Shown one piece after another: positions 1 to 42,394 of a stretch of 42,394 nt of DNA. A program made the position numbers and the translations under genes. How positions within the stretch are numbered: the stretch's first letter is position 1; each line of letters begins with the position of its first letter. The stretch is from NCBI GenBank assembly GCA_031365045.1, contig JANLXK010000283.1, forward strand, positions 1 through 42,394, read 5' to 3'. The notes below the pieces were generated by a model. That model searched no databases. It had not been told where the DNA came from and saw only the letters and a program-made list of their open reading frames with translations. The stretch comes from Gemmatimonadota bacterium (GTDB taxonomy: Bacteria; Gemmatimonadota; Gemmatimonadetes; Gemmatimonadales; GWC2-71-9).

Positions 1-171
1 TGCGACTCGGGCGGGAGATGGGGGCGGGGAGGGGGCTTGCACACGGCCATCGAGGGTGTGCAATTCCCCCTCTCCCGGGCATCCCCGGACCCCTCATTGC
101 GGAGTTGGAGCAGGGACGTAGGATTTCTGGCTATGGTACGCGCCGGGAACACCCTCGAAATCGGATCGCTG

Positions 172-1011
172 ATGCGGAAGTGGATGTGGGGCGGGGCGTT
201 GTCCGGTTGCAGCCTGGTGGGCCTCTTCGGCTGCCACATCGATTCACGGCCTCCGACGGCCCCCGTGGCCACCGCGAGCGTCCTGGAGCCCTCGGCCGAT
301 CACCCCCTCCGCGCTGAGATCCTGCGTGGACGGGCGATCGTCGAAGCGACAGCCGAGAGCCTGCCGGGACACGTCGGCAACGCACTCCGGTGCACCTCCT
401 GTCACCTCGACGGCGGGACGCGCGAAGTGCTGGGGTGGAAAGGGGTCTACGCCCGTTTTCCTCAGTATCGGAGCCGGAGCGCCTCGATCCAGGTGATCGA
501 GGACCGAGTCAACGATTGTTTGGAGCGGAGCCTGGCCGGGAAGGGGCTCTCGCCGGGCAGCGCCCCGCTGAAGGCGATCGTGGCGTACCTTGCCTGGCTC
601 TCACGCGACGTCCCGGTGAGCGGCGGGATCGCGGGCGGGAAGATCACGGCGCCCTTCGAGTCGTTGTACCCCGACACCATGCGAGGCGCAGGGCTTTTCG
701 TCGCCAACTGCGCGCGCTGTCACGGGGTGAATGGCGAGGGAAGCGCGCTGGGGACGCCGCTCTGGGGGGATCGATCGTTCACGATCGGGGCCGGGATGGC
801 CCGGTACCGCACGGCGGCGGCCTTTGTACATGCCAACATGCCCCGTGATATGCCGGGGACGCTCACCTGGCAGGACGCGTTGGACGTCGCGGCTTGGGTG
901 GATAGCAGGCCGAGAGGTGATTTCGCTGGGAAAGAGAAGGACTGGCCTCGGGGAGGGGCGCCGCCCGACACCCCCTATCCGACCACTGGAACGAAGCCGG
1001 GCAGACCCTAA
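172..1011 (+). CDS. di-haem c-type cytochrome, TsdA/COG3258-like (thiosulfate dehydrogenase family), probable lipoprotein
   Basis: ORF 37..1011. Two CxxCH haem motifs (CTSCH 391-405, CARCH 709-723). The block RFPQYRSR...RVNDCLERSLAG is typical of TsdA-type cytochromes. ATG 172 gives the signal/lipobox MRKWMWGGALSGCSLVGLFGC; alternative starts are ATG 133 and 37. Confidence 0.7.
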   Translation: MRKWMWGGALSGCSLVGLFGCHIDSRPPTAPVATASVLEPSADHPLRAEILRGRAIVEATAESLPGHVGNALRCTSCHLDGGTREVLGWKGVYARFPQYRSRSASIQVIEDRVNDCLERSLAGKGLSPGSAPLKAIVAYLAWLSRDVPVSGGIAGGKITAPFESLYPDTMRGAGLFVANCARCHGVNGEGSALGTPLWGDRSFTIGAGMARYRTAAAFVHANMPRDMPGTLTWQDALDVAAWVDSRPRGDFAGKEKDWPRGGAPPDTPYPTTGTKPGRP

Positions 1012-1016
1012 GGAGG
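1011..1016 (+). promoter_or_regulatory. Shine-Dalgarno AGGAGG for the Tat-exported protein gene
   Basis: AGGAGG lies 5 nt upstream of ATG 1022 and overlaps the last base of the upstream TAA. Confidence 0.6.
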
Positions 1017-1021
1017 ACCCG

Positions 1022-1705
1022 ATGTTCGATGAAAAACTGACCCACTCAGATCGTCGCGGTTTCTTGACCAGGACCGCGGCCGGTGCTGCGATGGCCGCAC
1101 TCGCCACCCTCCCCGCCTGGGTCGAGGCGGAAGCCCCGATGCAGGCACCCGAGATCGACGCGAACAAGATGTGGCTCCGTGGTGTGGACTCGAAGTGCCG
1201 CCAATTCTTCGAGACCGCGAAGATGGACACGATGATCCCGTTCCATCACGTGGCGAACTACTTCGCCGCCTGGCGCGCCACGCCGAGGATCAAGCCCGGT
1301 GACGTGATGGCGGTCGTGGGGATCTTCGGATTCGCCGTGCCGGCGCTGTTCGGCGACGCGATGTGGGAGAAGTACTCCTTCGGCAAGGCCACGAACTTGA
1401 CCGATGCCTCCACCGGCCAGCCCTACATCCGCAATCCATACCTGGCCCCGCGCAACGGGGAACTGTTCGGCAGCGACTCGGTAACGCCCGCGGCGCTCCA
1501 GGGCCTCGGCGCACGCATCATCCTCTGCAACAATGCCTTCACCCTGTTCGTGGCGATGTCCTCCGCGGCGACCAACCAGGCCCCTCCCGTCGTCCGCGCC
1601 GAGATGCTTCGGCACCTCGCCCCTGGAGTAACGCTCGTCCCGGCGATGGTGCAGGCGGTCGAGCAGGCGCAGCGGGCGGGACTCACCTATATGAAGAACT
1701 CGTGA
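1022..1705 (+). CDS. Tat-exported protein of unknown function (weak DsrE-like impression only)
   Basis: ATG 1022 lies 5 nt after a strong AGGAGG (1011-1016) that abuts the upstream stop. The N-terminus SDRRGFLTRTAAGAAMAALATLPAWVEA is a twin-arginine signal. Codon usage is coherent to the stop at 1703-1705. Confidence 0.6.
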   Translation: MFDEKLTHSDRRGFLTRTAAGAAMAALATLPAWVEAEAPMQAPEIDANKMWLRGVDSKCRQFFETAKMDTMIPFHHVANYFAAWRATPRIKPGDVMAVVGIFGFAVPALFGDAMWEKYSFGKATNLTDASTGQPYIRNPYLAPRNGELFGSDSVTPAALQGLGARIILCNNAFTLFVAMSSAATNQAPPVVRAEMLRHLAPGVTLVPAMVQAVEQAQRAGLTYMKNS

Positions 1706-1805
1706 GCGGTGAGCGGTAAGCAGTGAGCGGGGGCCCACGGTCGGGCCCCTTTCTCATACCTGCTACAGCCGCCATACTCTCTCCTGCGGCCCGCTCACCG
1801 CTCAC
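1702..1805. repeat. tandem-repeat-armed palindrome A: GTGAGCG x4 (1702-1729) / CGCTCAC x2 (1792-1805)
   Basis: Read directly from the sequence. The stop of the upstream gene (1703-1705) lies in the first unit. The spacer contains a small hairpin. Confidence 0.8.
1731..1748 (+). terminator. small GC hairpin (GGGCCC-acggtc-GGGCCC) followed by CCTTTCTC, inside element A
   Basis: 6-bp stem, 6-nt loop and a T-rich trail, 26 nt after the stop at 1705. Confidence 0.45.
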
Positions 1806-1818
1806 CTTTGGGCCTTCC

Positions 1819-2928
1819 GTGACCGAACCCCTGGACCGGATCCGCAGCTTGGACGCCTTTCGCGGCCTCACGATCGCGGGGATGATCCTGGTCAACAACC
1901 CGGGGTCGTGGGGGGCCATCTATTCACCGCTGGAGCACGCCGCCTGGAACGGATGGACCCCCACCGACCTGATCTTCCCCTTCTTCGTCTTCATCATGGG
2001 GATCTCGGCGGCTCTGGTGATCCCGCGTCGGCTCGAAGCGGGGATGTCAAAGGGGAAGGTCGCCCGGCAGGTGGTGGTGCGGGCGACCCTCCTTTTCCTG
2101 ATCGGTCTCGCGCTCAACGGCTTCCCGCACTACGACCTCGCCACCATCCGGGTGATGGGGGTCCTTCAGCGGCTGGCGCTCTGCTATCTCGCCACCGGCG
2201 TCCTCGTGACTTTCACCACGCCGAGGGCCTGGCGGCACTGGGTCGCGGCATTGCTCCTCGGGTACTGGCTGGCGCTCCTCCTCATTCCCGTGCCGGGATA
2301 CGGCGCCGGCGTGCTCGCGCCCGACGGCAACCTGCCCCAGTATGTCGACGCCCTCGTCTTCGGTGCTCATCGTTGGCTGCCAGCGTGGGACCCGGAAGGG
2401 ATCCTCAGTACCTTCCCCGCCGTCGCGAGCTGTCTCCTCGGCGCGCTCACCTGGCGCTGGTTGCGGGAGGAGCGGAGCGTGGCGGAGCTGGCGCTGGGAT
2501 TGATGCTGGGCGGGGACGCGCTGCTGCTGCTGGGCTGGGCCTGGAGCTGGGTCTTCCCGATCAACAAGAATCTCTGGAGCAGCTCCTACGTGCTCTGGAC
2601 CGCCGGGATGGCGATGCTGGTGCTGGCCGCGCTGATGTGGGCGATGGATGGACTGGGAAAGGTGCGGTGGGCGCGGCCGCTGGAGCACTATGGCACCAAT
2701 GCGCTGGCGGTCTTCGTGCTGTCGGGACTCATCGGACGGCTGATCACGCTGATCAAGATCGGGGAGGGCGCGCAGGCGACCACCCTCAAGGGGTGGATCT
2801 TCAACAACTTCTTCCTGTCGTGGGCGAGCGAAGTGAACGCGTCGCTGGCCTTCGCGGTCGCGGTAGTGCTGCTCTTCTGGGGAGTGGCGTGGGGGATGTG
2901 GCGGAAGGGGTGGTTGGTACGGCTGTGA
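1819..2928 (+). CDS. membrane acyltransferase, heparan-alpha-glucosaminide N-acetyltransferase-like (DUF5009/DUF1624 family)
   Basis: RIRSLDAFRGLTIAGMILVNNPGSWG...WNGWTPTDLIFPFFVFIMG is the characteristic N-terminus of this family, followed by many TM helices. I start at GTG 1819, after the repeat hairpin. The track start at 1723 lies inside the repeat element. Confidence 0.75.
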   Translation: MTEPLDRIRSLDAFRGLTIAGMILVNNPGSWGAIYSPLEHAAWNGWTPTDLIFPFFVFIMGISAALVIPRRLEAGMSKGKVARQVVVRATLLFLIGLALNGFPHYDLATIRVMGVLQRLALCYLATGVLVTFTTPRAWRHWVAALLLGYWLALLLIPVPGYGAGVLAPDGNLPQYVDALVFGAHRWLPAWDPEGILSTFPAVASCLLGALTWRWLREERSVAELALGLMLGGDALLLLGWAWSWVFPINKNLWSSSYVLWTAGMAMLVLAALMWAMDGLGKVRWARPLEHYGTNALAVFVLSGLIGRLITLIKIGEGAQATTLKGWIFNNFFLSWASEVNASLAFAVAVVLLFWGVAWGMWRKGWLVRL

Positions 2929-3020
2929 GGAGTGAGGAGTGAGGAGTAAGGAGTAAGGACTGGGAAGTGAGAGGGGGTGCAGGTATCTCCACTTCTTACT
3001 CCTCACTTCTAACTTCTCAC
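2925..3020. repeat. tandem-repeat-armed palindrome B: GTGAGGA/GTAAGGA-type heptamers x7 (2925-2973) / TCCTCAC-type x5 (2986-3020)
   Basis: The arms are reverse complements apart from a few mismatches or wobbles. The element spans exactly from the stop of the + gene (2926-2928) to the stop of udk (3017-3019). It is a likely bidirectional terminator. Confidence 0.85.
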
Positions 3021-3649
3021 TGTCGCCGCCGGCGGAGCTCGTCCCGCACGCGCGCCTGGATCATCTCGACCCCGATCACGTTGTGCCCCCCTTCGGGGAT
3101 GATCACGTCGGCGAAGCGCTTGCTCGGCTCGACGAACTCCAGGTGCATTGGCCGGACGGTGGTGAGGTACTGGGTGATGATCGACTCGACCGAGCGCCCC
3201 CGCTCGGCGATGTCGCGTTGCATCCGGCGGATGAAGCGGACGTCGTCGGCCACGTCGACGAAGATCTTGATGTCGAAGAGGCGGCGGAGCCGCGGGTCGA
3301 CGAAGAGCAGGATCCCGTCGACCAGGATCACGTCCCGCGGCTCGACCCGGACGGTCGCCTCGGCGCGGGTATGGCGGGCGAAATCGTAGGTCGGCTTGTC
3401 GATCGCGACCCCGCTCGCCAGCGACTGCAGATGGGCGATGAGCAGGTCGTTGTCGAGGGCATTGGGGTGGTCGAAGTTGACCTTGGCCCGGTCCTCGAGC
3501 GGCAGGGCGTGGAGATCCTTGTAGTAGGCGTCCTGATCCATGAAAGCAGCGTCGACGCCGCCGAGGGCGCCGAGGATGGCGCGGGCAACGGTGGTCTTGC
3601 CCGAGCCGGAACCGCCGACCAGTCCGATGATCAATGGTTTCGATACCAT
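3017..3649 (-). CDS. udk: uridine kinase
   Basis: P-loop GLVGGSGSGKTT at the N-terminus. Full-length similarity pattern to Udk (NFDHPNALD, VILVDGIL, RRMQRDIAERGR). Confidence 0.9.
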   Translation of the reverse strand: MVSKPLIIGLVGGSGSGKTTVARAILGALGGVDAAFMDQDAYYKDLHALPLEDRAKVNFDHPNALDNDLLIAHLQSLASGVAIDKPTYDFARHTRAEATVRVEPRDVILVDGILLFVDPRLRRLFDIKIFVDVADDVRFIRRMQRDIAERGRSVESIITQYLTTVRPMHLEFVEPSKRFADVIIPEGGHNVIGVEMIQARVRDELRRRRQ

Positions 3650-3665
3650 GACGACAATCTAGAGG

Positions 3666-3803
3666 GGTAGGAAGGTAGGAAGGTAGGAAGGTAGGAAGGT
3701 AGGAAGGTAGGAAGGTAGGAGGGTAGGAGGGTAGGATGGTATGAGGGCACGCTCTCGGGCCGGGGGCACCCCTCCTACCTTCTTACCCTCCTACCATCCT
3801 ACC
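3666..3803. repeat. tandem-repeat-armed palindrome C: GGTAGGAA octamers x10 (six perfect, 3666-3745) / CTCCTACC-type x4 (3772-3803)
   Basis: Counted directly. It fills nearly all of the divergent intergenic region between udk (start 3649) and the Rieske oxygenase gene (start 3812). Confidence 0.9.
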
Positions 3804-3811
3804 TTTAGTCG

Positions 3812-4936
3812 ATGCAGCGCCCCGCCACTCTCCCCGCGTTCAGCCCCGCCGACCTTGAGGTCGTCCCGGTCACCCGATCGGACACGATCCCGTCGAGCTG
3901 GTATACCGACCCCGCCTTCCATCAGGTGGATCGGGATGCGGTCTTCGCCCAGAGCTGGCAGAACGTCGGCGCCGCCGACCAGGTGCGAGAGCCGGGCCAG
4001 TTCATTGTAGGCACCGTGGCCGACAACCCGGTGATCGTGGTGCGCGGGCAGGGGGGGGAGCTCCGCGCCTTCTATAACGTGTGCAAGCACCGGGGCGGCC
4101 CCCTGGCGCTCTGCGACGGCCAGGCCAAGTCGCTCCGCTGTCAGTATCACGGGTGGACCTATCTTCTCGACGGTTCCCTCCGTGGCGTCCCCAAGATGGA
4201 CCGGAGCGAGCTTTTCGATACGAAGGACTTCGGCCTCGTCCCGATCAAGGTCGACCTCTGGGAGGGCCAGGTCTTCGTGCACCTCGGCGCCGACCCGCGG
4301 CCGGTGGCGGAGACCTTCCAGGGGATCGTCGAGCGGATCGCGCCGACCAAGGTGGGTGGGCTCACGTTCGCCCGGCGGGTGGACTACGAGGTCGGGTGCA
4401 ACTGGAAGGTGTACGTCGACAATTTCCTCGAAGGGTATCACGTCCCCTTCGTGCACCCGGAGCTCGTGTCGCTCTTCGAGTATTCGCAGTACCGGACCGA
4501 GGTCTTCGACCGGTACAACCTGCAGTGGACCCCGCTCGACGCGAGCACGCCGTCACCGTACAGCGGGAACGGGGCCGAGGATGGGGGTGGCCAGGCCTTC
4601 TATTACTGGGTGTGGCCCAACTTCATGCTCAACATCCTTCCGGGTCGGCTCCAGACCAATGTCGTCGAGCCGCTCGGGCCGGACCGGTGCCGCATCGTGT
4701 TCCGGTACTTCTACAAGGACATCGAGAGCGCCGAAGGGAAGGCGCGGCTCGAGGCCGATCACGCGTACAGTGAGAAGGTGCAGGTCGAGGACCGGGAGAT
4801 CTGCGAACGGGTGCAGGCGGGGCTGGGGAGCAGGGCGTACGACAAGGGGAGGTTCAGCCCGGAGATGGAAGCGGGCGTCTGGCATTTCCAGTCGCTGCTC
4901 AAGGGGGCTTATGCCGAATTAGTCGGTGGTCGGTAG
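3812..4936 (+). CDS. Rieske [2Fe-2S] non-haem iron oxygenase, alpha-subunit type
   Basis: Rieske motif CKHRGGPL...CQYHGWTY. C-terminal catalytic domain with NWKVYVDNFLEGYHVPFVHP (His ligands). Confidence 0.85.
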   Translation: MQRPATLPAFSPADLEVVPVTRSDTIPSSWYTDPAFHQVDRDAVFAQSWQNVGAADQVREPGQFIVGTVADNPVIVVRGQGGELRAFYNVCKHRGGPLALCDGQAKSLRCQYHGWTYLLDGSLRGVPKMDRSELFDTKDFGLVPIKVDLWEGQVFVHLGADPRPVAETFQGIVERIAPTKVGGLTFARRVDYEVGCNWKVYVDNFLEGYHVPFVHPELVSLFEYSQYRTEVFDRYNLQWTPLDASTPSPYSGNGAEDGGGQAFYYWVWPNFMLNILPGRLQTNVVEPLGPDRCRIVFRYFYKDIESAEGKARLEADHAYSEKVQVEDREICERVQAGLGSRAYDKGRFSPEMEAGVWHFQSLLKGAYAELVGGR

Positions 4937-5010
4937 TCGATCGCTAATGTTGGGTAAGTTGGAGTGCGTCTCTCGTCTCTCGTCTCTCGTCTCTCGTGCT
5001 CTCGTGCTCT
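4922..5010. repeat. single-arm tandem repeats D: GTCGGTN x3 (4922-4942), then CGTCTCT x4 plus CGTGCTCT x2 (4967-5010)
   Basis: Counted directly. No reverse-complement arm is nearby. The oxygenase stop TAG (4934-4936) lies inside the first repeat. Confidence 0.8.
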
Positions 5011-5012
5011 CA

Positions 5013-5459
5013 ATGAATCGCAGCCGTGTCCTCGTCTCACTCGTCTTTCTCGCCGCCTGTGGTCATTCGCTCTGGCCGTCGACCACCGTGGTGACCCCGG
5101 TGGCGGTGTCGGAGACCTACCGCTGCGTCGACTCGATCTCCGGCACGCTCGGGTACAAGCCGTTCCAGGCGAAGCCGGCCGAGGGGTTCCTGCGGACCCG
5201 GAAGGCGGTGGTCGAGAGTTCGCCCGACGTCTTCGACCAGCAGCCGTATGACCAGCTGCGGGCGGAGATCGTCTCCGGTACCGCAGGGACCAGCCTGACC
5301 ATCACCGCTGAGTCCTATACCGAGCAGGTGTCGCGGCGGGGACGGGAAGAGGTGGAGAAGGAGGCACGCGCCGGTGTGATCGCCGATGCGAAAGTGGTGC
5401 TCGATGCCTGTGGGACCTCGACGCAGGTGCGCCCGGACCGGGTGCCGAACGTCAACTAG
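5013..5459 (+). CDS. hypothetical lipoprotein
   Basis: MNRSRVLVSLVFLAACG lipobox at ATG 5013. The longer track ORF (4926) would read through a tandem repeat. Confidence 0.55.
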   Translation: MNRSRVLVSLVFLAACGHSLWPSTTVVTPVAVSETYRCVDSISGTLGYKPFQAKPAEGFLRTRKAVVESSPDVFDQQPYDQLRAEIVSGTAGTSLTITAESYTEQVSRRGREEVEKEARAGVIADAKVVLDACGTSTQVRPDRVPNVN

Positions 5460-5513
5460 CCGGCGCGCCTGCGAGGGATAGATTCTCCGGACACCCCATC
5501 CCGAGGTCTTCCG

Positions 5514-6071
5514 ATGATGGTCTCCCTCGCCCAGCTCTGGCTCCCGGTCCTCGTGGCCGCCGTCGTGTGCCATCTGGTCGGTTTCCTGGTCTGGGTCGTA
5601 TTGCCGCACCACCGTTCCGATTACTCTCCCCTCCCCGATGAGGCCGCCGCGCGGAACCTCTTCAAGGGAAAGCTCTCACCGGGGCAGTACCTGATGCCCT
5701 GGTCCACCCACAAGGAGTGGGGCTCGCCGGAGCTGATCGCCAAGCGGAACGAAGGACCCAACGCCTTTCTGGTGGTCCTCCCCAACGGGATGGGGAGCAT
5801 GGCCCAGCAGCAGGTCAAGAACGTCCTTTTCCACGCCCTCGTCTCCACCTTCATCGCCTACCTCGGCAGCGTGACCCTCCGCTCCGGCGAGGAATACCTC
5901 AAGGTGTTCCAGGTCTGCGGCACCGCGGCCATCCTCGCGTACGGCTTCACCTGGGGCCATCAGGCGATCTGGTTCGGCCGCCCCTGGAAGGTGGCGATGA
6001 AGGACATGGCCGATGGTGTCGTGATGGGGCTCATCACCGCCGGGATCTTCGGCTGGCTCTGGCCCCGGTGA
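5514..6071 (+). CDS. hypothetical integral membrane protein
   Basis: 185-aa ORF with an N-terminal TM helix and 2-3 further hydrophobic helices. Coding-like codon bias. No family recognised. Confidence 0.55.
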   Translation: MMVSLAQLWLPVLVAAVVCHLVGFLVWVVLPHHRSDYSPLPDEAAARNLFKGKLSPGQYLMPWSTHKEWGSPELIAKRNEGPNAFLVVLPNGMGSMAQQQVKNVLFHALVSTFIAYLGSVTLRSGEEYLKVFQVCGTAAILAYGFTWGHQAIWFGRPWKVAMKDMADGVVMGLITAGIFGWLWPR

Positions 6072-6192
6072 CCGGACCAGGCCCTCTACCGCAGAGGGAG
6101 TAGTCCGCAGGGTGGATTGTCAAAGGCCCGGATCCTTGAGACACTTGGGGTTCGGGCTTTCCATCTCTGGTCGCTTTCCGGTCGAGGTCGTC

Positions 6193-7617
6193 GTGCATCG
6201 CAAGTACCTTCTCGCGCTCTCCCTGGCCGGGCTCGCCGCCTGCGCCGTCAATCCCGTCACCGGCAGGAACGAACTGTCCCTGGTCTCCGAGTCCCAGGAG
6301 ATCCAGATGGGACAGGACGGGAAGGCCCAAGTCCAGCGCTCTATCGGCATCTATGCCGATCCGACGCTGAACGCGTATCTCGCGAGCCTCGGGACCCGCA
6401 TCGCCGCCACTACGGAGCGTCCCAATCTCCCGTGGAGCTTCCAGATCGCCGACCAGCCGGTGGTCAACGCCTTCGCCTTGCCGGGAGGCCCGGTCTTCCT
6501 CGCTCGCGGGATCCTGGGCTACTTCAACAGCGAGGCGGAGCTGATCTCGGTGCTCGGCCACGAGATGGGACACATCACTGCCCGTCACTCGGCCCAGCAG
6601 ATGACCCGCTCCCAGCTCGCCGGCCTCGGGCTCGGCATCGCCTCGGCGGTCAACTCCCGCGTGGCGAGTCTCGCCGGGGTCGCGGAGCAGGGGCTGGGGC
6701 TCCTCTTCCTCAAGTACAGTCGCACCGACGAGTCGCAGGCCGACGCCCTCGGTTTCCGGTACGGACTCAAGAATGGGTGGGACATGCGCGAAGGGACCAA
6801 GATGTTCAACACCCTCTCGCGCGTGAGCGGCGACCCGAGCTCGCGCCTGCCGGAGTGGCAGTCGAGCCACCCGGAGCCGGAAGGACGGGCGGCGCACAAT
6901 GACGAACGGGTGCTCGCCGCCGAAGCGACCGGGGTGAACTTCGACGCACTGACGGTGGATCGTAATGGTTACCTCCGCCGGATCGACGGGCTCGTCTTCG
7001 GAGCGGATCCGCGCGAAGGGTACTTCGAGGGCACGGTGTTCTATCATCCGGTCCTTCGCCTCAAGTTCGCCTTCCCCGCCGGATGGAAGACCCAGAACAG
7101 CGCCGAATCGGTGGCCGGGATGAGCTCCGCGAAGGACGTGATCGTGGTCTTCTCGGGCGCGGGACAGGAGTCTCCCCAGGCGACCGGACAGAAGTTCGCC
7201 GCGCAGACCGGGCTCACCCCGGGACAGGGACAGGGGCTCACCATCAATGGCCTGACCGCCTACACCCTCCCGTTCCAGGCGCAGACCGATCAGGGAACGG
7301 TCGCGGGGCGGGCCACTTGGATCTCGCTCGATGGGACGAGCTATCAGGTGCTCGGCTACGGCGCCGTGGCGAACGCGAGCGCCAATGACCAGATCATCCT
7401 CGGCGTGGCACGGACATTCACGCGGCTCACCGATCAGTCCAAGATCGATGTGCTGCCAAAGCGGGTGCACATCATCACGCTCCGCACCGCACAGACCATC
7501 GTCGAAGTGGGGCGCGCCAACGGCAATACACTGCCCGAGGCAGAACTTGCGAACGTGAACGGGGTGCGCCGCGACCAGGTACTGCCGGCCGGGACGCTGG
7601 TGAAGATCGTGAAGTAA
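6193..7617 (+). CDS. M48 family zinc metalloprotease (lipoprotein)
   Basis: HEMGHITARH (HExxH) followed by the ESQAD motif. GTG 6193 gives VHRKYLLALSLAGLAACA (lipobox); the alternative start is ATG 6112. Confidence 0.85.
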   Translation: MHRKYLLALSLAGLAACAVNPVTGRNELSLVSESQEIQMGQDGKAQVQRSIGIYADPTLNAYLASLGTRIAATTERPNLPWSFQIADQPVVNAFALPGGPVFLARGILGYFNSEAELISVLGHEMGHITARHSAQQMTRSQLAGLGLGIASAVNSRVASLAGVAEQGLGLLFLKYSRTDESQADALGFRYGLKNGWDMREGTKMFNTLSRVSGDPSSRLPEWQSSHPEPEGRAAHNDERVLAAEATGVNFDALTVDRNGYLRRIDGLVFGADPREGYFEGTVFYHPVLRLKFAFPAGWKTQNSAESVAGMSSAKDVIVVFSGAGQESPQATGQKFAAQTGLTPGQGQGLTINGLTAYTLPFQAQTDQGTVAGRATWISLDGTSYQVLGYGAVANASANDQIILGVARTFTRLTDQSKIDVLPKRVHIITLRTAQTIVEVGRANGNTLPEAELANVNGVRRDQVLPAGTLVKIVK

Positions 7618-7634
7618 CCCCTTACCTTGGGGAC

Positions 7635-8837
7635 ATGGCCCTCGGCGCACTCCGGCACCGCAACTTCCAGCTCTTCGTCGGCGGGCAGTTCGTTTCGCTG
7701 GTGGGCACCTGGATGCAGACGGTGGCGCTCGGGTGGGTGGTGCTGGAGCTCACCAACTCGCCGTTCCAGGTCGGCCTGGTCAGCACGCTCGGCGCCCTCC
7801 CGGTGCTGCTGTTCACGCTGTGGGGCGGTGTCGTGGCCGACCGGCGGAACAAGCACCGGATGGTGCTCTTCCTCCAGACCGGGATGCTGGTCGAGGCGCT
7901 GGTCCTGGCCATCCTGACCAGCACCGGTCACATCACCGTGCACTGGATCCAGGTCCTGGCGCTCATCGCCGGGACTTTCGCCGCGTTCGAGATCCCCGCG
8001 CGCCAGGCCTTCGTAGTGGAGATGGTGGGGAAGGAGGACCTCTTCACCGCCGTCGCCATCAACTCGACGGTATTCAACGGCACCCGCGTGATCGGGCCGG
8101 CGCTGGCAGGACTTCTCCTCGCCGCGGCGGGGGCGGCGGCCTGTTTCTACGTGAATGCGGCGAGCTACCTGGCGGTGATCGTGGGACTCCTGTTGATGCG
8201 GATGCCCGGCGGTCAGCCGATCGCCCGTGCCAGTGGTCAGGGTGACCTGAGCGCCCTCTGGGAAGGGGTGCGTTACCTCTTCTCGCGACCGCTCCAGCGC
8301 ACGCTGGTCCTGGTGACGACCTCGTTCAGCATCTTCGGCTTCGCCTTCATCCCGATGCTCCCGGTCTTCGCCCGCGACGTGCTGCACACCGGATCGGCGG
8401 GGTATGGCGCATTGATGTCGGCGGTGGGGATCGGCGCCGCGTCCGGCGCCATCGGTGCGGCCTTCTGGGGGCACCGCGTCGAACGGGAGCGCCTGGTGCT
8501 TCCCTGCGCCGTCGCGTTCGCGGTGATGCTGGTCGCGGCCGGGCTGGCACCGAACCTCGCCGTGGCCTTCGTCCTGATGGCCGTGGTGGGATTCGCCTGG
8601 GTGCTGATGGCGGTCTTCACGAACACGAGCCTGCAGATGTCCAGCCCCGACGCACTCCGCGGACGGGTGATGGGATTCTATTCCTTCATGGTCGTCGGCC
8701 TCGCCCCCTTCGGTTCGTTCCAGATGGGATGGGTGGCCGAACACTATGGTGTCCGCGCGGCCTATGTGGCCGGCGGTACCGCCTGCGGACTGGTGGCGTT
8801 GTTCGCCCTGGCGCGTGCACCCCGGATGGAGAGGTAA
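7635..8837 (+). CDS. MFS transporter (MFS_3/EntS-like)
   Basis: N-terminus LRHRNFQLFVGGQFVSLVGTWMQTVALGWVVLELTNS and about 12 TM helices. GGVVADRRNK loop motif. Confidence 0.85.
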   Translation: MALGALRHRNFQLFVGGQFVSLVGTWMQTVALGWVVLELTNSPFQVGLVSTLGALPVLLFTLWGGVVADRRNKHRMVLFLQTGMLVEALVLAILTSTGHITVHWIQVLALIAGTFAAFEIPARQAFVVEMVGKEDLFTAVAINSTVFNGTRVIGPALAGLLLAAAGAAACFYVNAASYLAVIVGLLLMRMPGGQPIARASGQGDLSALWEGVRYLFSRPLQRTLVLVTTSFSIFGFAFIPMLPVFARDVLHTGSAGYGALMSAVGIGAASGAIGAAFWGHRVERERLVLPCAVAFAVMLVAAGLAPNLAVAFVLMAVVGFAWVLMAVFTNTSLQMSSPDALRGRVMGFYSFMVVGLAPFGSFQMGWVAEHYGVRAAYVAGGTACGLVALFALARAPRMER

Positions 8838-8839
8838 CG

Positions 8840-9469
8840 ATGCTCATCACCATCAGCCGGCAGTTCGGCGCCGGCGGGAGTTCCGTGGCCCAGCTCGTGG
8901 CCCAGCGCCTCGGATGGACCCTGGTCGACAATGACCTCATCGACCGGGTGGCCGCGCGCGCGGGCCTGACCCCCAAGGAGGTCGCGGCCCAGGAAGAATC
9001 GATCCCGGGCCTGTTCGAACGGATCGTCCGCGTGCTCGCCGCCTCCAGTGGGGAGATCCTCACCCCCGCTTCGGCGGACTCGCTCAAGTCGCTGGAGGAG
9101 CCGCGCCTCGTGCAGATCACCGAGAAAGTGGTCGAAGAGGTGGCGGCCGAAGGTCGGGTCGTGCTGGTGGGACGCGCTGCCACCGCGGTCCTGGCGGGTA
9201 CGCATGAGGCCATCCACGTCCGCCTCGTGGCCCCGAAGGCCCATCGGATCGGCGTCGTCGCCGCGCGGGAAGGGATCGCCGCCGCGGCGGCCGAGTCGGC
9301 CATCGACAAGACCGATGCGAACCGGGCCCGCTATCACCGGGAGTATTACAAGCGGGAGTGGTCAGACCCGGCCCATTATCACATGACCCTGAACACGGGC
9401 GCGCTCTGCTATGAGGGAGCGGCCGACCTTATCGTGGCGCGTGCTCGGCGCCTGGGTTGGGTCGCCTGA
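8840..9469 (+). CDS. cytidylate kinase-like family protein (AAA/P-loop)
   Basis: MLITISRQFGAGGSSVAQLVAQRLGW is the typical Cytidylate_kin2 N-terminus. GGAGAGG lies upstream of ATG 8840, 2 nt after the MFS stop. Confidence 0.75.
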   Translation: MLITISRQFGAGGSSVAQLVAQRLGWTLVDNDLIDRVAARAGLTPKEVAAQEESIPGLFERIVRVLAASSGEILTPASADSLKSLEEPRLVQITEKVVEEVAAEGRVVLVGRAATAVLAGTHEAIHVRLVAPKAHRIGVVAAREGIAAAAAESAIDKTDANRARYHREYYKREWSDPAHYHMTLNTGALCYEGAADLIVARARRLGWVA

Positions 9470-9535
9470 TGGAGGCCTGAGGTCCGGAAATGAACCATAA
9501 AGGGCAATTAATGTGGGCTGGAGTGCGCTAATCCC

Positions 9536-9563
9536 TTGACCTGTAAGGTTATTCCCTTATCTT
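9536..9563 (+). promoter_or_regulatory. sigma-70-like promoter for the small lipoprotein gene
   Basis: TTGACC (9536-9541), 16-nt spacer, TATCTT (9558-9563), in a locally AT-richer stretch about 80 nt upstream of ATG 9645. Confidence 0.4.
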
Positions 9564-9644
9564 GCGGCCTCGTTGCGTCTGGCGACAGTGACTGCGCAAT
9601 CGATCTCGACCCACTGGGCCCCATTTCCATTTAGAGGTATCACC

Positions 9645-9818
9645 ATGAAGAAGGTCTTCGCACTCGCTATCGTGCTCGGGCTCGCCGCCTGCGCCCCGAA
9701 GGAAAAGCCGGTCGTCGCGGACAGCACCGCTGCCACCATGGCCGACACCACCAAGGTGGACAGCACCACCACCACCACGACCATCACGACCACGACCACG
9801 GCGCCGACCAAGCCGTAA
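9645..9818 (+). CDS. small threonine-rich lipoprotein (57 aa)
   Basis: MKKVFALAIVLGLAAC lipobox followed by the run TTTTTTITTTTTAPTKP. It is bracketed by a sigma-70-like promoter and a perfect 12-bp GAAA-loop hairpin. Confidence 0.6.
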   Translation: MKKVFALAIVLGLAACAPKEKPVVADSTAATMADTTKVDSTTTTTTITTTTTAPTKP

Positions 9819-9842
9819 GCAGGCCCAGGGACTGTCGCCCGA

Positions 9843-9870
9843 CGGGCCCCTCGCGAAAGCGAGGGGCCCG
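9843..9870 (+). terminator. intrinsic-terminator-like hairpin after the small lipoprotein gene
   Basis: Perfect 12-bp stem CGGGCCCCTCGC / GCGAGGGGCCCG with a GAAA tetraloop, followed by TTCG. It lies 25 nt after the stop at 9818. Confidence 0.7.
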
Positions 9871-9910
9871 TTCGACATCCTACCTCACCCCTCGACCGCC
9901 CCTCCCCCGA

Positions 9911-9934
9911 CCCCTCCCCCTGTCGGGGGAGGGG
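9911..9934 (-). terminator. hairpin after the epimerase gene
   Basis: 10-bp stem CCCCTCCCCC / GGGGGAGGGG with a 4-nt loop, 4 nt beyond the stop (9939-9941) of the minus-strand gene. Confidence 0.55.
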
Positions 9935-9938
9935 AGCT

Positions 9939-10919
9939 TTAGGTCGAGAGTCGCGCGAGTCGCACTATCTCGGCCGCATGATCGATCCGCGGTGCCCACT
10001 TCAATACGCTCCGCGCCGCCTCCGCGCGATACGGATCGCCGCCGCGCCAATATCCGACCGCGGTCCGGAGCGTCCCCGGGAAGAGGCCATCGGGAAGCAG
10101 GAGCCGCGCCACACCGTCCAGCAGGTCGGCCGCGCCGAGCACCAAGCGCTCGGGGATCTCGGGAGTGCGGATCCTCCGGCCGAGCCCGCGTCCAAGCGCC
10201 GCGACCAGATCGCGCGGGGCGATCGGCGCGTCGCCGGTGATGTTGTACGGGCGTCCCCATCCGTCATTCGAGTCGAGCGCGGCCAGCACGCCCTCCGCCA
10301 CGCTCCGCGCATGCACCAGTGCCATCGGCCGGTCGCCCCGACCGAAGAGGGGGATCACGCCGCGCCGCGCCGCGGCGACCAGCTTCGGGAAGACCAGCCG
10401 GTCGTGCGGTCCGTAGATGACACAGGGCCGGAGAGCGATCGTCTTCAGCCCCTTCTCCGCCTCCCGCCAGACCGCCTGTTCCGACTCACGCTTCGATCTG
10501 CCGTACCACGCCCCGTCACGGATCGGCGTGAAAGGGAAATCCTCTCCGACCGTCCCCGGCGGCTCAGTGGTCGACCCCCCGTACACCGCGACCGAGGAGA
10601 GGTGGACGAGCGGCACCCCCAGCGCTCGTGCGCGCGCCGCTGCGAGCTCGCTCGAACGGATGTTCGCCCCGGCGTACGCTTCCCAGCTCCCGCCCCCGGA
10701 AATGACCGCGGCACAGTGCACGATCGCGCTGACGTCGCGGACCTCTGCCCAGGTTTCCGGCGCGGTGATGGGTCCGGACACCGATCGCGCGCCCAGACTC
10801 GAGAGCCAGGGCGCGCGGGCGGGATCACGGACGAGGGCGAGGATCGGTGTCCCTCGCGCGGCGAGCAGTTCGGCGACCTGTCGCCCCACCAGCCCGGTGG
10901 CGCCGGTCAGGAAGATCAC
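9939..10919 (-). CDS. NAD-dependent epimerase/dehydratase (SDR family)
   Basis: VIFLTGATGLVGRQV Rossmann motif directly after GTG 10919. That GTG overlaps the ygfZ stop as GTGA. The upstream 200 aa of track ORF 9939..11549 are Arg/Gly/Pro junk overlapping ygfZ. Confidence 0.8.
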   Translation of the reverse strand: MIFLTGATGLVGRQVAELLAARGTPILALVRDPARAPWLSSLGARSVSGPITAPETWAEVRDVSAIVHCAAVISGGGSWEAYAGANIRSSELAAARARALGVPLVHLSSVAVYGGSTTEPPGTVGEDFPFTPIRDGAWYGRSKRESEQAVWREAEKGLKTIALRPCVIYGPHDRLVFPKLVAAARRGVIPLFGRGDRPMALVHARSVAEGVLAALDSNDGWGRPYNITGDAPIAPRDLVAALGRGLGRRIRTPEIPERLVLGAADLLDGVARLLLPDGLFPGTLRTAVGYWRGGDPYRAEAARSVLKWAPRIDHAAEIVRLARLST

Positions 10920-11899
10920 GCGACCCTGGGCTCTCCGAACGGGAGCGCGACGACACGGGCCGGACGCCCCCCGGCGACCACGAGATCTCCGGTGGCCACC
11001 TCCCGGCGGATCGGGGCGAGGCCGAGTCGACGGCCACCGACGATCAGGGTGGAGCGCACCGTCCCTGCTTCGCGCCCCATCCCTTCGATGACCCGCCCGT
11101 TGAGGGGGAGGGCGTCCTCCCACTCCAGCCCGCGGAGCTCCCGATTCGGATGCCCGCGGAAATGGATCCGCGCGACGGTCTCCTGGCCGAGGTAGCACCC
11201 TTTGGTGTAGCTCACGCCGCTGAGTTCGTCGAACCGGACCTCCTGCGGAAGGGTCTTGTCGTCGATCTCGGCGCCCAATGCCGGCCACCCCGCCAGGATG
11301 CGCGCGGCCTCCGCGTCCTCGATCCCTCCCATCGCGCCGCCGACCTTGCTGAGCCGCTCGTCGAGCGCGGCGATCACCGCATCGGGGCCGACGACCAGGA
11401 AGTCGAATGGTGCACCGGCCGGGGCGTGGGCGACGAGCGCGCCGTTCTCGCCGACGACCAGGTGCCCCGCGGGCGGCAGCGTGCCGAGCACGCTGGTCTC
11501 GCGGAGCGAGGACTCGGCCGTGGCCCCGATCACGAGGAGCGAGCTCCACGACTCGGTGAGTTCCTCGGTGCGCGCGAGGCGCGGGGGGAGAGAGCGCTTG
11601 AAAGTCGCGAGCGTGCGCGCCATCCCGGCGAGAGGCAGGACCAGGGTAAGATCATCGCCGTGGCGAAGGCACCAGAGGTCGGACTCGATCATCCCCTTGG
11701 GGGTGAGGAGTGCACCCCAGGTGATGGTGTTCGGGCCCGGCTTGACGAGGTCATTTGTCAGGAGCCCTTGCAGGCACTGTAAGGCACCGGGGCCGGTCAC
11801 GCGGAGCAGCGCGTGCTCGACGCTCACCACCACCGCGCCCGACGTGAGCCGCGCGAGCCGCACCGGATCGAGGGCGAGATCGGGGAGGGTCAGTTCCAC
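10916..11899 (-). CDS. ygfZ: YgfZ/GcvT-like folate-binding protein
   Basis: Signature SYTKGCYLGQETVARIHFRG (KGCYxGQE) and N-terminal LLRVTGPGALQCLQGLLTNDL. Confidence 0.8.
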   Translation of the reverse strand: MELTLPDLALDPVRLARLTSGAVVVSVEHALLRVTGPGALQCLQGLLTNDLVKPGPNTITWGALLTPKGMIESDLWCLRHGDDLTLVLPLAGMARTLATFKRSLPPRLARTEELTESWSSLLVIGATAESSLRETSVLGTLPPAGHLVVGENGALVAHAPAGAPFDFLVVGPDAVIAALDERLSKVGGAMGGIEDAEAARILAGWPALGAEIDDKTLPQEVRFDELSGVSYTKGCYLGQETVARIHFRGHPNRELRGLEWEDALPLNGRVIEGMGREAGTVRSTLIVGGRRLGLAPIRREVATGDLVVAGGRPARVVALPFGEPRVA

Positions 11900-12552
11900 G
11901 GGAGCTCCGCGGGGCGGCGTCCGGTAAAGTCGTCCCAGACGAGGTCGGCGTCGGCGAGGAGGGCGGAGACGTGCGTGGTCGTGAGCATCGCGCAGCGGAG
12001 CCCCGCCGCGCGTGCGGCGGCGAGTCCCGGAAGACTGTCTTCGACCACCACGACGTCGACCGGCCGGAGGCCGAGCGATCGCACTCCCTTGCGATACCCT
12101 TCCGGGTCGGGTTTGCAGGTGGCCACGTCCTCGGCCGCGATGATCGGCCCGACGTGGCGCCGCAGGTCGGCCACTTCGAGCACGAGCTCGATCTCGCGCC
12201 GGAGCGCACCGCTCACGATGCCGACGGCGAACCCGTCGGCGGCGGCGGCGCGGACGAAGTCCGAGGCGCCGGGAACGAGGGTGAGGGATGCCCGGATGGC
12301 CTGTTCATACCGCTCCGACTTCTGCTTCACGAGGAGCTTGAGCAGCGTGTCGGTAAGGGTCCGACCGGCGTGACGCCAGGCGTGTACGAAGCACCCCCGG
12401 TCGTCGTAGCCGTGGTAGTCGCGGTAGTAGGTGACTTCGTCGAGGAGCAGGCCGTGGTCGGCCAGGGTCGCGATGAAGGCGGCGCAGTGCTGGGGTTCGT
12501 CGTCAACGAGGACGCCGTTGAAATCGAAGAGGATGCCGCGGGGACCGGTCAT
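11890..12552 (-). CDS. HAD-IA family hydrolase (beta-phosphoglucomutase-like)
   Basis: Motif I region ILFDFNGVLVDDE, with Asn where the second Asp usually sits. Later motifs are IVSGA and VVVEDSLPGLAAARAAG. It overlaps the ygfZ start by 10 nt. Confidence 0.75.
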   Translation of the reverse strand: MTGPRGILFDFNGVLVDDEPQHCAAFIATLADHGLLLDEVTYYRDYHGYDDRGCFVHAWRHAGRTLTDTLLKLLVKQKSERYEQAIRASLTLVPGASDFVRAAAADGFAVGIVSGALRREIELVLEVADLRRHVGPIIAAEDVATCKPDPEGYRKGVRSLGLRPVDVVVVEDSLPGLAAARAAGLRCAMLTTTHVSALLADADLVWDDFTGRRPAELPWN

Positions 12553-12564
12553 GCCGAAATGTAG

Positions 12565-13761
12565 TCAGCCCTCCCCGCGTGGGGCGTCGTCGAGGGTCAG
12601 CACGATCCGGCACCCCGGATCGAATTGGCGCTGCCAGCCGGGTGCCGGGGCGCCACTCTCGCGGTACGCGCCATAGTGCCCGACCTGATCGCGCAGCGGC
12701 CAGGGAGCGCGCTCGAGCGTCATCGGGATCTCGCGCGCCGCCGCGGCCCGGCGGAGCCCCCGGAGCCGCTTCACCTCGGCGCGGCCGCTCCAGCGCACCA
12801 GCCCGTCAGCGAGGCCCACCGACAGGAGCCCCACGTCGAGATGGTCGCCGACGAGGTCGATCGACTCGTCGATCCCGTCGGGCACCGCGCCGAGCCGGAC
12901 GGTGACGGCGCCGCCGAGGGGGGCCCGCGCGGCCATCGTCCAGAAGGAGGGGGCGCCAGCGGCGGGGAGCTCGGTCCAAGCCAGTGCCGCCGACTGCACC
13001 AGGTGCGAGCGCTCGGCGTTGAGGAGTGGGGCCGGGCCGAGGAACCGGGCCGCGAGCACCCAGTCGGGGGCGGTGGCGACGGCGGGGGCGAAGAGCTCGA
13101 GCGCCGCGGGACGGGCGCCTGCGGTGAGGGCGTCGCGCGCGGCCTTGGTGAGGTCGTCGCGCGGACCGCTGGCGGTAAGGGTGATGTCTCCCTCGGGAAG
13201 CGCGCGGATCCGCAGGGTCACCTCGGCGAAGGGGCCGGAGGCTCCGAAGGCGGTGGCGTGGGCGCGGGCGGCGTCGCCGAAGAGTTCGAGGAGGCGTCCG
13301 TCGCCGGTGGCGAGGACGCACCGGTCGAGCGCGGTGGCGGGGACCCCGAAGGCGGCGCGGAGCGGCCCGCTCGTCCCGGTGGCGAGCACAGAGCCGACCG
13401 AGCGGTCAGTGCGACCGGGAGGATCCCACGGGAGCCAGAACCCCCGCGCGGCGAGGCGCCGAGCGAGGGTCTCGAGGGAGATGCCGGCCGCGACGGTGAC
13501 CGTCGGGGCCGCGACGTCGATGCCGAGGAGCTCGTCCAGCGCCCTGGTCGAGATCGCCAGGTCGGCGGGTGCGTCGGCGGCGAGCCAGGAGCCGCGCCCC
13601 TCGAGCCGCGCCCGCCACCCCTCACGCTCCACCAGCGTCAATACCTCGGCCAGCGCCTCCGCCGTATCGGGGAAGGCGCGCGGCGTCCCGCCGGGGTCGC
13701 GGCCGACCCCCTCGGGACCGAGGAGACGTTCGAGGTGGGAGCGGGGATCGCCCATGGCCAT
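12565..13761 (-). CDS. FAD-binding (PCMH-type) oxidoreductase, GlcE-like
   Basis: Resembles an FAD_binding_4 domain (VTVAAGISLETLARRLAARGFWLPWDPPG...SVGSVLATGTSGP). The sequence is divergent and no partner subunits are nearby. Confidence 0.45.
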   Translation of the reverse strand: MAMGDPRSHLERLLGPEGVGRDPGGTPRAFPDTAEALAEVLTLVEREGWRARLEGRGSWLAADAPADLAISTRALDELLGIDVAAPTVTVAAGISLETLARRLAARGFWLPWDPPGRTDRSVGSVLATGTSGPLRAAFGVPATALDRCVLATGDGRLLELFGDAARAHATAFGASGPFAEVTLRIRALPEGDITLTASGPRDDLTKAARDALTAGARPAALELFAPAVATAPDWVLAARFLGPAPLLNAERSHLVQSAALAWTELPAAGAPSFWTMAARAPLGGAVTVRLGAVPDGIDESIDLVGDHLDVGLLSVGLADGLVRWSGRAEVKRLRGLRRAAAAREIPMTLERAPWPLRDQVGHYGAYRESGAPAPGWQRQFDPGCRIVLTLDDAPRGEG

Positions 13762-13778
13762 GATGAATCTTGAACGGA

Positions 13779-13802
13779 AGAGCCCTCCGGCGGGAGGGCT
13801 CT
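13779..13802 (-). terminator. hairpin after the sigma-factor gene
   Basis: 10-bp stem AAGAGCCCTCC-type / GGAGGGCTCTT-type with a 4-nt loop, 19 nt beyond the stop at 13822-13824. No clear U-tract. Confidence 0.5.
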
Positions 13803-13821
13803 GGTCAGGATGAGGGAGCGT

Positions 13822-14721
13822 TCAGGCCGCGACGATCTTCTCGCGGTCCTTGAGACCCAGGACATCGGGGGACTGCCGGAGCTTCTCGAAGGCGCGCTCC
13901 CGGATCTGCCGGATCCGTTCGCGGGTGACGCCGAGGAGGGCGCCGATCTTCTCGAGGGTCAGCGCCTCGGCGCCTTCTTCCAGGCCGTAGTAGAGGGCCA
14001 GGATCTTCCGTTCGCGCGGGGTGAGGTAGCGCTCGAAGAGCTTGTCGATGAACTCGCGCCGGAGCACCGCGTCGGTGCGGTCCTCGATCTCGTTCCCCTC
14101 GGTCCCGGCGAAGCGCTCACCCAGGGTCGAGGCTCCCTTGTCGCTCCGGTCCACCGGCATGTCGAGCGAGAGCTCGGCGGCGGTCATCCGGCGGGAGGCG
14201 CGGATGTTCTCGATGCTGTCGCCCAGGGCCGTTGCGATCTCGCCGTCGGTGGGCTCGCGGCCGAGCTCCTGGGTCAGGAACCCTTCGGCCTTGGACATCT
14301 TGATGAGATGGGAGTTCTGGTTGAGCGGGATCCGCACCGAGCGGGTCTGTTCGGCCAGGGCCTTGAGGACCGCTTGGCGGACCCACCACACCGCGTAGGA
14401 GATGAACTTCACGCCGTGATCGGGGTCGAACTTCCTGACCGCCTTCAGCAGTCCTTCGTTGCCGATGGCCACCAGCTCCGAGAGGTCGAGTCCGTGCCCC
14501 TGGTACTTCTTCACGTAGCTGATGACGAACCGGAGATTGGCCGTGACGAGCCGTTCCGCCGCTTTCTCGTCCCCCTTCAGCGCCAGCCGCGCCAGACGAC
14601 GCTCTTCTTGAACGTCGGTGATCATCGGGAGCTTCTGGATGTCGAGGAGATACTGGTCGAAGGCACCACTCGCAGCGGGACGGGCGAGGGGACGGGGCTT
14701 GATGACGCGGACTCGGGCCAT
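13822..14721 (-). CDS. RNA polymerase sigma factor, RpoD/SigA family (short form without region 1.1)
   Basis: Regions 2-4 are intact: ANLRFVISYVKKY, GLLKAVRKFD, FISYAVWWVRQAV, IRIPLNQ, TLEKIGALLGVTRERIRQI. Start is ATG 14721 or 14736. Confidence 0.9.
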   Translation of the reverse strand: MARVRVIKPRPLARPAASGAFDQYLLDIQKLPMITDVQEERRLARLALKGDEKAAERLVTANLRFVISYVKKYQGHGLDLSELVAIGNEGLLKAVRKFDPDHGVKFISYAVWWVRQAVLKALAEQTRSVRIPLNQNSHLIKMSKAEGFLTQELGREPTDGEIATALGDSIENIRASRRMTAAELSLDMPVDRSDKGASTLGERFAGTEGNEIEDRTDAVLRREFIDKLFERYLTPRERKILALYYGLEEGAEALTLEKIGALLGVTRERIRQIRERAFEKLRQSPDVLGLKDREKIVAA

Positions 14722-14903
14722 GACGGCAACCCCCACGGCGGTGAGTTAGTGCGTGCTGTCGCTTGGAGCGTGACGGCTGGGACCGCAAGGTCCCGTGTTC
14801 AAGGGAGGATGGCCAAGATTGGAAATACCGAGGGTGCTGTCAAGCGCGAGAAATAATCCACATCACAAAGCGTGTAGTGGGAATGAGTTGTGGGGTTTGT
14901 CCA

Positions 14904-14935
14904 CGGTCGGGCGGTCGGGCGGCCGGGCGGTCGGC
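14904..14935. repeat. single-arm tandem octamer repeat E: CGGTCGGG-type x4
   Basis: cggtcggg cggtcggg cggccggg cggtcggc. It sits in the long region upstream of the sigma-factor gene. No complementary arm was found. Confidence 0.8.
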
Positions 14936-14940
14936 CAATG

Positions 14941-14985
14941 CCCATATTGTAAGTTGTTCATTCACAATAACTTACATCTGTGGTG
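14941..14985 (-). promoter_or_regulatory. AT-rich island with inverted repeat; candidate promoter/operator of the sigma-factor gene
   Basis: By eye, one of the most AT-rich stretches in the window. Inverted repeat TGTAAGTT-N13-AACTTACA (14948-14976). The minus strand reads ...TACAAT..., a near-consensus -10, but no good -35 is present. Confidence 0.35.
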
Positions 14986-15030
14986 GAGATGTGGGGTCGG
15001 CGGCAGGATGTGGAGGGAAATGTGGAAGCT

Positions 15031-15534
15031 CTAGAACGCGTACCCGATGTTCACCAGGCGCACGGTCGGGATGATCCGCAGCCCGTCGCCGTCTCCCAAC
15101 AGGCGCTTCAGCCCGAAGCCGAGGCCGACGTAGAAGTTCTCGTTCTTGCCCAGGAGCCAACTGTGGTCGACGTCGAATCCGGCCCCGATGTAGGTCTTGG
15201 CATTCAGGTTGGTCACACCGGCCTTGAGTCCGAAGGACCATCCCCGGAACGGGCCGCCCGTTTCCTCCGGATAGAATCGCCAGAAGGCATCCAGATTGCG
15301 ATAGGTGTCGTTGTCCGACGTGAAGATCGATCCACCCACGCCGACGGTGAACGATTCTCCCGCCGTGTGCTCGTATTCGGCATTGAAGAACTCCAGCATG
15401 ATGCCGAATGGATTGGCGGAGACCACCTGGGTCGGCAAGCTGTTGAAGTTCTGGGCCGCGACACCCGAGGCGGCACCGGCCGAGAGTGCTGCCGCGAGCG
15501 CCCAGGCGGTAGAACAGCGAACGAATAGCTTCAT
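15031..15534 (-). CDS. small outer-membrane beta-barrel protein
   Basis: ATG 15534 gives MKLFVRCSTAWALAAALSAGAASGVAAQ (signal peptide). Alternating beta-strand pattern and C-terminal ...VNIGYAF (terminal Phe). Confidence 0.7.
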   Translation of the reverse strand: MKLFVRCSTAWALAAALSAGAASGVAAQNFNSLPTQVVSANPFGIMLEFFNAEYEHTAGESFTVGVGGSIFTSDNDTYRNLDAFWRFYPEETGGPFRGWSFGLKAGVTNLNAKTYIGAGFDVDHSWLLGKNENFYVGLGFGLKRLLGDGDGLRIIPTVRLVNIGYAF

Positions 15535-15604
15535 CGTCGGGAGTCTCGGGAATGGGGTGGGGTCCTGCCGAGGCGACTGATCCACCAAGGTACCCTCACT
15601 TCGA

Positions 15605-16672
15605 TCAACCAGGAATGTGGTCGATGTCGATCTCGATCGTCCAGGCATGCCCGTCCCGTGCCATCCGGCCGATGGCGGCGGGGAGCGCCATCCGGACCTT
15701 GCCGCCGCGGTTCTTCTTGTCGGGTCGCATCGCGTCCAACAGCTCGTGCGTCGTGCGTCGCGCGTCGAGCGTCGTCGGAAGCCCAAGCTCAGTGAGGGCC
15801 AGCGCCACGCGATCGGCCAGGCCGGCATCCGCGAGGCCGAGGCGCTCGGCGATCCGGCACTCGGCGACCAGTCCGATGGCCACCCCCTCGCCGTGGGGGA
15901 GCGTGTAGCCGCTCAGCCGTTCCAGCGCGTGTCCGACGGTGTGGCCGGCGTTGAGGATCGCGCGCTCACCCTGCTCATGTTCATCGCGCGAGACCACCCC
16001 CGCCTTGATCTCGACCGAGCGCCGCACCAACTCGGCCACGGCCACCGCGTCACGCGTGCGGAGTGCGCCGGCCTGGGCGACGATCCGTTCAAAATACGCG
16101 GCGTCGGCCACGAGCCCGTGCTTCAGCGCCTCGGCGAACCCTTCGCGGTAGACCGGATCCGGAAGGGTCGCCAGGAGCCCGGGGTCGCAGAGGACCAGGG
16201 CCGGCGGGTGGAACGCGCCCACGAGATTCTTTCCGAGATCGGTGTCGATCCCGACCTTGCCCCCTACCGAGGCATCGACCATCGCCAACAACGTTGTCGG
16301 CACCTGGACGAACGGGATCCCGCGGAGGTAGGTGGCAGCGACAAATCCGGCGAGATCGCCGACCGAGCCCCCTCCGATGGCAACGACCGCTGAGTCGCGC
16401 CCAACGCCGAGCGCAAGGAGCCGGTCCGTGACACGCGCCCACTCCTCCCGGTTCTTGGCGGCCTCCCCGACAGGCACCTCGATCACCGTCGCGTCGAGTG
16501 CCGGCCAGAGTCCAGCCTCAGTGAGCCGCGCGCGGATGGTCGCGTCGGTGATGACCACGAGCCGCCGCCCCGGCAGCAACGACGTGATCCGCGCTGCGGC
16601 CTCGGCGGCGATGCCGGGGGCGACGTGGACGCTGTAACTGCCGGTGGCGTGGGTGACGTGGATGGGAGGCAC
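15605..16672 (-). CDS. aroB: 3-dehydroquinate synthase
   Basis: GGGSVGDLAGFVAATYLRGIPFVQVPTTLLAMVDASVGGKVGID and HTVGHALE metal-binding motifs. Confidence 0.92.
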   Translation of the reverse strand: MPPIHVTHATGSYSVHVAPGIAAEAAARITSLLPGRRLVVITDATIRARLTEAGLWPALDATVIEVPVGEAAKNREEWARVTDRLLALGVGRDSAVVAIGGGSVGDLAGFVAATYLRGIPFVQVPTTLLAMVDASVGGKVGIDTDLGKNLVGAFHPPALVLCDPGLLATLPDPVYREGFAEALKHGLVADAAYFERIVAQAGALRTRDAVAVAELVRRSVEIKAGVVSRDEHEQGERAILNAGHTVGHALERLSGYTLPHGEGVAIGLVAECRIAERLGLADAGLADRVALALTELGLPTTLDARRTTHELLDAMRPDKKNRGGKVRMALPAAIGRMARDGHAWTIEIDIDHIPG

Positions 16673-16758
16673 GACGGAAAGGTAAGGGGGGATGTGCCGA
16701 GGGGCGCGCGCCCTCGCGCGCCCTTGGGCCGAACGCTTCTACCGCATTACGGGCGGCC

Positions 16759-16772
16759 GGGGCGGCCGCCCC
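16759..16772 (-). terminator. perfect 14-nt palindrome GGGGCGGCCGCCCC after the adenosyltransferase gene
   Basis: 6 nt beyond the stop (16779-16781). Short stem and no U-tract, so this is tentative. Confidence 0.3.
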
Positions 16773-16778
16773 TCGGCA

Positions 16779-17324
16779 TCACCACGTCACATCGCCGGCC
16801 CCATCCCGATGATTGGCCTGCCGCGCGAGCGTGAAGAGCAGATCGGAGAGCCGGTTGAGATAGACCAGGAAGAGCTCGGGCACCTCATGCTTGTGCGACA
16901 GCGCGATGACGCTCCGTTCGGCGCGGCGGCACACGGTGCGGGCGAGGTGGAGCGCGGCCGCCTTGGGGGTGCCGGCGGGGAGGACGAAGGCCTTGAGGGG
17001 AGGGAGCTCCTCGTCGGCCGCGTCCATCAACTTCTCGAACAGGGTGACGCGCTTCCTGGACAGGTCGGCCTTCTCCAGCGCCTTCTTCACCTTCTCCGGA
17101 TGCGGGGTGGCGAGGTGGCCACCGAGGGAGAAGAGGTCGCGCTGGATCGACTCGAGGAGGTCGTCAGAGAAGTGCACCGGCTGGGTGGCGCGCGCGACGC
17201 CGATGGCGCTGTTCAGCTCATCGATGTCGCCGTACGCCTGCACGCGCACGTGGTCCTTGGGGACCCGTCCGCCGCCGAAGAGGCCGGTCTCGCCGGCGTC
17301 GCCGGTCTTGGTGTAGATCTTCAT
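16779..17324 (-). CDS. ATP:cob(I)alamin adenosyltransferase, PduO type
   Basis: MKIYTKTGDAGETGLFGG N-terminus at ATG 17324. The conserved AR motif falls within LHLARTVCRRAER. Confidence 0.88.
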   Translation of the reverse strand: MKIYTKTGDAGETGLFGGGRVPKDHVRVQAYGDIDELNSAIGVARATQPVHFSDDLLESIQRDLFSLGGHLATPHPEKVKKALEKADLSRKRVTLFEKLMDAADEELPPLKAFVLPAGTPKAAALHLARTVCRRAERSVIALSHKHEVPELFLVYLNRLSDLLFTLARQANHRDGAGDVTW

Positions 17325-17333
17325 GGTGGAAAT

Positions 17334-17420
17334 GTAAGGAGTAAGGAGTGAGGTGTGAGGAGGTTGCCAGTCGGGACGAGTCCGTTCCTGACTCCTCACT
17401 CCTCACTCCTCACTTCTCAC
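17334..17420. repeat. tandem-repeat-armed palindrome F: GTAAGGA/GTGAGGA x4 (17334-17361) / TCCTCAC x4 (17393-17420)
   Basis: Same heptamer family as element B. It lies between two co-directional minus-strand genes. The stop of the upstream gene (17417-17419) is in the last unit. Confidence 0.85.
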
Positions 17421-17851
17421 GCTCGCAGGTGATCCGCCCGCCACTGGGTGACCAGGTGCTTGATCGCCTTCTTGCTGGTGATCCCTTCGTTGAGCACGCG
17501 GGCCGCGAGCGCCGGGAGTTCCTCATCCGAGGCGAAGCGGAGCCCCACGAGCTGCTGGCGGGTGAACTCGCCGAGCCGGGGACGCAGATCGGGCGGGAGG
17601 AGGCGGCCGAGTCGCATCCGCTCTTCGAGGCGGATGACGCGGTCCTGCACCGCCAGCGGAAAGATGCGGAGATACCAGGCCATCATTACGAAGGCGACCG
17701 CCATCACGATGCCCCAGAGATTCACGAGCGTCGGCGTGCGGATGGCCCAGACGACCCGGAGGATGAAGTTCACCAGCAGGGCCCCCGCGAGGAAATAGTG
17801 ATAGCCGGGGATGATCCGCGTGTGGTGGTCTGCGCTCTGTGGTTCGGTCAT
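17417..17851 (-). CDS. small membrane protein (DUF6526-like impression)
   Basis: 144 aa. HHTRIIPGYHYF followed by two or three TM helices and a soluble C-terminal tail. Its stop lies inside repeat element F. Confidence 0.55.
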   Translation of the reverse strand: MTEPQSADHHTRIIPGYHYFLAGALLVNFILRVVWAIRTPTLVNLWGIVMAVAFVMMAWYLRIFPLAVQDRVIRLEERMRLGRLLPPDLRPRLGEFTRQQLVGLRFASDEELPALAARVLNEGITSKKAIKHLVTQWRADHLRA

Positions 17852-17882
17852 CGCTGCTCCTTGGGGTCGGTCGTGAGGGCCG

Positions 17883-18299
17883 TCAACGCCATGCCGTGAG
17901 GATCGCGCCCATCGCCATCAGGTACACCAGCTGGTAGCCGGCATCGATGACGAAGGTCATGAGTTTCTTCTCGGAGAACATGTTCGCCGTGAGCCCGATG
18001 GTCGCCGCGAAGCCGAGCCAAATCAGGGCGCCAAGCTTGAGGCCTCCCTGCCAGCGGATGATCCCCGTGAGATGGATCAAGATAGACAGGACGGCGGCGA
18101 TCACGAGATAGGCCACGAAGGAGACGCCGTAGGCGCGTCCCATCGACGTCTTCATCTTGTCGATATCTGCCGGTTGGTATCCGTGCGCCTGCACCCAGAG
18201 CTTTCCGAAGAGGATCGGGTTGTACCAGAGGGCGCCGATCGCGAAGGTCGCGAGGGCCGAGACGAGGATCGCGAGGTAGTTGAACTCCACACCGTACAT
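17883..18299 (-). CDS. DUF1761 family membrane protein
   Basis: N-terminus NYLAILVSALATFAIGALWYNPILFGKLW is typical of DUF1761. Four TM helices. Confidence 0.7.
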   Translation of the reverse strand: MYGVEFNYLAILVSALATFAIGALWYNPILFGKLWVQAHGYQPADIDKMKTSMGRAYGVSFVAYLVIAAVLSILIHLTGIIRWQGGLKLGALIWLGFAATIGLTANMFSEKKLMTFVIDAGYQLVYLMAMGAILTAWR

Positions 18300-18319
18300 G
18301 AGACCTCCGAGGGTGGTCG

Positions 18320-19501
18320 TTACCGGTCGCGCGCGCGCCCGCGGCCGCGATCGTCCAGGTCATCGCTGCACGCACCGCCCACCTCCGCCGCCGCGACCAC
18401 GTCGTTGGTCCGGCCCTCGATCGCGCCCCAGTAGATGCTCCCCTGGTCCACGTCCACCTGCTCCAGGAAGAGATAGTCGCGGTCGAGCCCGAATCCACCC
18501 ACCGCGTCAAGGTGCTGCCAGTAAAGGGGAAGCATGTTCGCGGCGTTGAAGGGACGGAGCCCGCCCCGCCCGAACGCCACGACCGTGGGGGCCAGCACGC
18601 TCTGGCGCCAGGCGCCGGCCGAATCCCACATCATCACGGTGCTGGCGAGGAGATCGTCCCCGTGCGGGGTCGAGCGGGTCGCGCGGACGGCCACAGCATA
18701 GCGCAGCCTGCCGTTGCCGGCCCAAAGGGTCACGACCTCCGCCGCGTCGACCTCCTCCAGCGGATCGATCACCAGGTGCTGGCGCGCCGGTCGGGCGAGC
18801 GGGGTCATTCCGCGCGGAAGCCGAAGGGCCAGCAGCGAGTCCATGTCCCGCTCGGTCCGCGCGATAAGCTCCGCATTGAGGGCCGGCGAAGGGCGGGGAG
18901 GTTCGTCGCGCCAGGCCCGCGCGTCGTTCGACACACCGGGGCGGAACGAGCCCACCACCGGCCCACGGAGTGACGGCGCCCGCGAGCCCCGCACCGGTCC
19001 CGACACCACGATCTCGGCCCGGGCCCCGCGCCACCCGCAAGAGCTCCCGCGAAGCCGGACCGACTCGAGCGCCACGAAGCTGTTCCCGTACGGCGACGCG
19101 ACCCTCGCGTCCCCCACTTCGGCCGTGTGTCCGTAGCCGCGGACCCGTTCGATCGGGATGTTCACCGCCCCCATCCGGGCGAGCCCGCTCCAGAGATCCC
19201 GGCCGTCACGACCAAGGTCGGGCCGGTATTCCCGGGCCAGCTGGGCGATGAAGCCGGTATCACTGCTGAGGAGCATCACCCGCTCGTCGGTGCCGGTCCC
19301 CGCGAAGGTGCCGACCAGCACGCCGCTGGTGTCGATCCGCGCGTCGCTGGTCAAATCGATCGACCGGAGGGGATAGGGCGGGCGCTCGGTGGTGAGGTAG
19401 TCCCACGCCGAGCCGATGGCGGCGCACCCGCCGATGAGGGCGAGGGCGGCGAAGGGGAGGAGCAGAGGGGCGGATCGGCGGGCTGGGAGGGGACGGAGCA
19501 T
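18320..19501 (-). CDS. hypothetical exported protein / lipoprotein
   Basis: ATG 19501 gives MLRPLPARRSAPLLLPFAALALIGGC (lipobox). 393 aa, no recognisable domain. Confidence 0.55.
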   Translation of the reverse strand: MLRPLPARRSAPLLLPFAALALIGGCAAIGSAWDYLTTERPPYPLRSIDLTSDARIDTSGVLVGTFAGTGTDERVMLLSSDTGFIAQLAREYRPDLGRDGRDLWSGLARMGAVNIPIERVRGYGHTAEVGDARVASPYGNSFVALESVRLRGSSCGWRGARAEIVVSGPVRGSRAPSLRGPVVGSFRPGVSNDARAWRDEPPRPSPALNAELIARTERDMDSLLALRLPRGMTPLARPARQHLVIDPLEEVDAAEVVTLWAGNGRLRYAVAVRATRSTPHGDDLLASTVMMWDSAGAWRQSVLAPTVVAFGRGGLRPFNAANMLPLYWQHLDAVGGFGLDRDYLFLEQVDVDQGSIYWGAIEGRTNDVVAAAEVGGACSDDLDDRGRGRARDR

Positions 19502-19563
19502 GCCGAGAATGTGTGGCCACACCGGCGAAGCGGCTAGAGGGCGCCTATATTCCGAGCCGAGAT

Positions 19564-20580
19564 ATGACCAACACCACCACTGATATCACTGTGATCGGCG
19601 GAGGGCCTACCGGGCTCTTCGCCGCCTTCTACGCCGGGATGCGCGGCGCCTCCTGCCGCATCATCGATGCCCTCCCGACCCTCGGGGGGCAGCTGATGGC
19701 ACTCTACCCCGAGAAGTACATCTACGACGTCGCCGGCTTCCCCCGGGTCCTCGCCAAGGACCTCGTGGACGGGCTGAACCAGCAGGCGCTGCAGTTCGGC
19801 GCCGAAGTGCGGCTGGGCGAGACCGTCACCGGGCTCAAGCGGGAGACCGTCGACGGCGCCGAGGTCTTTCTCCTCGAGACCGACGGGGGGATCTACCCGA
19901 CCCGCACGATCGTCATCGCGGCCGGGATCGGCGCCTTCGAGCCGCGGAGGCTCCCGCTCGAGGAAGCCGTGGCGTGGGAGGGAAAGGGGGTCCACTACAA
20001 CGTGGTCGACCCCAAGCTCTTCGCAGGCAAGCGGGTGCTTCTCGTCGGCGGCGGCGACTCGGCGTTCGACTGGGCGCTGGGACTCCAGGGCGTGGCGACC
20101 CACGTGACCCTGATCCATCGGCGCGACGGGTTCCGCGCCCACCAGGCGACGATCGACCAGGTGATGCGGCTGCAGGAGCAGGGGAAGTGCACCGTGCGGA
20201 CCTTTGCCGAGGTGAAGGGGATCGCGGGGGAGGGGCGGGTCGAGCGCGCCCTGTTGGAGGACACCAAGACGAAGGAGCAGTGGACCGTCGAGATCGACGC
20301 GATCATCCCGCTCCTCGGCTTCGTCTCCGACCTCGGCGCGATCAACGCCTGGGGGCTGGCGCAGGAGAAGGAGGACATCGTGGTGGACCGGGTGATGGAG
20401 ACCAACGTCCCCGGCATCTATGCGGCGGGGGACGTCTGCACCTACGCCGGCAAGCTCAAGCTCATCGCGACCGGGGTGGGAGAGGCGGCCATCGCCGTCA
20501 ACAACGCGGTGCACCGGATCGACCCCAAGCGGAGGGTCAACCCGGGGCACTCATCGGATCTCAAGATCTTCGAGAAATAG
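19564..20580 (+). CDS. ferredoxin-NADP+ reductase, thioredoxin-reductase-like (type 2, YumC-like)
   Basis: VIGGGPTGLFAAFYAGMRG...GGQLMALYPEKYIYDVAGFP, a second GGGDSAFDWA dinucleotide motif, and AAGDV near the C-terminus. Confidence 0.88.
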   Translation: MTNTTTDITVIGGGPTGLFAAFYAGMRGASCRIIDALPTLGGQLMALYPEKYIYDVAGFPRVLAKDLVDGLNQQALQFGAEVRLGETVTGLKRETVDGAEVFLLETDGGIYPTRTIVIAAGIGAFEPRRLPLEEAVAWEGKGVHYNVVDPKLFAGKRVLLVGGGDSAFDWALGLQGVATHVTLIHRRDGFRAHQATIDQVMRLQEQGKCTVRTFAEVKGIAGEGRVERALLEDTKTKEQWTVEIDAIIPLLGFVSDLGAINAWGLAQEKEDIVVDRVMETNVPGIYAAGDVCTYAGKLKLIATGVGEAAIAVNNAVHRIDPKRRVNPGHSSDLKIFEK

Positions 20581-20588
20581 GGGACGGA

Positions 20589-21026
20589 ATGGCGCGTGCG
20601 ATCGAGATCCTCGTGGTCGAGGACGAAGTGGCGGTGCAGCGGCTGGTGGATGTGGTCTTCCGCGTCGCGTCGGACGATTTCCTGGTGCAGCGGGTCGGGT
20701 CGCTGGCGGCGGCGAGCAAGGCGGTGATGACGCTGACCCCCGACCTGATCCTGCTCGACCTCGACCTCCCCGACGCCACGGGGCTCGAGGCGGTGAAGGC
20801 GCTGCTGCACCTCGCGCCCCGGTCGGCCATCGTGATCCTTACCGCCAGCACCGACGACGCGATGGCCCATGAGGCCATCCGGCTGGGCGCGCAGGACTGG
20901 CTCCAGAAGAACGCCGACCTGCAGCGGCTCCTGCCGCGCGCCGTCACCTTCGCGGTGGAGCGTCAGCGGCGGCGGGTGGGGCTGCTGGCCGAGATCGCCA
21001 GGTTGCAGGAGAGCCCTGAAGGGTAG
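20589..21026 (+). CDS. stand-alone response regulator receiver protein (CheY-like)
   Basis: ILVVEDE...LILLDLDLPDATG...VILTAS...K pattern of a receiver domain. No output domain. Starts 8 nt after the reductase gene. Confidence 0.8.
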   Translation: MARAIEILVVEDEVAVQRLVDVVFRVASDDFLVQRVGSLAAASKAVMTLTPDLILLDLDLPDATGLEAVKALLHLAPRSAIVILTASTDDAMAHEAIRLGAQDWLQKNADLQRLLPRAVTFAVERQRRRVGLLAEIARLQESPEG

Positions 21027-21132
21027 GAAGGTAGGAAGGGAAGAAGGTAGGAAGCGATGCGGGGCCCGACCACCACATTGGTGCTCTGGCCCCGCTTCAC
21101 TTCCTACCCTCCTACCTTCGTCCCTTCCTACC
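21022..21132. repeat. tandem-repeat-armed palindrome G: GGTAGGAA-type x4 (21022-21053) / TTCCTACC-type x4 (21101-21132), inner stem GCGGGGCC/GGCCCCGC
   Basis: Same octamer family as element C. It lies between convergent genes. The response-regulator stop TAG (21024-21026) is in the first unit. Confidence 0.85.
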
Positions 21133-21140
21133 CAGGTCGC

Positions 21141-22697
21141 CTACTTCCCGATCTCCACCACCAGGCTGTCCAGCTGGTTCAGCATGTCCCGGCCGCGCTG
21201 GGTGTGGTGGTTGGCCTGGATCGAGAAGGTCCACCGGCGGCCGTCGGGGCGGTCGATGTAGCCGGTGATAGTGTTCACCCGCGAGATGCTGCCGGTCTTG
21301 GCGTGCACCCGTCCCTCGAGCGCGGTCCCGCGGAACCGGTTGCGGAGCGAGCCCACCTGCTGGGCCTGCGGGAGCCCCGCCGTGAACGTCGCCGCGCGGG
21401 GGTGCTGGGTGATGAAGCGGATCACCTGCGCAAAGGCGAGCGGGCTGATGAGGTTGTTCGCCGCCAGGCCGGAACCGTCGGTCATCGCGATCTGGGTCGA
21501 GTCCACGTGGACGGAGTCGATCAGGAAACGACGCTCGACCTCGATCCCCTTGTTCCAGCTCCCTTCTCCCGCGAACACCCGGCCGAGCTGCTTCAGCAGC
21601 ATCTCCGCGTACCAGTTCTGGCTGGTGTTGAGGATGGGGAAGACCCAATCCTTGAGCGGCCGGCTCTCCACCTCGGCCAGCGCCGGGGCGGTGGAGCGCG
21701 CCAGGTGATAGACGGTCGAGTCTACTGTGGAGCGAGTGGTGCCGAGCACCGCGATGCCGTAGTCGGCCAGGACCTTGCGGAGCGCCCGCGCGGTGAAGAG
21801 GTCGGGGTCGGGCATCGCGAAGTACTCGGTGCCGCCGTGACTGGACGCGCCGACGGTGCCCTCGGCCCAGAGGGCCAAGCCCCCGGGAGTGCGGAAGAAA
21901 TCGATGTTGTCGCTGCTGTCGGCCGGGAGGGTGCGCGTGCGGTTCTCCAGCGACACGTCGCCAAGGTCGGGGGTGAAGGCGATCGCCGCGGGGGCGTTCA
22001 CCATCGGTCCCGGGCCCCAGGCGATGTCGATGCTGTTGTCGTTGAAGCCGAGCCCTGAGACCGGCGCCGCGTACCACCAGTTGAGGTCGTACCCCTCCCA
22101 GCCGTAGTGCACCATCGTCGGCTCGAAGTAGCTCCCATCCCCCACCAGGTCGCCTCGCACCACCAACACGCCGCGGGCGCGGAGCTGTTCGGCGAGGAGC
22201 TTGAGCTTCTCGAACGGGTCGCGGTCGCAGACGCCGGGCGCCAGGGTGTCGGTCGCATAACAGCGGACGCCGTACGTCGGATCGCCCCGACCGTAGAGGA
22301 CCAGATCTCCTTCGAGGACCCCGTTCGTGATGGGGCCGGTGCCGTAGACCGAGGTCTTCACCGTGAAGTCGGGCGGCAGCAGGGCCGAGGCGACCGCGCT
22401 CACGATGAGCTTGGTGTTGCTCGCCGGGATGAAGAGCCGGTCGGCGTTCCGGGCGTAGAGCGTGCGGCCCCGCTCGTCGATGACCACCACGCCCCAGAGG
22501 TTCCGGTTGAAGGGTGCCGCGTCGAGCCGGCGGTCGAGGCGTCGCTGGAGCGACTGCGCGGACAGGCGCACGGACGCACAGACGCACAGCAGCAATCCCA
22601 AGAGCAGCGTGCGTCCCCACACCCGTGCGCCCGTGCGCCTGTGCGACCGTACTTCCGTGCGCCTATTCGAACGCCACACGGGGATCTGCCTTGGCAT
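21141..22697 (-). CDS. dacB: D-alanyl-D-alanine carboxypeptidase/endopeptidase, PBP4 (peptidase S13)
   Basis: Active-site PASNTKL (SxxK) and full-length PBP4 pattern. The signal peptide is LLLGLLLCVCASVRLSAQ. ATG 22697 overlaps the permease gene by 35 nt. GTG 22622 is an alternative, non-overlapping start. Confidence 0.85.
   Translation of the reverse strand: MPRQIPVWRSNRRTEVRSHRRTGARVWGRTLLLGLLLCVCASVRLSAQSLQRRLDRRLDAAPFNRNLWGVVVIDERGRTLYARNADRLFIPASNTKLIVSAVASALLPPDFTVKTSVYGTGPITNGVLEGDLVLYGRGDPTYGVRCYATDTLAPGVCDRDPFEKLKLLAEQLRARGVLVVRGDLVGDGSYFEPTMVHYGWEGYDLNWWYAAPVSGLGFNDNSIDIAWGPGPMVNAPAAIAFTPDLGDVSLENRTRTLPADSSDNIDFFRTPGGLALWAEGTVGASSHGGTEYFAMPDPDLFTARALRKVLADYGIAVLGTTRSTVDSTVYHLARSTAPALAEVESRPLKDWVFPILNTSQNWYAEMLLKQLGRVFAGEGSWNKGIEVERRFLIDSVHVDSTQIAMTDGSGLAANNLISPLAFAQVIRFITQHPRAATFTAGLPQAQQVGSLRNRFRGTALEGRVHAKTGSISRVNTITGYIDRPDGRRWTFSIQANHHTQRGRDMLNQLDSLVVEIGK
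22566..22662. repeat. tandem-octamer palindrome J: GCGCACGG/ACGCACAG x3 (22566-22589) / CCGTGCGC-type x5 (22623-22662)
   Basis: The right arm exactly fills the 40 nt between the permease stop (22663-22665) and GTG 22620-22622 of dacB. The left arm lies in the dacB signal-peptide codons. Confidence 0.8.
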
Positions 22698-23583
22698 ATG
22701 CGATATCCGTCAGGAGGTTCACCAGCACGAACACCACGCTCAGGAACAGGATGCTCCCCTGGATGGCGGGGAGGTCACGCTTGCCGATCGCGTCGAGCAC
22801 ATACCGTCCGACGCCGGGCCACGCGAAGATCGTCTCGGTGAGGATCGAGCCGGTCAGGTAGCTCCCGAAGTCGAGCCCCAGCACGGTGATGATCGGGATC
22901 AGCGCGTTCCGGAGCCCGTGGCGGAGCACTACCGGGGCCTCGCGCAGCCCCTTCGCCCGCGCGGTGCGGATGAAGTCGCTCTGCAGGACCTCCTGCAGGG
23001 CGGTGCGCGTCATCCGCGCCAGTACCGCCACCGAGCGCATCCCGAGGGTGAGCGCCGGCAGGATCAGGTAGCTCACCCCGCGCGAACCCGATGGCGGGAG
23101 CCAGCGGAGCTGCACCGCGAAGACCAGGATCAGCAGCAGGCCGACCCAGTATACCGGGAACGAGACGCCGAGGTAGCTGCCGATGGTGAGGAAACGGTCC
23201 CACCAGGTGCCGGGGCGCCAGGCACCGAGCACGCCGATCGCGATCCCGGTGATCGAGGCGAAGAGCATCGCGGCCAGCGCCAGTTCGAGCGTGGCGGGGA
23301 AGCGCTCGGCCAGGTCGCGGGCGATGGGGCGTCGGGTGACGTACGAGGTGCCGAGGTCGCCGGTGACGAGCCCGCCCACGTAGCCGACGAACCGGAGCGG
23401 GAGAGGCTCGTCGAGGTGGAGTTCCGCGCGGAGCCGCGCGACCGTGAGGCTGTCGGCCCGTTCGCCGACCATCGCCGCTACGGGGTCGCCGGGGGCGACG
23501 TGGAGCAGGAGGAACGCGACGACCAGCACCCCGAACAGGGTCGGGATGACGAGGAGGATGCGCCGGAGGAGGAAGCGCCCCAT
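22663..23583 (-). CDS. ABC transporter permease, peptide/nickel (DppB/OppB-like)
   Basis: MGRFLLRRILLVIPTLFGVLVVAFLLLHVAPGDP N-terminus. ATG 23583 overlaps the stop of the binding-protein gene as ATGA. Confidence 0.85.
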   Translation of the reverse strand: MGRFLLRRILLVIPTLFGVLVVAFLLLHVAPGDPVAAMVGERADSLTVARLRAELHLDEPLPLRFVGYVGGLVTGDLGTSYVTRRPIARDLAERFPATLELALAAMLFASITGIAIGVLGAWRPGTWWDRFLTIGSYLGVSFPVYWVGLLLILVFAVQLRWLPPSGSRGVSYLILPALTLGMRSVAVLARMTRTALQEVLQSDFIRTARAKGLREAPVVLRHGLRNALIPIITVLGLDFGSYLTGSILTETIFAWPGVGRYVLDAIGKRDLPAIQGSILFLSVVFVLVNLLTDIAYAKADPRVAFE

Positions 23584-25184
23584 CAGGGGGTGGTGAACCG
23601 CACGCCGGTCCAGTGCTGACCGTTGAAGATCGCCGGCACCCGCCATCCGGTGAGGTCGGGCGAGAGGGCCCAGAGATCCACCGGCGCCCAGAGGAAGACC
23701 CAGGGCGCGAGATCGTGCGCGCGGGCATCCGCCTGCCGCGCGAGGCGGGCCTGCAGGGCGGTGTCGCTGGTCGTCCGCATCTGGGTCACCACCTGGTCGA
23801 GCTCCGGGTCGCTCAGGAAGGCGCGATTGCCGCCGGTGCCGCGGTTGCTCGAGTGGAAGAGCGGGAAGAGGAACCCCTCCGCGTCGGGGTAGTCGGCATA
23901 CCAGTCGGTGAGGAAGAGGTCGGCCTCGCCCTTGGCGCTCGCGGCCCGGGCGGTGGGGGCGTCGCGTTCGAGGATGGTGACGCGGATCCCCGCTTCGGCC
24001 CAGCTCTGCTGCAGCGACACCGCCAGGCGGGCATATTCGCTCCGGCCGGTGCGCCAGAGCTCGAGGTCGATCCCGTTGGGGTGGCCCGCCTGGGTGAGGA
24101 GCGCCTTGGCTTTGGCCGGGTCGAACGGATAGGGCGTGAGGGTCGAGTCATACCCCGCGAGCCCCGGCGGGAGGGCGCCACCGGTGCGTACCCCGCGGCC
24201 ACCCATCACGGTGCGGAGGATCGTGGCGCCGTCGGTGGCGTAGTTGAGGGCCTGGCGCACCCGGACGTCCTGCAACGGACCGCGGGTGGTGTTGATCGCG
24301 ACGTAGAGTTGCCGGATCGCGGCGCGGCGCTGGAGTTCGGTGGGGTGGGACTGCTCCCACCGCGCCGTCTCCGAGAAGGGCACTTCCGCCACGTGCAGCA
24401 GTCCCGCCTCGTACTCGGCCGCGATCGTCAGCGCTTCCGGGATGATCCGCACCCGGATCGACTCGGCCTCCGCCTGCTCGACGCCCCAGTACTCGGGGTT
24501 CCGGGCGAAGCGCATCTCGCTGCCTCGTTCCCAGGCCGCGAAGCGCCAAGGCCCGCTCCCGACCGGATGGTCGGCGAAGTCGGCCGGCAGGGGCGCGGGC
24601 GCCACTGCCGCGACCGGCATCGCGATGAGCTTGGGGAAGACGCTGAGCGGTGCATCGATCCGGACCACAAGGGTGGTGTCGTCGGCGACGTGGATCCCGG
24701 GGACCGACGTGGCGGAGCCGGCCACGAACGCCTTGGCGCCCGCGATGGGGAGGAGGGGCCACGCGCGGCCGCCACCGGTCTTCGGGTCGAGCGCCCGGAG
24801 CCACGATGCCGCGACGTCTTCCGCGGTGAGCGTCGAGCCGTCGTGGAACTTGATCCCCGACCGAAGGTGGAAGGTGTAGGTCGTGCCGGCGGCGTCGATG
24901 TCCCAGCGTGAGGCGAGCCCGGGGATCAGGTGGCCATCCTGGTCGAATTGGGTGAGCCCGTCGTAAAGCAGCGCGACCATCTCTCCCGACGGGACGTCGG
25001 TCGAGAGGGCGGGATCGAGCGAGCGGGGTTCGTTGGTGAGGTAGTACTGGATCGTCGACGAATGCGACCGACCGCCGCAGGCGGACAGGCCTGCCCCGAG
25101 TGCGAGCGAGGGGAGGAGGGTGGCGAGGAGGAGTCGGCGCACGGGGATCCGGGGGTAAAGGGGGTTGGGGAGGGGTGAGCGCAT
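23583..25184 (-). CDS. ABC transporter substrate-binding protein, family 5 (peptide/nickel)
   Basis: 533 aa with a lipoprotein-type signal (LGAGLSACGG). SBP_bac_5 pattern (YTFHLRSGIKFHDGSTLTAEDV, ADYPDAEGFLFPLF). Confidence 0.85.
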   Translation of the reverse strand: MRSPLPNPLYPRIPVRRLLLATLLPSLALGAGLSACGGRSHSSTIQYYLTNEPRSLDPALSTDVPSGEMVALLYDGLTQFDQDGHLIPGLASRWDIDAAGTTYTFHLRSGIKFHDGSTLTAEDVAASWLRALDPKTGGGRAWPLLPIAGAKAFVAGSATSVPGIHVADDTTLVVRIDAPLSVFPKLIAMPVAAVAPAPLPADFADHPVGSGPWRFAAWERGSEMRFARNPEYWGVEQAEAESIRVRIIPEALTIAAEYEAGLLHVAEVPFSETARWEQSHPTELQRRAAIRQLYVAINTTRGPLQDVRVRQALNYATDGATILRTVMGGRGVRTGGALPPGLAGYDSTLTPYPFDPAKAKALLTQAGHPNGIDLELWRTGRSEYARLAVSLQQSWAEAGIRVTILERDAPTARAASAKGEADLFLTDWYADYPDAEGFLFPLFHSSNRGTGGNRAFLSDPELDQVVTQMRTTSDTALQARLARQADARAHDLAPWVFLWAPVDLWALSPDLTGWRVPAIFNGQHWTGVRFTTP

Positions 25185-25290
25185 CCTTAGATACCCCCGG
25201 TCCGCACTATCAATTAATTTGACAGTCGGCCGCTAAGTCCAAGAAGCTAGGCCATTTGTCCACCCTGCGTCAACGTAGCCTGGGAGGCCC

Positions 25291-27444
25291 GTGCCACCTT
25301 CATTCCCCCTGATCCAGCGACTCGCCATCCTCGGCGTGATCGGGGTGGCCGGCAGCGTGGGGGTCCGGGAGGGGGCGGCACAGGCGCGGCCGAGCGAGAA
25401 TCAGACGGCCTCCGGGCTGGTGATACGCGGGCTCGGGTTCAAGGGGAACAAGGCGTATACCGACGAGGTGCTCGTCACGACGATCGCGACGACGGCCTCG
25501 TCGGCGTTCGCGCGCTTGTGGATCTTCCGGTGGATGGGACTCGGCGAGAAGCGGCAGCTCGATGAACTCGACTTCCGCCGCGACGTGCTGCGCCTCACCG
25601 CGTATTACCGCGAGGGCGGGTACCTCGACGTCCGCGTGGATACCCTTGTAAAGCGGGCTGCCAAAGACGTCTGGATCACCTTCCGGATCACGGAAGGGAA
25701 GCCTGTCGTGGTCGACTCCTTCGATATCCAGGGGTTCGAAGCGTTCGCGCCCCGCACCCGGAAGACGCTGCTGCAGGACCTCCCGCTCGAAGTGGGGGAT
25801 CCCTTCGATCGTCGGGCAATGCTCGCCACCGCCGACACGCTGCTCGCGCGCTTGCGCGACGTGGGCCGGCCTTCGGCGCAATTGTTCCGGAGCTTCCAGG
25901 TGGACCGCGCCCGCCGGCGGGCCGTGATCGGCTTCGAGGTCGTGCCCGGCCCGGTCGCGATCGTCGGCGCGGCGAACATCACCGGGGTGATCCAGGTGGA
26001 CAGCGGCGTGGTGCGGCGGCTGCTGGTGGCCCAGCCGGGCCAGCAGTTCTCGCAACGGGACCTGTACGAGAGTCAGCGGATCCTGTACCAGACCGAACTC
26101 TTCCGCTTCGCGGCGGTCGGGATCGACACGCTGCACTGGAGTCCCGGTGATACCATCGTGCCGATCGACGTGAGCGTCAGCGAGGCGAAGTTCCGGCGGG
26201 TGCGCGCGGGGGTGGGATACGGGACCAACGACTGCTTCCGGGGCGGGGCGGGCTGGACCGCGCGCAACTGGTTCGGCGGCGGCCGCCAGCTCGACCTCTC
26301 GGCGCGGGCCAGCAAGATCGGCGTGGGCGCGCCTGCCGACTGGGGGCTCGAGCGGGGGATCTGTCCGGAGCTCAAGCGCGACCCGATCGGCTCCGGCCTG
26401 CTCAACTACAACACCACACTGAGCCTCAGGCATCCCGGGTTCTTCTCGCCCTTCAACACCCAGACGACCGCACTCTTCGGTGAGCGGCGGTCGGAGTGGC
26501 AGGTGTACCGGCGTGAGGAGGTCGGTGGCAGCTTCGCGGTGCACCGGGAGACGCCGAAGCGGATCCCGCTCACCGCGACCTACCGGCTCGCGTGGGGCCA
26601 GACCACGGCCCCGGCCATCACCTTCTGCGCCTATTTCAACGCCTGCACCGGTGCTGACATCGACGCACTCCGGTCGCGTGGGCGGCTGGCCACCCTGTCC
26701 GCATTCGTCCGCGTCCCCCGCGCCAATGATCCGCTCGACCCCACCCGCGGGCACAACTTCAGCTTCGAGGCCGTCTGGAGCAGTCGCCTCTTCGGGTCGG
26801 ATCGGCTCACCCAATTCACGCGGGTGCAGTCCGACCTCGCTTGGTACCGCCCGCTCACCCGGAGTGTGACGCTCGCCTGGCGCATCCGTGGCGGGATGCT
26901 CTGGTCGCCGCGGGCCTCGTTCGACAGCGGGAGCGTTTCGTTCGTCCCGCCGGATCAGCGGTTCTACGTCGGCGGGCCCAACGACGTGCGCGGGTTCGAC
27001 CGCAACGAGCTCGGCCCCGTGGTGTACGTGGTGCCCGGCACCTTCGTCACTGCGGGCGGCGAAGTGACCGACACGGGGCAGGTGCAGTCGTACCCCTCCG
27101 GCGGCAACACCTTCGCCGTGGCCAACATCGAGCTCCGTGTCCCGTCGCCGATCTGGTCGTCGCGAGTGCGGTTCGCCTTCTTCACGGACGCCGGCACGCT
27201 CTTCCAGCGGGACAAGGTCGCGCTCACGCCCGTGAAGCTCCGGGTGACCCCTGGCGCCGGGATCCGGATCGCCACCCCGCTCGGTCCGGCCCGCGTCGAC
27301 GTCGGCTACAATCCCTACGCCCGCGCAGAGGGCCCGCTCTACAAGGTCGAGACGAACGGCGACCTCACGCTGGTGCGCGATGCCTTCTCCGCCCCGCGCG
27401 GGAGCCGCTACACCTTCCACATCTCCGTGGGGCAGGCGTTCTGA
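25291..27444 (+). CDS. tamA: Omp85/BamA-family outer membrane protein, TamA-like (POTRA repeats plus beta-barrel)
   Basis: POTRA-like repeats (IRGLGFKGNKAYTDEVL, FDIQGFEAF) and a barrel ending ...YTFHISVGQAF. GTG 25291 follows GGGAGG. Its stop overlaps the TamB start. Confidence 0.8.
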   Translation: MPPSFPLIQRLAILGVIGVAGSVGVREGAAQARPSENQTASGLVIRGLGFKGNKAYTDEVLVTTIATTASSAFARLWIFRWMGLGEKRQLDELDFRRDVLRLTAYYREGGYLDVRVDTLVKRAAKDVWITFRITEGKPVVVDSFDIQGFEAFAPRTRKTLLQDLPLEVGDPFDRRAMLATADTLLARLRDVGRPSAQLFRSFQVDRARRRAVIGFEVVPGPVAIVGAANITGVIQVDSGVVRRLLVAQPGQQFSQRDLYESQRILYQTELFRFAAVGIDTLHWSPGDTIVPIDVSVSEAKFRRVRAGVGYGTNDCFRGGAGWTARNWFGGGRQLDLSARASKIGVGAPADWGLERGICPELKRDPIGSGLLNYNTTLSLRHPGFFSPFNTQTTALFGERRSEWQVYRREEVGGSFAVHRETPKRIPLTATYRLAWGQTTAPAITFCAYFNACTGADIDALRSRGRLATLSAFVRVPRANDPLDPTRGHNFSFEAVWSSRLFGSDRLTQFTRVQSDLAWYRPLTRSVTLAWRIRGGMLWSPRASFDSGSVSFVPPDQRFYVGGPNDVRGFDRNELGPVVYVVPGTFVTAGGEVTDTGQVQSYPSGGNTFAVANIELRVPSPIWSSRVRFAFFTDAGTLFQRDKVALTPVKLRVTPGAGIRIATPLGPARVDVGYNPYARAEGPLYKVETNGDLTLVRDAFSAPRGSRYTFHISVGQAF

Positions 27445-30400
27445 TGCGGCGCCTCCCGCTCGCCTTCGTGAAGGCGCTCACGATCGTCCTCCTCGGCCTC
27501 TTCGGGACCGTGGCCGGATCGATCGCGGCGGTCTTCCTCACGCCGGCGGGACGCGGGCTTGCGGGTCGCACCCTCTCCGAACAGCTCGACCAGCTGGTGC
27601 AAGGGGATGTCCAGGTCGGCGCGGTGGGAGGCCCGCTCTGGAGCGGACTCGACGTCGACCGGCTCGTGGTGCGCGACCCCGCGGGGAACGTGGTCCTCGA
27701 AGCGGGCCATCTCGGCGTGCACTACCACCTGTTCGATCTCCTTGCCGGCCGGTTCATCCTGACCGAGGTGACCGTGGACGGCCTTCGCCTGGTGCTCGAA
27801 AAGCACCGGGACGGCCACTGGAACGTCCAACGCATCCTCCGTCCGGCGCAACCCGGCGCGGTCGCGGGCCCGACCCGTCTGATCCGACTGCAGGATCTGA
27901 CCATCCGGAACGGCGAGGTCCGGCTGTACCAGCCATGGAACCCGCCGGACTCCGCCCGTACGCCGAGGGCCGCTGCGGCCGCGCTCGCGGAGGAACGTCG
28001 TCACGTGGGCCGGGACATCGAGGTGGGTCCGGAGGGGTACCGCAAACGCACGCTCTTCACCGATCTCGGGGGCCGGTTCCAGAAGCTGCAGATCTCGTCG
28101 CCCGACCACGCGCCGCTCCACGCCGAGTTCGATTCGCTCGCGGTGCGCGTGAGCGACCCGGTGCTGGATCTCCGCGGCGCGGTCGGTTCCGCCGAACTCA
28201 AGGGGGAGACCCTGACGCTCGATCTGAGCCGGGCGTCACTTCCCGCTTCGCACATGGCGGTGAAGGGGTCCGTCAGCCTCGGCCACGGCGGACCGTTCTT
28301 CAAGCTCGCCGTCGTCGCCTCACAGGTGGCACTCCGCGATCTGCGGGGGTTCGTCGCGGGGCTGCCCGACTTCGCCGGCTCTGCCCAGGCGACGCTCCAC
28401 AGCCACTCCACCGGGCGGCTGACCACGGTCGTCGAGAACCTCGATGTCCGAGGGAGGCAGGGACGCGCCACCGGGCGGCTGACGGCCGTGGCGGGTGGGA
28501 ACAAGGAGCTCGAGTTGAATGGGCTCGATCTGCTGCTCTTCGGTGCCGACCCGCAGGCGATGAGCGGTTGGGTGGACAGCATCCCGCTCCACGGCACACT
28601 CGACGGCCACGTCCTCGCCAACGGCCCGCTCAGCGGGTTGGTGGTGGACGCGGACGTGATCTACCGGGATTCCCGCGTCGCCGGCACGCCGCCCAACCAT
28701 CTGAGCATCCTCGGTCGCCTCCAACTCGGCGGCGCGGCCGGGATGGTGTTCGACACCCTGACGATGCGGGAGTCGGATCTCGATCTCGCGACCGTCCGCG
28801 TGCTGGTCCCCTCGAATCCGCTGATGGGGCGCGCCGCGATCGAGGGGACGCTGGTCGGCCCCTGGCGCGCCTTCACCTGGCGCGGCACCGCCGTCCACCG
28901 GGACGGTGACCGCCCCGTGAGCGTGATGCGGGGGACGGTGTTCCTCGACACGCGGGGCGCGGTCTCGGCATTCGACGCCGACGTCGGCCTTACCCCATTG
29001 GTGCTCGAGGGACTCGCCGGCACCTGGCCGGACCTGCCGGTCGGCGGAAGCCTGCGCGGCACCGTCCACGCCCGCGGCACGATGCAGCGATTCGACCTCG
29101 ATGCCGACTTGCATGGTGCGCCGGGGCACTTCGAAGGGAGCGCGATCGTCAGCTCGGAGGGAGAAGCGTGGGGGTTCGACTCGGTCGACGTGCGCTTCGA
29201 CAGCCTCGACCTCGTCGCCTTCGGTTACCCGACCCTGCACACCCAGCTGCTGGGCACGATCGCCGGCGGCGGGCGCATCGACCCGGCGCAACCTTCGCTC
29301 GGCCACCTGCTCATCACCCTCGGGGCCGGTTGGATCCGTGAGGTGCCGATCGACTCGGCCCGATTCGCGATCGTCAGCGACCCGACGACCCTCGTGATCG
29401 ACACGGCCTTCGTACGCTGGCCCAGCGGGCGCCTCGAAGCGGCAGGCCGCATCGCGCGGACGGCCCCGTCGCAGGGCGTGATCGCCCTGCAGGGGGAGGC
29501 TGCCGATCTCGGCGTGTTCGACTCCCTCGCCAACGTCCTGCTTCACCCCACCGTCGACACGACCCTCGCCTCCCGTCCTCTCGGCGGGCAGGCGGAGTTC
29601 ACCGCGACGGTGGGCGGCGCGCTCGATTCGCTCACGATCGACACCCGCGTCAGCGCCCGCGAAGTGGCGTGGCAACGCTTCCGTCTCCCCGCCGCCCGCT
29701 CGACGCTGGCCTACGGTGGCGGGACCAGCGGCGCCATCCGCTTCGCGGCCACGATCGACACGGCCACCTGGGGTGACTGGAGCATCGGCGCGACCACCCT
29801 CGGCGCGGAAGGTCGTCTCGATTCGCTCCGGTGGAATGTGGCCGGTCTGGTCGGCCCCACGGATTCCGTCGTGGCAGGAGGCCGCTGGCACCAATCTGGG
29901 GATACCCTCGCCGTGGGGATCGACTCGCTGTTCGCGGCGCTCACGGCGCACACCTGGCGGCTGACGGGGCCCGTGACCGTGATCAACAATGCCGGCGCCT
30001 GGCAGGTCGATTCGCTGGTCCTCGCGGCGGCGGATGGCTCGGGGGAGCTCCGATTCACCGGCGTGCTGCCCAGCGAGCGGCCGGGGGTGGCGACGCTCTC
30101 CGCGGTGGGCCTCGATCTGCGCGACGTGATGGGGTTGCTGCAGCGCGACACCGTCGGGACCCTCGGGCGCGGGGCGGCCGATATCACCATTGGCGGCACC
30201 GCGGCGGCGCCGCTCCTGCGGGGGACCTTCTCGCTTTCCGAGGGCGGCTTCCGCGAATTCCGGGCCCCCTATCTGCAGGGCGCCTTCGACTACGGTGCCC
30301 GTCAGTTGCAGGCCACGGTGCTCCTCTGGCGGACCGGGAAGCAAGCGCTGTCCATCTCGGTGGACAGTCTGCCCATCGACCTCGCCTTCCAGAGCGTGCG

Positions 30401-31892
30401 AGACCGTCTCGTCGACGGACCGCTCTTCATCCGTGCCACCGCGGACAGCGCCGACCTCGGCCTGCTGGAGGCGTTCACCACGAATCTTCGCCGCGTGCGC
30501 GGCTCGCTCACCGCCGACGTGATCCTCTCCGGCGGGTGGGGCGACACGAAGCTCGGCGGGACGGTGCAAGTGACCGATGCCGCCGCGACGCTCCCGGGGC
30601 TCGGGGTCCGGTGGGAGCAGCTGAACGCCCGGCTGCACCTCGTCAGCGATTCGGTGATCCTCGATGCGCTCAGCATGCGGGGGGGAGAGGGGACCGCCAG
30701 CGTCACTGGTTCGGCCCGGTTCGAGCGCAACCGCACCCCGATACTCGACTTGGACGTGCGGGCGACCCGCTTCCGTGCGATGGACGTGAGGAACTATCTG
30801 ACCCTGGTCGCCACCGGCAACCTCAAGGTGAGGGGGCCCGTCTTCGGCGCTACACTCACCGGCTCCGGACGCGCCGACGCAGGGGCGCTCTACTTCGCTG
30901 ACCTGGTCACCAAACAGATCGTCGACCTCAACGACCCCGCCACCGCCGATCTCGTCGACACCGCGCTGGTGCGGGAGGCGCGCCTCGGGCCATCACTGCA
31001 GAGCCGGTTCCTCGATTCGCTCCGGATCAACAGCTTCCGCCTCTCCGTAGGTGATGATTTCTGGCTCCGGTCGGCCGACGCCAACATCAAGCTCTCCGGC
31101 TCCGCGACGGTGAACAAGGTGGCGCGGAACTACCGTCTCGACGGTACCCTTACCGCCGAGCGGGGGCAGTACACGCTCAAGATGGGGTTCATCACCCGCG
31201 ACTTCGACGTCCGGCGCGGGACGGTGCGCTTCCTCGGCACCCCCGACCTGAACGCCGAGCTCGACCTGACCGCGGACCACCGGGTCAAGACCACCGACGG
31301 GACCGCCGACATCGACATCCAGGCGTCGATCACGGGGACCCTGCTGGTACCGAAGCTGACGTTGATCAACCCTTCCAACCCGCAGATGGTCGAGACCGAC
31401 ATCGTCTCGTACCTGATGTTCGGCCGGTCGACCGCGGCACTGCAGGGGACCAACACCGCCGAGGGGGCGCGTCAACAGCGCGCGGTCGCTACCGCGTGGT
31501 CGTATCTCGCGCCCGCGCTTTCGAGCGAGATCGAGCGGACGCTCATCTCCGACCTTGGCGTCCCGGTGGACTACATCCAGATCCGGCCCGGCGGCATCGG
31601 CACGAGTTCGATCGAGGGCTCCTCCTCGGCCCTGACCACCCTCAGCGCCGGATGGCAGGTGGGACGGCAGACCTACGTCGCGCTGAATGCGGGGATCTGC
31701 AACGCAAATCCGACCGACGTGAGCTACCGGAACTTCGGCGCCAGCCTCGAGCAGCGCCTGCACCGGGAGTGGCGCGCCACCCTCAGCGTCGAGCCGGTGT
31801 TCACCTGCAGCTCGGCCCCTGGAACCTCGACGCTCGCCAACTCGAGCCTCTACCAGCTGGGTCTTGACCTGCTCTGGGACCGGGAGTACTGA
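27444..31892 (+). CDS. tamB: translocation and assembly module protein TamB (AsmA-like, C-terminal DUF490)
   Basis: ATG 27444 overlaps the tamA stop (TGATG). N-terminal anchor LTIVLLGLFGTVAGSIAAVFL, a roughly 1480-aa beta-rich body, and a DUF490-like C-terminus (DIVSYLMFGRST...). Confidence 0.85.
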   Translation: MRRLPLAFVKALTIVLLGLFGTVAGSIAAVFLTPAGRGLAGRTLSEQLDQLVQGDVQVGAVGGPLWSGLDVDRLVVRDPAGNVVLEAGHLGVHYHLFDLLAGRFILTEVTVDGLRLVLEKHRDGHWNVQRILRPAQPGAVAGPTRLIRLQDLTIRNGEVRLYQPWNPPDSARTPRAAAAALAEERRHVGRDIEVGPEGYRKRTLFTDLGGRFQKLQISSPDHAPLHAEFDSLAVRVSDPVLDLRGAVGSAELKGETLTLDLSRASLPASHMAVKGSVSLGHGGPFFKLAVVASQVALRDLRGFVAGLPDFAGSAQATLHSHSTGRLTTVVENLDVRGRQGRATGRLTAVAGGNKELELNGLDLLLFGADPQAMSGWVDSIPLHGTLDGHVLANGPLSGLVVDADVIYRDSRVAGTPPNHLSILGRLQLGGAAGMVFDTLTMRESDLDLATVRVLVPSNPLMGRAAIEGTLVGPWRAFTWRGTAVHRDGDRPVSVMRGTVFLDTRGAVSAFDADVGLTPLVLEGLAGTWPDLPVGGSLRGTVHARGTMQRFDLDADLHGAPGHFEGSAIVSSEGEAWGFDSVDVRFDSLDLVAFGYPTLHTQLLGTIAGGGRIDPAQPSLGHLLITLGAGWIREVPIDSARFAIVSDPTTLVIDTAFVRWPSGRLEAAGRIARTAPSQGVIALQGEAADLGVFDSLANVLLHPTVDTTLASRPLGGQAEFTATVGGALDSLTIDTRVSAREVAWQRFRLPAARSTLAYGGGTSGAIRFAATIDTATWGDWSIGATTLGAEGRLDSLRWNVAGLVGPTDSVVAGGRWHQSGDTLAVGIDSLFAALTAHTWRLTGPVTVINNAGAWQVDSLVLAAADGSGELRFTGVLPSERPGVATLSAVGLDLRDVMGLLQRDTVGTLGRGAADITIGGTAAAPLLRGTFSLSEGGFREFRAPYLQGAFDYGARQLQATVLLWRTGKQALSISVDSLPIDLAFQSVRDRLVDGPLFIRATADSADLGLLEAFTTNLRRVRGSLTADVILSGGWGDTKLGGTVQVTDAAATLPGLGVRWEQLNARLHLVSDSVILDALSMRGGEGTASVTGSARFERNRTPILDLDVRATRFRAMDVRNYLTLVATGNLKVRGPVFGATLTGSGRADAGALYFADLVTKQIVDLNDPATADLVDTALVREARLGPSLQSRFLDSLRINSFRLSVGDDFWLRSADANIKLSGSATVNKVARNYRLDGTLTAERGQYTLKMGFITRDFDVRRGTVRFLGTPDLNAELDLTADHRVKTTDGTADIDIQASITGTLLVPKLTLINPSNPQMVETDIVSYLMFGRSTAALQGTNTAEGARQQRAVATAWSYLAPALSSEIERTLISDLGVPVDYIQIRPGGIGTSSIEGSSSALTTLSAGWQVGRQTYVALNAGICNANPTDVSYRNFGASLEQRLHREWRATLSVEPVFTCSSAPGTSTLANSSLYQLGLDLLWDREY

Positions 31893-31893
31893 C

Positions 31894-32805
31894 GTGACCC
31901 GCGCGTTGATCATCACCAATCCCGCGGCCGCCCGTACTCGGCCCGAATCGGTCGGGGTCGTCGAGCGCGTCCTGCGGGGCGCCGGGTGGGAGGTGCGGGT
32001 CCTCGCTACCGGGGGCTCGGGCGACGCGCGGCGCCTGGCCGAGGAAGCGGTGCGCGACGGGTACGACGTGGTGGGGGTGTTCGGCGGCGACGGCACCACC
32101 ATGCAGGCCGCGGCCGCCCTGGTCGGCTCGCAGACGGCGCTCGGTGTCCTTCCCGGCGGGACCGGCAACCTCCTTGCCGGGAATCTGCGGATCCCCACCG
32201 ACCCGCGCCGCGCCGCGAAAGTGCTGCTGGCGGGGGTGCGCCGGCCCTTCGACCTCGGGCGGGTGGACCGTGCGGATGGGACCCACTACTTCGCGGTGGC
32301 CGCCGGCGCGGGGGTCGACGCGCAGGTGATGGCGGAGACCGGCTCGGCCGAGAAGCGGAGGTGGGGAATGGGTGCCTACATCGCGACGACGCTGCGGCTC
32401 CTGCCCGAGATCCGGAGCAAGCGCTACCAGATCACGGTCGACGGTCGTGAGTACGAGATGCGCGCCTCCCTGCTGGTCGTGGCCAACTGTGCTGAGGTGA
32501 TCCCGCCGTTCATCAAGTTCCGCCGGGGGACGGCGCCCGATGACGGGTTGTTCGACGTCGTCGCCATTCGCGCCGACACCCTGGGCGAGAGCGTACGGGC
32601 GTTCTGGCAGTTCCTGCGCGAGTCCGATCGCACCGACCCCACGGGGAGCCTCGTCGGCCACGCCCGGGGCAAGGTGGTCACCATCGCCACCGACCCGATC
32701 CTGCCGATGCAGCTCGACGGCGACCTCGCCGGAACGACGCCGTTCACCGCGGAGATCGTCCCCGGGGCGATCCAGGTGCTGGCCCCGGCGCGGAGAGTGT
32801 CGTGA
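31894..32805 (+). CDS. diacylglycerol-kinase-family lipid kinase (YegS/BmrU-like)
   Basis: VVGVFGGDGTT and LPGGTGNLLA motifs. GTG 31894 starts 1 nt after the tamB stop; the track ATG 31864 would overlap tamB. Confidence 0.82.
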   Translation: MTRALIITNPAAARTRPESVGVVERVLRGAGWEVRVLATGGSGDARRLAEEAVRDGYDVVGVFGGDGTTMQAAAALVGSQTALGVLPGGTGNLLAGNLRIPTDPRRAAKVLLAGVRRPFDLGRVDRADGTHYFAVAAGAGVDAQVMAETGSAEKRRWGMGAYIATTLRLLPEIRSKRYQITVDGREYEMRASLLVVANCAEVIPPFIKFRRGTAPDDGLFDVVAIRADTLGESVRAFWQFLRESDRTDPTGSLVGHARGKVVTIATDPILPMQLDGDLAGTTPFTAEIVPGAIQVLAPARRVS

Positions 32806-35285
32806 CGGTCCCATCGACCCCCGGCGGCGTCCTCCCCTCCGAGGTGGTGGCGGCCCTGGCGCAGGCGGCCGCGATGCAGGCGACGCCCGAAGTGCTCTAC
32901 GACCTCATTCGGCGCCAGACCGAGCGCCTGGTGGACGCCGAGGCATTCTACCTCGCGCTCTGGGACCCGCAGACCGAGATCATCCATTTCGTGGCGCACC
33001 ACGACCGGGGGGAGCTGGAAGGGGCCTTCGATCATCCCCTCAGTGATGGCCCCACCAGCTGGGTGATCCGGAACGAGCGGAGCCTCCGGTTCGATGCGGA
33101 CCGGCCCCTGCCGACCGCCAGTCGGGGCAGCGTGTTCGGCTCGCCCGAGCGATCCGTCTCGGGCGCGCACGTCCCGGTGAAGTTCGGCGACCGGCTCGTC
33201 GGGGTCCTCTCGGCGCAGAGCTACCGCGCTGGCCGGTTCCCCGACGAGGCGGTGCAGGTCCTCGAGGCCCTGGCCGCGCACGCGGGGGTCGCGCTCGAGG
33301 CGGGACGGCTGGCGCGCGCGGCCCAGGCAGATCGCGAGGCCGCGGGGGCGGAGCTCGCGGCGATGGGCGAACTCCGCGCCCAGCTCGACCGGCGCCTGCG
33401 CGAGCTCGACGCCCTGCGTCGCACTGCCCACGAGCTGGCGGGGACCGCCGATGCCCAAGCGACGATGCGCTACGTGGCGGAGGAGGGGATGCGGCTGTTC
33501 GAGGCGACCCACGCCGGGGTCGTGCTGATCGATGTCGCGCATCGGACCGTCCGCCACGCGGTCGCGATCAATCTCTCCCCCGAGTACACCAGCGCGATGG
33601 ACGCCGCCTTCTTCGGGCTGCGCTACGCGGAGCTGCTGCTCGGTGGCGAGGTGGTCACCGTCCCGAATGCGCGGGAACGGGTCATTCCCGGACTCACGGA
33701 GCATATCCTGGCCGCGGGATTCGTCTCCGTCATCGCCCTGCCCCTCACCTTCGGCGAAGAGGTCATCGGGGTGCTGGCCTTCGGGCACGATCGCCCCCGC
33801 TCCTGGGAGCCGGAAGAGATCGCACTCGCCCGCGCTTTCGCCGACCAGGCGGCGCTCGCCATCGGCAAGGCCCGGCTGCTCGACACGGTCACGCGCGCCA
33901 AGACCGAATGGCAGGTGGTGTTCGACGCCGCCCCAAGCGGACTGGCCATCGTCGACGCGGCCGGGAACGTGGCGCGGGGCAATCGCGCGCTCGCCCGGCT
34001 CACCAACGTGCCGCTGGCGGGACTCAACGGGCGCGCGCTTGCGAGTCTCTTCCCCGAATGGCCGTGGGGTGCCGAGGATCCGCTGCCGCAGGCGCGGAGC
34101 GGGATCACAGTCTCGCGCCTGATGCCGGTCAGCGCCGGGCGCGTGTTGGTGATCACGCTCGCCCCCGAGAGTGATGGCCGGGTCGTGGCGGTCCTCGACG
34201 ATGTGACGCGCGAGCAGGAGGCGCTCGAGGCGCTGCGCCGCTCCGAGGGACGGTTCCGCGCACTCGTGGCCGCGGCGCCGGTCGCCATCCTCACGCTCGA
34301 TCGGGACGGGACGGTCAACGCCGTCAACGCCGCCGCGACCTCCCTGTTGGGCGTCTCGCCCGGCGGGGCGATGGTCCCCTTGGCCGAGCTGCTGGTGCCG
34401 GGGGAGCGGGCCCACGTCGAAGCGCACCTCGCCGCCGCATTTGCCGGCGAAACGCGTGAATGCCTCGCCCGCCTCCGGCGCCCCGACGGTGCGGTGCGGG
34501 AGGCGCACCTGGTCGCGGTCCCGCTCGAGGAGCGAGGCGGGGTGCGCACCGTGCTCGCGCTGGCCCGGGACGTGACCGACGAACAGGCCCTGCGCGAGCA
34601 GGTGGCCCACGCCGAGAAGATGGTGGCGCTCGGCCAGCTGGTCTCGGGCGTGGCGCACGAGATCAATAATCCGCTCGCCGGGATCACCGCGCTGGCCGAG
34701 GCGCTCGCGGTCGACGAGCACGACGAAGGGACCGAGCGGATCCTCGACACCATCCGCCGCGAGGCGGGGCGCGCCGCCCGCATCGTGCAGGGGCTCCTCC
34801 TCTTCTCCCGCCAGCGCCCGCTCGAGCGGCGTGACGTGGACCTGAACGCGCTCGTGCGCGAGGTGGTCGCGGTGGCCCCCCCGGGTGAGGTGAGCTGGAT
34901 CCTGGACCTCGCCCCTTCGCTCCCCTCCGTGGGAGCCGACCCGGACCAGGTGATCCAGGTGGTCCGGAACCTCGTCCGGAACGGCACCCAGGCGATGGCG
35001 GGACGGCCGGCACCCGTCGGACGGATCCGGACCTGGGTCGAGAGCGACGTGGTCTGTTGCGAGATACTGGACCAGGGGTCGGGGATTGCGCCGGACGTCT
35101 TGGGGCGCATCTTCGAGCCATTCTTCACGACCAAAGCGGCCGGGGAGGGTACCGGTCTAGGTTTATCCATATCCCACGGCATCGTCCGGGCGCACGGTGG
35201 TGAGATCCGCGCCCAGAACCGCCCCGAAGGCGGGGCACGATTCTGGTTCGAACTTCCGCACGCGACCCCCTCGCGCCCCAGGTGA
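32802..35285 (+). CDS. soluble sensor histidine kinase (GAF-GAF-PAS-PAS-HisKA-HATPase)
   Basis: Two GAF-like regions and two PAS-like regions. H-box HEINNPLAGI, N/G boxes including GTGLGLSISHGIV. No TM helix seen. The GTG start overlaps the upstream stop (GTGA). Confidence 0.85.
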   Translation: MTVPSTPGGVLPSEVVAALAQAAAMQATPEVLYDLIRRQTERLVDAEAFYLALWDPQTEIIHFVAHHDRGELEGAFDHPLSDGPTSWVIRNERSLRFDADRPLPTASRGSVFGSPERSVSGAHVPVKFGDRLVGVLSAQSYRAGRFPDEAVQVLEALAAHAGVALEAGRLARAAQADREAAGAELAAMGELRAQLDRRLRELDALRRTAHELAGTADAQATMRYVAEEGMRLFEATHAGVVLIDVAHRTVRHAVAINLSPEYTSAMDAAFFGLRYAELLLGGEVVTVPNARERVIPGLTEHILAAGFVSVIALPLTFGEEVIGVLAFGHDRPRSWEPEEIALARAFADQAALAIGKARLLDTVTRAKTEWQVVFDAAPSGLAIVDAAGNVARGNRALARLTNVPLAGLNGRALASLFPEWPWGAEDPLPQARSGITVSRLMPVSAGRVLVITLAPESDGRVVAVLDDVTREQEALEALRRSEGRFRALVAAAPVAILTLDRDGTVNAVNAAATSLLGVSPGGAMVPLAELLVPGERAHVEAHLAAAFAGETRECLARLRRPDGAVREAHLVAVPLEERGGVRTVLALARDVTDEQALREQVAHAEKMVALGQLVSGVAHEINNPLAGITALAEALAVDEHDEGTERILDTIRREAGRAARIVQGLLLFSRQRPLERRDVDLNALVREVVAVAPPGEVSWILDLAPSLPSVGADPDQVIQVVRNLVRNGTQAMAGRPAPVGRIRTWVESDVVCCEILDQGSGIAPDVLGRIFEPFFTTKAAGEGTGLGLSISHGIVRAHGGEIRAQNRPEGGARFWFELPHATPSRPR

Positions 35286-35291
35286 CCTGAC

Positions 35292-36638
35292 ATGGCAGAT
35301 ACCGTTCTCCTCATCGACGACGATCCGGACATCCTCCGGTCGATCGGCAACTATTTCGAGCAGCTCGGCTACGAGGTGGGGCGGGAGCTCACCGGCGAGG
35401 CCGGCCTCGAGGCCTACGACCGGATGCGTCCGGACGTGGTGCTGCTCGACCTGGCCCTGCCGGGGATGGACGGGATGCAGGTGCTGGAGCGCCTGCGGGA
35501 GCGGAGCGCCTCGGTCATCCTGCTCACCGGGCAGACCGACATCGCCACGGCGGTGCGCGCGATGCAGCTGGGGGCGGAGAACTTCCTCCCCAAGCCGGTC
35601 GACATGTCACATCTGGTCGCCGTGACGGCCAAGGCGATCGACAAGATGAAGCTCCGCCGGGTCAACGAGCTCCTCATGGCCTCGGTGGTACCGGGCGAAG
35701 GACTCGAGTCGCTCGGCAAGTCGTCGCGGATGCAGGACTTCGCGCGCCAAGTGAGCCTGCTGGCGCAGAGCGACCGGACCACGGTGCTCCTCGGTGGGGA
35801 GAGCGGGACCGGCAAGGGGTGGGTGGCGCGGATGATCCACAACCTGAGTCCCCGCGCCCGGATGCCGTTCGTCGAGGTCAATTGCGCCGGACTCTCCGCC
35901 ACCTTCCTCGACTCGGAGCTGTTCGGCCACGAGAAGGGCGCCTTCACCGACGCCAAGGACCGCAAGCAGGGCCTCTTCGAGATCGCCGACAAGGGAACGA
36001 TCTTCCTCGACGAGATCGGCGACCTCGCCATCGAGCTGCAGCCGAAGCTCCTCAAGGTCCTCGAGACCAAGACCTTCCGCCGCCTCGGCGGGACCCGCGA
36101 GATCACCGTGGACGTGCGCCTCATCGCCGCGACCAACCGCGACCTCCCGACCGACGTCGCCGCGGGGCGGTTCCGCGAAGACCTCTATTACCGCCTCAAC
36201 GTGATGCCGCTCGAGCTGCCACCCCTCCGGGAGCGCTCGCGCGAGGACCGGCTGGCTCTCATCACCCGGCTGTTCCAGGATCTCCGGGCCTCGGTCCCCG
36301 GCGCGCCGAGCCTCATCGCCCCCGAAGCGCTCGAACGGCTGCTCGGCCACGCGTGGCAGGGGAACGTCCGCGAGATGCGGAACGTCCTCGAACGGGCGCT
36401 GATCCTCGGCCGGAGCAACGTGTCGGTCACCGTGGAGCACCTCCCCGCCGACTTCCGGGCCAAGGGAGGCGGCAGCGAACGCCGCCACGTGCCGCTGTCG
36501 CTGGATGACCTCGAGCGCCAGCACATCGAGCGGACACTGAAGCACCATCAGGGCAACCGGACCCGCGCAGCCGACGAACTTGGCATCTCACGCGCGACAT
36601 TGATCAACAAGATCCGCCGGTTCGCCATCCCCACCTGA
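35292..36638 (+). CDS. NtrC-family response regulator / sigma-54-type enhancer-binding protein
   Basis: Receiver domain (VVLLDLALPGMDG), AAA+ domain (GESGTGKG) and C-terminal Fis-type HTH (NRTRAADELGISRATLINKIRRF). The sigma-54 contact loop reads GAFTDA (35937-35954). Confidence 0.88.
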   Translation: MADTVLLIDDDPDILRSIGNYFEQLGYEVGRELTGEAGLEAYDRMRPDVVLLDLALPGMDGMQVLERLRERSASVILLTGQTDIATAVRAMQLGAENFLPKPVDMSHLVAVTAKAIDKMKLRRVNELLMASVVPGEGLESLGKSSRMQDFARQVSLLAQSDRTTVLLGGESGTGKGWVARMIHNLSPRARMPFVEVNCAGLSATFLDSELFGHEKGAFTDAKDRKQGLFEIADKGTIFLDEIGDLAIELQPKLLKVLETKTFRRLGGTREITVDVRLIAATNRDLPTDVAAGRFREDLYYRLNVMPLELPPLRERSREDRLALITRLFQDLRASVPGAPSLIAPEALERLLGHAWQGNVREMRNVLERALILGRSNVSVTVEHLPADFRAKGGGSERRHVPLSLDDLERQHIERTLKHHQGNRTRAADELGISRATLINKIRRFAIPT

Positions 36639-36651
36639 CCGGGAGAGCGTG

Positions 36652-36840
36652 ATGAGCAAGGTCGAAGAGATCGACATGATGGTCTGCCGTTTCTGCGGCA
36701 ACCCGGAGCGCGCCTCGGAGGGTTATCCCTGTCGCGAGTGCGGCACCTTCCTGTGCATCATCTGCAGCAACCGCGGCATCGTGCTGTGCAAGGAGTGCCA
36801 GCAGAAGGTCGACGTCCCACCCCTCCCGCAGGTCCCCTGA
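36652..36840 (+). CDS. small zinc-ribbon protein with four CxxC pairs (62 aa)
   Basis: MSKVEEIDMMVCRFCGNPERASEGYPCRECGTFLCIICSNRGIVLCKECQQKV. GGGAGAG lies upstream. It starts 13 nt after the activator gene and ends 7 nt before the next gene. Confidence 0.6.
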   Translation: MSKVEEIDMMVCRFCGNPERASEGYPCRECGTFLCIICSNRGIVLCKECQQKVDVPPLPQVP

Positions 36841-36847
36841 GGCCCTG

Positions 36848-37651
36848 ATGTCCACCGCCCTCATCTGTGGTTCGACGGTCGCCCCGATCCAGTCGGAGCC
36901 GTCGCTGCGCAGCGAACAGGTCTCGCAGCTGCTCTACGGCCGGGTCGCGGACGTCTCGGCCGCGCAGGGGGAGTGGCGCCGGATCAAGGTGCGCACCGAC
37001 GGGTACCAAGGGTGGGTGAACGTCGGCTATTGTCGGGAGGTGGACTCACCGGAGGCCGACAGCTGGGAGGCCGACGCCCAGGGGTGGAGCGAAGGGGCGG
37101 TGGCGGAGGTGCGCGAGCGCCTCATCCGCATCCCGCTCGGGGGTCGGGTGCAGGTCGACGCGAAGGGGGGCATCGTGATGCCCGGCGGGCGTCGCGGCAA
37201 GCTCCTGAGCGGGCGGGTCGCGCCGGCCGACACGATCGCGAAGGAGGCCCGCGCGATGCCGGTCGACAAGTGGGTGCTCAAGTACTTTGCTGGCGCACCC
37301 TACCAGTGGGGCGGCGTGACGCCCTGGGGCGTGGATTGCTCCGGGCTCGTGCAGGTCACCTTCGCCGCACGGGGCATCGCCCTCCCGCGCGATTCGTTCC
37401 TGCAGGCGGATGTCGGGGAGCCGGTGGTACTGGAGACCGCCCGTGCGGGCGACCTCCTCTTCTTCAGCGAGAACAACCGTTCGGTGACCCACGTGGCGCT
37501 CGTCGGGGCCGGCGACACGCTGCTCCACTCCACCCTCTCCTGCGGCGGGTTCATCCAGGAGCAGTGGGGGCCGGGGATGCGGGCGGAATTCCTGCGTGAC
37601 GTCTTCGTGAATGGGCGCCGCTATCCGCGAGGGGACGGCCCGGCACTGTGA
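36848..37651 (+). CDS. NlpC/P60 (C40) cell-wall peptidase with N-terminal SH3b-like domain
   Basis: YQWGGVTPWGVDCSGLVQVTF (catalytic Cys) and THVALV (His). The N-terminal 90 aa look SH3-like. Confidence 0.85.
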   Translation: MSTALICGSTVAPIQSEPSLRSEQVSQLLYGRVADVSAAQGEWRRIKVRTDGYQGWVNVGYCREVDSPEADSWEADAQGWSEGAVAEVRERLIRIPLGGRVQVDAKGGIVMPGGRRGKLLSGRVAPADTIAKEARAMPVDKWVLKYFAGAPYQWGGVTPWGVDCSGLVQVTFAARGIALPRDSFLQADVGEPVVLETARAGDLLFFSENNRSVTHVALVGAGDTLLHSTLSCGGFIQEQWGPGMRAEFLRDVFVNGRRYPRGDGPAL

Positions 37652-38364
37652 GACGTCGCCTTGTTCTCTTCGATATCGACGGGACCATCCTCCTCACCGC
37701 CGGCGCCGGTCGCCGGGCGGTGCTCCGCGCCGTGAGCGAAACGGTCGACCTCACGGACGCGGCGCGACTGGTGCGGTTCGACGGCAAGACCGACCCACTG
37801 ATCGTGATGGAGCTCCTCGCCGCCGCCGGCCACCCCACCCCTGACGACGCCGCCCTCATCGGTGACCTCTGCTACCGCTACCTCGCCTACCTCGAAGAGG
37901 AGCTCAGCGCCCCGACGCACGGCACCACCGTGCTTCCGGGGATCGTCCCCCTGCTGGCCGAGCTGCACGAACATCCCGAGGTGATGCTCGGCCTCCTCAC
38001 CGGGAATGTCGAGCGGGGGGCGCGCCTCAAGCTCACGAGCGGCGGGATCGACCATACCCGCTTCGTCGTAGGGGCGTATGGTTCCGATTCCCATCATCGC
38101 CCCGACCTTCCCGCCATCGCGGCGCGTCGGGCCGAGCCGTTCCTCGGTCGCATCCCGTCCGGATCGGAGGTCGTCATCATTGGAGACACCCCGGCCGATG
38201 TGACCTGCGGGGCCGGGATCGGCGCCCGGCCGGTCGCGGTCGCGACCGGGAGCTACCAGGAAGCGGCCCTGCTCGAGGCCGGCGCCGCGGCGGTCTTCGC
38301 CGACCTCTCCGATACGCGCCGCGTGGTCGAGGCCATCCTGTGGGACGGATCGAACTCGAACTGA
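37648..38364 (+). CDS. HAD family hydrolase (phosphoglycolate-phosphatase-like)
   Basis: LVLFDIDGTIL (DxDGT), LLTGN and IIGDTPADV motifs. The GTG start overlaps the upstream stop (GTGA). Confidence 0.8.
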   Translation: MRRRLVLFDIDGTILLTAGAGRRAVLRAVSETVDLTDAARLVRFDGKTDPLIVMELLAAAGHPTPDDAALIGDLCYRYLAYLEEELSAPTHGTTVLPGIVPLLAELHEHPEVMLGLLTGNVERGARLKLTSGGIDHTRFVVGAYGSDSHHRPDLPAIAARRAEPFLGRIPSGSEVVIIGDTPADVTCGAGIGARPVAVATGSYQEAALLEAGAAAVFADLSDTRRVVEAILWDGSNSN

Positions 38365-38918
38365 AGGGGGTCGTGCCCGAGCCGGATCGGGTGCGCACCG
38401 CGCTCCTCGCCGCGGGTGGACGGATCTCCTTTCGCGGCCGTCTCGAAGACCGGCGCTACGACCGGGCCGGAGAACTCACCGCCCGTGACGAAGTCCTTCG
38501 CGTGCGGACGTACCTCCCCGTGGAGGGCGCACCCCGGGCCGAGCTCGGCTGGAAAGGTCCGACCGAGCGATCCCCCGAGGGCTACAAGCGGCGGGAAGAA
38601 CGCGAGCTCACGGTCCGTGAAGGTGGCCCCGCAGGATTTCTCGAGGCACTCGGGTTCGCGGTCGTCCACGCCATTGACCGGTACATCGAGGTCTTCGAAT
38701 TCACCGACGGGCATGCCCGACTGGAGTGGTATCCGCGGATGGACGTGCTGATCGAGGTCGAGGGCGCACCGGCCGGCATCGAACGGGTCATCGCCGCGAC
38801 GGGTCTCCCGCGCCCGAGTTTCACCAGCGAAGCGCTCGTCGACTTCACCGCCCGGTATGATCGCACCCATCCCGAGGCGCCAAGCCTCGTCGCCCTCGCC
38901 GGATGGAAGGGACCGTGA
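38340..38918 (+). CDS. CYTH-domain protein (class IV adenylate cyclase / triphosphate tunnel metalloenzyme)
   Basis: N-terminal IELELK matches the CYTH ExExK signature. Size and beta-rich pattern fit CyaB-like proteins. The GTG 38340 start overlaps the HAD gene by 25 nt, so the start is uncertain. Confidence 0.65.
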   Translation: MGRIELELKGVVPEPDRVRTALLAAGGRISFRGRLEDRRYDRAGELTARDEVLRVRTYLPVEGAPRAELGWKGPTERSPEGYKRREERELTVREGGPAGFLEALGFAVVHAIDRYIEVFEFTDGHARLEWYPRMDVLIEVEGAPAGIERVIAATGLPRPSFTSEALVDFTARYDRTHPEAPSLVALAGWKGP

Positions 38919-39610
38919 TCGTCCCGGAGCTTGGTCCCTCGCTCGGAAGGCTCACCGCGCTTCCGGGGGCTCCGGTCGGCGCGCCGCCCGCGCCGCGGCC
39001 TGAGCTCGCCGATCTCCGCCTCGCGCTGGTGGGACGGATCTTCGAGCTGGCCGCCGCGGCCCGCGGCGCGGTCGATGGCGACGGTGCCGCTGAGATCCTC
39101 GCACCCGCGCGCCTCCGCCTGGAATGGGAGCGTGCGGCGGCGCAGGTCGCAACGCGCACGCTCGAACGGATCGAGAGGGCCCTCGCTCTCGCCGCACGCA
39201 GCACCGCGCTTCCGGCGCGCCGTGTCCGGCGGTCAGCGCCCACCCCCGCGGAGCTCGCGCTGATCAAGGCCCGCCTGCACGGCAGCGGCGTCCCCTTCGT
39301 CGACGGACTGACGGCGCTCGATACCGCCGAACCCGGCTCCGACGGATGGCGTGCGGCGCTCCTCGCTTCGGCGCGGCGCCTGGAGGGAAGCTGGTTGGCG
39401 CTGGAGCAGCGGGCGCGGGCCGAGGAGACCGCGTGGCAGGAAGAAGGTGCGCGTCTCGCCGCCTGGCGCCCCTCACCGTGGCCCCGCCGGATCCTCGCGC
39501 TCCTCTTCCTCGTCTCCTTCGTGTACGCCGGCCTGGTGCTCGGCGGATTCCTCCCGGTGCCCCCTGGCGCCGCACCGATCACCCAGTGGTGGTGGAGCCA
39601 CGGCCAATGA
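38915..39610 (+). CDS. hypothetical Ala/Arg-rich protein with C-terminal membrane anchor
   Basis: GTG 38915 overlaps the CYTH stop (GTGA). The protein looks helical and Ala/Arg/Leu-rich and ends with the TM segment ILALLFLVSFVYAGLVLGGF. The stop overlaps the acpS start. Confidence 0.5.
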   Translation: MIVPELGPSLGRLTALPGAPVGAPPAPRPELADLRLALVGRIFELAAAARGAVDGDGAAEILAPARLRLEWERAAAQVATRTLERIERALALAARSTALPARRVRRSAPTPAELALIKARLHGSGVPFVDGLTALDTAEPGSDGWRAALLASARRLEGSWLALEQRARAEETAWQEEGARLAAWRPSPWPRRILALLFLVSFVYAGLVLGGFLPVPPGAAPITQWWWSHGQ

Positions 39611-39996
39611 ACGTCCTCGGCGTCGGGATCGACCTGGTCGACATCCATCGGGTGGTCGAGATGCTCGACCGTCGCGAGGAGCAGGCGCTGCATAAGCTGC
39701 TCACGCCGGCCGAGCGCGAGTTCGTGCTGGCCCAGCCGGTGCCGGCTCGTCACTTCGCGGCGCGCATCGCCGCGAAGGAGGCGGTCTACAAGGCGCTCCA
39801 ATCCCTTCCCGATGCCCGCGGGGTCGGGTGGCAGGAGATCGAGGTGCTTCGGAGCGTCGAGGGGCGGCCGAGCGTGAGGCTGCACGGGCTCGCCGCGGAG
39901 CTCGACCGCACCCAGGGACCGCTGATCATCGAGCTCTCGCTGAGCCACTCGGAGATGACCGCCGGTGCGGTCGCGGTGGTCGGGGTAGCGCGGTAG
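39607..39996 (+). CDS. acpS: holo-[acyl-carrier-protein] synthase
   Basis: MNVLGVGIDLVDIHRV and FAARIAAKEAVYKAL signatures. 129 aa. ATGA overlap with the upstream gene. Confidence 0.9.
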   Translation: MNVLGVGIDLVDIHRVVEMLDRREEQALHKLLTPAEREFVLAQPVPARHFAARIAAKEAVYKALQSLPDARGVGWQEIEVLRSVEGRPSVRLHGLAAELDRTQGPLIIELSLSHSEMTAGAVAVVGVAR

Positions 39997-40094
39997 ACGT
40001 TTCGTCGATCAGGCTGGTGCGGGTGGCTTGACACGCTCGAGCGCTTCCCACCGGCTGGTGCAGGTCCCGCAACAGAAGATGGGTCGGAAGGGGG

Positions 40095-40198
40095 GAGGTG
40101 AGACGTGAGGAGACAAGAGGAGACAAAAGGAGACGATGAGACCAGAACTCCGAGACTTCGGTCGTCTCCTCCCGTCTCCTCCCGCCTCCTCCCGTCTC
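40095..40198. repeat. tandem-repeat-armed palindrome H: NNNAGGAGAC decamers x5 (40095-40142) / GTCTCCTCCC x3.5 (40164-40198)
   Basis: Read directly. It lies between acpS and the FTR1 fusion gene on the same strand. It is a likely terminator or insulator. Confidence 0.85.
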
Positions 40199-40265
40199 AA
40201 CGGCGAAGCCGTTTGCAATCCCTACTGTCTTGCTCTACTTTCATCCGGGTCTGCCTCAATTTCGG

Positions 40266-42394
40266 ATGAAAATGCTTCTCATTCACGTAAATCGCCTACT
40301 CCTCAGCGGGCTCCTTCTCGGTGCCGGCGCGGTGGTACCCCTCAGCGCGACCGACGACGTGCCGGCCAATGTCCGCCGGGTTGCTGCCACCGCCGCGCTT
40401 GCGGCGCAGGAGTACCGGATCGGGGTACGCGACGGCAAGGTCATCGCCGCGGCCGAGGTCGCTGAAGCGAAGCTCTTCCTGACCGAAGCGCGGCGCGCGG
40501 CCCTCCTTCTGCCGGCTCCCGGTGGGCGGGAGGTGGTGACCGCGATCGATGGGTTGATCGGAATGGTGGGAACGGTCGCGTCGCCCGATTCGATCGACGC
40601 ACGGGTGCGAGCCCTGAACGCGACGCTCACGACCACCTGGCAGGTCGCGCTCGAAGAGGTCCCGTCTGTTCCCCCGTCGCTCGCCCATGGCCGGGAGCTG
40701 TATGCCCAGCAGTGCACCAGCTGTCACGGCGTACTGGGCCGAGGAGATGGTGTCGCTGCACGGGCGCTGACCCCTCCCCCCGCCGACCTCACGGCGCGCA
40801 GCGTGCTGGCCGGGACCTCGCCGCTCGACTTCTACCGTCGCATCAGCATCGGCGTCACCGGGACCGCGATGCCCTCCTACGAGGGGCGCTTCTCCTCGGC
40901 CGATCGCTGGGCGCTCGCGGTCTACACCGCCTCGCTGCGCCTTCCCCCGGCCTCGGGTGACGTACCGGCCGAGCTCCGTGCGTTCGAGGCGACCGCGCGG
41001 CTCAGCGATTCCGCCGTCGCCGCCGCCATCGCGCCGGGGCGCCCGCTGGATTCGCCCGAGGTGGAGGCCCTGGTCGCCGCCGTCCGGCAGGCGGGGACCC
41101 TCGAAGGCTCCGAGCGTGACTACGCCCCCCTCTTCGCCGATGTCCGGGCCAAGCTCGGCGCGGCGGTGGATGAGGCGGAAGCGGGGCGGGTGGAGCAGGC
41201 GAGCGCCATCGCGTTCGACGCGTACATGGCGTTCGAAGGGGTGGAGTCGACCCTCCGATTGAAGGATGGCGGGCTGGCGGGGAGGCTCGAAGCGCAGTTC
41301 GCGTCGTTCCGCACCCGTGCCGCGGGCGGCGCGACCCAGGCTGAGCTCCGCGAGTTGCACGGGTCGATCCTGGCCCAGCTGGAGCTGGCCGAACGGCTGG
41401 TGGCAGAACGCCCTTCCGTGAGCTCCCAGTTTCTCGAGTCGCTGGGTCTGATGCTCCGCGAGGGGTTGGAGGCGATCCTCATCGTCGGTGCGGTTCTGGC
41501 ATTCCTGACCCGCACCGGGGCCACCAAGCGGAAGCGCGATGTGCACGTCGGGGTGGGTGCCGCGGTGCTGGCGAGCCTGCTCACGGCGGTCGCGCTCGAG
41601 ACCGTCTTCCAGCTCTCGGGTTCCCAGCGGGAGGCGCTCGAGGGGCTCACGATGATCCTGGCCGCCGGCGTGCTCTTCTATGTGAGCTACTGGCTCCTCT
41701 CGAAGATCGAAGTGGCGCGCTGGAACAAGTTCGTGAAGGAGCAGGTGGAAGAAGCGTTGAGCGGGGGTTCGGCATTGGCGCTCGCGTCAGTGGCCTTCCT
41801 GGCGGTGTACCGCGAGGGGTTCGAGACCGTGCTCTTCTACAAGGCGCTCTTCCTGGCGGGCGGGATCGATGCGGTCGCGCCGGTGACGGCAGGGATCGTG
41901 GTGGGGGGGGTCATCCTGGCGTTCGTATACGTCGGGATCGAGCGGTTCGGGGTGCGGCTCCCGCTCAAGCCCTTCTTCGCCGTGACCAGCGCCTTCCTGT
42001 ACTACATGGCGTTCGTCTTCGCCGGGAAGGGGATCGCGGAGCTCCAGGGGGGAGGGTACGTGAGCGTGACGCCGTTCCGCCCTGAGATCCGGTTCCCGAC
42101 CTTCGGCATCTACTCCACCTGGGAGACGCTGGGGCTCCAGTTCCTCCTGGTCGCCGCATTCGTGGGGGCGATGGTGTGGACCTTCCTGATCGAGCCGCGC
42201 CGGATGAAGGTCACGGCGGTGATGGTGCCGGAGTCAGGCGGTCAGGCGGTCGGGCGGTCAGTGAGCAGGGAAGTACCCGGGACGCCCCCCGTCCCTGCCA
42301 AGCACGTGCTGGACCAGGACGTACTGCGCTCGCTCGAACGGATGGAAGCCGACAACGCGGAGCTCCGGGCGGAGCTCGGAGCCTGCCTCGCCGA
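40266..42394 (+). CDS. cytochrome c - FTR1/EfeU-family iron permease fusion (3' end runs off the window)
   Basis: My own translation from ATG 40266 stays open to the window end; this ORF is not in the track. It has a signal peptide, a periplasmic region with CTSCH (40713-40727), then FTR1 TM helices carrying REGLE (41457-41471) and REGFE (41811-41825). A cytoplasmic tail follows. Confidence 0.8.
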   Translation, partial: MKMLLIHVNRLLLSGLLLGAGAVVPLSATDDVPANVRRVAATAALAAQEYRIGVRDGKVIAAAEVAEAKLFLTEARRAALLLPAPGGREVVTAIDGLIGMVGTVASPDSIDARVRALNATLTTTWQVALEEVPSVPPSLAHGRELYAQQCTSCHGVLGRGDGVAARALTPPPADLTARSVLAGTSPLDFYRRISIGVTGTAMPSYEGRFSSADRWALAVYTASLRLPPASGDVPAELRAFEATARLSDSAVAAAIAPGRPLDSPEVEALVAAVRQAGTLEGSERDYAPLFADVRAKLGAAVDEAEAGRVEQASAIAFDAYMAFEGVESTLRLKDGGLAGRLEAQFASFRTRAAGGATQAELRELHGSILAQLELAERLVAERPSVSSQFLESLGLMLREGLEAILIVGAVLAFLTRTGATKRKRDVHVGVGAAVLASLLTAVALETVFQLSGSQREALEGLTMILAAGVLFYVSYWLLSKIEVARWNKFVKEQVEEALSGGSALALASVAFLAVYREGFETVLFYKALFLAGGIDAVAPVTAGIVVGGVILAFVYVGIERFGVRLPLKPFFAVTSAFLYYMAFVFAGKGIAELQGGGYVSVTPFRPEIRFPTFGIYSTWETLGLQFLLVAAFVGAMVWTFLIEPRRMKVTAVMVPESGGQAVGRSVSREVPGTPPVPAKHVLDQDVLRSLERMEADNAELRAELGACLA
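42238..42261 (+). repeat. in-frame tandem octamer repeat I: GCGGTCAG GCGGTCGG GCGGTCAG inside the FTR1-fusion CDS
   Basis: Same GCGGTCRG unit as element E. 3 x 8 = 24 nt keeps the frame and encodes GGQAVGRS in the cytoplasmic tail. Confidence 0.75.

Follow-up and report, generated by a model that had tools for sequence, protein, structure and literature searches.

In a 42,394-nucleotide stretch of a Gemmatimonadota genome (the window), seven gene boundaries carry long palindromes whose two arms are themselves short tandem arrays, with repeat units that vary from site to site, which raises the question of how such structures arise and whether their shape is kept for a use. A first-pass annotation had read them as a conserved structure with free choice of sequence, explained either by selection on the fold or by slippage and templating, and this interpretation is partly supported here. 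Tandem Repeats Finder, an inverted-repeat search and direct reading confirmed all seven elements, and the orientations assigned to the flanking genes are correct, in agreement with public gene calls. The inverted-repeat search pairs their arms over 29-55 nt with 78-96% complementarity.

Elements of the window

Coordinates of arms are those of Tandem Repeats Finder; A, B, C, F, G and H carry no strand assignment. Element A (1702..1806) consists of a G-rich arm at 1702-1730 (GTGAGCG ×4.1) and a C-rich arm at 1791-1806 (CGCTCAC ×2.3) around a centre with a GC hairpin (1730-1749) followed by TTTCT; the TGA stop (1703-1705) of the upstream 227-aa gene sits inside the first unit, and the downstream gene starts at GTG 1819. 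Between convergent genes, element B (2925..3021) pairs GTGAGGA/GTAAGGA ×6.7 (2925-2971) with TCCTCAC-type units ×4.6 (2990-3021) across an 18-nt centre, and its outermost units hold both stops, TGA 2926-2928 of the plus-strand gene and the minus-strand udk stop at 3017-3019. Element C (3666..3805) lies between the divergent udk and Rieske oxygenase genes, takes up 140 of the 162 nt between their start codons (3649 and 3812), and has arms of GGTAGGAA ×9.5 (3666-3741) and CCTCCTAC-type ×4.2 (3770-3803) around a GC-rich centre.

Element F (17334..17420; arms 17334-17362 and 17386-17420) separates the co-directional minus-strand genes for DUF6526 and a cobalamin adenosyltransferase (CobA); its outermost unit contains the DUF6526 stop (17417-17419), and the CobA ATG (17322-17324) lies 9 nt past its other arm. 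In element G (21021..21133), where a response-regulator gene and an S13 peptidase gene converge, GGTAGGAA-type arrays (21022-21054 and 21102-21133) run into a central GC stem to give 55-nt arms with 84% complementarity and a 3-nt loop, and the first unit contains the stop TAG 21024-21026. Element J (22562..22663, minus strand), the weakest of the seven (73-85% matches), is made of GC-rich octamers of the GCGCACGG type (22562-22589 and 22622-22663) and reaches from the stop codon of the permease gene (22663-22665) into the S13 peptidase signal-peptide coding region; it had been taken as intergenic, but its second arm encodes part of that signal peptide. Element H (40095..40198; arms 40107-40134 and 40163-40198) lies upstream of ATG 40266, in the leader of a gene for a cytochrome c-FTR1 iron permease, with (N)GAGGAGAC decamers and GTCTCCTCCC ×3.6; the five copies at first counted in its left arm are reached only with degenerate 8-nt units, and clean decamers number 2.8.

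Two sites had been missed. Element D (4920..5012, plus strand) has the layout and polarity of the others, with a G-rich array, TAGTCGG ×3, on the Rieske stop codon (4934-4936) and a C-rich array, CGTCTCT ×6, ending 1 nt before ATG 5013. These two arrays are not complementary, so that pairing of the two arms, as in the seven elements, is not obligatory. The other is a 17-nt remnant or empty site, GTGAAGTAA CCCCTTACC, at the M48 peptidase/MFS junction (7610..7627, plus strand). A single octamer array without partner arm, CCGACCGC on the gene-sense strand, stands upstream of a sigma-70 gene (14904..14934, minus strand). The description of units as unrelated needs qualification as well: a GTRAG core is common to A, B, F and part of H, and the unit of A, GTGAGCG, is found at the F site of one relative.

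In 42 of 44 elements the G-rich arm precedes the C-rich one, and the count is 30 of 32 (p = 2.5e-7) when those ascertained by repeat search are left out. The G-rich arm begins on or beside the upstream stop codon, and the C-rich arm stops just short of the next start: stop codons fall within the outermost unit of A, B (both sides), D, F and G, and start codons 1-16 nt past the C-rich arm of C, D and F.

Folding and search for known families

Sixteen period-7/8 arrays of at least 2.8 copies are present in the window, whereas 30 dinucleotide-preserving shuffles of it average 1.33 and never exceed 4. On both strands each element folds as RNA far better than its shuffles, the check that the first-pass annotation had proposed (z of -3.5 to -9.4 on the plus strand and -4.3 to -11.2 on the minus strand; 0-2 of 200 shuffles are as stable). 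The architecture is real and non-random. Folding energy has no consistent bias to the transcribed strand across the elements, J excepted; only J has consistent RNA-strand-specific (G-U) pairing, and its sense strand is the better fold in three of three orthologues.

The view that these are neither ordinary terminators nor members of a known family holds: the elements have no consistent U-tract, no terminal inverted repeat beyond the arrays and no target-site duplication, and an Rfam search of them matched no family. Canonical hairpin-plus-U-tract terminators are not enriched (4 found against 6.4 expected, and 4 against 5.0). The closest functional analogues, the REP/BIME elements and REPIN doublets of proteobacteria, are extragenic palindromes that abound at the 3' ends of genes and within convergent gene pairs, with roles in mRNA 3'-end protection and termination; inverted REPIN doublets form long hairpins, and several families occur per genome. 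REPs are imperfect palindromes of 20-40 nt whose sequence is conserved within a family and which a RAYT transposase mobilises, whereas an arm of the present elements is a non-palindromic tandem array of free sequence, and no transposase or RAYT gene is seen in the 42 kb of the window or in the related contigs, a stretch of 42-46 kb.

Turnover at orthologous sites

Between the window and a related genome, S619, every segment below 60% identity lies at a gene junction, six of the seven at repeat elements. At A, B and G the unit or even the period is swapped, and the flanks 150-300 nt from the swapped elements are 99-100% identical. Site A of S619 has GTGAGGR ×4 / CCCTYAC ×4 and another centre between flanks of 100% identity, with pairing kept through the change (GTGAGCG/CGCTCAC to GTGAGGG/CCCTCAC); site B has GGTATTG ×4 / CAATACC ×8 against GTGAGGA in the window; and site G, in S619, K141 and L147, bears a GTRAGGG heptamer palindrome against the octamer of the window, beside a response-regulator gene that is 89% identical between the window and S619. 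Site C of S619 has four units fewer and is otherwise identical; copy number is thus altered by slippage, here seen directly, as had been suggested. Element D is hypervariable between strains; J is conserved between strains and in relatives has other units (GCGCGTGG, GCGCTCGG) with pairing kept; H lies outside the strain comparison, near the end of the S619 contig. Upstream of the sigma-70 gene, relatives have another unit, AGCGCCCA, in the corresponding place, flanked by conserved blocks, and the epimerase 3' junction has three different hairpins in three lineages, each beginning at the stop codon. Units and centres are rewritten far faster than the flanking genes, with arm complementarity kept.

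At the M48/MFS junction, S619 and k141b have a full GTRAGGR ×5 / CCYTCAC ×4 palindrome, 72 extra nt, and the element is a presence/absence polymorphism. Homologous recombination imported part of the apparent replacement: the response-regulator gene next to G has diverged, as given above, and the F allele of K141 is that of L147, the more distant relative. Exchange between loci, which had been excluded, is indicated by the likeness of two centres within a single genome: those of S619-A and S619-G, which are not orthologous, agree at 22 of 30 positions (permutation P = 2e-4), which points to copying between loci.

Such exchanges could also be the work of non-autonomous, MITE- or REPIN-like mobile elements, with unit families (GTRAGGR, GGTAGGAA) copied by a trans-acting enzyme and replacing earlier occupants. 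Units recur at several loci per genome, and one 24-mer is found at 53 loci in many phyla and is multi-copy in four Gemmatimonadota MAGs; the common centres of S619-A and S619-G, the whole-element exchange at A and B and the insertion or absence at M48/MFS point the same way. Mobility has been proposed for analogous intergenic, microsatellite-like palindromes of Fusarium mitochondria, which are optional between sister species and likewise linked to indels and local hypervariability, although they belong to AT-rich organelle genomes and were not said to have a polarity relative to gene boundaries (Ponts et al. 2020, PMC7218506). We nonetheless consider mobility improbable, because the boundaries match stop and start codons rather than a fixed element end, neither the number of copies nor the length of the arms is fixed, one orthologous site shows its units changing step by step, most centres are unrelated between loci, and the elements have no terminal repeats beyond the arrays and no target duplications, nor is a transposase gene seen in the window or the related contigs.

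Gradual change is seen at the DUF6526/CobA junction, where a heptamer palindrome is present in nine of nine relatives with units GTGAGGA/TCCTCAC, GTRAGGG/CCCTYAC or GTGAGCG/CGCTCAC. In an alignment made by hand, covering the three innermost units in five related sequences, both sides have changed in 6 of 21 pairs, with a covariation score of 0.229 against 0.122 in shuffles (reached by 0 of 500) and 0-1 pairs in slid controls. Together with the swaps at A, B and G, this bears out a conserved structure with free choice of sequence. A:C mismatches are as frequent as G:U among the orthologues, and selection on the fold is inseparable from arm-to-arm templating with these data.

The centre of F is its most variable part and the outer arms are conserved, as might be expected of break-repair scars, in which an enzyme such as SbcCD cuts the centre, a reiterative polymerase or reverse transcriptase adds G-rich repeats to the two 3' ends, and these are rejoined head-to-head as in fused telomeres. 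The polarity described above, with the G-rich strand running 5'→3' towards the centre from both sides, would fit, and the 7-8-nt unit length and G-richness recall telomeric repeats. This reading is very unlikely: many units are weakly G-rich, the perfect units of C are outermost and not beside the centre, single arrays in Xanthomonas are oriented relative to the gene and not to a centre, and no candidate enzyme was identified.

Distribution and closest known systems

The design is seen in many phyla. A 936-kb set holds 412 arrays, mostly of periods 7 and 8, with 37 inverted against 6 direct array pairs, and elements occur at ~20% of junctions. In L060 the two arms share a variant unit in mirrored form, a case of pairing kept through sequence change; in L007 the arms have drifted (57 of 76 positions complementary); and Nitrospirota orthologues, with 4 and 3 units, are a further case of slippage. 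Among relatives, arrays with differing units lie at nearly every intergenic junction, single arrays and non-complementary pairs included.

The last observation, the drift in L007, the extreme turnover, the polymorphism at M48/MFS and the folding without strand preference all suit a non-adaptive by-product, whereby heptamer/octamer slippage and hairpin-templated mutation (quasipalindrome correction) make and erase palindromes in unconstrained DNA; there would be no function, and polarity and placement would be what selection on neighbouring genes tolerates. A heptamer excess is known across bacteria and has been ascribed to polymerase slippage (Mrazek 2007, as cited in later work). We regard this as the most serious alternative, though a rather unlikely one: a neutral process predicts neither the G-first polarity nor the persistence of a strong hairpin at the F, G, J and epimerase junctions over species-level divergence, and in bacteria a long palindrome is as a rule unstable and carries a cost, so that the persistence of the elements at such a share of junctions needs explaining.

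The architecture itself is not unprecedented but was already known and left unexplained in Xanthomonas (Rehm 2015, PMC4692102) and Geobacter metallireducens (Aklujkar 2009, PMC2700814). Xanthomonas has 70-75 cases per genome of two convergent GGGAATC arrays on opposite strands with stem-loop potential. The positional rule matches ours: the G-rich array is on the coding strand 0-50 bp from or overlapping the stop codon and on the non-coding strand upstream of start codons, and at conserved sites copy number and sequence differ between species. One G-quadruplex-capable unit dominates there, with four units preferred, whereas the present genome has several unrelated 7-, 8- and 10-nt units, most without G-runs, which are replaced, even in period, between near-identical strains and occur also between divergent genes. 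The G. metallireducens 'global regulator binding sites' are likewise of several classes, 3-5 tandem hepta-/octanucleotides (GTTGCTYN, TCTCCGTS, MTYCTGA) each paired with another on the other strand, a variable distance away, at tens of intergenic sites, with none in the sister species; their units are not G-rich, they were read as IHF/HU sites without test, and the authors reported neither a polarity nor a relation to stop codons nor a comparison of strains. The long simple sequence repeats of Mrazek et al. 2007, with units of 5-11 nt, and the TAACTGA / STRR heptamer arrays of MacGregor 2015 (PMC4679880; 169 direct sets against 1 indirect in 'Maribeggiatoa') share an intergenic heptamer excess in scattered lineages, positions next to start codons and a proposed slippage origin, but are there mostly single direct arrays without hairpin architecture. 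New here are the spread over many phyla, the strict polarity, the rewriting with arms kept complementary and the likeness of centres between loci.

The earlier proposals of IHF/HU binding and, for GGGAATC, of G-quadruplexes lead to a further alternative, arrays bound by a nucleoid, regulatory or RNA-binding protein or a G-quadruplex in the G-rich arm. Iterated 7-8-nt units look like iterons, GG or GGG runs are regularly spaced in GGTAGGAA and GTGAGGG arrays, and the regions that hold C and H are promoters or leaders. The unit is, however, free between sites and strains (GTGAGGA, GGTATTG, GTGAGCG, AAGTGCG, GTCCGAA, AGTGAAT), so that no single protein would read them all; G-runs are missing from many units, and a quadruplex would face competition from the partner arm. 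Binding or a quadruplex is even less probable than mobility.

Proposed origin and role

The explanation we favour, and to which we give an even chance, is that these simple-sequence palindromes are kept as gene-boundary stem-loops that slippage and templating build and rebuild, with a terminator- or insulator-type role. Two inverted arrays of a 7-, 8- or 10-nt unit around a short GC-rich centre would allow DNA, or RNA of either strand, to fold into a 30-55-bp stem-loop, with the G-rich array on the mRNA-sense strand starting on or next to the stop codon and the C-rich array ending a few bases before the start. Intra-hairpin template switching, selection for pairing or both may keep the arms in step, and a centre may at times be copied anew from another element of its unit family, for instance when a cleaved hairpin is repaired. 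Having the G-rich arm first could be of benefit in that the C-rich arm would be paired once made and never exposed as a Rho loading site, and G/A/T-rich units would give stops in all three frames at any copy number.

That the design survives in close relatives although its sequence is rewritten argues that the shape matters. A terminator makes no sense at C, which lies between divergent genes, or at H and J, which lie in leaders, and the M48/MFS element is dispensable, the window lacking a full copy, which counts against usefulness. A need for a hairpin is nevertheless suggested by the lack of enrichment of canonical terminators, the full occupancy of the F junction and the hairpins of three lineages at the epimerase junction. 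The elements would then owe their persistence to the usefulness of a strong stem-loop where two genes meet, probably as a factor-independent transcription stop, a hairpin protecting the 3' end or an insulator between neighbouring genes.

Paired inverted arrays and their polarity

Both arms of all seven intergenic tandem-repeat palindromes proposed in the first-pass annotation (A, B, C, F, G, H and J) were recovered in place by Tandem Repeats Finder, and an inverted-repeat search revealed that the arms pair over 29–55 nt with 78–96% complementarity; every region was additionally read directly as sequence. The elements share an architecture of two inverted arrays, a G-rich and a C-rich arm, around a central spacer (the centre). 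The window holds 16 arrays of period 7 or 8, compared with an average of 1.3 and at most 4 in 30 dinucleotide-preserving shuffles, and in seven pairs at least two to three tandem 7–8-nt units occur on opposite strands within about 200 nt. The anticipated excess of folding energy over shuffled controls was found for every element (RNA z from −3.5 to −9.4 for the + strand and from −4.3 to −11.2 for the − strand). Folding energies favoured neither RNA strand consistently except at J, where the sense strand folds better in all three orthologues, and G:U and A:C counts were balanced at the F orthologues.

The element class is genuine, non-random and widespread. The 24-mer (GGTAGGAA)x3 occurs at 53 loci in a species-representative genome set, in Gemmatimonadota (several loci per MAG), Bacteroidota, Nitrospirota, Verrucomicrobiota, Planctomycetota, Myxococcota, Acidobacteriota, Desulfobacterota and others, and at many of them a complementary second arm follows downstream. 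Periods 7 (122 arrays) and 8 (125 arrays) dominate in 936 kb of fetched sequence, where inverted array pairs outnumber direct pairs by 37 to 6. Array size and the chaining of differing units vary widely among lineages; very long arrays in other phyla (L045:7062–7310, L011:6600–6990 and L018:4390–4700) include AGTACAG x20 / TACTTTG x13.6, successive GGTAGGAA, GGTA, GGTCAAA and CTACTTG, and alternating GGTAGGAA/GTTAAGAA.

The elements are also polar. The G-rich arm comes first in 42 of 44 elements (duplicates removed and relatives added, a set that is not phylogenetically independent), and in 30 of the 32 that were not found through the GGTAGGAA search (binomial p = 2.5e-7, the elements again being phylogenetically non-independent). 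Three reasons for this polarity are possible: evasion of Rho loading, provision of stop codons in all frames, and synthesis directed towards the centre. All-frame stops were rejected as an independent signal, because three quarters of T+RR triplets are stops and purine-rich units with one T therefore supply them largely automatically; units such as GGTATTG contain none. A hairpin of opposite polarity, CTCCCCTCCCCC-GACA-GGGGGAGGGG followed by 12-nt TCGGGGGAGGGG repeats, lies directly after the epimerase stop (9845–9921) and has a copy number unlike that in the related contig S619; in the syntenic contig L150, the G junction holds a comparable C-first hairpin.

Placement at gene boundaries

The window is chromosomal DNA of 68% G+C with housekeeping genes of a diderm bacterium (Omp85/TamB, a sigma-54 activator, udk, a sigma-70 factor and others), and homologues named Gemmatimonadota show 83% identity (DUF6526 homologues). 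The elements adjoin gene ends with single-base regularity: G-rich arrays lie on the coding strand at or over stop codons, and C-rich arrays lie in sense before start codons. The outermost G-rich unit encloses the upstream stop at A (1703–1705), F (17417–17419) and G (21024–26) and the stop on either side of B (2926–2928 on the left and 3017–3019, the udk stop, on the right), and arrays provide the final codons and stop codons of real genes. The CobA ATG (17322–24) is 9 nt from F, and that of the Rieske gene (3812) is 7 nt from C. An eighth region, D (4920–5012), is laid out like the other elements, with a TAGTCGG G-rich array on the Rieske stop and a CGTCTCT C-rich array that ends 1 nt before the ATG at 5013, yet its two arrays are not complementary. 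C, H and J occupy positions other than 3′ ends, and J is only partly intergenic, since its second arm codes for part of a signal peptide.

Two orthologous GGTAGGAA elements from Nitrospirota (L045:4541–4630 and L050:7739–7825) differ in their left arms, which have four and three units, respectively, and share an identical right arm that has decayed; the array supplies the six final codons of the upstream gene (GRKVGR) and its TAG stop. Gene callers run ORFs through C-rich arms, which gives CobA a called length of 201 aa in place of 181. A sliding frame-score gene finder was dropped, as it did not separate sense from antisense, and a census of stop overlaps (31 purine-sense versus 2 pyrimidine-sense) was set aside as circular, since stops cannot occur in C-rich arrays.

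Turnover among relatives

Exact-protein look-ups identified S619 (ENA ERZ28573519 scaffold_619) and K141/k141b (ERZ27315198), independent assemblies that are 96–99% identical to the window; look-ups with udk, the TrxR-like protein and a 185-aa protein gave no match. They also recovered contigs that match the window at 100% (Logan SRR20217195), as well as syntenic contigs of two more distant relatives, L147–149 and L150–152. The comparative series spans 100%, 97–99%, 88% and 83% relatedness.

Across this series the arms stay complementary while their units change, and the sites are locally hypervariable, being conserved in position and variable in length and sequence. Every segment below 60% identity between the window and S619 is a gene junction (A, B, C, D, the M48 peptidase/MFS junction, 19545–19599 and G), and F is flagged too at 66%, while the 150–300 nt on either side of A and B are 99–100% identical. 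The elements undergo slippage, and the hotspot at C is one of copy number only, with a difference of four units. At A, the window's GTGAGCG/CGCTCAC is replaced in S619 by GTGAGGR/CCCTYAC around a new centre, GTGAGGA at B becomes GGTATTG x4 / CAATACC x8, and the GGTAGGAA octamer palindrome at G is matched in S619, K141 and L147 by a GTRAGGG heptamer palindrome, with both flanking stop codons changed from TAG to TGA. The M48/MFS junction carries a full palindrome in S619 at the place where the window has 17 nt (7610–7627).

F is occupied in all nine relatives, by GTGAGGA/TCCTCAC, GTRAGGG/CCCTYAC or GTGAGCG/CGCTCAC units, and here the two arms were compared for covariation. When the three innermost units were aligned by hand, both partners had changed in 6 of 21 pairs, with a covariation score of 0.229 versus 0.122 in shuffles (0 of 500 reached 0.229); slid controls gave 0–1 such pairs. 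The design of J is kept in relatives with the units GCGCACGG, GCGCGTGG and GCGCTCGG. At the 3′ junction of the epimerase gene, L147 has a palindrome of GTCCGAA units, L150 one of AAGTGCG units, and the window a C-run/G-run hairpin; all three start at the stop codon.

Two further regions vary among relatives. The divergent intergenic region at 19545–19599 is hypervariable and has no clear palindrome; its counterpart in S619 and K141 is 35 nt longer and includes TCTGAGCG x2.6. The region upstream of the sigma-70 gene (14722–15030) is strongly conserved, including its TTGACA box, with the exception of one slot in which the octamer array differs per lineage (CCGACCGC, AGCGCCCA or degenerate).

Recombination and assembly

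Identity between the window and S619 falls in blocks from 100% down to 89%. The response-regulator gene adjoining G is 89% identical between S619 and the window and 91% identical between S619 and the distant L147, and K141 equals S619 over 10.3 kb, yet its F allele is that of L147, which is more distant. A similar mosaic was observed across 17100–27801 in comparison with L138, L139 and L147, where 100% blocks shared by the window and S619 lie beside blocks of 87–93%. Mosaic identity indicates frequent homologous recombination in the population, so that some apparent unit replacements did not arise in place but were imported as alleles. For A and B, which sit inside 99–100% identical flanks, the site itself must change very rapidly or the conversion patches must be very short. 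Related centres at different loci were found in one case: those of S619-A and S619-G, which are not orthologous, are identical at 22 of 30 positions, with 14 matches in the inner 22 nt (permutation P = 2e-4), which points to copying between family members.

Mis-assembly is an unlikely source of the strain differences, because the elements are shorter than the assemblies' k of 141, both flanks are syntenic, and independent Logan contigs confirm the window at 100%. The elements do break metagenome assemblies, since contigs end in them, and they mark strain forks. Public contigs end in or beside arrays in L137 (equivalent to 3706–4996), in S619 near 40160 and in K141 280 nt past F, and sample ERZ27315198 contains two contigs with different F alleles.

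Palindrome centres may also be targets for insertion. In the Gemmatimonadales MAG JBDSIR, two loci carry, in or beside the centre of GGTAGGAA palindromes, a MITE-like element that is about 125 nt long and is bounded by the terminal inverted repeats TGTCATCCCGAGC...GCTCGGGATGACA (L015:~965–1090, reverse strand, and L039:7786–7911; alignment score of the copies, 123). The F palindrome of L150–152 has another insert in its centre (L150:10500–10620), which is unlike the first, measures about 130 nt and has the ends GGAACCGTCCC/GGGACGGTTCC.

Relation to known repeat classes

The first-pass annotation had set these elements apart from several familiar classes. REP, BIME and REPIN repeats are each imperfect palindromes of 20–40 nt with family-specific conserved sequence; here the arms are non-palindromic tandem arrays, a hairpin arises only from both arms together, and no RAYT (Y1 transposase) gene was present among the window's Pfam hits or the gene calls of related contigs. 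MITEs have fixed-sequence terminal inverted repeats, a target-site duplication and internal sequence conserved among copies; no direct repeats were found at the element borders, and the centres are unrelated in most pairs, S619-A and S619-G being the only pair in which they are related. CRISPR arrays, with direct repeats of 24–48 nt and unique spacers of similar length, differ from contiguous 7–10-mers in inverted sets. A canonical intrinsic terminator consists of a GC-rich stem of 5–20 bp, a loop of 3–8 nt and a U-tract. Hairpin-plus-T-tract terminators were not enriched in the window (4 versus 6.4 expected, and 4 versus 5.0), only one lies inside an element (the centre of B), and a central GC stem plus TTTCT is found only in A. 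A canonical promoter scan of the window likewise showed no enrichment.

No Rfam family matched at gathering thresholds. Below threshold, matches within elements were limited to generic long-hairpin eukaryotic miRNA precursors (best 41 bits versus a threshold of 96); one snoRNA match lies outside the elements at 19412–19468. A tRNA/tmRNA scan found none. G-quadruplexes of the GGGNATC type have at least four regularly spaced runs of at least three G, and the G-runs of the window units GTGAGGA, GGTAGGAA, GTGAGCG and GAGGAGACAA do not exceed two; two-tetrad structures may form from these units, and GTGAGGG units occur in some relatives only. The purine arm was rejected as a Shine–Dalgarno or CsrA (GGA) site because many units lack GGA or GGAGG (GTGAGCG, GGTATTG, AAGTGCG and GTCCGAA). 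A Chi-site reading, which the orientation would fit, was likewise rejected, as Chi is one fixed sequence per species and the units of the elements vary freely.

Elements of this kind have been noticed twice before and never characterised. Rehm et al. 2015 (PMC4692102) described GGGAATC heptamer arrays in Xanthomonas, with 70–75 convergent inverted pairs per genome that differ in length between species and for which no function was identified; their placement at stop and start codons is as in the window elements. Aklujkar et al. 2009 (PMC2700814) reported four classes of paired tandem hepta- or octanucleotide sites on opposite strands in G. metallireducens, guessed to be IHF/HU binding sites. 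A general heptamer excess in bacteria was noted by Mrazek 2007, as cited in later work, with polymerase slippage suggested; the TAACTGA arrays of MacGregor 2015 (PMC4679880) are mostly single, and palindromic microsatellites with local hypervariability are known from Fusarium mitochondria (PMC7218506). The literature searched contained no characterisation of the mechanism of such elements. New from the window are several unit families, octamers and decamers, the distribution across phyla, the statistic on polarity and the evidence from strain comparison.

Proposed mechanism and significance

A mechanism is proposed in which the arms would be kept in step through intra-hairpin template switching, selection for pairing, or both, and the centres would be rebuilt during repair, at times from paralogous elements. 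Least firmly, the stem-loop could serve as a putative terminator, 3′-end protector or insulator; this is the weakest part of the proposal because C, H and J lie away from 3′ ends, one of the elements can be dispensed with, and D is non-complementary.

A more far-reaching reading, which we consider improbable, is that the elements are a sequence-free, structure-only gene-boundary signal that is actively rebuilt by a pathway that would write G-rich arrays of 7–8-nt units 5′ to 3′ from both sides, in the direction of a central hairpin or break. The geometry of such a pathway may be that of head-to-head telomere fusions, and candidate routes may be hairpin cleavage followed by reiterative 3′-end synthesis, or repair templated by a family member.

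The over-representation of heptamers and octamers in bacterial intergenic DNA has been known since 2007 and their inverted pairing since 2009/2015. The present series jointly reveals a polarity that is strictly G-first and linked to stop and start codons, pairing that is kept under rewriting of the units, and turnover far above that of the flanking genes, and it raises testable hypotheses on terminator or insulator function, Rho evasion, and hairpin cleavage with repair. If the elements were indeed a rebuilt, structure-only signal, intergenic hairpins would evolve faster than any other DNA in many bacterial phyla while keeping their architecture, and the surplus of heptamer repeats that has long been observed in bacteria would be explained.

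Follow-up and report, generated by a model that had tools for sequence, protein, structure and literature searches.

Purine-first tandem-arm palindromes at ancestral gene stops in a Gemmatimonadota genome

The window, a 42,394-nt stretch of DNA from a Gemmatimonadota bacterium that corresponds to contig C192 of its assembly (2.79 Mb in 567 contigs, 68% GC), contains intergenic hairpins with arms made of short tandem repeats (Table 1). One of these, element B, lies between two convergent genes, a membrane protein gene without a Pfam match (1819-2928) and a gene of the uridine kinase family (3017-3649), and the stop codons of both fall in its outermost units. We read TGA at 2926, 2933 and 2940 in the 5′ arm of element B (positions modulo 3 of 1, 2 and 0), TAA at 2947 and 2954, and AGGAG at 2928, 2935, 2942 and 2949. 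The 3′ arm is the 5′ arm of the minus strand, where its units read GAAGTGA/GAAGTTA. RNA from the plus strand of the element is predicted to fold at −58.6 kcal/mol (z = −7.5) and RNA from the minus strand at −38.1 kcal/mol (z = −4.6).

Table 1 Tandem-arm elements of the window and the gene stops within element B (copy numbers marked TRF are from TRF)
Feature	Coordinates	Strand	Description
Element A	1702..1806		GTGAGCG arm 1702-1730; CCGCTCA arm 1791-1806
Element B	2925-3021		97-nt hairpin with arms of 7-nt repeats
Element B, 5′ purine arm	2925..2971	+	GTGAGGA/GTAAGGA, ~6.7 copies (TRF)
TGA stop, membrane protein gene 1819-2928	2926..2928	+	
Element B, spacer	2972..2989		18 nt; small apex hairpin GGGGGTG...ATCTCC
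Element B, 3′ pyrimidine arm	2990..3021	+	CACTTCT, ~4.6 copies (TRF)
TGA stop, uridine-kinase-family gene 3017-3649	3017..3019	-	PF00485; TCA on +
Element C	3666..3803		GGTAGGAA x9.5 (3666-3741) and CCCTCCTA x4 (3770-3803)
Element F	17334..17420		GTAAGGA arm 17334-17362; TCCTCAC arm 17386-17420
Element G	21022..21133		GGTAGGAA arm 21022-21054; TCCTACCC arm 21102-21133
Weakly asymmetric element	22562..22663		ACAGACGC arm 22562-22589; CCCGTGCG arm 22622-22663
Element H	40107..40198		GAGGAGACAA x2.8 (40107-40134) and CGTCTCCTCC x3.6 (40163-40198)

The other elements of the window stand in varied gene contexts. Element A follows a gene that stops at 1703-1705, and its 60-nt spacer holds GGGGCCC...GGGCCCC TTTCT. 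Element C carries TAG in three frames (3668, 3676 and 3684) and lies between the divergent starts 3649 (minus strand) and 3812 (plus strand), where it is purine-first although no ribosome can enter. The stop of the DUF6526 gene (17417-17419) is in register with an arm of element F, and the TAG stop of a response-regulator gene (21024-21026) lies in the first unit of element G, which carries a GC hairpin in its spacer and faces a convergent S13 peptidase gene ending at 21141. Two minus-strand genes flank the weakly asymmetric element, and the unit of element H is stop-less and dense in GGAG. Direct reading bore out the stop coordinates that a sequence-only reading had given for elements B and C and for five genes, whose stops (1703, 2926, 3017, 17417 and 21024) all lie within the outermost repeat of an arm that TRF defined. 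The same reading had placed the densest Shine–Dalgarno (SD)-like sequence of the window in the arms, and this holds for B, F and H, which carry its densest AGGAG/CTCCT clusters. On the far side of element F, the conserved ATG of a cobalamin adenosyltransferase gene (17324, minus strand) is 9 nt past the arm and preceded by CATTTCCACC; SD-like sequence is absent from this start (17322-17334).

Unpaired arrays are also present. At 4920-5015 two arrays are not complementary and nonetheless have the polarity of the paired elements: (TAGTCGG)x2.9 overlaps the stop of a Rieske oxygenase gene (TAG 4934-4936, in the third unit), and (CGTCTCT)x6 at 4967-5011 ends 1 nt ahead of ATG 5013 of a probable lipoprotein gene (MNRSRVLVSLVFLAAC...), so that an SD has no room before this start. 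At 14904-14980, (CGGTCGGG)x3.9 precedes a perfect palindrome rich in A and T, TGTAAGTTGTTCATTCACAATAACTTACA, that stands out from surroundings of 68% GC and could be a candidate operator or binding site. No Rfam family matched the window at gathering score.

We surveyed the whole assembly for pairs of TRF arrays of equal period with reverse-complement consensus units no more than 150 nt apart, and called 2584 genes with a codon-usage model of our own, in which stops are firm and starts approximate. This yielded 292 paired elements in 2.79 Mb, with periods of 7 (182), 8 (75), 10 (25) and 9 nt (10) and 93 distinct arm-1 units; some units recur at 19-23 loci, and members of a single unit family should not be counted as independent observations. 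A looser alignment criterion added ~130 further elements. Paired elements occurred at ~10-12 per 100 kb across all contig sizes. Samples of 20-40 kb from congeners (G003, G004, G006 and G008) and from other genera of the order held 0-1 pairs each, which limits the comparison of polarity in relatives to orthologous sites. We also observed that 98 of 1134 contig ends lay within 60 nt of a 7-, 8- or 10-nt array; the repeats probably fragment the short-read assembly of this genome.

Purine-first orientation, which had been proposed from the window, proved general. The purine fraction of arm 1 exceeded that of arm 2 in 259 of the 292 elements and was lower in 30, and where the two differed by more than 0.3, 156 elements were purine-first and none pyrimidine-first. 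The exceptions were near-neutral units such as AGCGCCT, CGCACGGA and GGAACCCC. Polarity was retained by stop-less units (68 purine-first, 17 pyrimidine-first) and by the 20 elements between divergent starts (17:3). Elements occupied 34% of convergent, 9% of tandem and 10% of divergent junctions. At 86% of stop-facing flanks the gene stop was within ~20 nt of the arm edge, start-facing flanks being much looser, and single arrays likewise had the 5′ end of their purine strand 11 nt from the neighbouring gene, compared with 119 nt at the 3′ end. Of the 53 gene stops that fell within a three-frame arm, 39 were in unit 1, compared with 17.3 expected from entry in a random frame (P = 1e-9), so the predicted enrichment in the first unit extends to the whole genome. 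The two outcomes named beforehand as telling against it, pyrimidine-first elements being equally common and stops falling at chance, were both absent from the genome-wide survey.

We next consider what the arms contain. In base composition the 5′ arms contain 47% G, 22% A, 17% T and 13% C, and most follow the pattern GTG-N4 or GTAGG; GTG is found in 63% of heptamer units, GTAG in one family and CGTC in another. Wherever T precedes two purines the triplet is a stop codon, TGG excepted, and a period of 7 or 8 nt shifts the frame, which together give stops in three frames; stop blocks and AGGAG strings can thus be understood as compositional by-products of G/A-rich, C-poor 5′ arms with such a period. 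The proposed three-frame block was present in 160 of the 584 5′ arms; stops were found in two frames in 103, in one frame in 78 and in none in 243. Only 18 of 584 3′ arms had three-frame stops. We rejected frame-related selection on the period, as families of 9-mers equalled those of 10-mers (9 each); the period spectrum of intergenic arrays peaks at 7-8 nt, with multiples of three not avoided at the family level.

If the purine arm were a selected three-frame stop block with iterated SD sequence, trapping or releasing ribosomes from either flank, it would account for the excess of unit-1 stops far above chance and for two modest enrichments over letter shuffles: stop-bearing units were 1.45-fold in excess at the family level (49 vs 33.9 of 142), and AGGAG/GGAGG units, 12% of unit types, were ~2-fold in excess (17 vs 8.8 families, P = 0.003). 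Yet 42% of 5′ arms are stop-less in every frame, and the arms that ribosomes would meet have no stop excess: across 153 tandem contexts the stop density was 0.376 per 7 nt in the stop-facing arm and 0.378 in the start-facing arm, with more stops than in the partner in 48 and fewer in 49. Stop-less arms mostly keep the polarity and abut gene stops nearly as tightly as stop-bearing ones (43% at no more than 10 nt, 18% overlapping by 1-2 nt), and a role in translational termination, as had been proposed, finds no place in these comparisons. Stop-bearing arms were commoner between convergent (69%) than between divergent genes (52%).

For the SD-like strings, a ribosome-directed role would be favoured by the scarcity of SD cores at genuine starts: a 4-mer core at −18 to −8 preceded 27% of called starts (14% in the background), start calls being approximate, and ~73% had none, roughly as the sequence-only reading had supposed. 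SD use in this genome is low to moderate. It would be favoured, too, by the form of the (GTGAGGA)n array, for example at 2925-2971, which as RNA iterates AGGAG, 6 nt, GUG, four codons and UGA, making a five-codon mini-ORF (MRSEE*, the asterisk marking the stop) that is preceded in every one of the three frames by a well-spaced SD. We found no sign of use of these mini-ORFs. SD-like strings, moreover, are present in 23% of arms, where they are paired within the stem, and the arrays that carry them are not positioned before downstream ORFs. We accordingly rejected the arrays as SD sequences for downstream genes, and the suggested ribosome/anti-SD interplay loses its footing on the same counts.

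We compared orthologous sites across eight congeners. Stop positions were the same genus-wide for udk (...RRRR[QAG], the stop at 3017-3019), the membrane protein (...VRL, identical in relatives L004-L006), the DUF6526 protein (...DHLRA*), the response regulator (...SPEG*) and gene A (...YMKN[SA]*). The DNA after these conserved stops varied by species, consisting of GTGAGGA, GTGAGAA, GGTGACC, GTGAGCG, GGCTTAG, GCTTAAAG or GGAGCTT arrays, and in other congeners of a canonical GC-stem/T-tract terminator (L030) or nothing. At the site of element B, relative L006 has convergent stops 2 nt apart (TGAggCTA) and no element. Because stop positions are ancestral whatever occupies the site, the element is not what supplies these genes with a stop, contrary to what had been claimed for the five genes of the window. 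We infer from the orthologous sites that the element grows in a near-zero spacer, beginning at the ancestral stop, and that its units turn over in situ, with the arms remaining complementary.

Gene ends and arrays also shape one another. The C-terminus of an acs-like gene is ESEE* genus-wide, encoded by GAG AGT GAG GAG TGA, which equals 1.7 copies of the local GTGAGGA unit and suggests that this array was seeded by the gene's own end. An NAD-ligase-like (ligA-like) gene (G000:C399:9418-11466, minus strand; loci L203-L210) has the C-termini RRV*, RRVGR*, RVRSKG* and RRAVRR* in congeners and RRVGREEGRKGGS in this genome: it ends ...RRV in one relative and is lengthened by 2-5 residues from the repeat in three others, relatives with TAG, TGA or TAA in their units stopping after 0-5 codons, and here it runs on for 13 extra codons through a stop-less GGGAGGAA array. 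Reading frames that extend 10 nt or more into an arm belong to 27 genes of this genome. Judged from such termini, the only demonstrable effect of three-frame stops would be to keep the harm small where an array invades an ORF.

Arrays of the same sequence occur far beyond this genome. The exact 21-mer (GTGAGGA)x3 was found on more than 119 contigs from at least ten phyla, with carriers among Planctomycetota, Campylobacterota, Gammaproteobacteria, Betaproteobacteria, Cyanobacteria, Acidobacteriota, Bacteroidota, Clostridia, Chloroflexota, Streptomyces and Gemmatimonadales. Among the loci listed, a complementary array lay downstream of (GTGAGGA)n in 20 and upstream in 0, and 51 arrays were single; an ORF of at least 100 codons ended at the array in 47%, compared with 3% at random positions, with the stop in unit 1, 2 or 3 in 8, 8 and 5 cases. 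Pairs built of other units at these listed loci were purine-first in 16 and pyrimidine-first in 9. The genuine pyrimidine-first cases, such as L190, were weakly asymmetric without exception. One apparently strong case from another phylum (L100) was discarded, as on inspection it had no tandem-arm hairpin.

We consider it probable that the elements are fast-evolving tandem-arm palindromes located at ancestral stops, and that their stop blocks and SD-like strings are passive by-products. The palindromes would nucleate at the ancestral stops of compactly spaced genes and stay pressed against them, and the presence of gene ends in the first unit would follow from arrays starting at a pre-existing stop; some arrays may have been seeded by the last codons of a gene together with its stop. 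The three-frame stops would act as a passive fail-safe, and stop-bearing purine arms may be tolerated beside genes because an encroaching array then adds just 2-5 residues. Complementarity of the arms would arise through DNA-level slippage and intra-strand template switching rather than through selection on a single transcript. Across the 153 tandem contexts we found no sense-strand bias in folding energy (sense RNA more stable in 80, less stable in 73) or in G-U pairs (393 vs 435, sense/antisense comparison), and this similarity of sense and antisense folds argues that complementarity is kept at the DNA level. It is possible that the hairpin additionally serves as a putative RNA 3′-end structure. 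The by-product explanation leaves the polarity unexplained, since polarity also holds at stop-less units and divergent sites, and the 156:0 ratio far exceeds the bias expected from weak selection on C-terminal extensions. The enrichment of AGGAG units and the greater frequency of stop-bearing arms between convergent genes leave room for some selection.

The elements might instead be selected bidirectional transcription terminators or mRNA 3′-end stabilizing hairpins in which stops are incidental, a proposal we regard as unlikely. Purine-first order would then be needed because a pyrimidine/U-rich 3′ arm gives a weak rY:dR hybrid, as in a generalized U-tract/A-tract. Such a role would fit the concentration of elements at convergent junctions, their beginning directly after stops and the canonical terminator that replaces the element at the L030 orthologous site, and the elements resemble bidirectional intrinsic terminators, which likewise form hairpins where genes converge and carry a 5′ purine (A) tract and a 3′ pyrimidine (U) tract. 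A few enclose a canonical A-tract/GC-stem/T-tract terminator of matching polarity (the C377 element and element A); we rejected such wrapping as a general rule, as it is true for a few per cent. Spacers had their own hairpin in 148 of 266 cases, and TTTT was commoner in the 3′ half of spacers than in the 5′ half (9 vs 2), but at least four T in the following 8 nt were found for only ~10 of the 148 hairpins, and terminator-like sites in the window (4) did not exceed the shuffle expectation (6.4). The transcriptional stop role put forward in the sequence-only reading is weakened by this rarity of canonical T-tracts in spacers. Most elements lack the U-tract that, with a GC stem-loop, defines the intrinsic terminator class, to which we do not assign them; their stems are repeats of 30-70 nt, and unlike terminators they also lie in divergent promoter regions, with 20 between divergent starts. 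The absence of a sense-strand bias in G-U pairs or folding energy, and the existence of relatives that lack the element and have 2 nt between convergent stops, also count against a terminator function.

It is also conceivable, and in our view rather improbable, that purine-first order records a directional DNA process, the elements being repair or replication scars rather than selected signals. Sense-strand nucleation would proceed from the last purine-rich codons and the stop, and the array would be extended 5′ to 3′ away from the gene and then mirrored by fold-back or template-switch synthesis. We considered this because the arms are purine-first where stops are lacking and where no ribosome enters, with ratios of 156:0 here and 20:0 for the GTGAGGA heptamer across phyla, among them Planctomycetes, Campylobacterota, Cyanobacteria, Clostridia and Bacteroidota.

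REP, BIME and REPIN sequences are palindromes with a GTAG/CGTC head that occur in large numbers outside genes, chiefly past gene 3′ ends and where genes converge (PMC3116915, PMC3733652). The elements described here share with them their abundance, their location at gene 3′ ends and convergent junctions and their fixed polarity, and mobile palindromes of the REP/REPIN kind, dispersed by a Y1 (RAYT-type) transposase, with polarity inherited from a GTAG/CGTC-headed founder, would explain units with GTAG (GGTAGGAA) or CGTC (CGTCTCC) motifs and GTG heads as well as the recurrence of some units; inversion of a whole element cannot flip its polarity, so descent would preserve it. We nevertheless consider this origin very improbable. 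REPs are short, single and imperfect palindromes of 20-40 bp, represented by one or a few conserved sequences and associated with a RAYT gene, whereas here, despite GTAG/CGTC heads in some families, the arms are arrays of more than 90 distinct units, sister species carry different units at the orthologous site, indicative of in-situ turnover, and we saw no terminal inverted repeats or target duplications. The genome has five Y1 (IS200/IS605-type, PF01797) transposase matches, on G000:C66, C33, C440, C331 and C3, the two best of which were not called as genes by the codon-usage caller. No tandem-arm hairpins flank these five matches, two of which are on short contigs, and we found no RAYT association. 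The selected stop block with iterated SD sequence is hardly credible, given stop-less arms, polarity where no ribosome enters and stop positions that are ancestral.

Having weighed these alternatives, we return to fast-evolving palindromes at ancestral stops and compare them with repeats already described. Rehm et al. 2015 reported G-rich simple-sequence repeats, GGGAATC heptamers in Xanthomonas and GGGGAYT in Nostoc; 70-75 of the Xanthomonas arrays occur as pairs in 'convergent orientation', with the stop of the 5′ neighbour close by or inside the array, and no function was found for them (PMC4692102). The elements studied here share the features of this class: tandem intergenic units of 7 nt (6-9 nt for the class, iterated as a rule in at least 3-4 copies), arrays on opposite strands facing each other as a G-rich-first convergent pair, and a position 0-50 nt from the upstream stop or overlapping it, nearer the 5′ than the 3′ neighbour. 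They differ in having more than 90 units, of 7, 8, 9 and 10 nt, whereas Rehm arrays have one, in their density of ~10 per 100 kb and in that most units have no GGG tract: GTGAGGA, GGTAGGAA, GTGACCG and GTGTTGA have no GGG run, and GGGTGTT and AGTTGGG have one. With GGG tracts missing from most units, G-quadruplexes are not what unites the elements, and we did not assign them to the G-quadruplex subclass, G3+ tracts being confined to some units that carry GGG. MacGregor 2015 described TAACTGA direct repeats in Beggiatoaceae and cyanobacteria, in which three-frame stops are a necessary consequence of the unit, hence their overlap only with ORF ends (PMC4679880). Iteration of a stop-bearing heptamer gives stops in three frames in both cases, but the TAACTGA repeats are direct, of a single unit, mostly just upstream of starts and without a partner arm, whereas the elements here are paired. 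We conclude that the elements are a unit-diverse and very dense case of already described heptamer-type inverted-pair repeats.

Arrays of this kind break short-read assemblies, and for annotation they mean that in ~9% of adjacent genes the stop and the final 2-13 residues are encoded by the repeat and labile. For this abundant repeat class, the comparisons provide quantitative rules of polarity, abutment to ancestral stops, in-situ turnover of units and occasional rewriting of C-termini, and no dedicated role has to be invoked for the three-frame stop blocks or the SD-like strings.

What the first reader, a model, noticed from the sequence alone, without database searches (positions are those of the whole stretch)
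3666..3803. Asymmetric copy of the element fills a divergent promoter region (udk and Rieske oxygenase)
Element C cannot be a terminator. It lies between two divergent start codons (3649 on the minus strand, 3812 on the plus strand) and occupies about 138 of the 162 intergenic nt. The left arm has 10 octamers, six of them perfect GGTAGGAA copies. The right arm has only 4. Almost no non-repeat sequence is left for two promoters. Transcription therefore probably initiates inside or reads across the repeats, giving both mRNAs CU-rich (CCUACC)n leaders. Six perfect 8-nt units are a classic substrate for slipped-strand mispairing. Copy-number change would alter promoter geometry or leader length, which could produce phase-variation-like control. 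This is inference only.
Basis: partly seen in the sequence, partly recalled or inferred. Interest (0 to 1): 0.6.

Follow-up and report, generated by a model that had tools for sequence, protein, structure and literature searches.

The report
Repeat hairpin between two leaderless promoters
The lopsided 8-base repeat hairpin between the uridine kinase and Rieske oxygenase genes is real, but it is one recently stretched copy of a hairpin family found at more than 230 places in this soil bacterium, and it most likely lies upstream of both genes' conserved start signals rather than acting as an on/off switch.

Summary
Window 3666-3745 holds ten GGTAGGAA-type octamers, six of them perfect, and 3770-3803 holds four inverse units. 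Together they fill 138 of the 162 nt between divergent udk (ATG 3649, minus strand) and a Rieske oxygenase (ATG 3812).

- **Family:** it is one of at least 233 inverted short-repeat hairpins in this 2.8-Mb Gemmatimonadales MAG. The kind is already described in Xanthomonas, and this scan has reported it before on other pieces of this genome.
- **Not a terminator here:** the family is about 2-fold depleted in divergent gaps, but 14 copies sit in them.
- **Copy number does change:** among close relatives the same gap holds 4/4 units of the same octamer, 3/3 of another octamer, 4/5 of a third, a one-armed 11-unit heptamer array, or no array. Only this genome has the long perfect run, so the left arm expanded recently.
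- **Leaders and phase variation are not supported:** TAGATT and TACCTT lie exactly 6 nt before the two ATGs and are kept in all ten close versions of the gap. That spacing is the genome-wide signature of leaderless genes. The repeats therefore probably lie upstream of both transcription starts, and unit gain or loss does not move the -10 boxes.

The parts
3017..3649 (-). udk-like uridine kinase gene, start ATG at 3649-3647
   Evidence: ORF list. Pfam PF00485 at 3e-44. The N-terminus is conserved in orthologues.
3656..3661 (-). Candidate -10 box TAGATT of udk (plus strand AATCTA), 6 nt before the ATG; predicted leaderless start
   Evidence: Conserved as TA(G/C/A)(A/T)TT, 5-7 nt before the udk ATG, in all ten close versions of the gap and in G063. 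TANNNT is enriched genome-wide at this spacing. The consensus is TAnnTT. No transcript data.
3666..3745 (.). Left (G-rich) arm: ten octamers GGTAGGAA/G/T
   Evidence: Only the inner four or so units pair with the right arm in the folds.
3666..3713 (.). Run of six perfect GGTAGGAA units, on the outer side next to udk; a lineage-specific expansion
   Evidence: 0-mismatch matches. The perfect run of 6.9 units is the 6th longest of 466 arms. It is absent from the sister lineages, which have four imperfect units.
3746..3769 (.). GC-rich spacer (loop) with its own small stem-loops
   Evidence: Folds. The spacer sequence is not conserved in relatives.
3770..3803 (.). Right (C-rich) arm: four inverse units (CCCTCCTA CCTTCTTA CCCTCCTA CCATCCTA CC)
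   Evidence: It differs from the arm in G125 at only two positions.
3800..3805 (+). Candidate -10 box TACCTT of the Rieske gene, 6 nt before the ATG; it overlaps the last repeat unit
   Evidence: TAC(C/T)TT lies 5-6 nt before the ATG in all ten close versions of the gap, including the array-free L032 and L116. Genome-wide leaderless signature. No transcript data.
3812..4936 (+). Rieske non-haem iron oxygenase alpha subunit (annotated in relatives as choline monooxygenase or ring-hydroxylating dioxygenase alpha)
   Evidence: Pfam PF00355 and PF00848. Source names.

Best explanation
Element C is one copy of a genome-wide family of intergenic hairpins. Each has two arms built from inverted arrays of 7-, 8- or 10-nt units, with the G-rich strand always running 5'->3' toward the centre. 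This copy lies in the gap between two divergent genes that are most likely transcribed as leaderless mRNAs. Each ATG is preceded at 6 nt by a conserved TAnnTT -10 box: TAGATT for udk, just outside the left arm, and TACCTT for the oxygenase, formed by the last unit of the right arm. The repeats therefore occupy the -13 and further upstream region of both promoters. In this genome that region carries almost no -35 information, so the element is tolerated there, and it is not part of either mRNA. A roughly symmetric 4/4-unit GGTAGGAA element was already present in the common ancestor of this species and its nearest relatives. In this lineage alone, replication slippage added about six perfect units to the outer part of the left arm, which produced the asymmetry. 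Because the array is periodic and lies outside the -10-to-start segment, unit gain or loss changes only the distance between the two promoters and the length of the unpaired G-rich tail. It does not change the core promoter geometry.

Shown here: the anatomy, the family membership, the turnover among relatives, the conservation of the two boxes, and the genome-wide leaderless signature. Inferred: the actual transcript starts, slippage as the mechanism, and the lack of a regulatory effect.
For: Family and context:
- There are at least 233 inverted array pairs in the 2.79-Mb MAG: 170 with period 7, 50 with period 8 and 13 with period 10. The GGTAGGAA unit is the commonest, with 22-31 loci sharing a canonical 34-nt, four-unit arm.
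- Polarity is G-rich arm first in 176 pairs against 1.
- By context, 96 pairs lie between co-directional genes, 33 between convergent genes and 14 between divergent genes. The baseline gaps of 60 nt or more number 411, 124 and 114 respectively, so divergent gaps are depleted (OR 0.44, p=0.006) but not empty.

Leaderless signature:
- TANNNT occurs at spacers of 5, 6 and 7 nt before ATG starts that have an upstream gap of 50 nt or more at 3.7%, 7.7% and 2.2%. Background is about 0.5%.
- The consensus is TAnnTT, and the -35 region carries at most 0.33 bit per position.
- No SD-like 4-mer precedes either gene, and no sigma-70 -35/-10 pair is found.

Orthologous gaps:
- L112-115 (Rieske 95% identical): 4/4 imperfect GGTAGGAA units.
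- L032 (94%) and L116 (91%): no arrays.
- L002/G125 (88%): 4/4 units.
- L119: 4/5 GGCGAGGN units.
- L120 and L033: 3/3 GCGGGTAG units.
- L118: an unrelated palindrome.
- In all of these, only the two TAnnTT boxes at 5-7 nt from the ATGs are kept.
- In the tree, G125 is sister to the clade that holds both the array-bearing and the array-free lineages. The element is therefore ancestral, was lost once, and was expanded only in G000.

Other support:
- The perfect run of 6.9 units is in the top 1.5% of arms.
- Three other elements (C269:6160, C353:317, C440:25687) also have leaderless-type starts on both sides.
Against: - No transcript data are available. The -10 boxes and leaderless starts are inferred from motif, spacing and conservation only.
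- Each outward-reading unit of both arms contains TACCTT, which itself fits the -10 consensus.
- Hairpin potential is retained in 7 of 10 gap versions, and the unit sequence changes in both arms together (GGTAGGAA/TTCCTACC versus GCGGGTAG/CTACCCGC). This could reflect selection for pairing rather than neutrality.
- Leaderless-type starts have an element within 60 nt upstream more often than other starts (20% vs 6.4%). This hints at a link with promoters, although my start calls are crude.
- In the more distant congener G063 the oxygenase start has no such box.
Confidence: 0.62

Rival explanations
1. This is a phase-variable promoter or 5'-UTR repeat. Transcription would start inside or across the arrays. 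Both mRNAs would carry (CCUACC)n leaders that fold against the G-rich arm. Slippage of the six perfect units would then switch or grade expression, as with the heptamer repeat hairpin in the hmw1A 5'-UTR of Haemophilus influenzae.
For: - Six perfect units lie in a ten-unit arm.
- Unit number differs among relatives.
- Every outward-reading unit contains the -10-like TACCTT.
- The hmw1A hairpin has ten repeats on its left arm paired with a G-rich right arm (abstract of PMC12721329), which is a similar anatomy.
Against: - Conserved TAnnTT boxes lie 6 nt before both ATGs, outside or at the edge of the arrays, with no SD sequence. This predicts leaderless mRNAs.
- The arrays do not lie between the -35 and -10 regions or between the -10 box and the start.
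- Lineages without arrays keep both genes and both boxes (L032 and L116).
- The genes are housekeeping-type rather than surface or contingency genes.
- The same architecture occurs at more than 230 loci in all gene contexts.
Confidence: 0.08
2. The GGTAGGAA-type element is a dispersed, two-sided promoter cassette. Its C-rich arms would carry outward-facing TACCTT -10 boxes every 8 nt and would supply or regenerate the -10 boxes of leaderless genes on either side. On this reading the element is the promoter region rather than a passenger in it.
For: - The oxygenase -10 box is the last repeat unit.
- At C3:1053 the terminal unit likewise gives TACCTT-6-ATG, and solitary CCTACCTT units serve as the box at C523:12923 and in the array-free L032.
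- 8 of 57 sides of GGTAGG-family elements abut a leaderless-type start, against 22 of 367 for other units (OR 2.6, p=0.046).
- 20% of leaderless-type starts have an element within 60 nt upstream, against 6.4% of other starts.
Against: - The enrichments are weak and depend on crude start calls.
- 19% of the element sides that face a gene start are leaderless-type. The genome-wide figure for ATG starts with a comparable gap is about 14%.
- Most unit families contain no TA at all.
- The udk box TAGATT lies outside the array and is conserved in relatives whose arrays have other units.
- The family is depleted in divergent gaps.
Confidence: 0.12
3. The palindrome is a selected structural element of the divergent promoter pair. 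One possibility is a cruciform extruded by the negative supercoiling that two divergent transcription units generate, coupling or insulating the two promoters. Another is a binding platform for a nucleoid protein.
For: - A strong hairpin or palindrome of some kind lies between the two boxes in 7 of 10 gap versions, even when the sequence is unrelated, as in the 35 kcal/mol palindrome of L118.
- The unit changes are matched in both arms.
Against: - L116 and L117 have no significant fold (z -0.1 and +1.2), and L032 has only a small GC stem.
- The extra six units in G000 are unpaired, so the expansion does not serve pairing.
- The 8-nt period does not match the helical repeat, so the units would not present one face to a protein.
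- Matched arms can also arise through the mechanism that generates the arrays, without selection.
Confidence: 0.1
4. The asymmetry is partly an assembly artefact: the true unit number in the organism differs from the ten in the MAG consensus.
For: The perfect run of 48 nt or more exceeds small k-mers, and the Logan contig from SRR20217195 that encodes the identical oxygenase ends inside the run.
Against: A 76-nt array is shorter than ordinary reads and is normally resolved by large-k assemblers. The inner imperfect units and the right arm are identical in the independent contig. Other loci and relatives also show one-sided arrays of 9-13 units.
Confidence: 0.05

Closest known systems
Inverted pairs of G-rich heptamer simple-sequence repeats (GGGAATC) in Xanthomonas campestris and X. 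axonopodis (Rehm et al. 2015, PMC4692102)
   Same: Both are short G-rich units in tandem, intergenic, with 70-75 pairs per genome 'in convergent orientation', one array on each strand. That is the same G-first polarity as here (176 to 1). Both are under-represented between divergent ORFs. In both, repeat length differs between related genomes while the type is preserved, and no regulatory role was found.
   Different: Here there are dozens of different units (7, 8 and 10 nt) instead of one, and the unit at a given locus can be replaced between congeners. The GGTAGGAA unit has only GG tracts, so the three-tetrad G-quadruplex studied there does not apply. The host belongs to a different phylum (Gemmatimonadota).
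hmw1A/hmw2A promoter-proximal (ATCTTTC)n repeat of Haemophilus influenzae, a phase-variable SSR in a 5'-UTR hairpin (PMC12721329)
   Same: Both are non-triplet SSRs upstream of a gene. In both, about ten repeats form the left arm of a long hairpin against a complementary right arm, and the tract is slippage-prone.
   Different: There the repeat is transcribed within the 5'-UTR, is cut by RNase III, and its length grades expression of a surface adhesin. Here conserved -10 boxes 6 nt from the ATGs predict that the repeats are not transcribed with the genes. The genes are housekeeping-type, the element is one of more than 230, and within-population variation is untested.
REP/REPIN elements with RAYT transposases (e.g. 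PMC3116915)
   Same: Both are abundant intergenic palindromic repeats. The GGTAGGAA subfamily has about 30 copies with a shared 34-nt arm pattern. The genome encodes five Y1_Tnp (PF01797) matches.
   Different: The arms here are tandem arrays of many different units rather than one conserved palindrome. None of the Y1_Tnp genes is flanked by an array pair. Length changes come in whole units, which fits slippage rather than transposition.
Cyanobacterial STRR heptamer repeats and Nostoc GGGGA(T/C)T repeats
   Same: Both are tandem heptamer-class repeats concentrated in intergenic DNA, with function unsettled (my own knowledge for STRR).
   Different: In Nostoc only a few are paired as inverted repeats. 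Here pairing is the rule.

Membership tests
Inverted G-rich SSR pairs (Xanthomonas GGGAATC type) | Tandem array of a 6-9 nt G-rich unit | tested here: met
   (GGTAGGAA)x9.5 with 97% matches.
Inverted G-rich SSR pairs (Xanthomonas GGGAATC type) | A second array of the complementary unit close by, in convergent orientation (G-rich strand 5' of the centre on both strands) | tested here: met
   The arms are 92% complementary. Genome-wide, the G-rich arm comes first in 176 pairs against 1.
Inverted G-rich SSR pairs (Xanthomonas GGGAATC type) | Many intergenic copies per genome, under-represented between divergent ORFs | tested here: met
   At least 233 pairs. Divergent gaps hold 14 of 143 classified pairs, against 114 of 649 baseline gaps (OR 0.44, p=0.006).
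Inverted G-rich SSR pairs (Xanthomonas GGGAATC type) | Repeat length differs between related genomes at the same locus | tested here: met
   10/4 against 4/4, 3/3, 4/5 and none.
Inverted G-rich SSR pairs (Xanthomonas GGGAATC type) | G3 tracts able to form a three-tetrad G-quadruplex | tested here: not met
   The unit has only GG tracts.
Phase-variable promoter or 5'-UTR SSR (contingency locus) | Repeat tract lies between -35 and -10, between the promoter and the start codon, or in the ORF, so that unit number changes spacing, leader or frame | tested here: not met
   The predicted -10 boxes lie 6 nt from both ATGs, outside or at the edge of the arrays, and are conserved in ten gap versions. 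This rests on prediction, not on mapped starts.
Phase-variable promoter or 5'-UTR SSR (contingency locus) | Several tract lengths coexist within a population | not testable with these tools
The Logan contig breaks inside the run.
Phase-variable promoter or 5'-UTR SSR (contingency locus) | Long uninterrupted tract | tested here: inconclusive
   There are 6.9 perfect units, in the top 1.5% for this genome. The hmw tracts found in nature have at least 11 units (section heading in PMC12721329).
Phase-variable promoter or 5'-UTR SSR (contingency locus) | The controlled gene is a surface, restriction-modification or other contingency function | tested here: not met
   The genes are a uridine kinase and a Rieske oxygenase.
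REP/REPIN | Cognate RAYT (Y1 transposase) gene flanked by the repeats | tested here: not met
   There are five PF01797 matches, and none has an array pair within 2.5 kb.
Intrinsic terminator hairpin | Lies downstream of a gene's 3' end, with a GC stem followed by a T run | tested here: not met
   Both neighbours start at the element. No terminator-like site lies in 3000-5200.
Known RNA families (Rfam 15) | Match at gathering score | tested here: not met
   0 matches in the whole window.

The most novel reading that the evidence does not exclude
The GGTAGGAA-type hairpin is a dispersed, self-renewing two-sided promoter module for leaderless genes. Its C-rich arms would present outward-facing TACCTT -10 boxes every 8 nt, so that insertion or slippage creates, moves or multiplies transcription starts for the genes on both sides. 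The ten-unit arm facing udk would then be a graded, slippage-tunable promoter array.
Probability: 0.1. Interest if true: 0.65.

Novelty: new member of a known kind. Interest (0 to 1): 0.3.

Why it matters
This case shows how a very abundant, fast-changing repeat hairpin can sit in the most crowded kind of regulatory DNA without breaking it. In this Gemmatimonadales lineage promoters appear to need little more than a TAnnTT box placed 6 nt before the start codon, so almost the whole space between two divergent genes is free to be filled, swapped and stretched by repeats.

The locus has practical uses:
- Eleven versions of one gap form a compact natural series for measuring the rates of unit gain, unit loss and unit replacement in this repeat class.
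- It offers a clean test bed for whether such arrays affect transcription at all, since the 10/4, 4/4, 3/3 and array-free versions share the same two core boxes.

It also adds a sequence-based case for widespread leaderless expression in Gemmatimonadota. I found no transcript-start data for this phylum.

Tried and rejected
- **Read-level copy-number heterogeneity and RNA evidence:** Nothing can be said about within-population variation or real transcript starts.
- **Exact-protein look-ups for other assemblies of the same strain:** the udk protein is not on record. The oxygenase gave one Logan contig, which breaks inside the perfect run and so says nothing about unit number.
- **Stability from four records of the sister lineage with identical gaps (L112-115):** rejected as strong evidence. 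The gap lies in a tract of about 1 kb that is almost identical between the two strain variants (3 mismatches per 1000, against 94.3% identity overall). L112/L113 and L114/L115 are also near-duplicates of each other.
- **Rfam:** no family matches.
- **Sigma-70 -35/-10 scan and terminator scan of 3000-5200:** nothing found.
- **A -35 element inside the arrays:** the hexamer 17 nt upstream of each box is ACCTTC. The only TTnnnA hexamers sit at 14- or 22-nt spacings, so there is no convincing -35. The genome's own -35 signal is weak anyway.
- **RAYT association:** Y1 transposase genes exist but are not flanked by array pairs.
- **Family-level orthologues at about 60% identity (L003-L030):** udk is not next to the oxygenase there, so they are uninformative for this gap.
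- **Earlier-findings look-up by sequence:** it returned only unrelated eukaryotic purine repeats. One look-up by words failed on syntax.
- **Iteron or regulator-site array:** considered and set aside. The 8-nt period does not follow the helical repeat, and the same unit occurs at about 30 unrelated loci.

Full report
**1. Observation**

From 3666 there are six perfect GGTAGGAA units (3666-3713), followed by GGTAGGAG, GGTAGGAG, GGTAGGAT and GGTATGAG, ending at 3745. A 24-nt GC-rich spacer follows. Four inverse units occupy 3770-3803.

- TRF reports (GGTAGGAA)x9.5 at 97% matches and a 4.2-copy inverse array.
- A two-unit probe with up to 2 mismatches matches 18 times in the window, against 0.03 expected by chance.
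- The arms are 36 nt long and 92% complementary.
- Both strands fold far better than shuffles: RNA -80.5 kcal/mol (z -5.3) and -69.8 kcal/mol (z -6.7); DNA -29.1 kcal/mol (z -4.0).
- In every fold only the inner four or so left units pair. The outer perfect units stay single-stranded.

The neighbours are a uridine kinase (PF00485, 3e-44) on the minus strand, starting at 3649, and a Rieske/Ring_hydroxyl_A oxygenase on the plus strand, starting at 3812. The element covers 138 of the 162 intergenic nt.

**2. It is a member of a genome-wide family**

The window is contig C192 of a 567-contig, 2.79-Mb, 68% GC MAG. Homologue names and earlier notes of this scan place it in Gemmatimonadales.

- TRF over the genome shows a large excess of period-7 and period-8 arrays. 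I found 233 cases in which an array is followed within 120 nt by an array of the reverse-complement unit: 170 with period 7, 50 with period 8 and 13 with period 10.
- The GGTAGGAA unit is the commonest. About 30 loci share a canonical arm of four units, AGGTAGGAA GGGAAGAA GGTAGGAG GGTAGGAAG.
- A typical arm has 4.1 units and a perfect run of only 2.1 units. The left arm of element C (9.5 units, perfect run 6.9) is the 6th longest perfect run among 466 arms. Only 24 of 233 pairs have a copy-number ratio of 2 or more.
- The G-rich arm lies 5' of the centre in 176 pairs and 3' in 1. This property is the same on both strands and does not depend on gene direction.
- Rehm et al. (PMC4692102) describe the same arrangement for GGGAATC arrays in Xanthomonas. 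They report 70-75 pairs 'in convergent orientation', under-representation between divergent ORFs, length differences between two species, and no demonstrated role.
- This scan had already reported the family on other pieces of this genome and made the same comparison.

**3. Gene context**

I used a crude GC3-based gene caller of my own (2144 genes, 79% coverage). It could classify 143 pairs: 96 lie between co-directional genes, 33 between convergent genes and 14 between divergent genes. The baseline gaps of 60 nt or more number 411, 124 and 114.

Divergent gaps are therefore depleted about two-fold (OR 0.44, p=0.006) but are not empty. The family as a whole is not confined to gene ends.

**4. 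Where the promoters probably are**

Neither gene has an SD-like motif. No sigma-70 -35/-10 pair and no terminator-like site is detected in 3000-5200. Each ATG is, however, preceded at exactly 6 nt by a TAnnTT hexamer.

- For udk the hexamer is TAGATT (plus strand AATCTA, 3656-3661), which lies 4 nt outside the left arm.
- For the oxygenase it is TACCTT (3800-3805), which is the end of the last repeat unit.

Genome-wide, TANNNT is sharply enriched at just this distance from ATG starts that have an upstream gap of 50 nt or more. The frequencies are 3.7%, 7.7% and 2.2% at spacers of 5, 6 and 7 nt, against about 0.5% elsewhere. This is the established signature of leaderless genes, in which the -10 box sits just before the start codon. 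That reading is general knowledge, as used for example by gene-start predictors that model leaderless classes.

The 66 such candidates that have no array nearby give the consensus TAnnTT and only a faint -35 signal of at most 0.33 bit per position. A survey of anti-SD use lists Gemmatimonadetes with a low value of 22 in its table, which I read as the percentage of SD-led genes (PMC10783764).

**5. Comparative test**

I collected eleven versions of this same divergent gap from congeneric genomes, metagenome contigs and public assemblies.

| Source | Rieske identity to G000 | Content of the gap |
|---|---|---|
| G000 (this window) | 100% | 10/4 GGTAGGAA, 162 nt |
| L112-115 | 95% | 4/4 imperfect GGTAGGAA, 114 nt |
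| L032 | 94% | no arrays; a solitary CATCCTACCTTT and an unrelated GC stem |
| L116 | 91% | as L032 |
| L002 = G125 | 88% | 4/4 GGTAGGAA with a different loop |
| L117 | 85% | decayed GNCGCCGA-like units |
| L118 | 84% | an unrelated 35 kcal/mol palindrome |
| L119 | 83% | 4/5 GGCGAGGN |
| L120, L033 | 82% | 3/3 GCGGGTAG |
| G063 | 68% | a one-armed (GATAGCT)x~11 array |

In all ten close versions the only conserved intergenic sequence is the two boxes. On the minus strand, TA(G/C/A)(A/T)TT lies 5-7 nt before the udk ATG. On the plus strand, TAC(C/T)TT lies 5-6 nt before the oxygenase ATG. G063 keeps the udk box but not the oxygenase box.

A protein tree places G125 as sister to the clade that contains G000, L112/114, L032 and L116. 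By parsimony the GGTAGGAA element is therefore ancestral to that group. It was lost in the L032/L116 line, and its left arm was expanded only in G000.

Elsewhere on the same syntenic contig, G000 and G125 (about 77-80% nucleotide identity) have arrays at the same gene boundaries but often with different units. Turnover is thus the norm for the family.

**6.

Slippage-proneness is supported on the evolutionary scale, by the unit-number differences and by a lineage-specific perfect run. The proposed consequences are not supported.

- If the mRNAs start at the ATGs, there are no CU-rich leaders.
- The arrays lie outside the -10-to-start segment. Because they are periodic, gaining or losing units leaves the sequence next to each box unchanged. 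Only the distance between the two promoters and the unpaired G-rich tail change.
- Lineages without arrays keep both genes and both boxes, so the array is dispensable.
- The genes are not of the contingency type.

There ten repeats form the left arm of a hairpin, and RNase III processing and repeat number set expression (PMC12721329). The anatomy is similar, but in that system the repeat is transcribed, which my evidence argues against here.

Each outward-reading unit contains TACCTT, which is itself a -10-like hexamer. And my leaderless inference is sequence-based only.

**7. Is the element more than a passenger?**

Some observations hint at a link with promoters.

- 30 of 424 element sides directly abut a leaderless-type start. 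So do 23 of the 123 sides that face a gene start.
- Three other elements have such starts on both sides.
- GGTAGG-family sides abut such starts more often than sides of other families (8/57 vs 22/367, p=0.046).
- Leaderless-type starts have an element within 60 nt upstream in 20% of cases, against 6.4% for other starts (OR 3.7).

These figures depend on crude start calls, since longest-ORF starts can run through the stop-free C-rich arm. The 19% figure is also not far above the genome-wide share of about 14% for leaderless-type ATG starts. I therefore treat a promoter-donor role as a minority reading.

Hairpin potential is present in 7 of 10 gap versions, and unit changes are matched in both arms. 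However, two versions have no significant fold, and the G000 expansion is unpaired. Selection for pairing at this locus is not demonstrated.

**8. Checks that limited the claims**

- The four sister-lineage records have identical gaps, but the gap lies in a ~1-kb tract that is nearly identical between the two strain variants. This says little about stability.
- The unit number in G000 rests on the MAG consensus. The only independent contig ends inside the run.
- Five Y1 transposase genes exist in the genome, but none is flanked by array pairs, so there is no REP/RAYT link.
- Rfam has no match.

**9. Verdict**

The feature is real and well described. It is one unusually expanded copy of a known kind of inverted simple-repeat hairpin, in a new phylum and in a multi-unit form that this scan has already reported. 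It sits between two conserved -10 boxes of probably leaderless divergent genes. The asymmetry is a recent one-sided expansion. A phase-variation role is unlikely but untested at the read level.

Noticed in passing
whole genome G000 (e.g. window 2925-3021, 17334-17420, 21022-21133, 40107-40198): In 176 of 233 inverted array pairs the G-rich arm lies 5' of the centre on both strands, against 1 with the opposite polarity. Purine-rich arm first: 132 against 5. This layout resembles two G-strand-out arrays fused head to head. It is independent of gene direction, and its cause (mechanism of origin, or selection) is open.
   Followed up: partly
G000 contigs C193:14530-14640, C238:215-321, C266:8350-8453, C483:211-307; also L118:1075-1145: A second dispersed palindromic element of about 100 nt (cores GAACCGTCC... 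and ...GAGGGACCT/GAAGGACCT, dozens of genomic hits) is nested exactly in the loop of four GGTAGG-type hairpins. A related long palindrome replaces the arrays in the orthologous udk/oxygenase gap of L118. The genome also has five Y1_Tnp (PF01797) matches that might belong to it.
   Followed up: partly
L126 (G063:C85) 800-890, minus strand: In a third congener the same udk/oxygenase gap holds a one-armed array of about eleven GATAGCT heptamers, eight of them perfect, with no inverse arm. This gap is a repeated site of array birth and expansion.
   Followed up: partly
window 4967-5011 and 5014: A (CGTCTCT)x6 array lies inside the longest ORF 4926-5459. It sits immediately upstream of ATG 5014, whose product begins MNRSRVLVSLVFLAACG, a lipoprotein-like signal. 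The true start is probably 5014, with the array in the upstream gap. The stop-free C-rich arms inflate longest-ORF start calls.
   Followed up: no
window 17325-17345: At the element 17334-17420 the neighbouring minus-strand gene has TACATT-6 nt-ATG. The complement of that -10 box (AATGTA) overlaps the first GTAAGGA unit, just as AATGTAGGCGG does in L033. The first unit of an array often begins inside the -10 box, which may mean that arrays are seeded from promoter sequence.
   Followed up: no
G000 C332:9265-9300: Next to a GGTAGG-type element, TACATT is followed after 7 nt by GGCGCGGTGGCAGAGTGGTT, which looks like the 5' end of a tRNA. This may be a promoter placing the transcript start at the mature tRNA 5' end. 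It was not checked with a tRNA finder.
   Followed up: no
L112 vs L114, positions 383-1382: Two strain variants that differ by 5.7% overall share a ~1-kb tract with only 3 mismatches. The tract covers udk, the repeat gap and the first 180 nt of the oxygenase gene. This suggests a recent recombination tract centred on this locus.
   Followed up: partly
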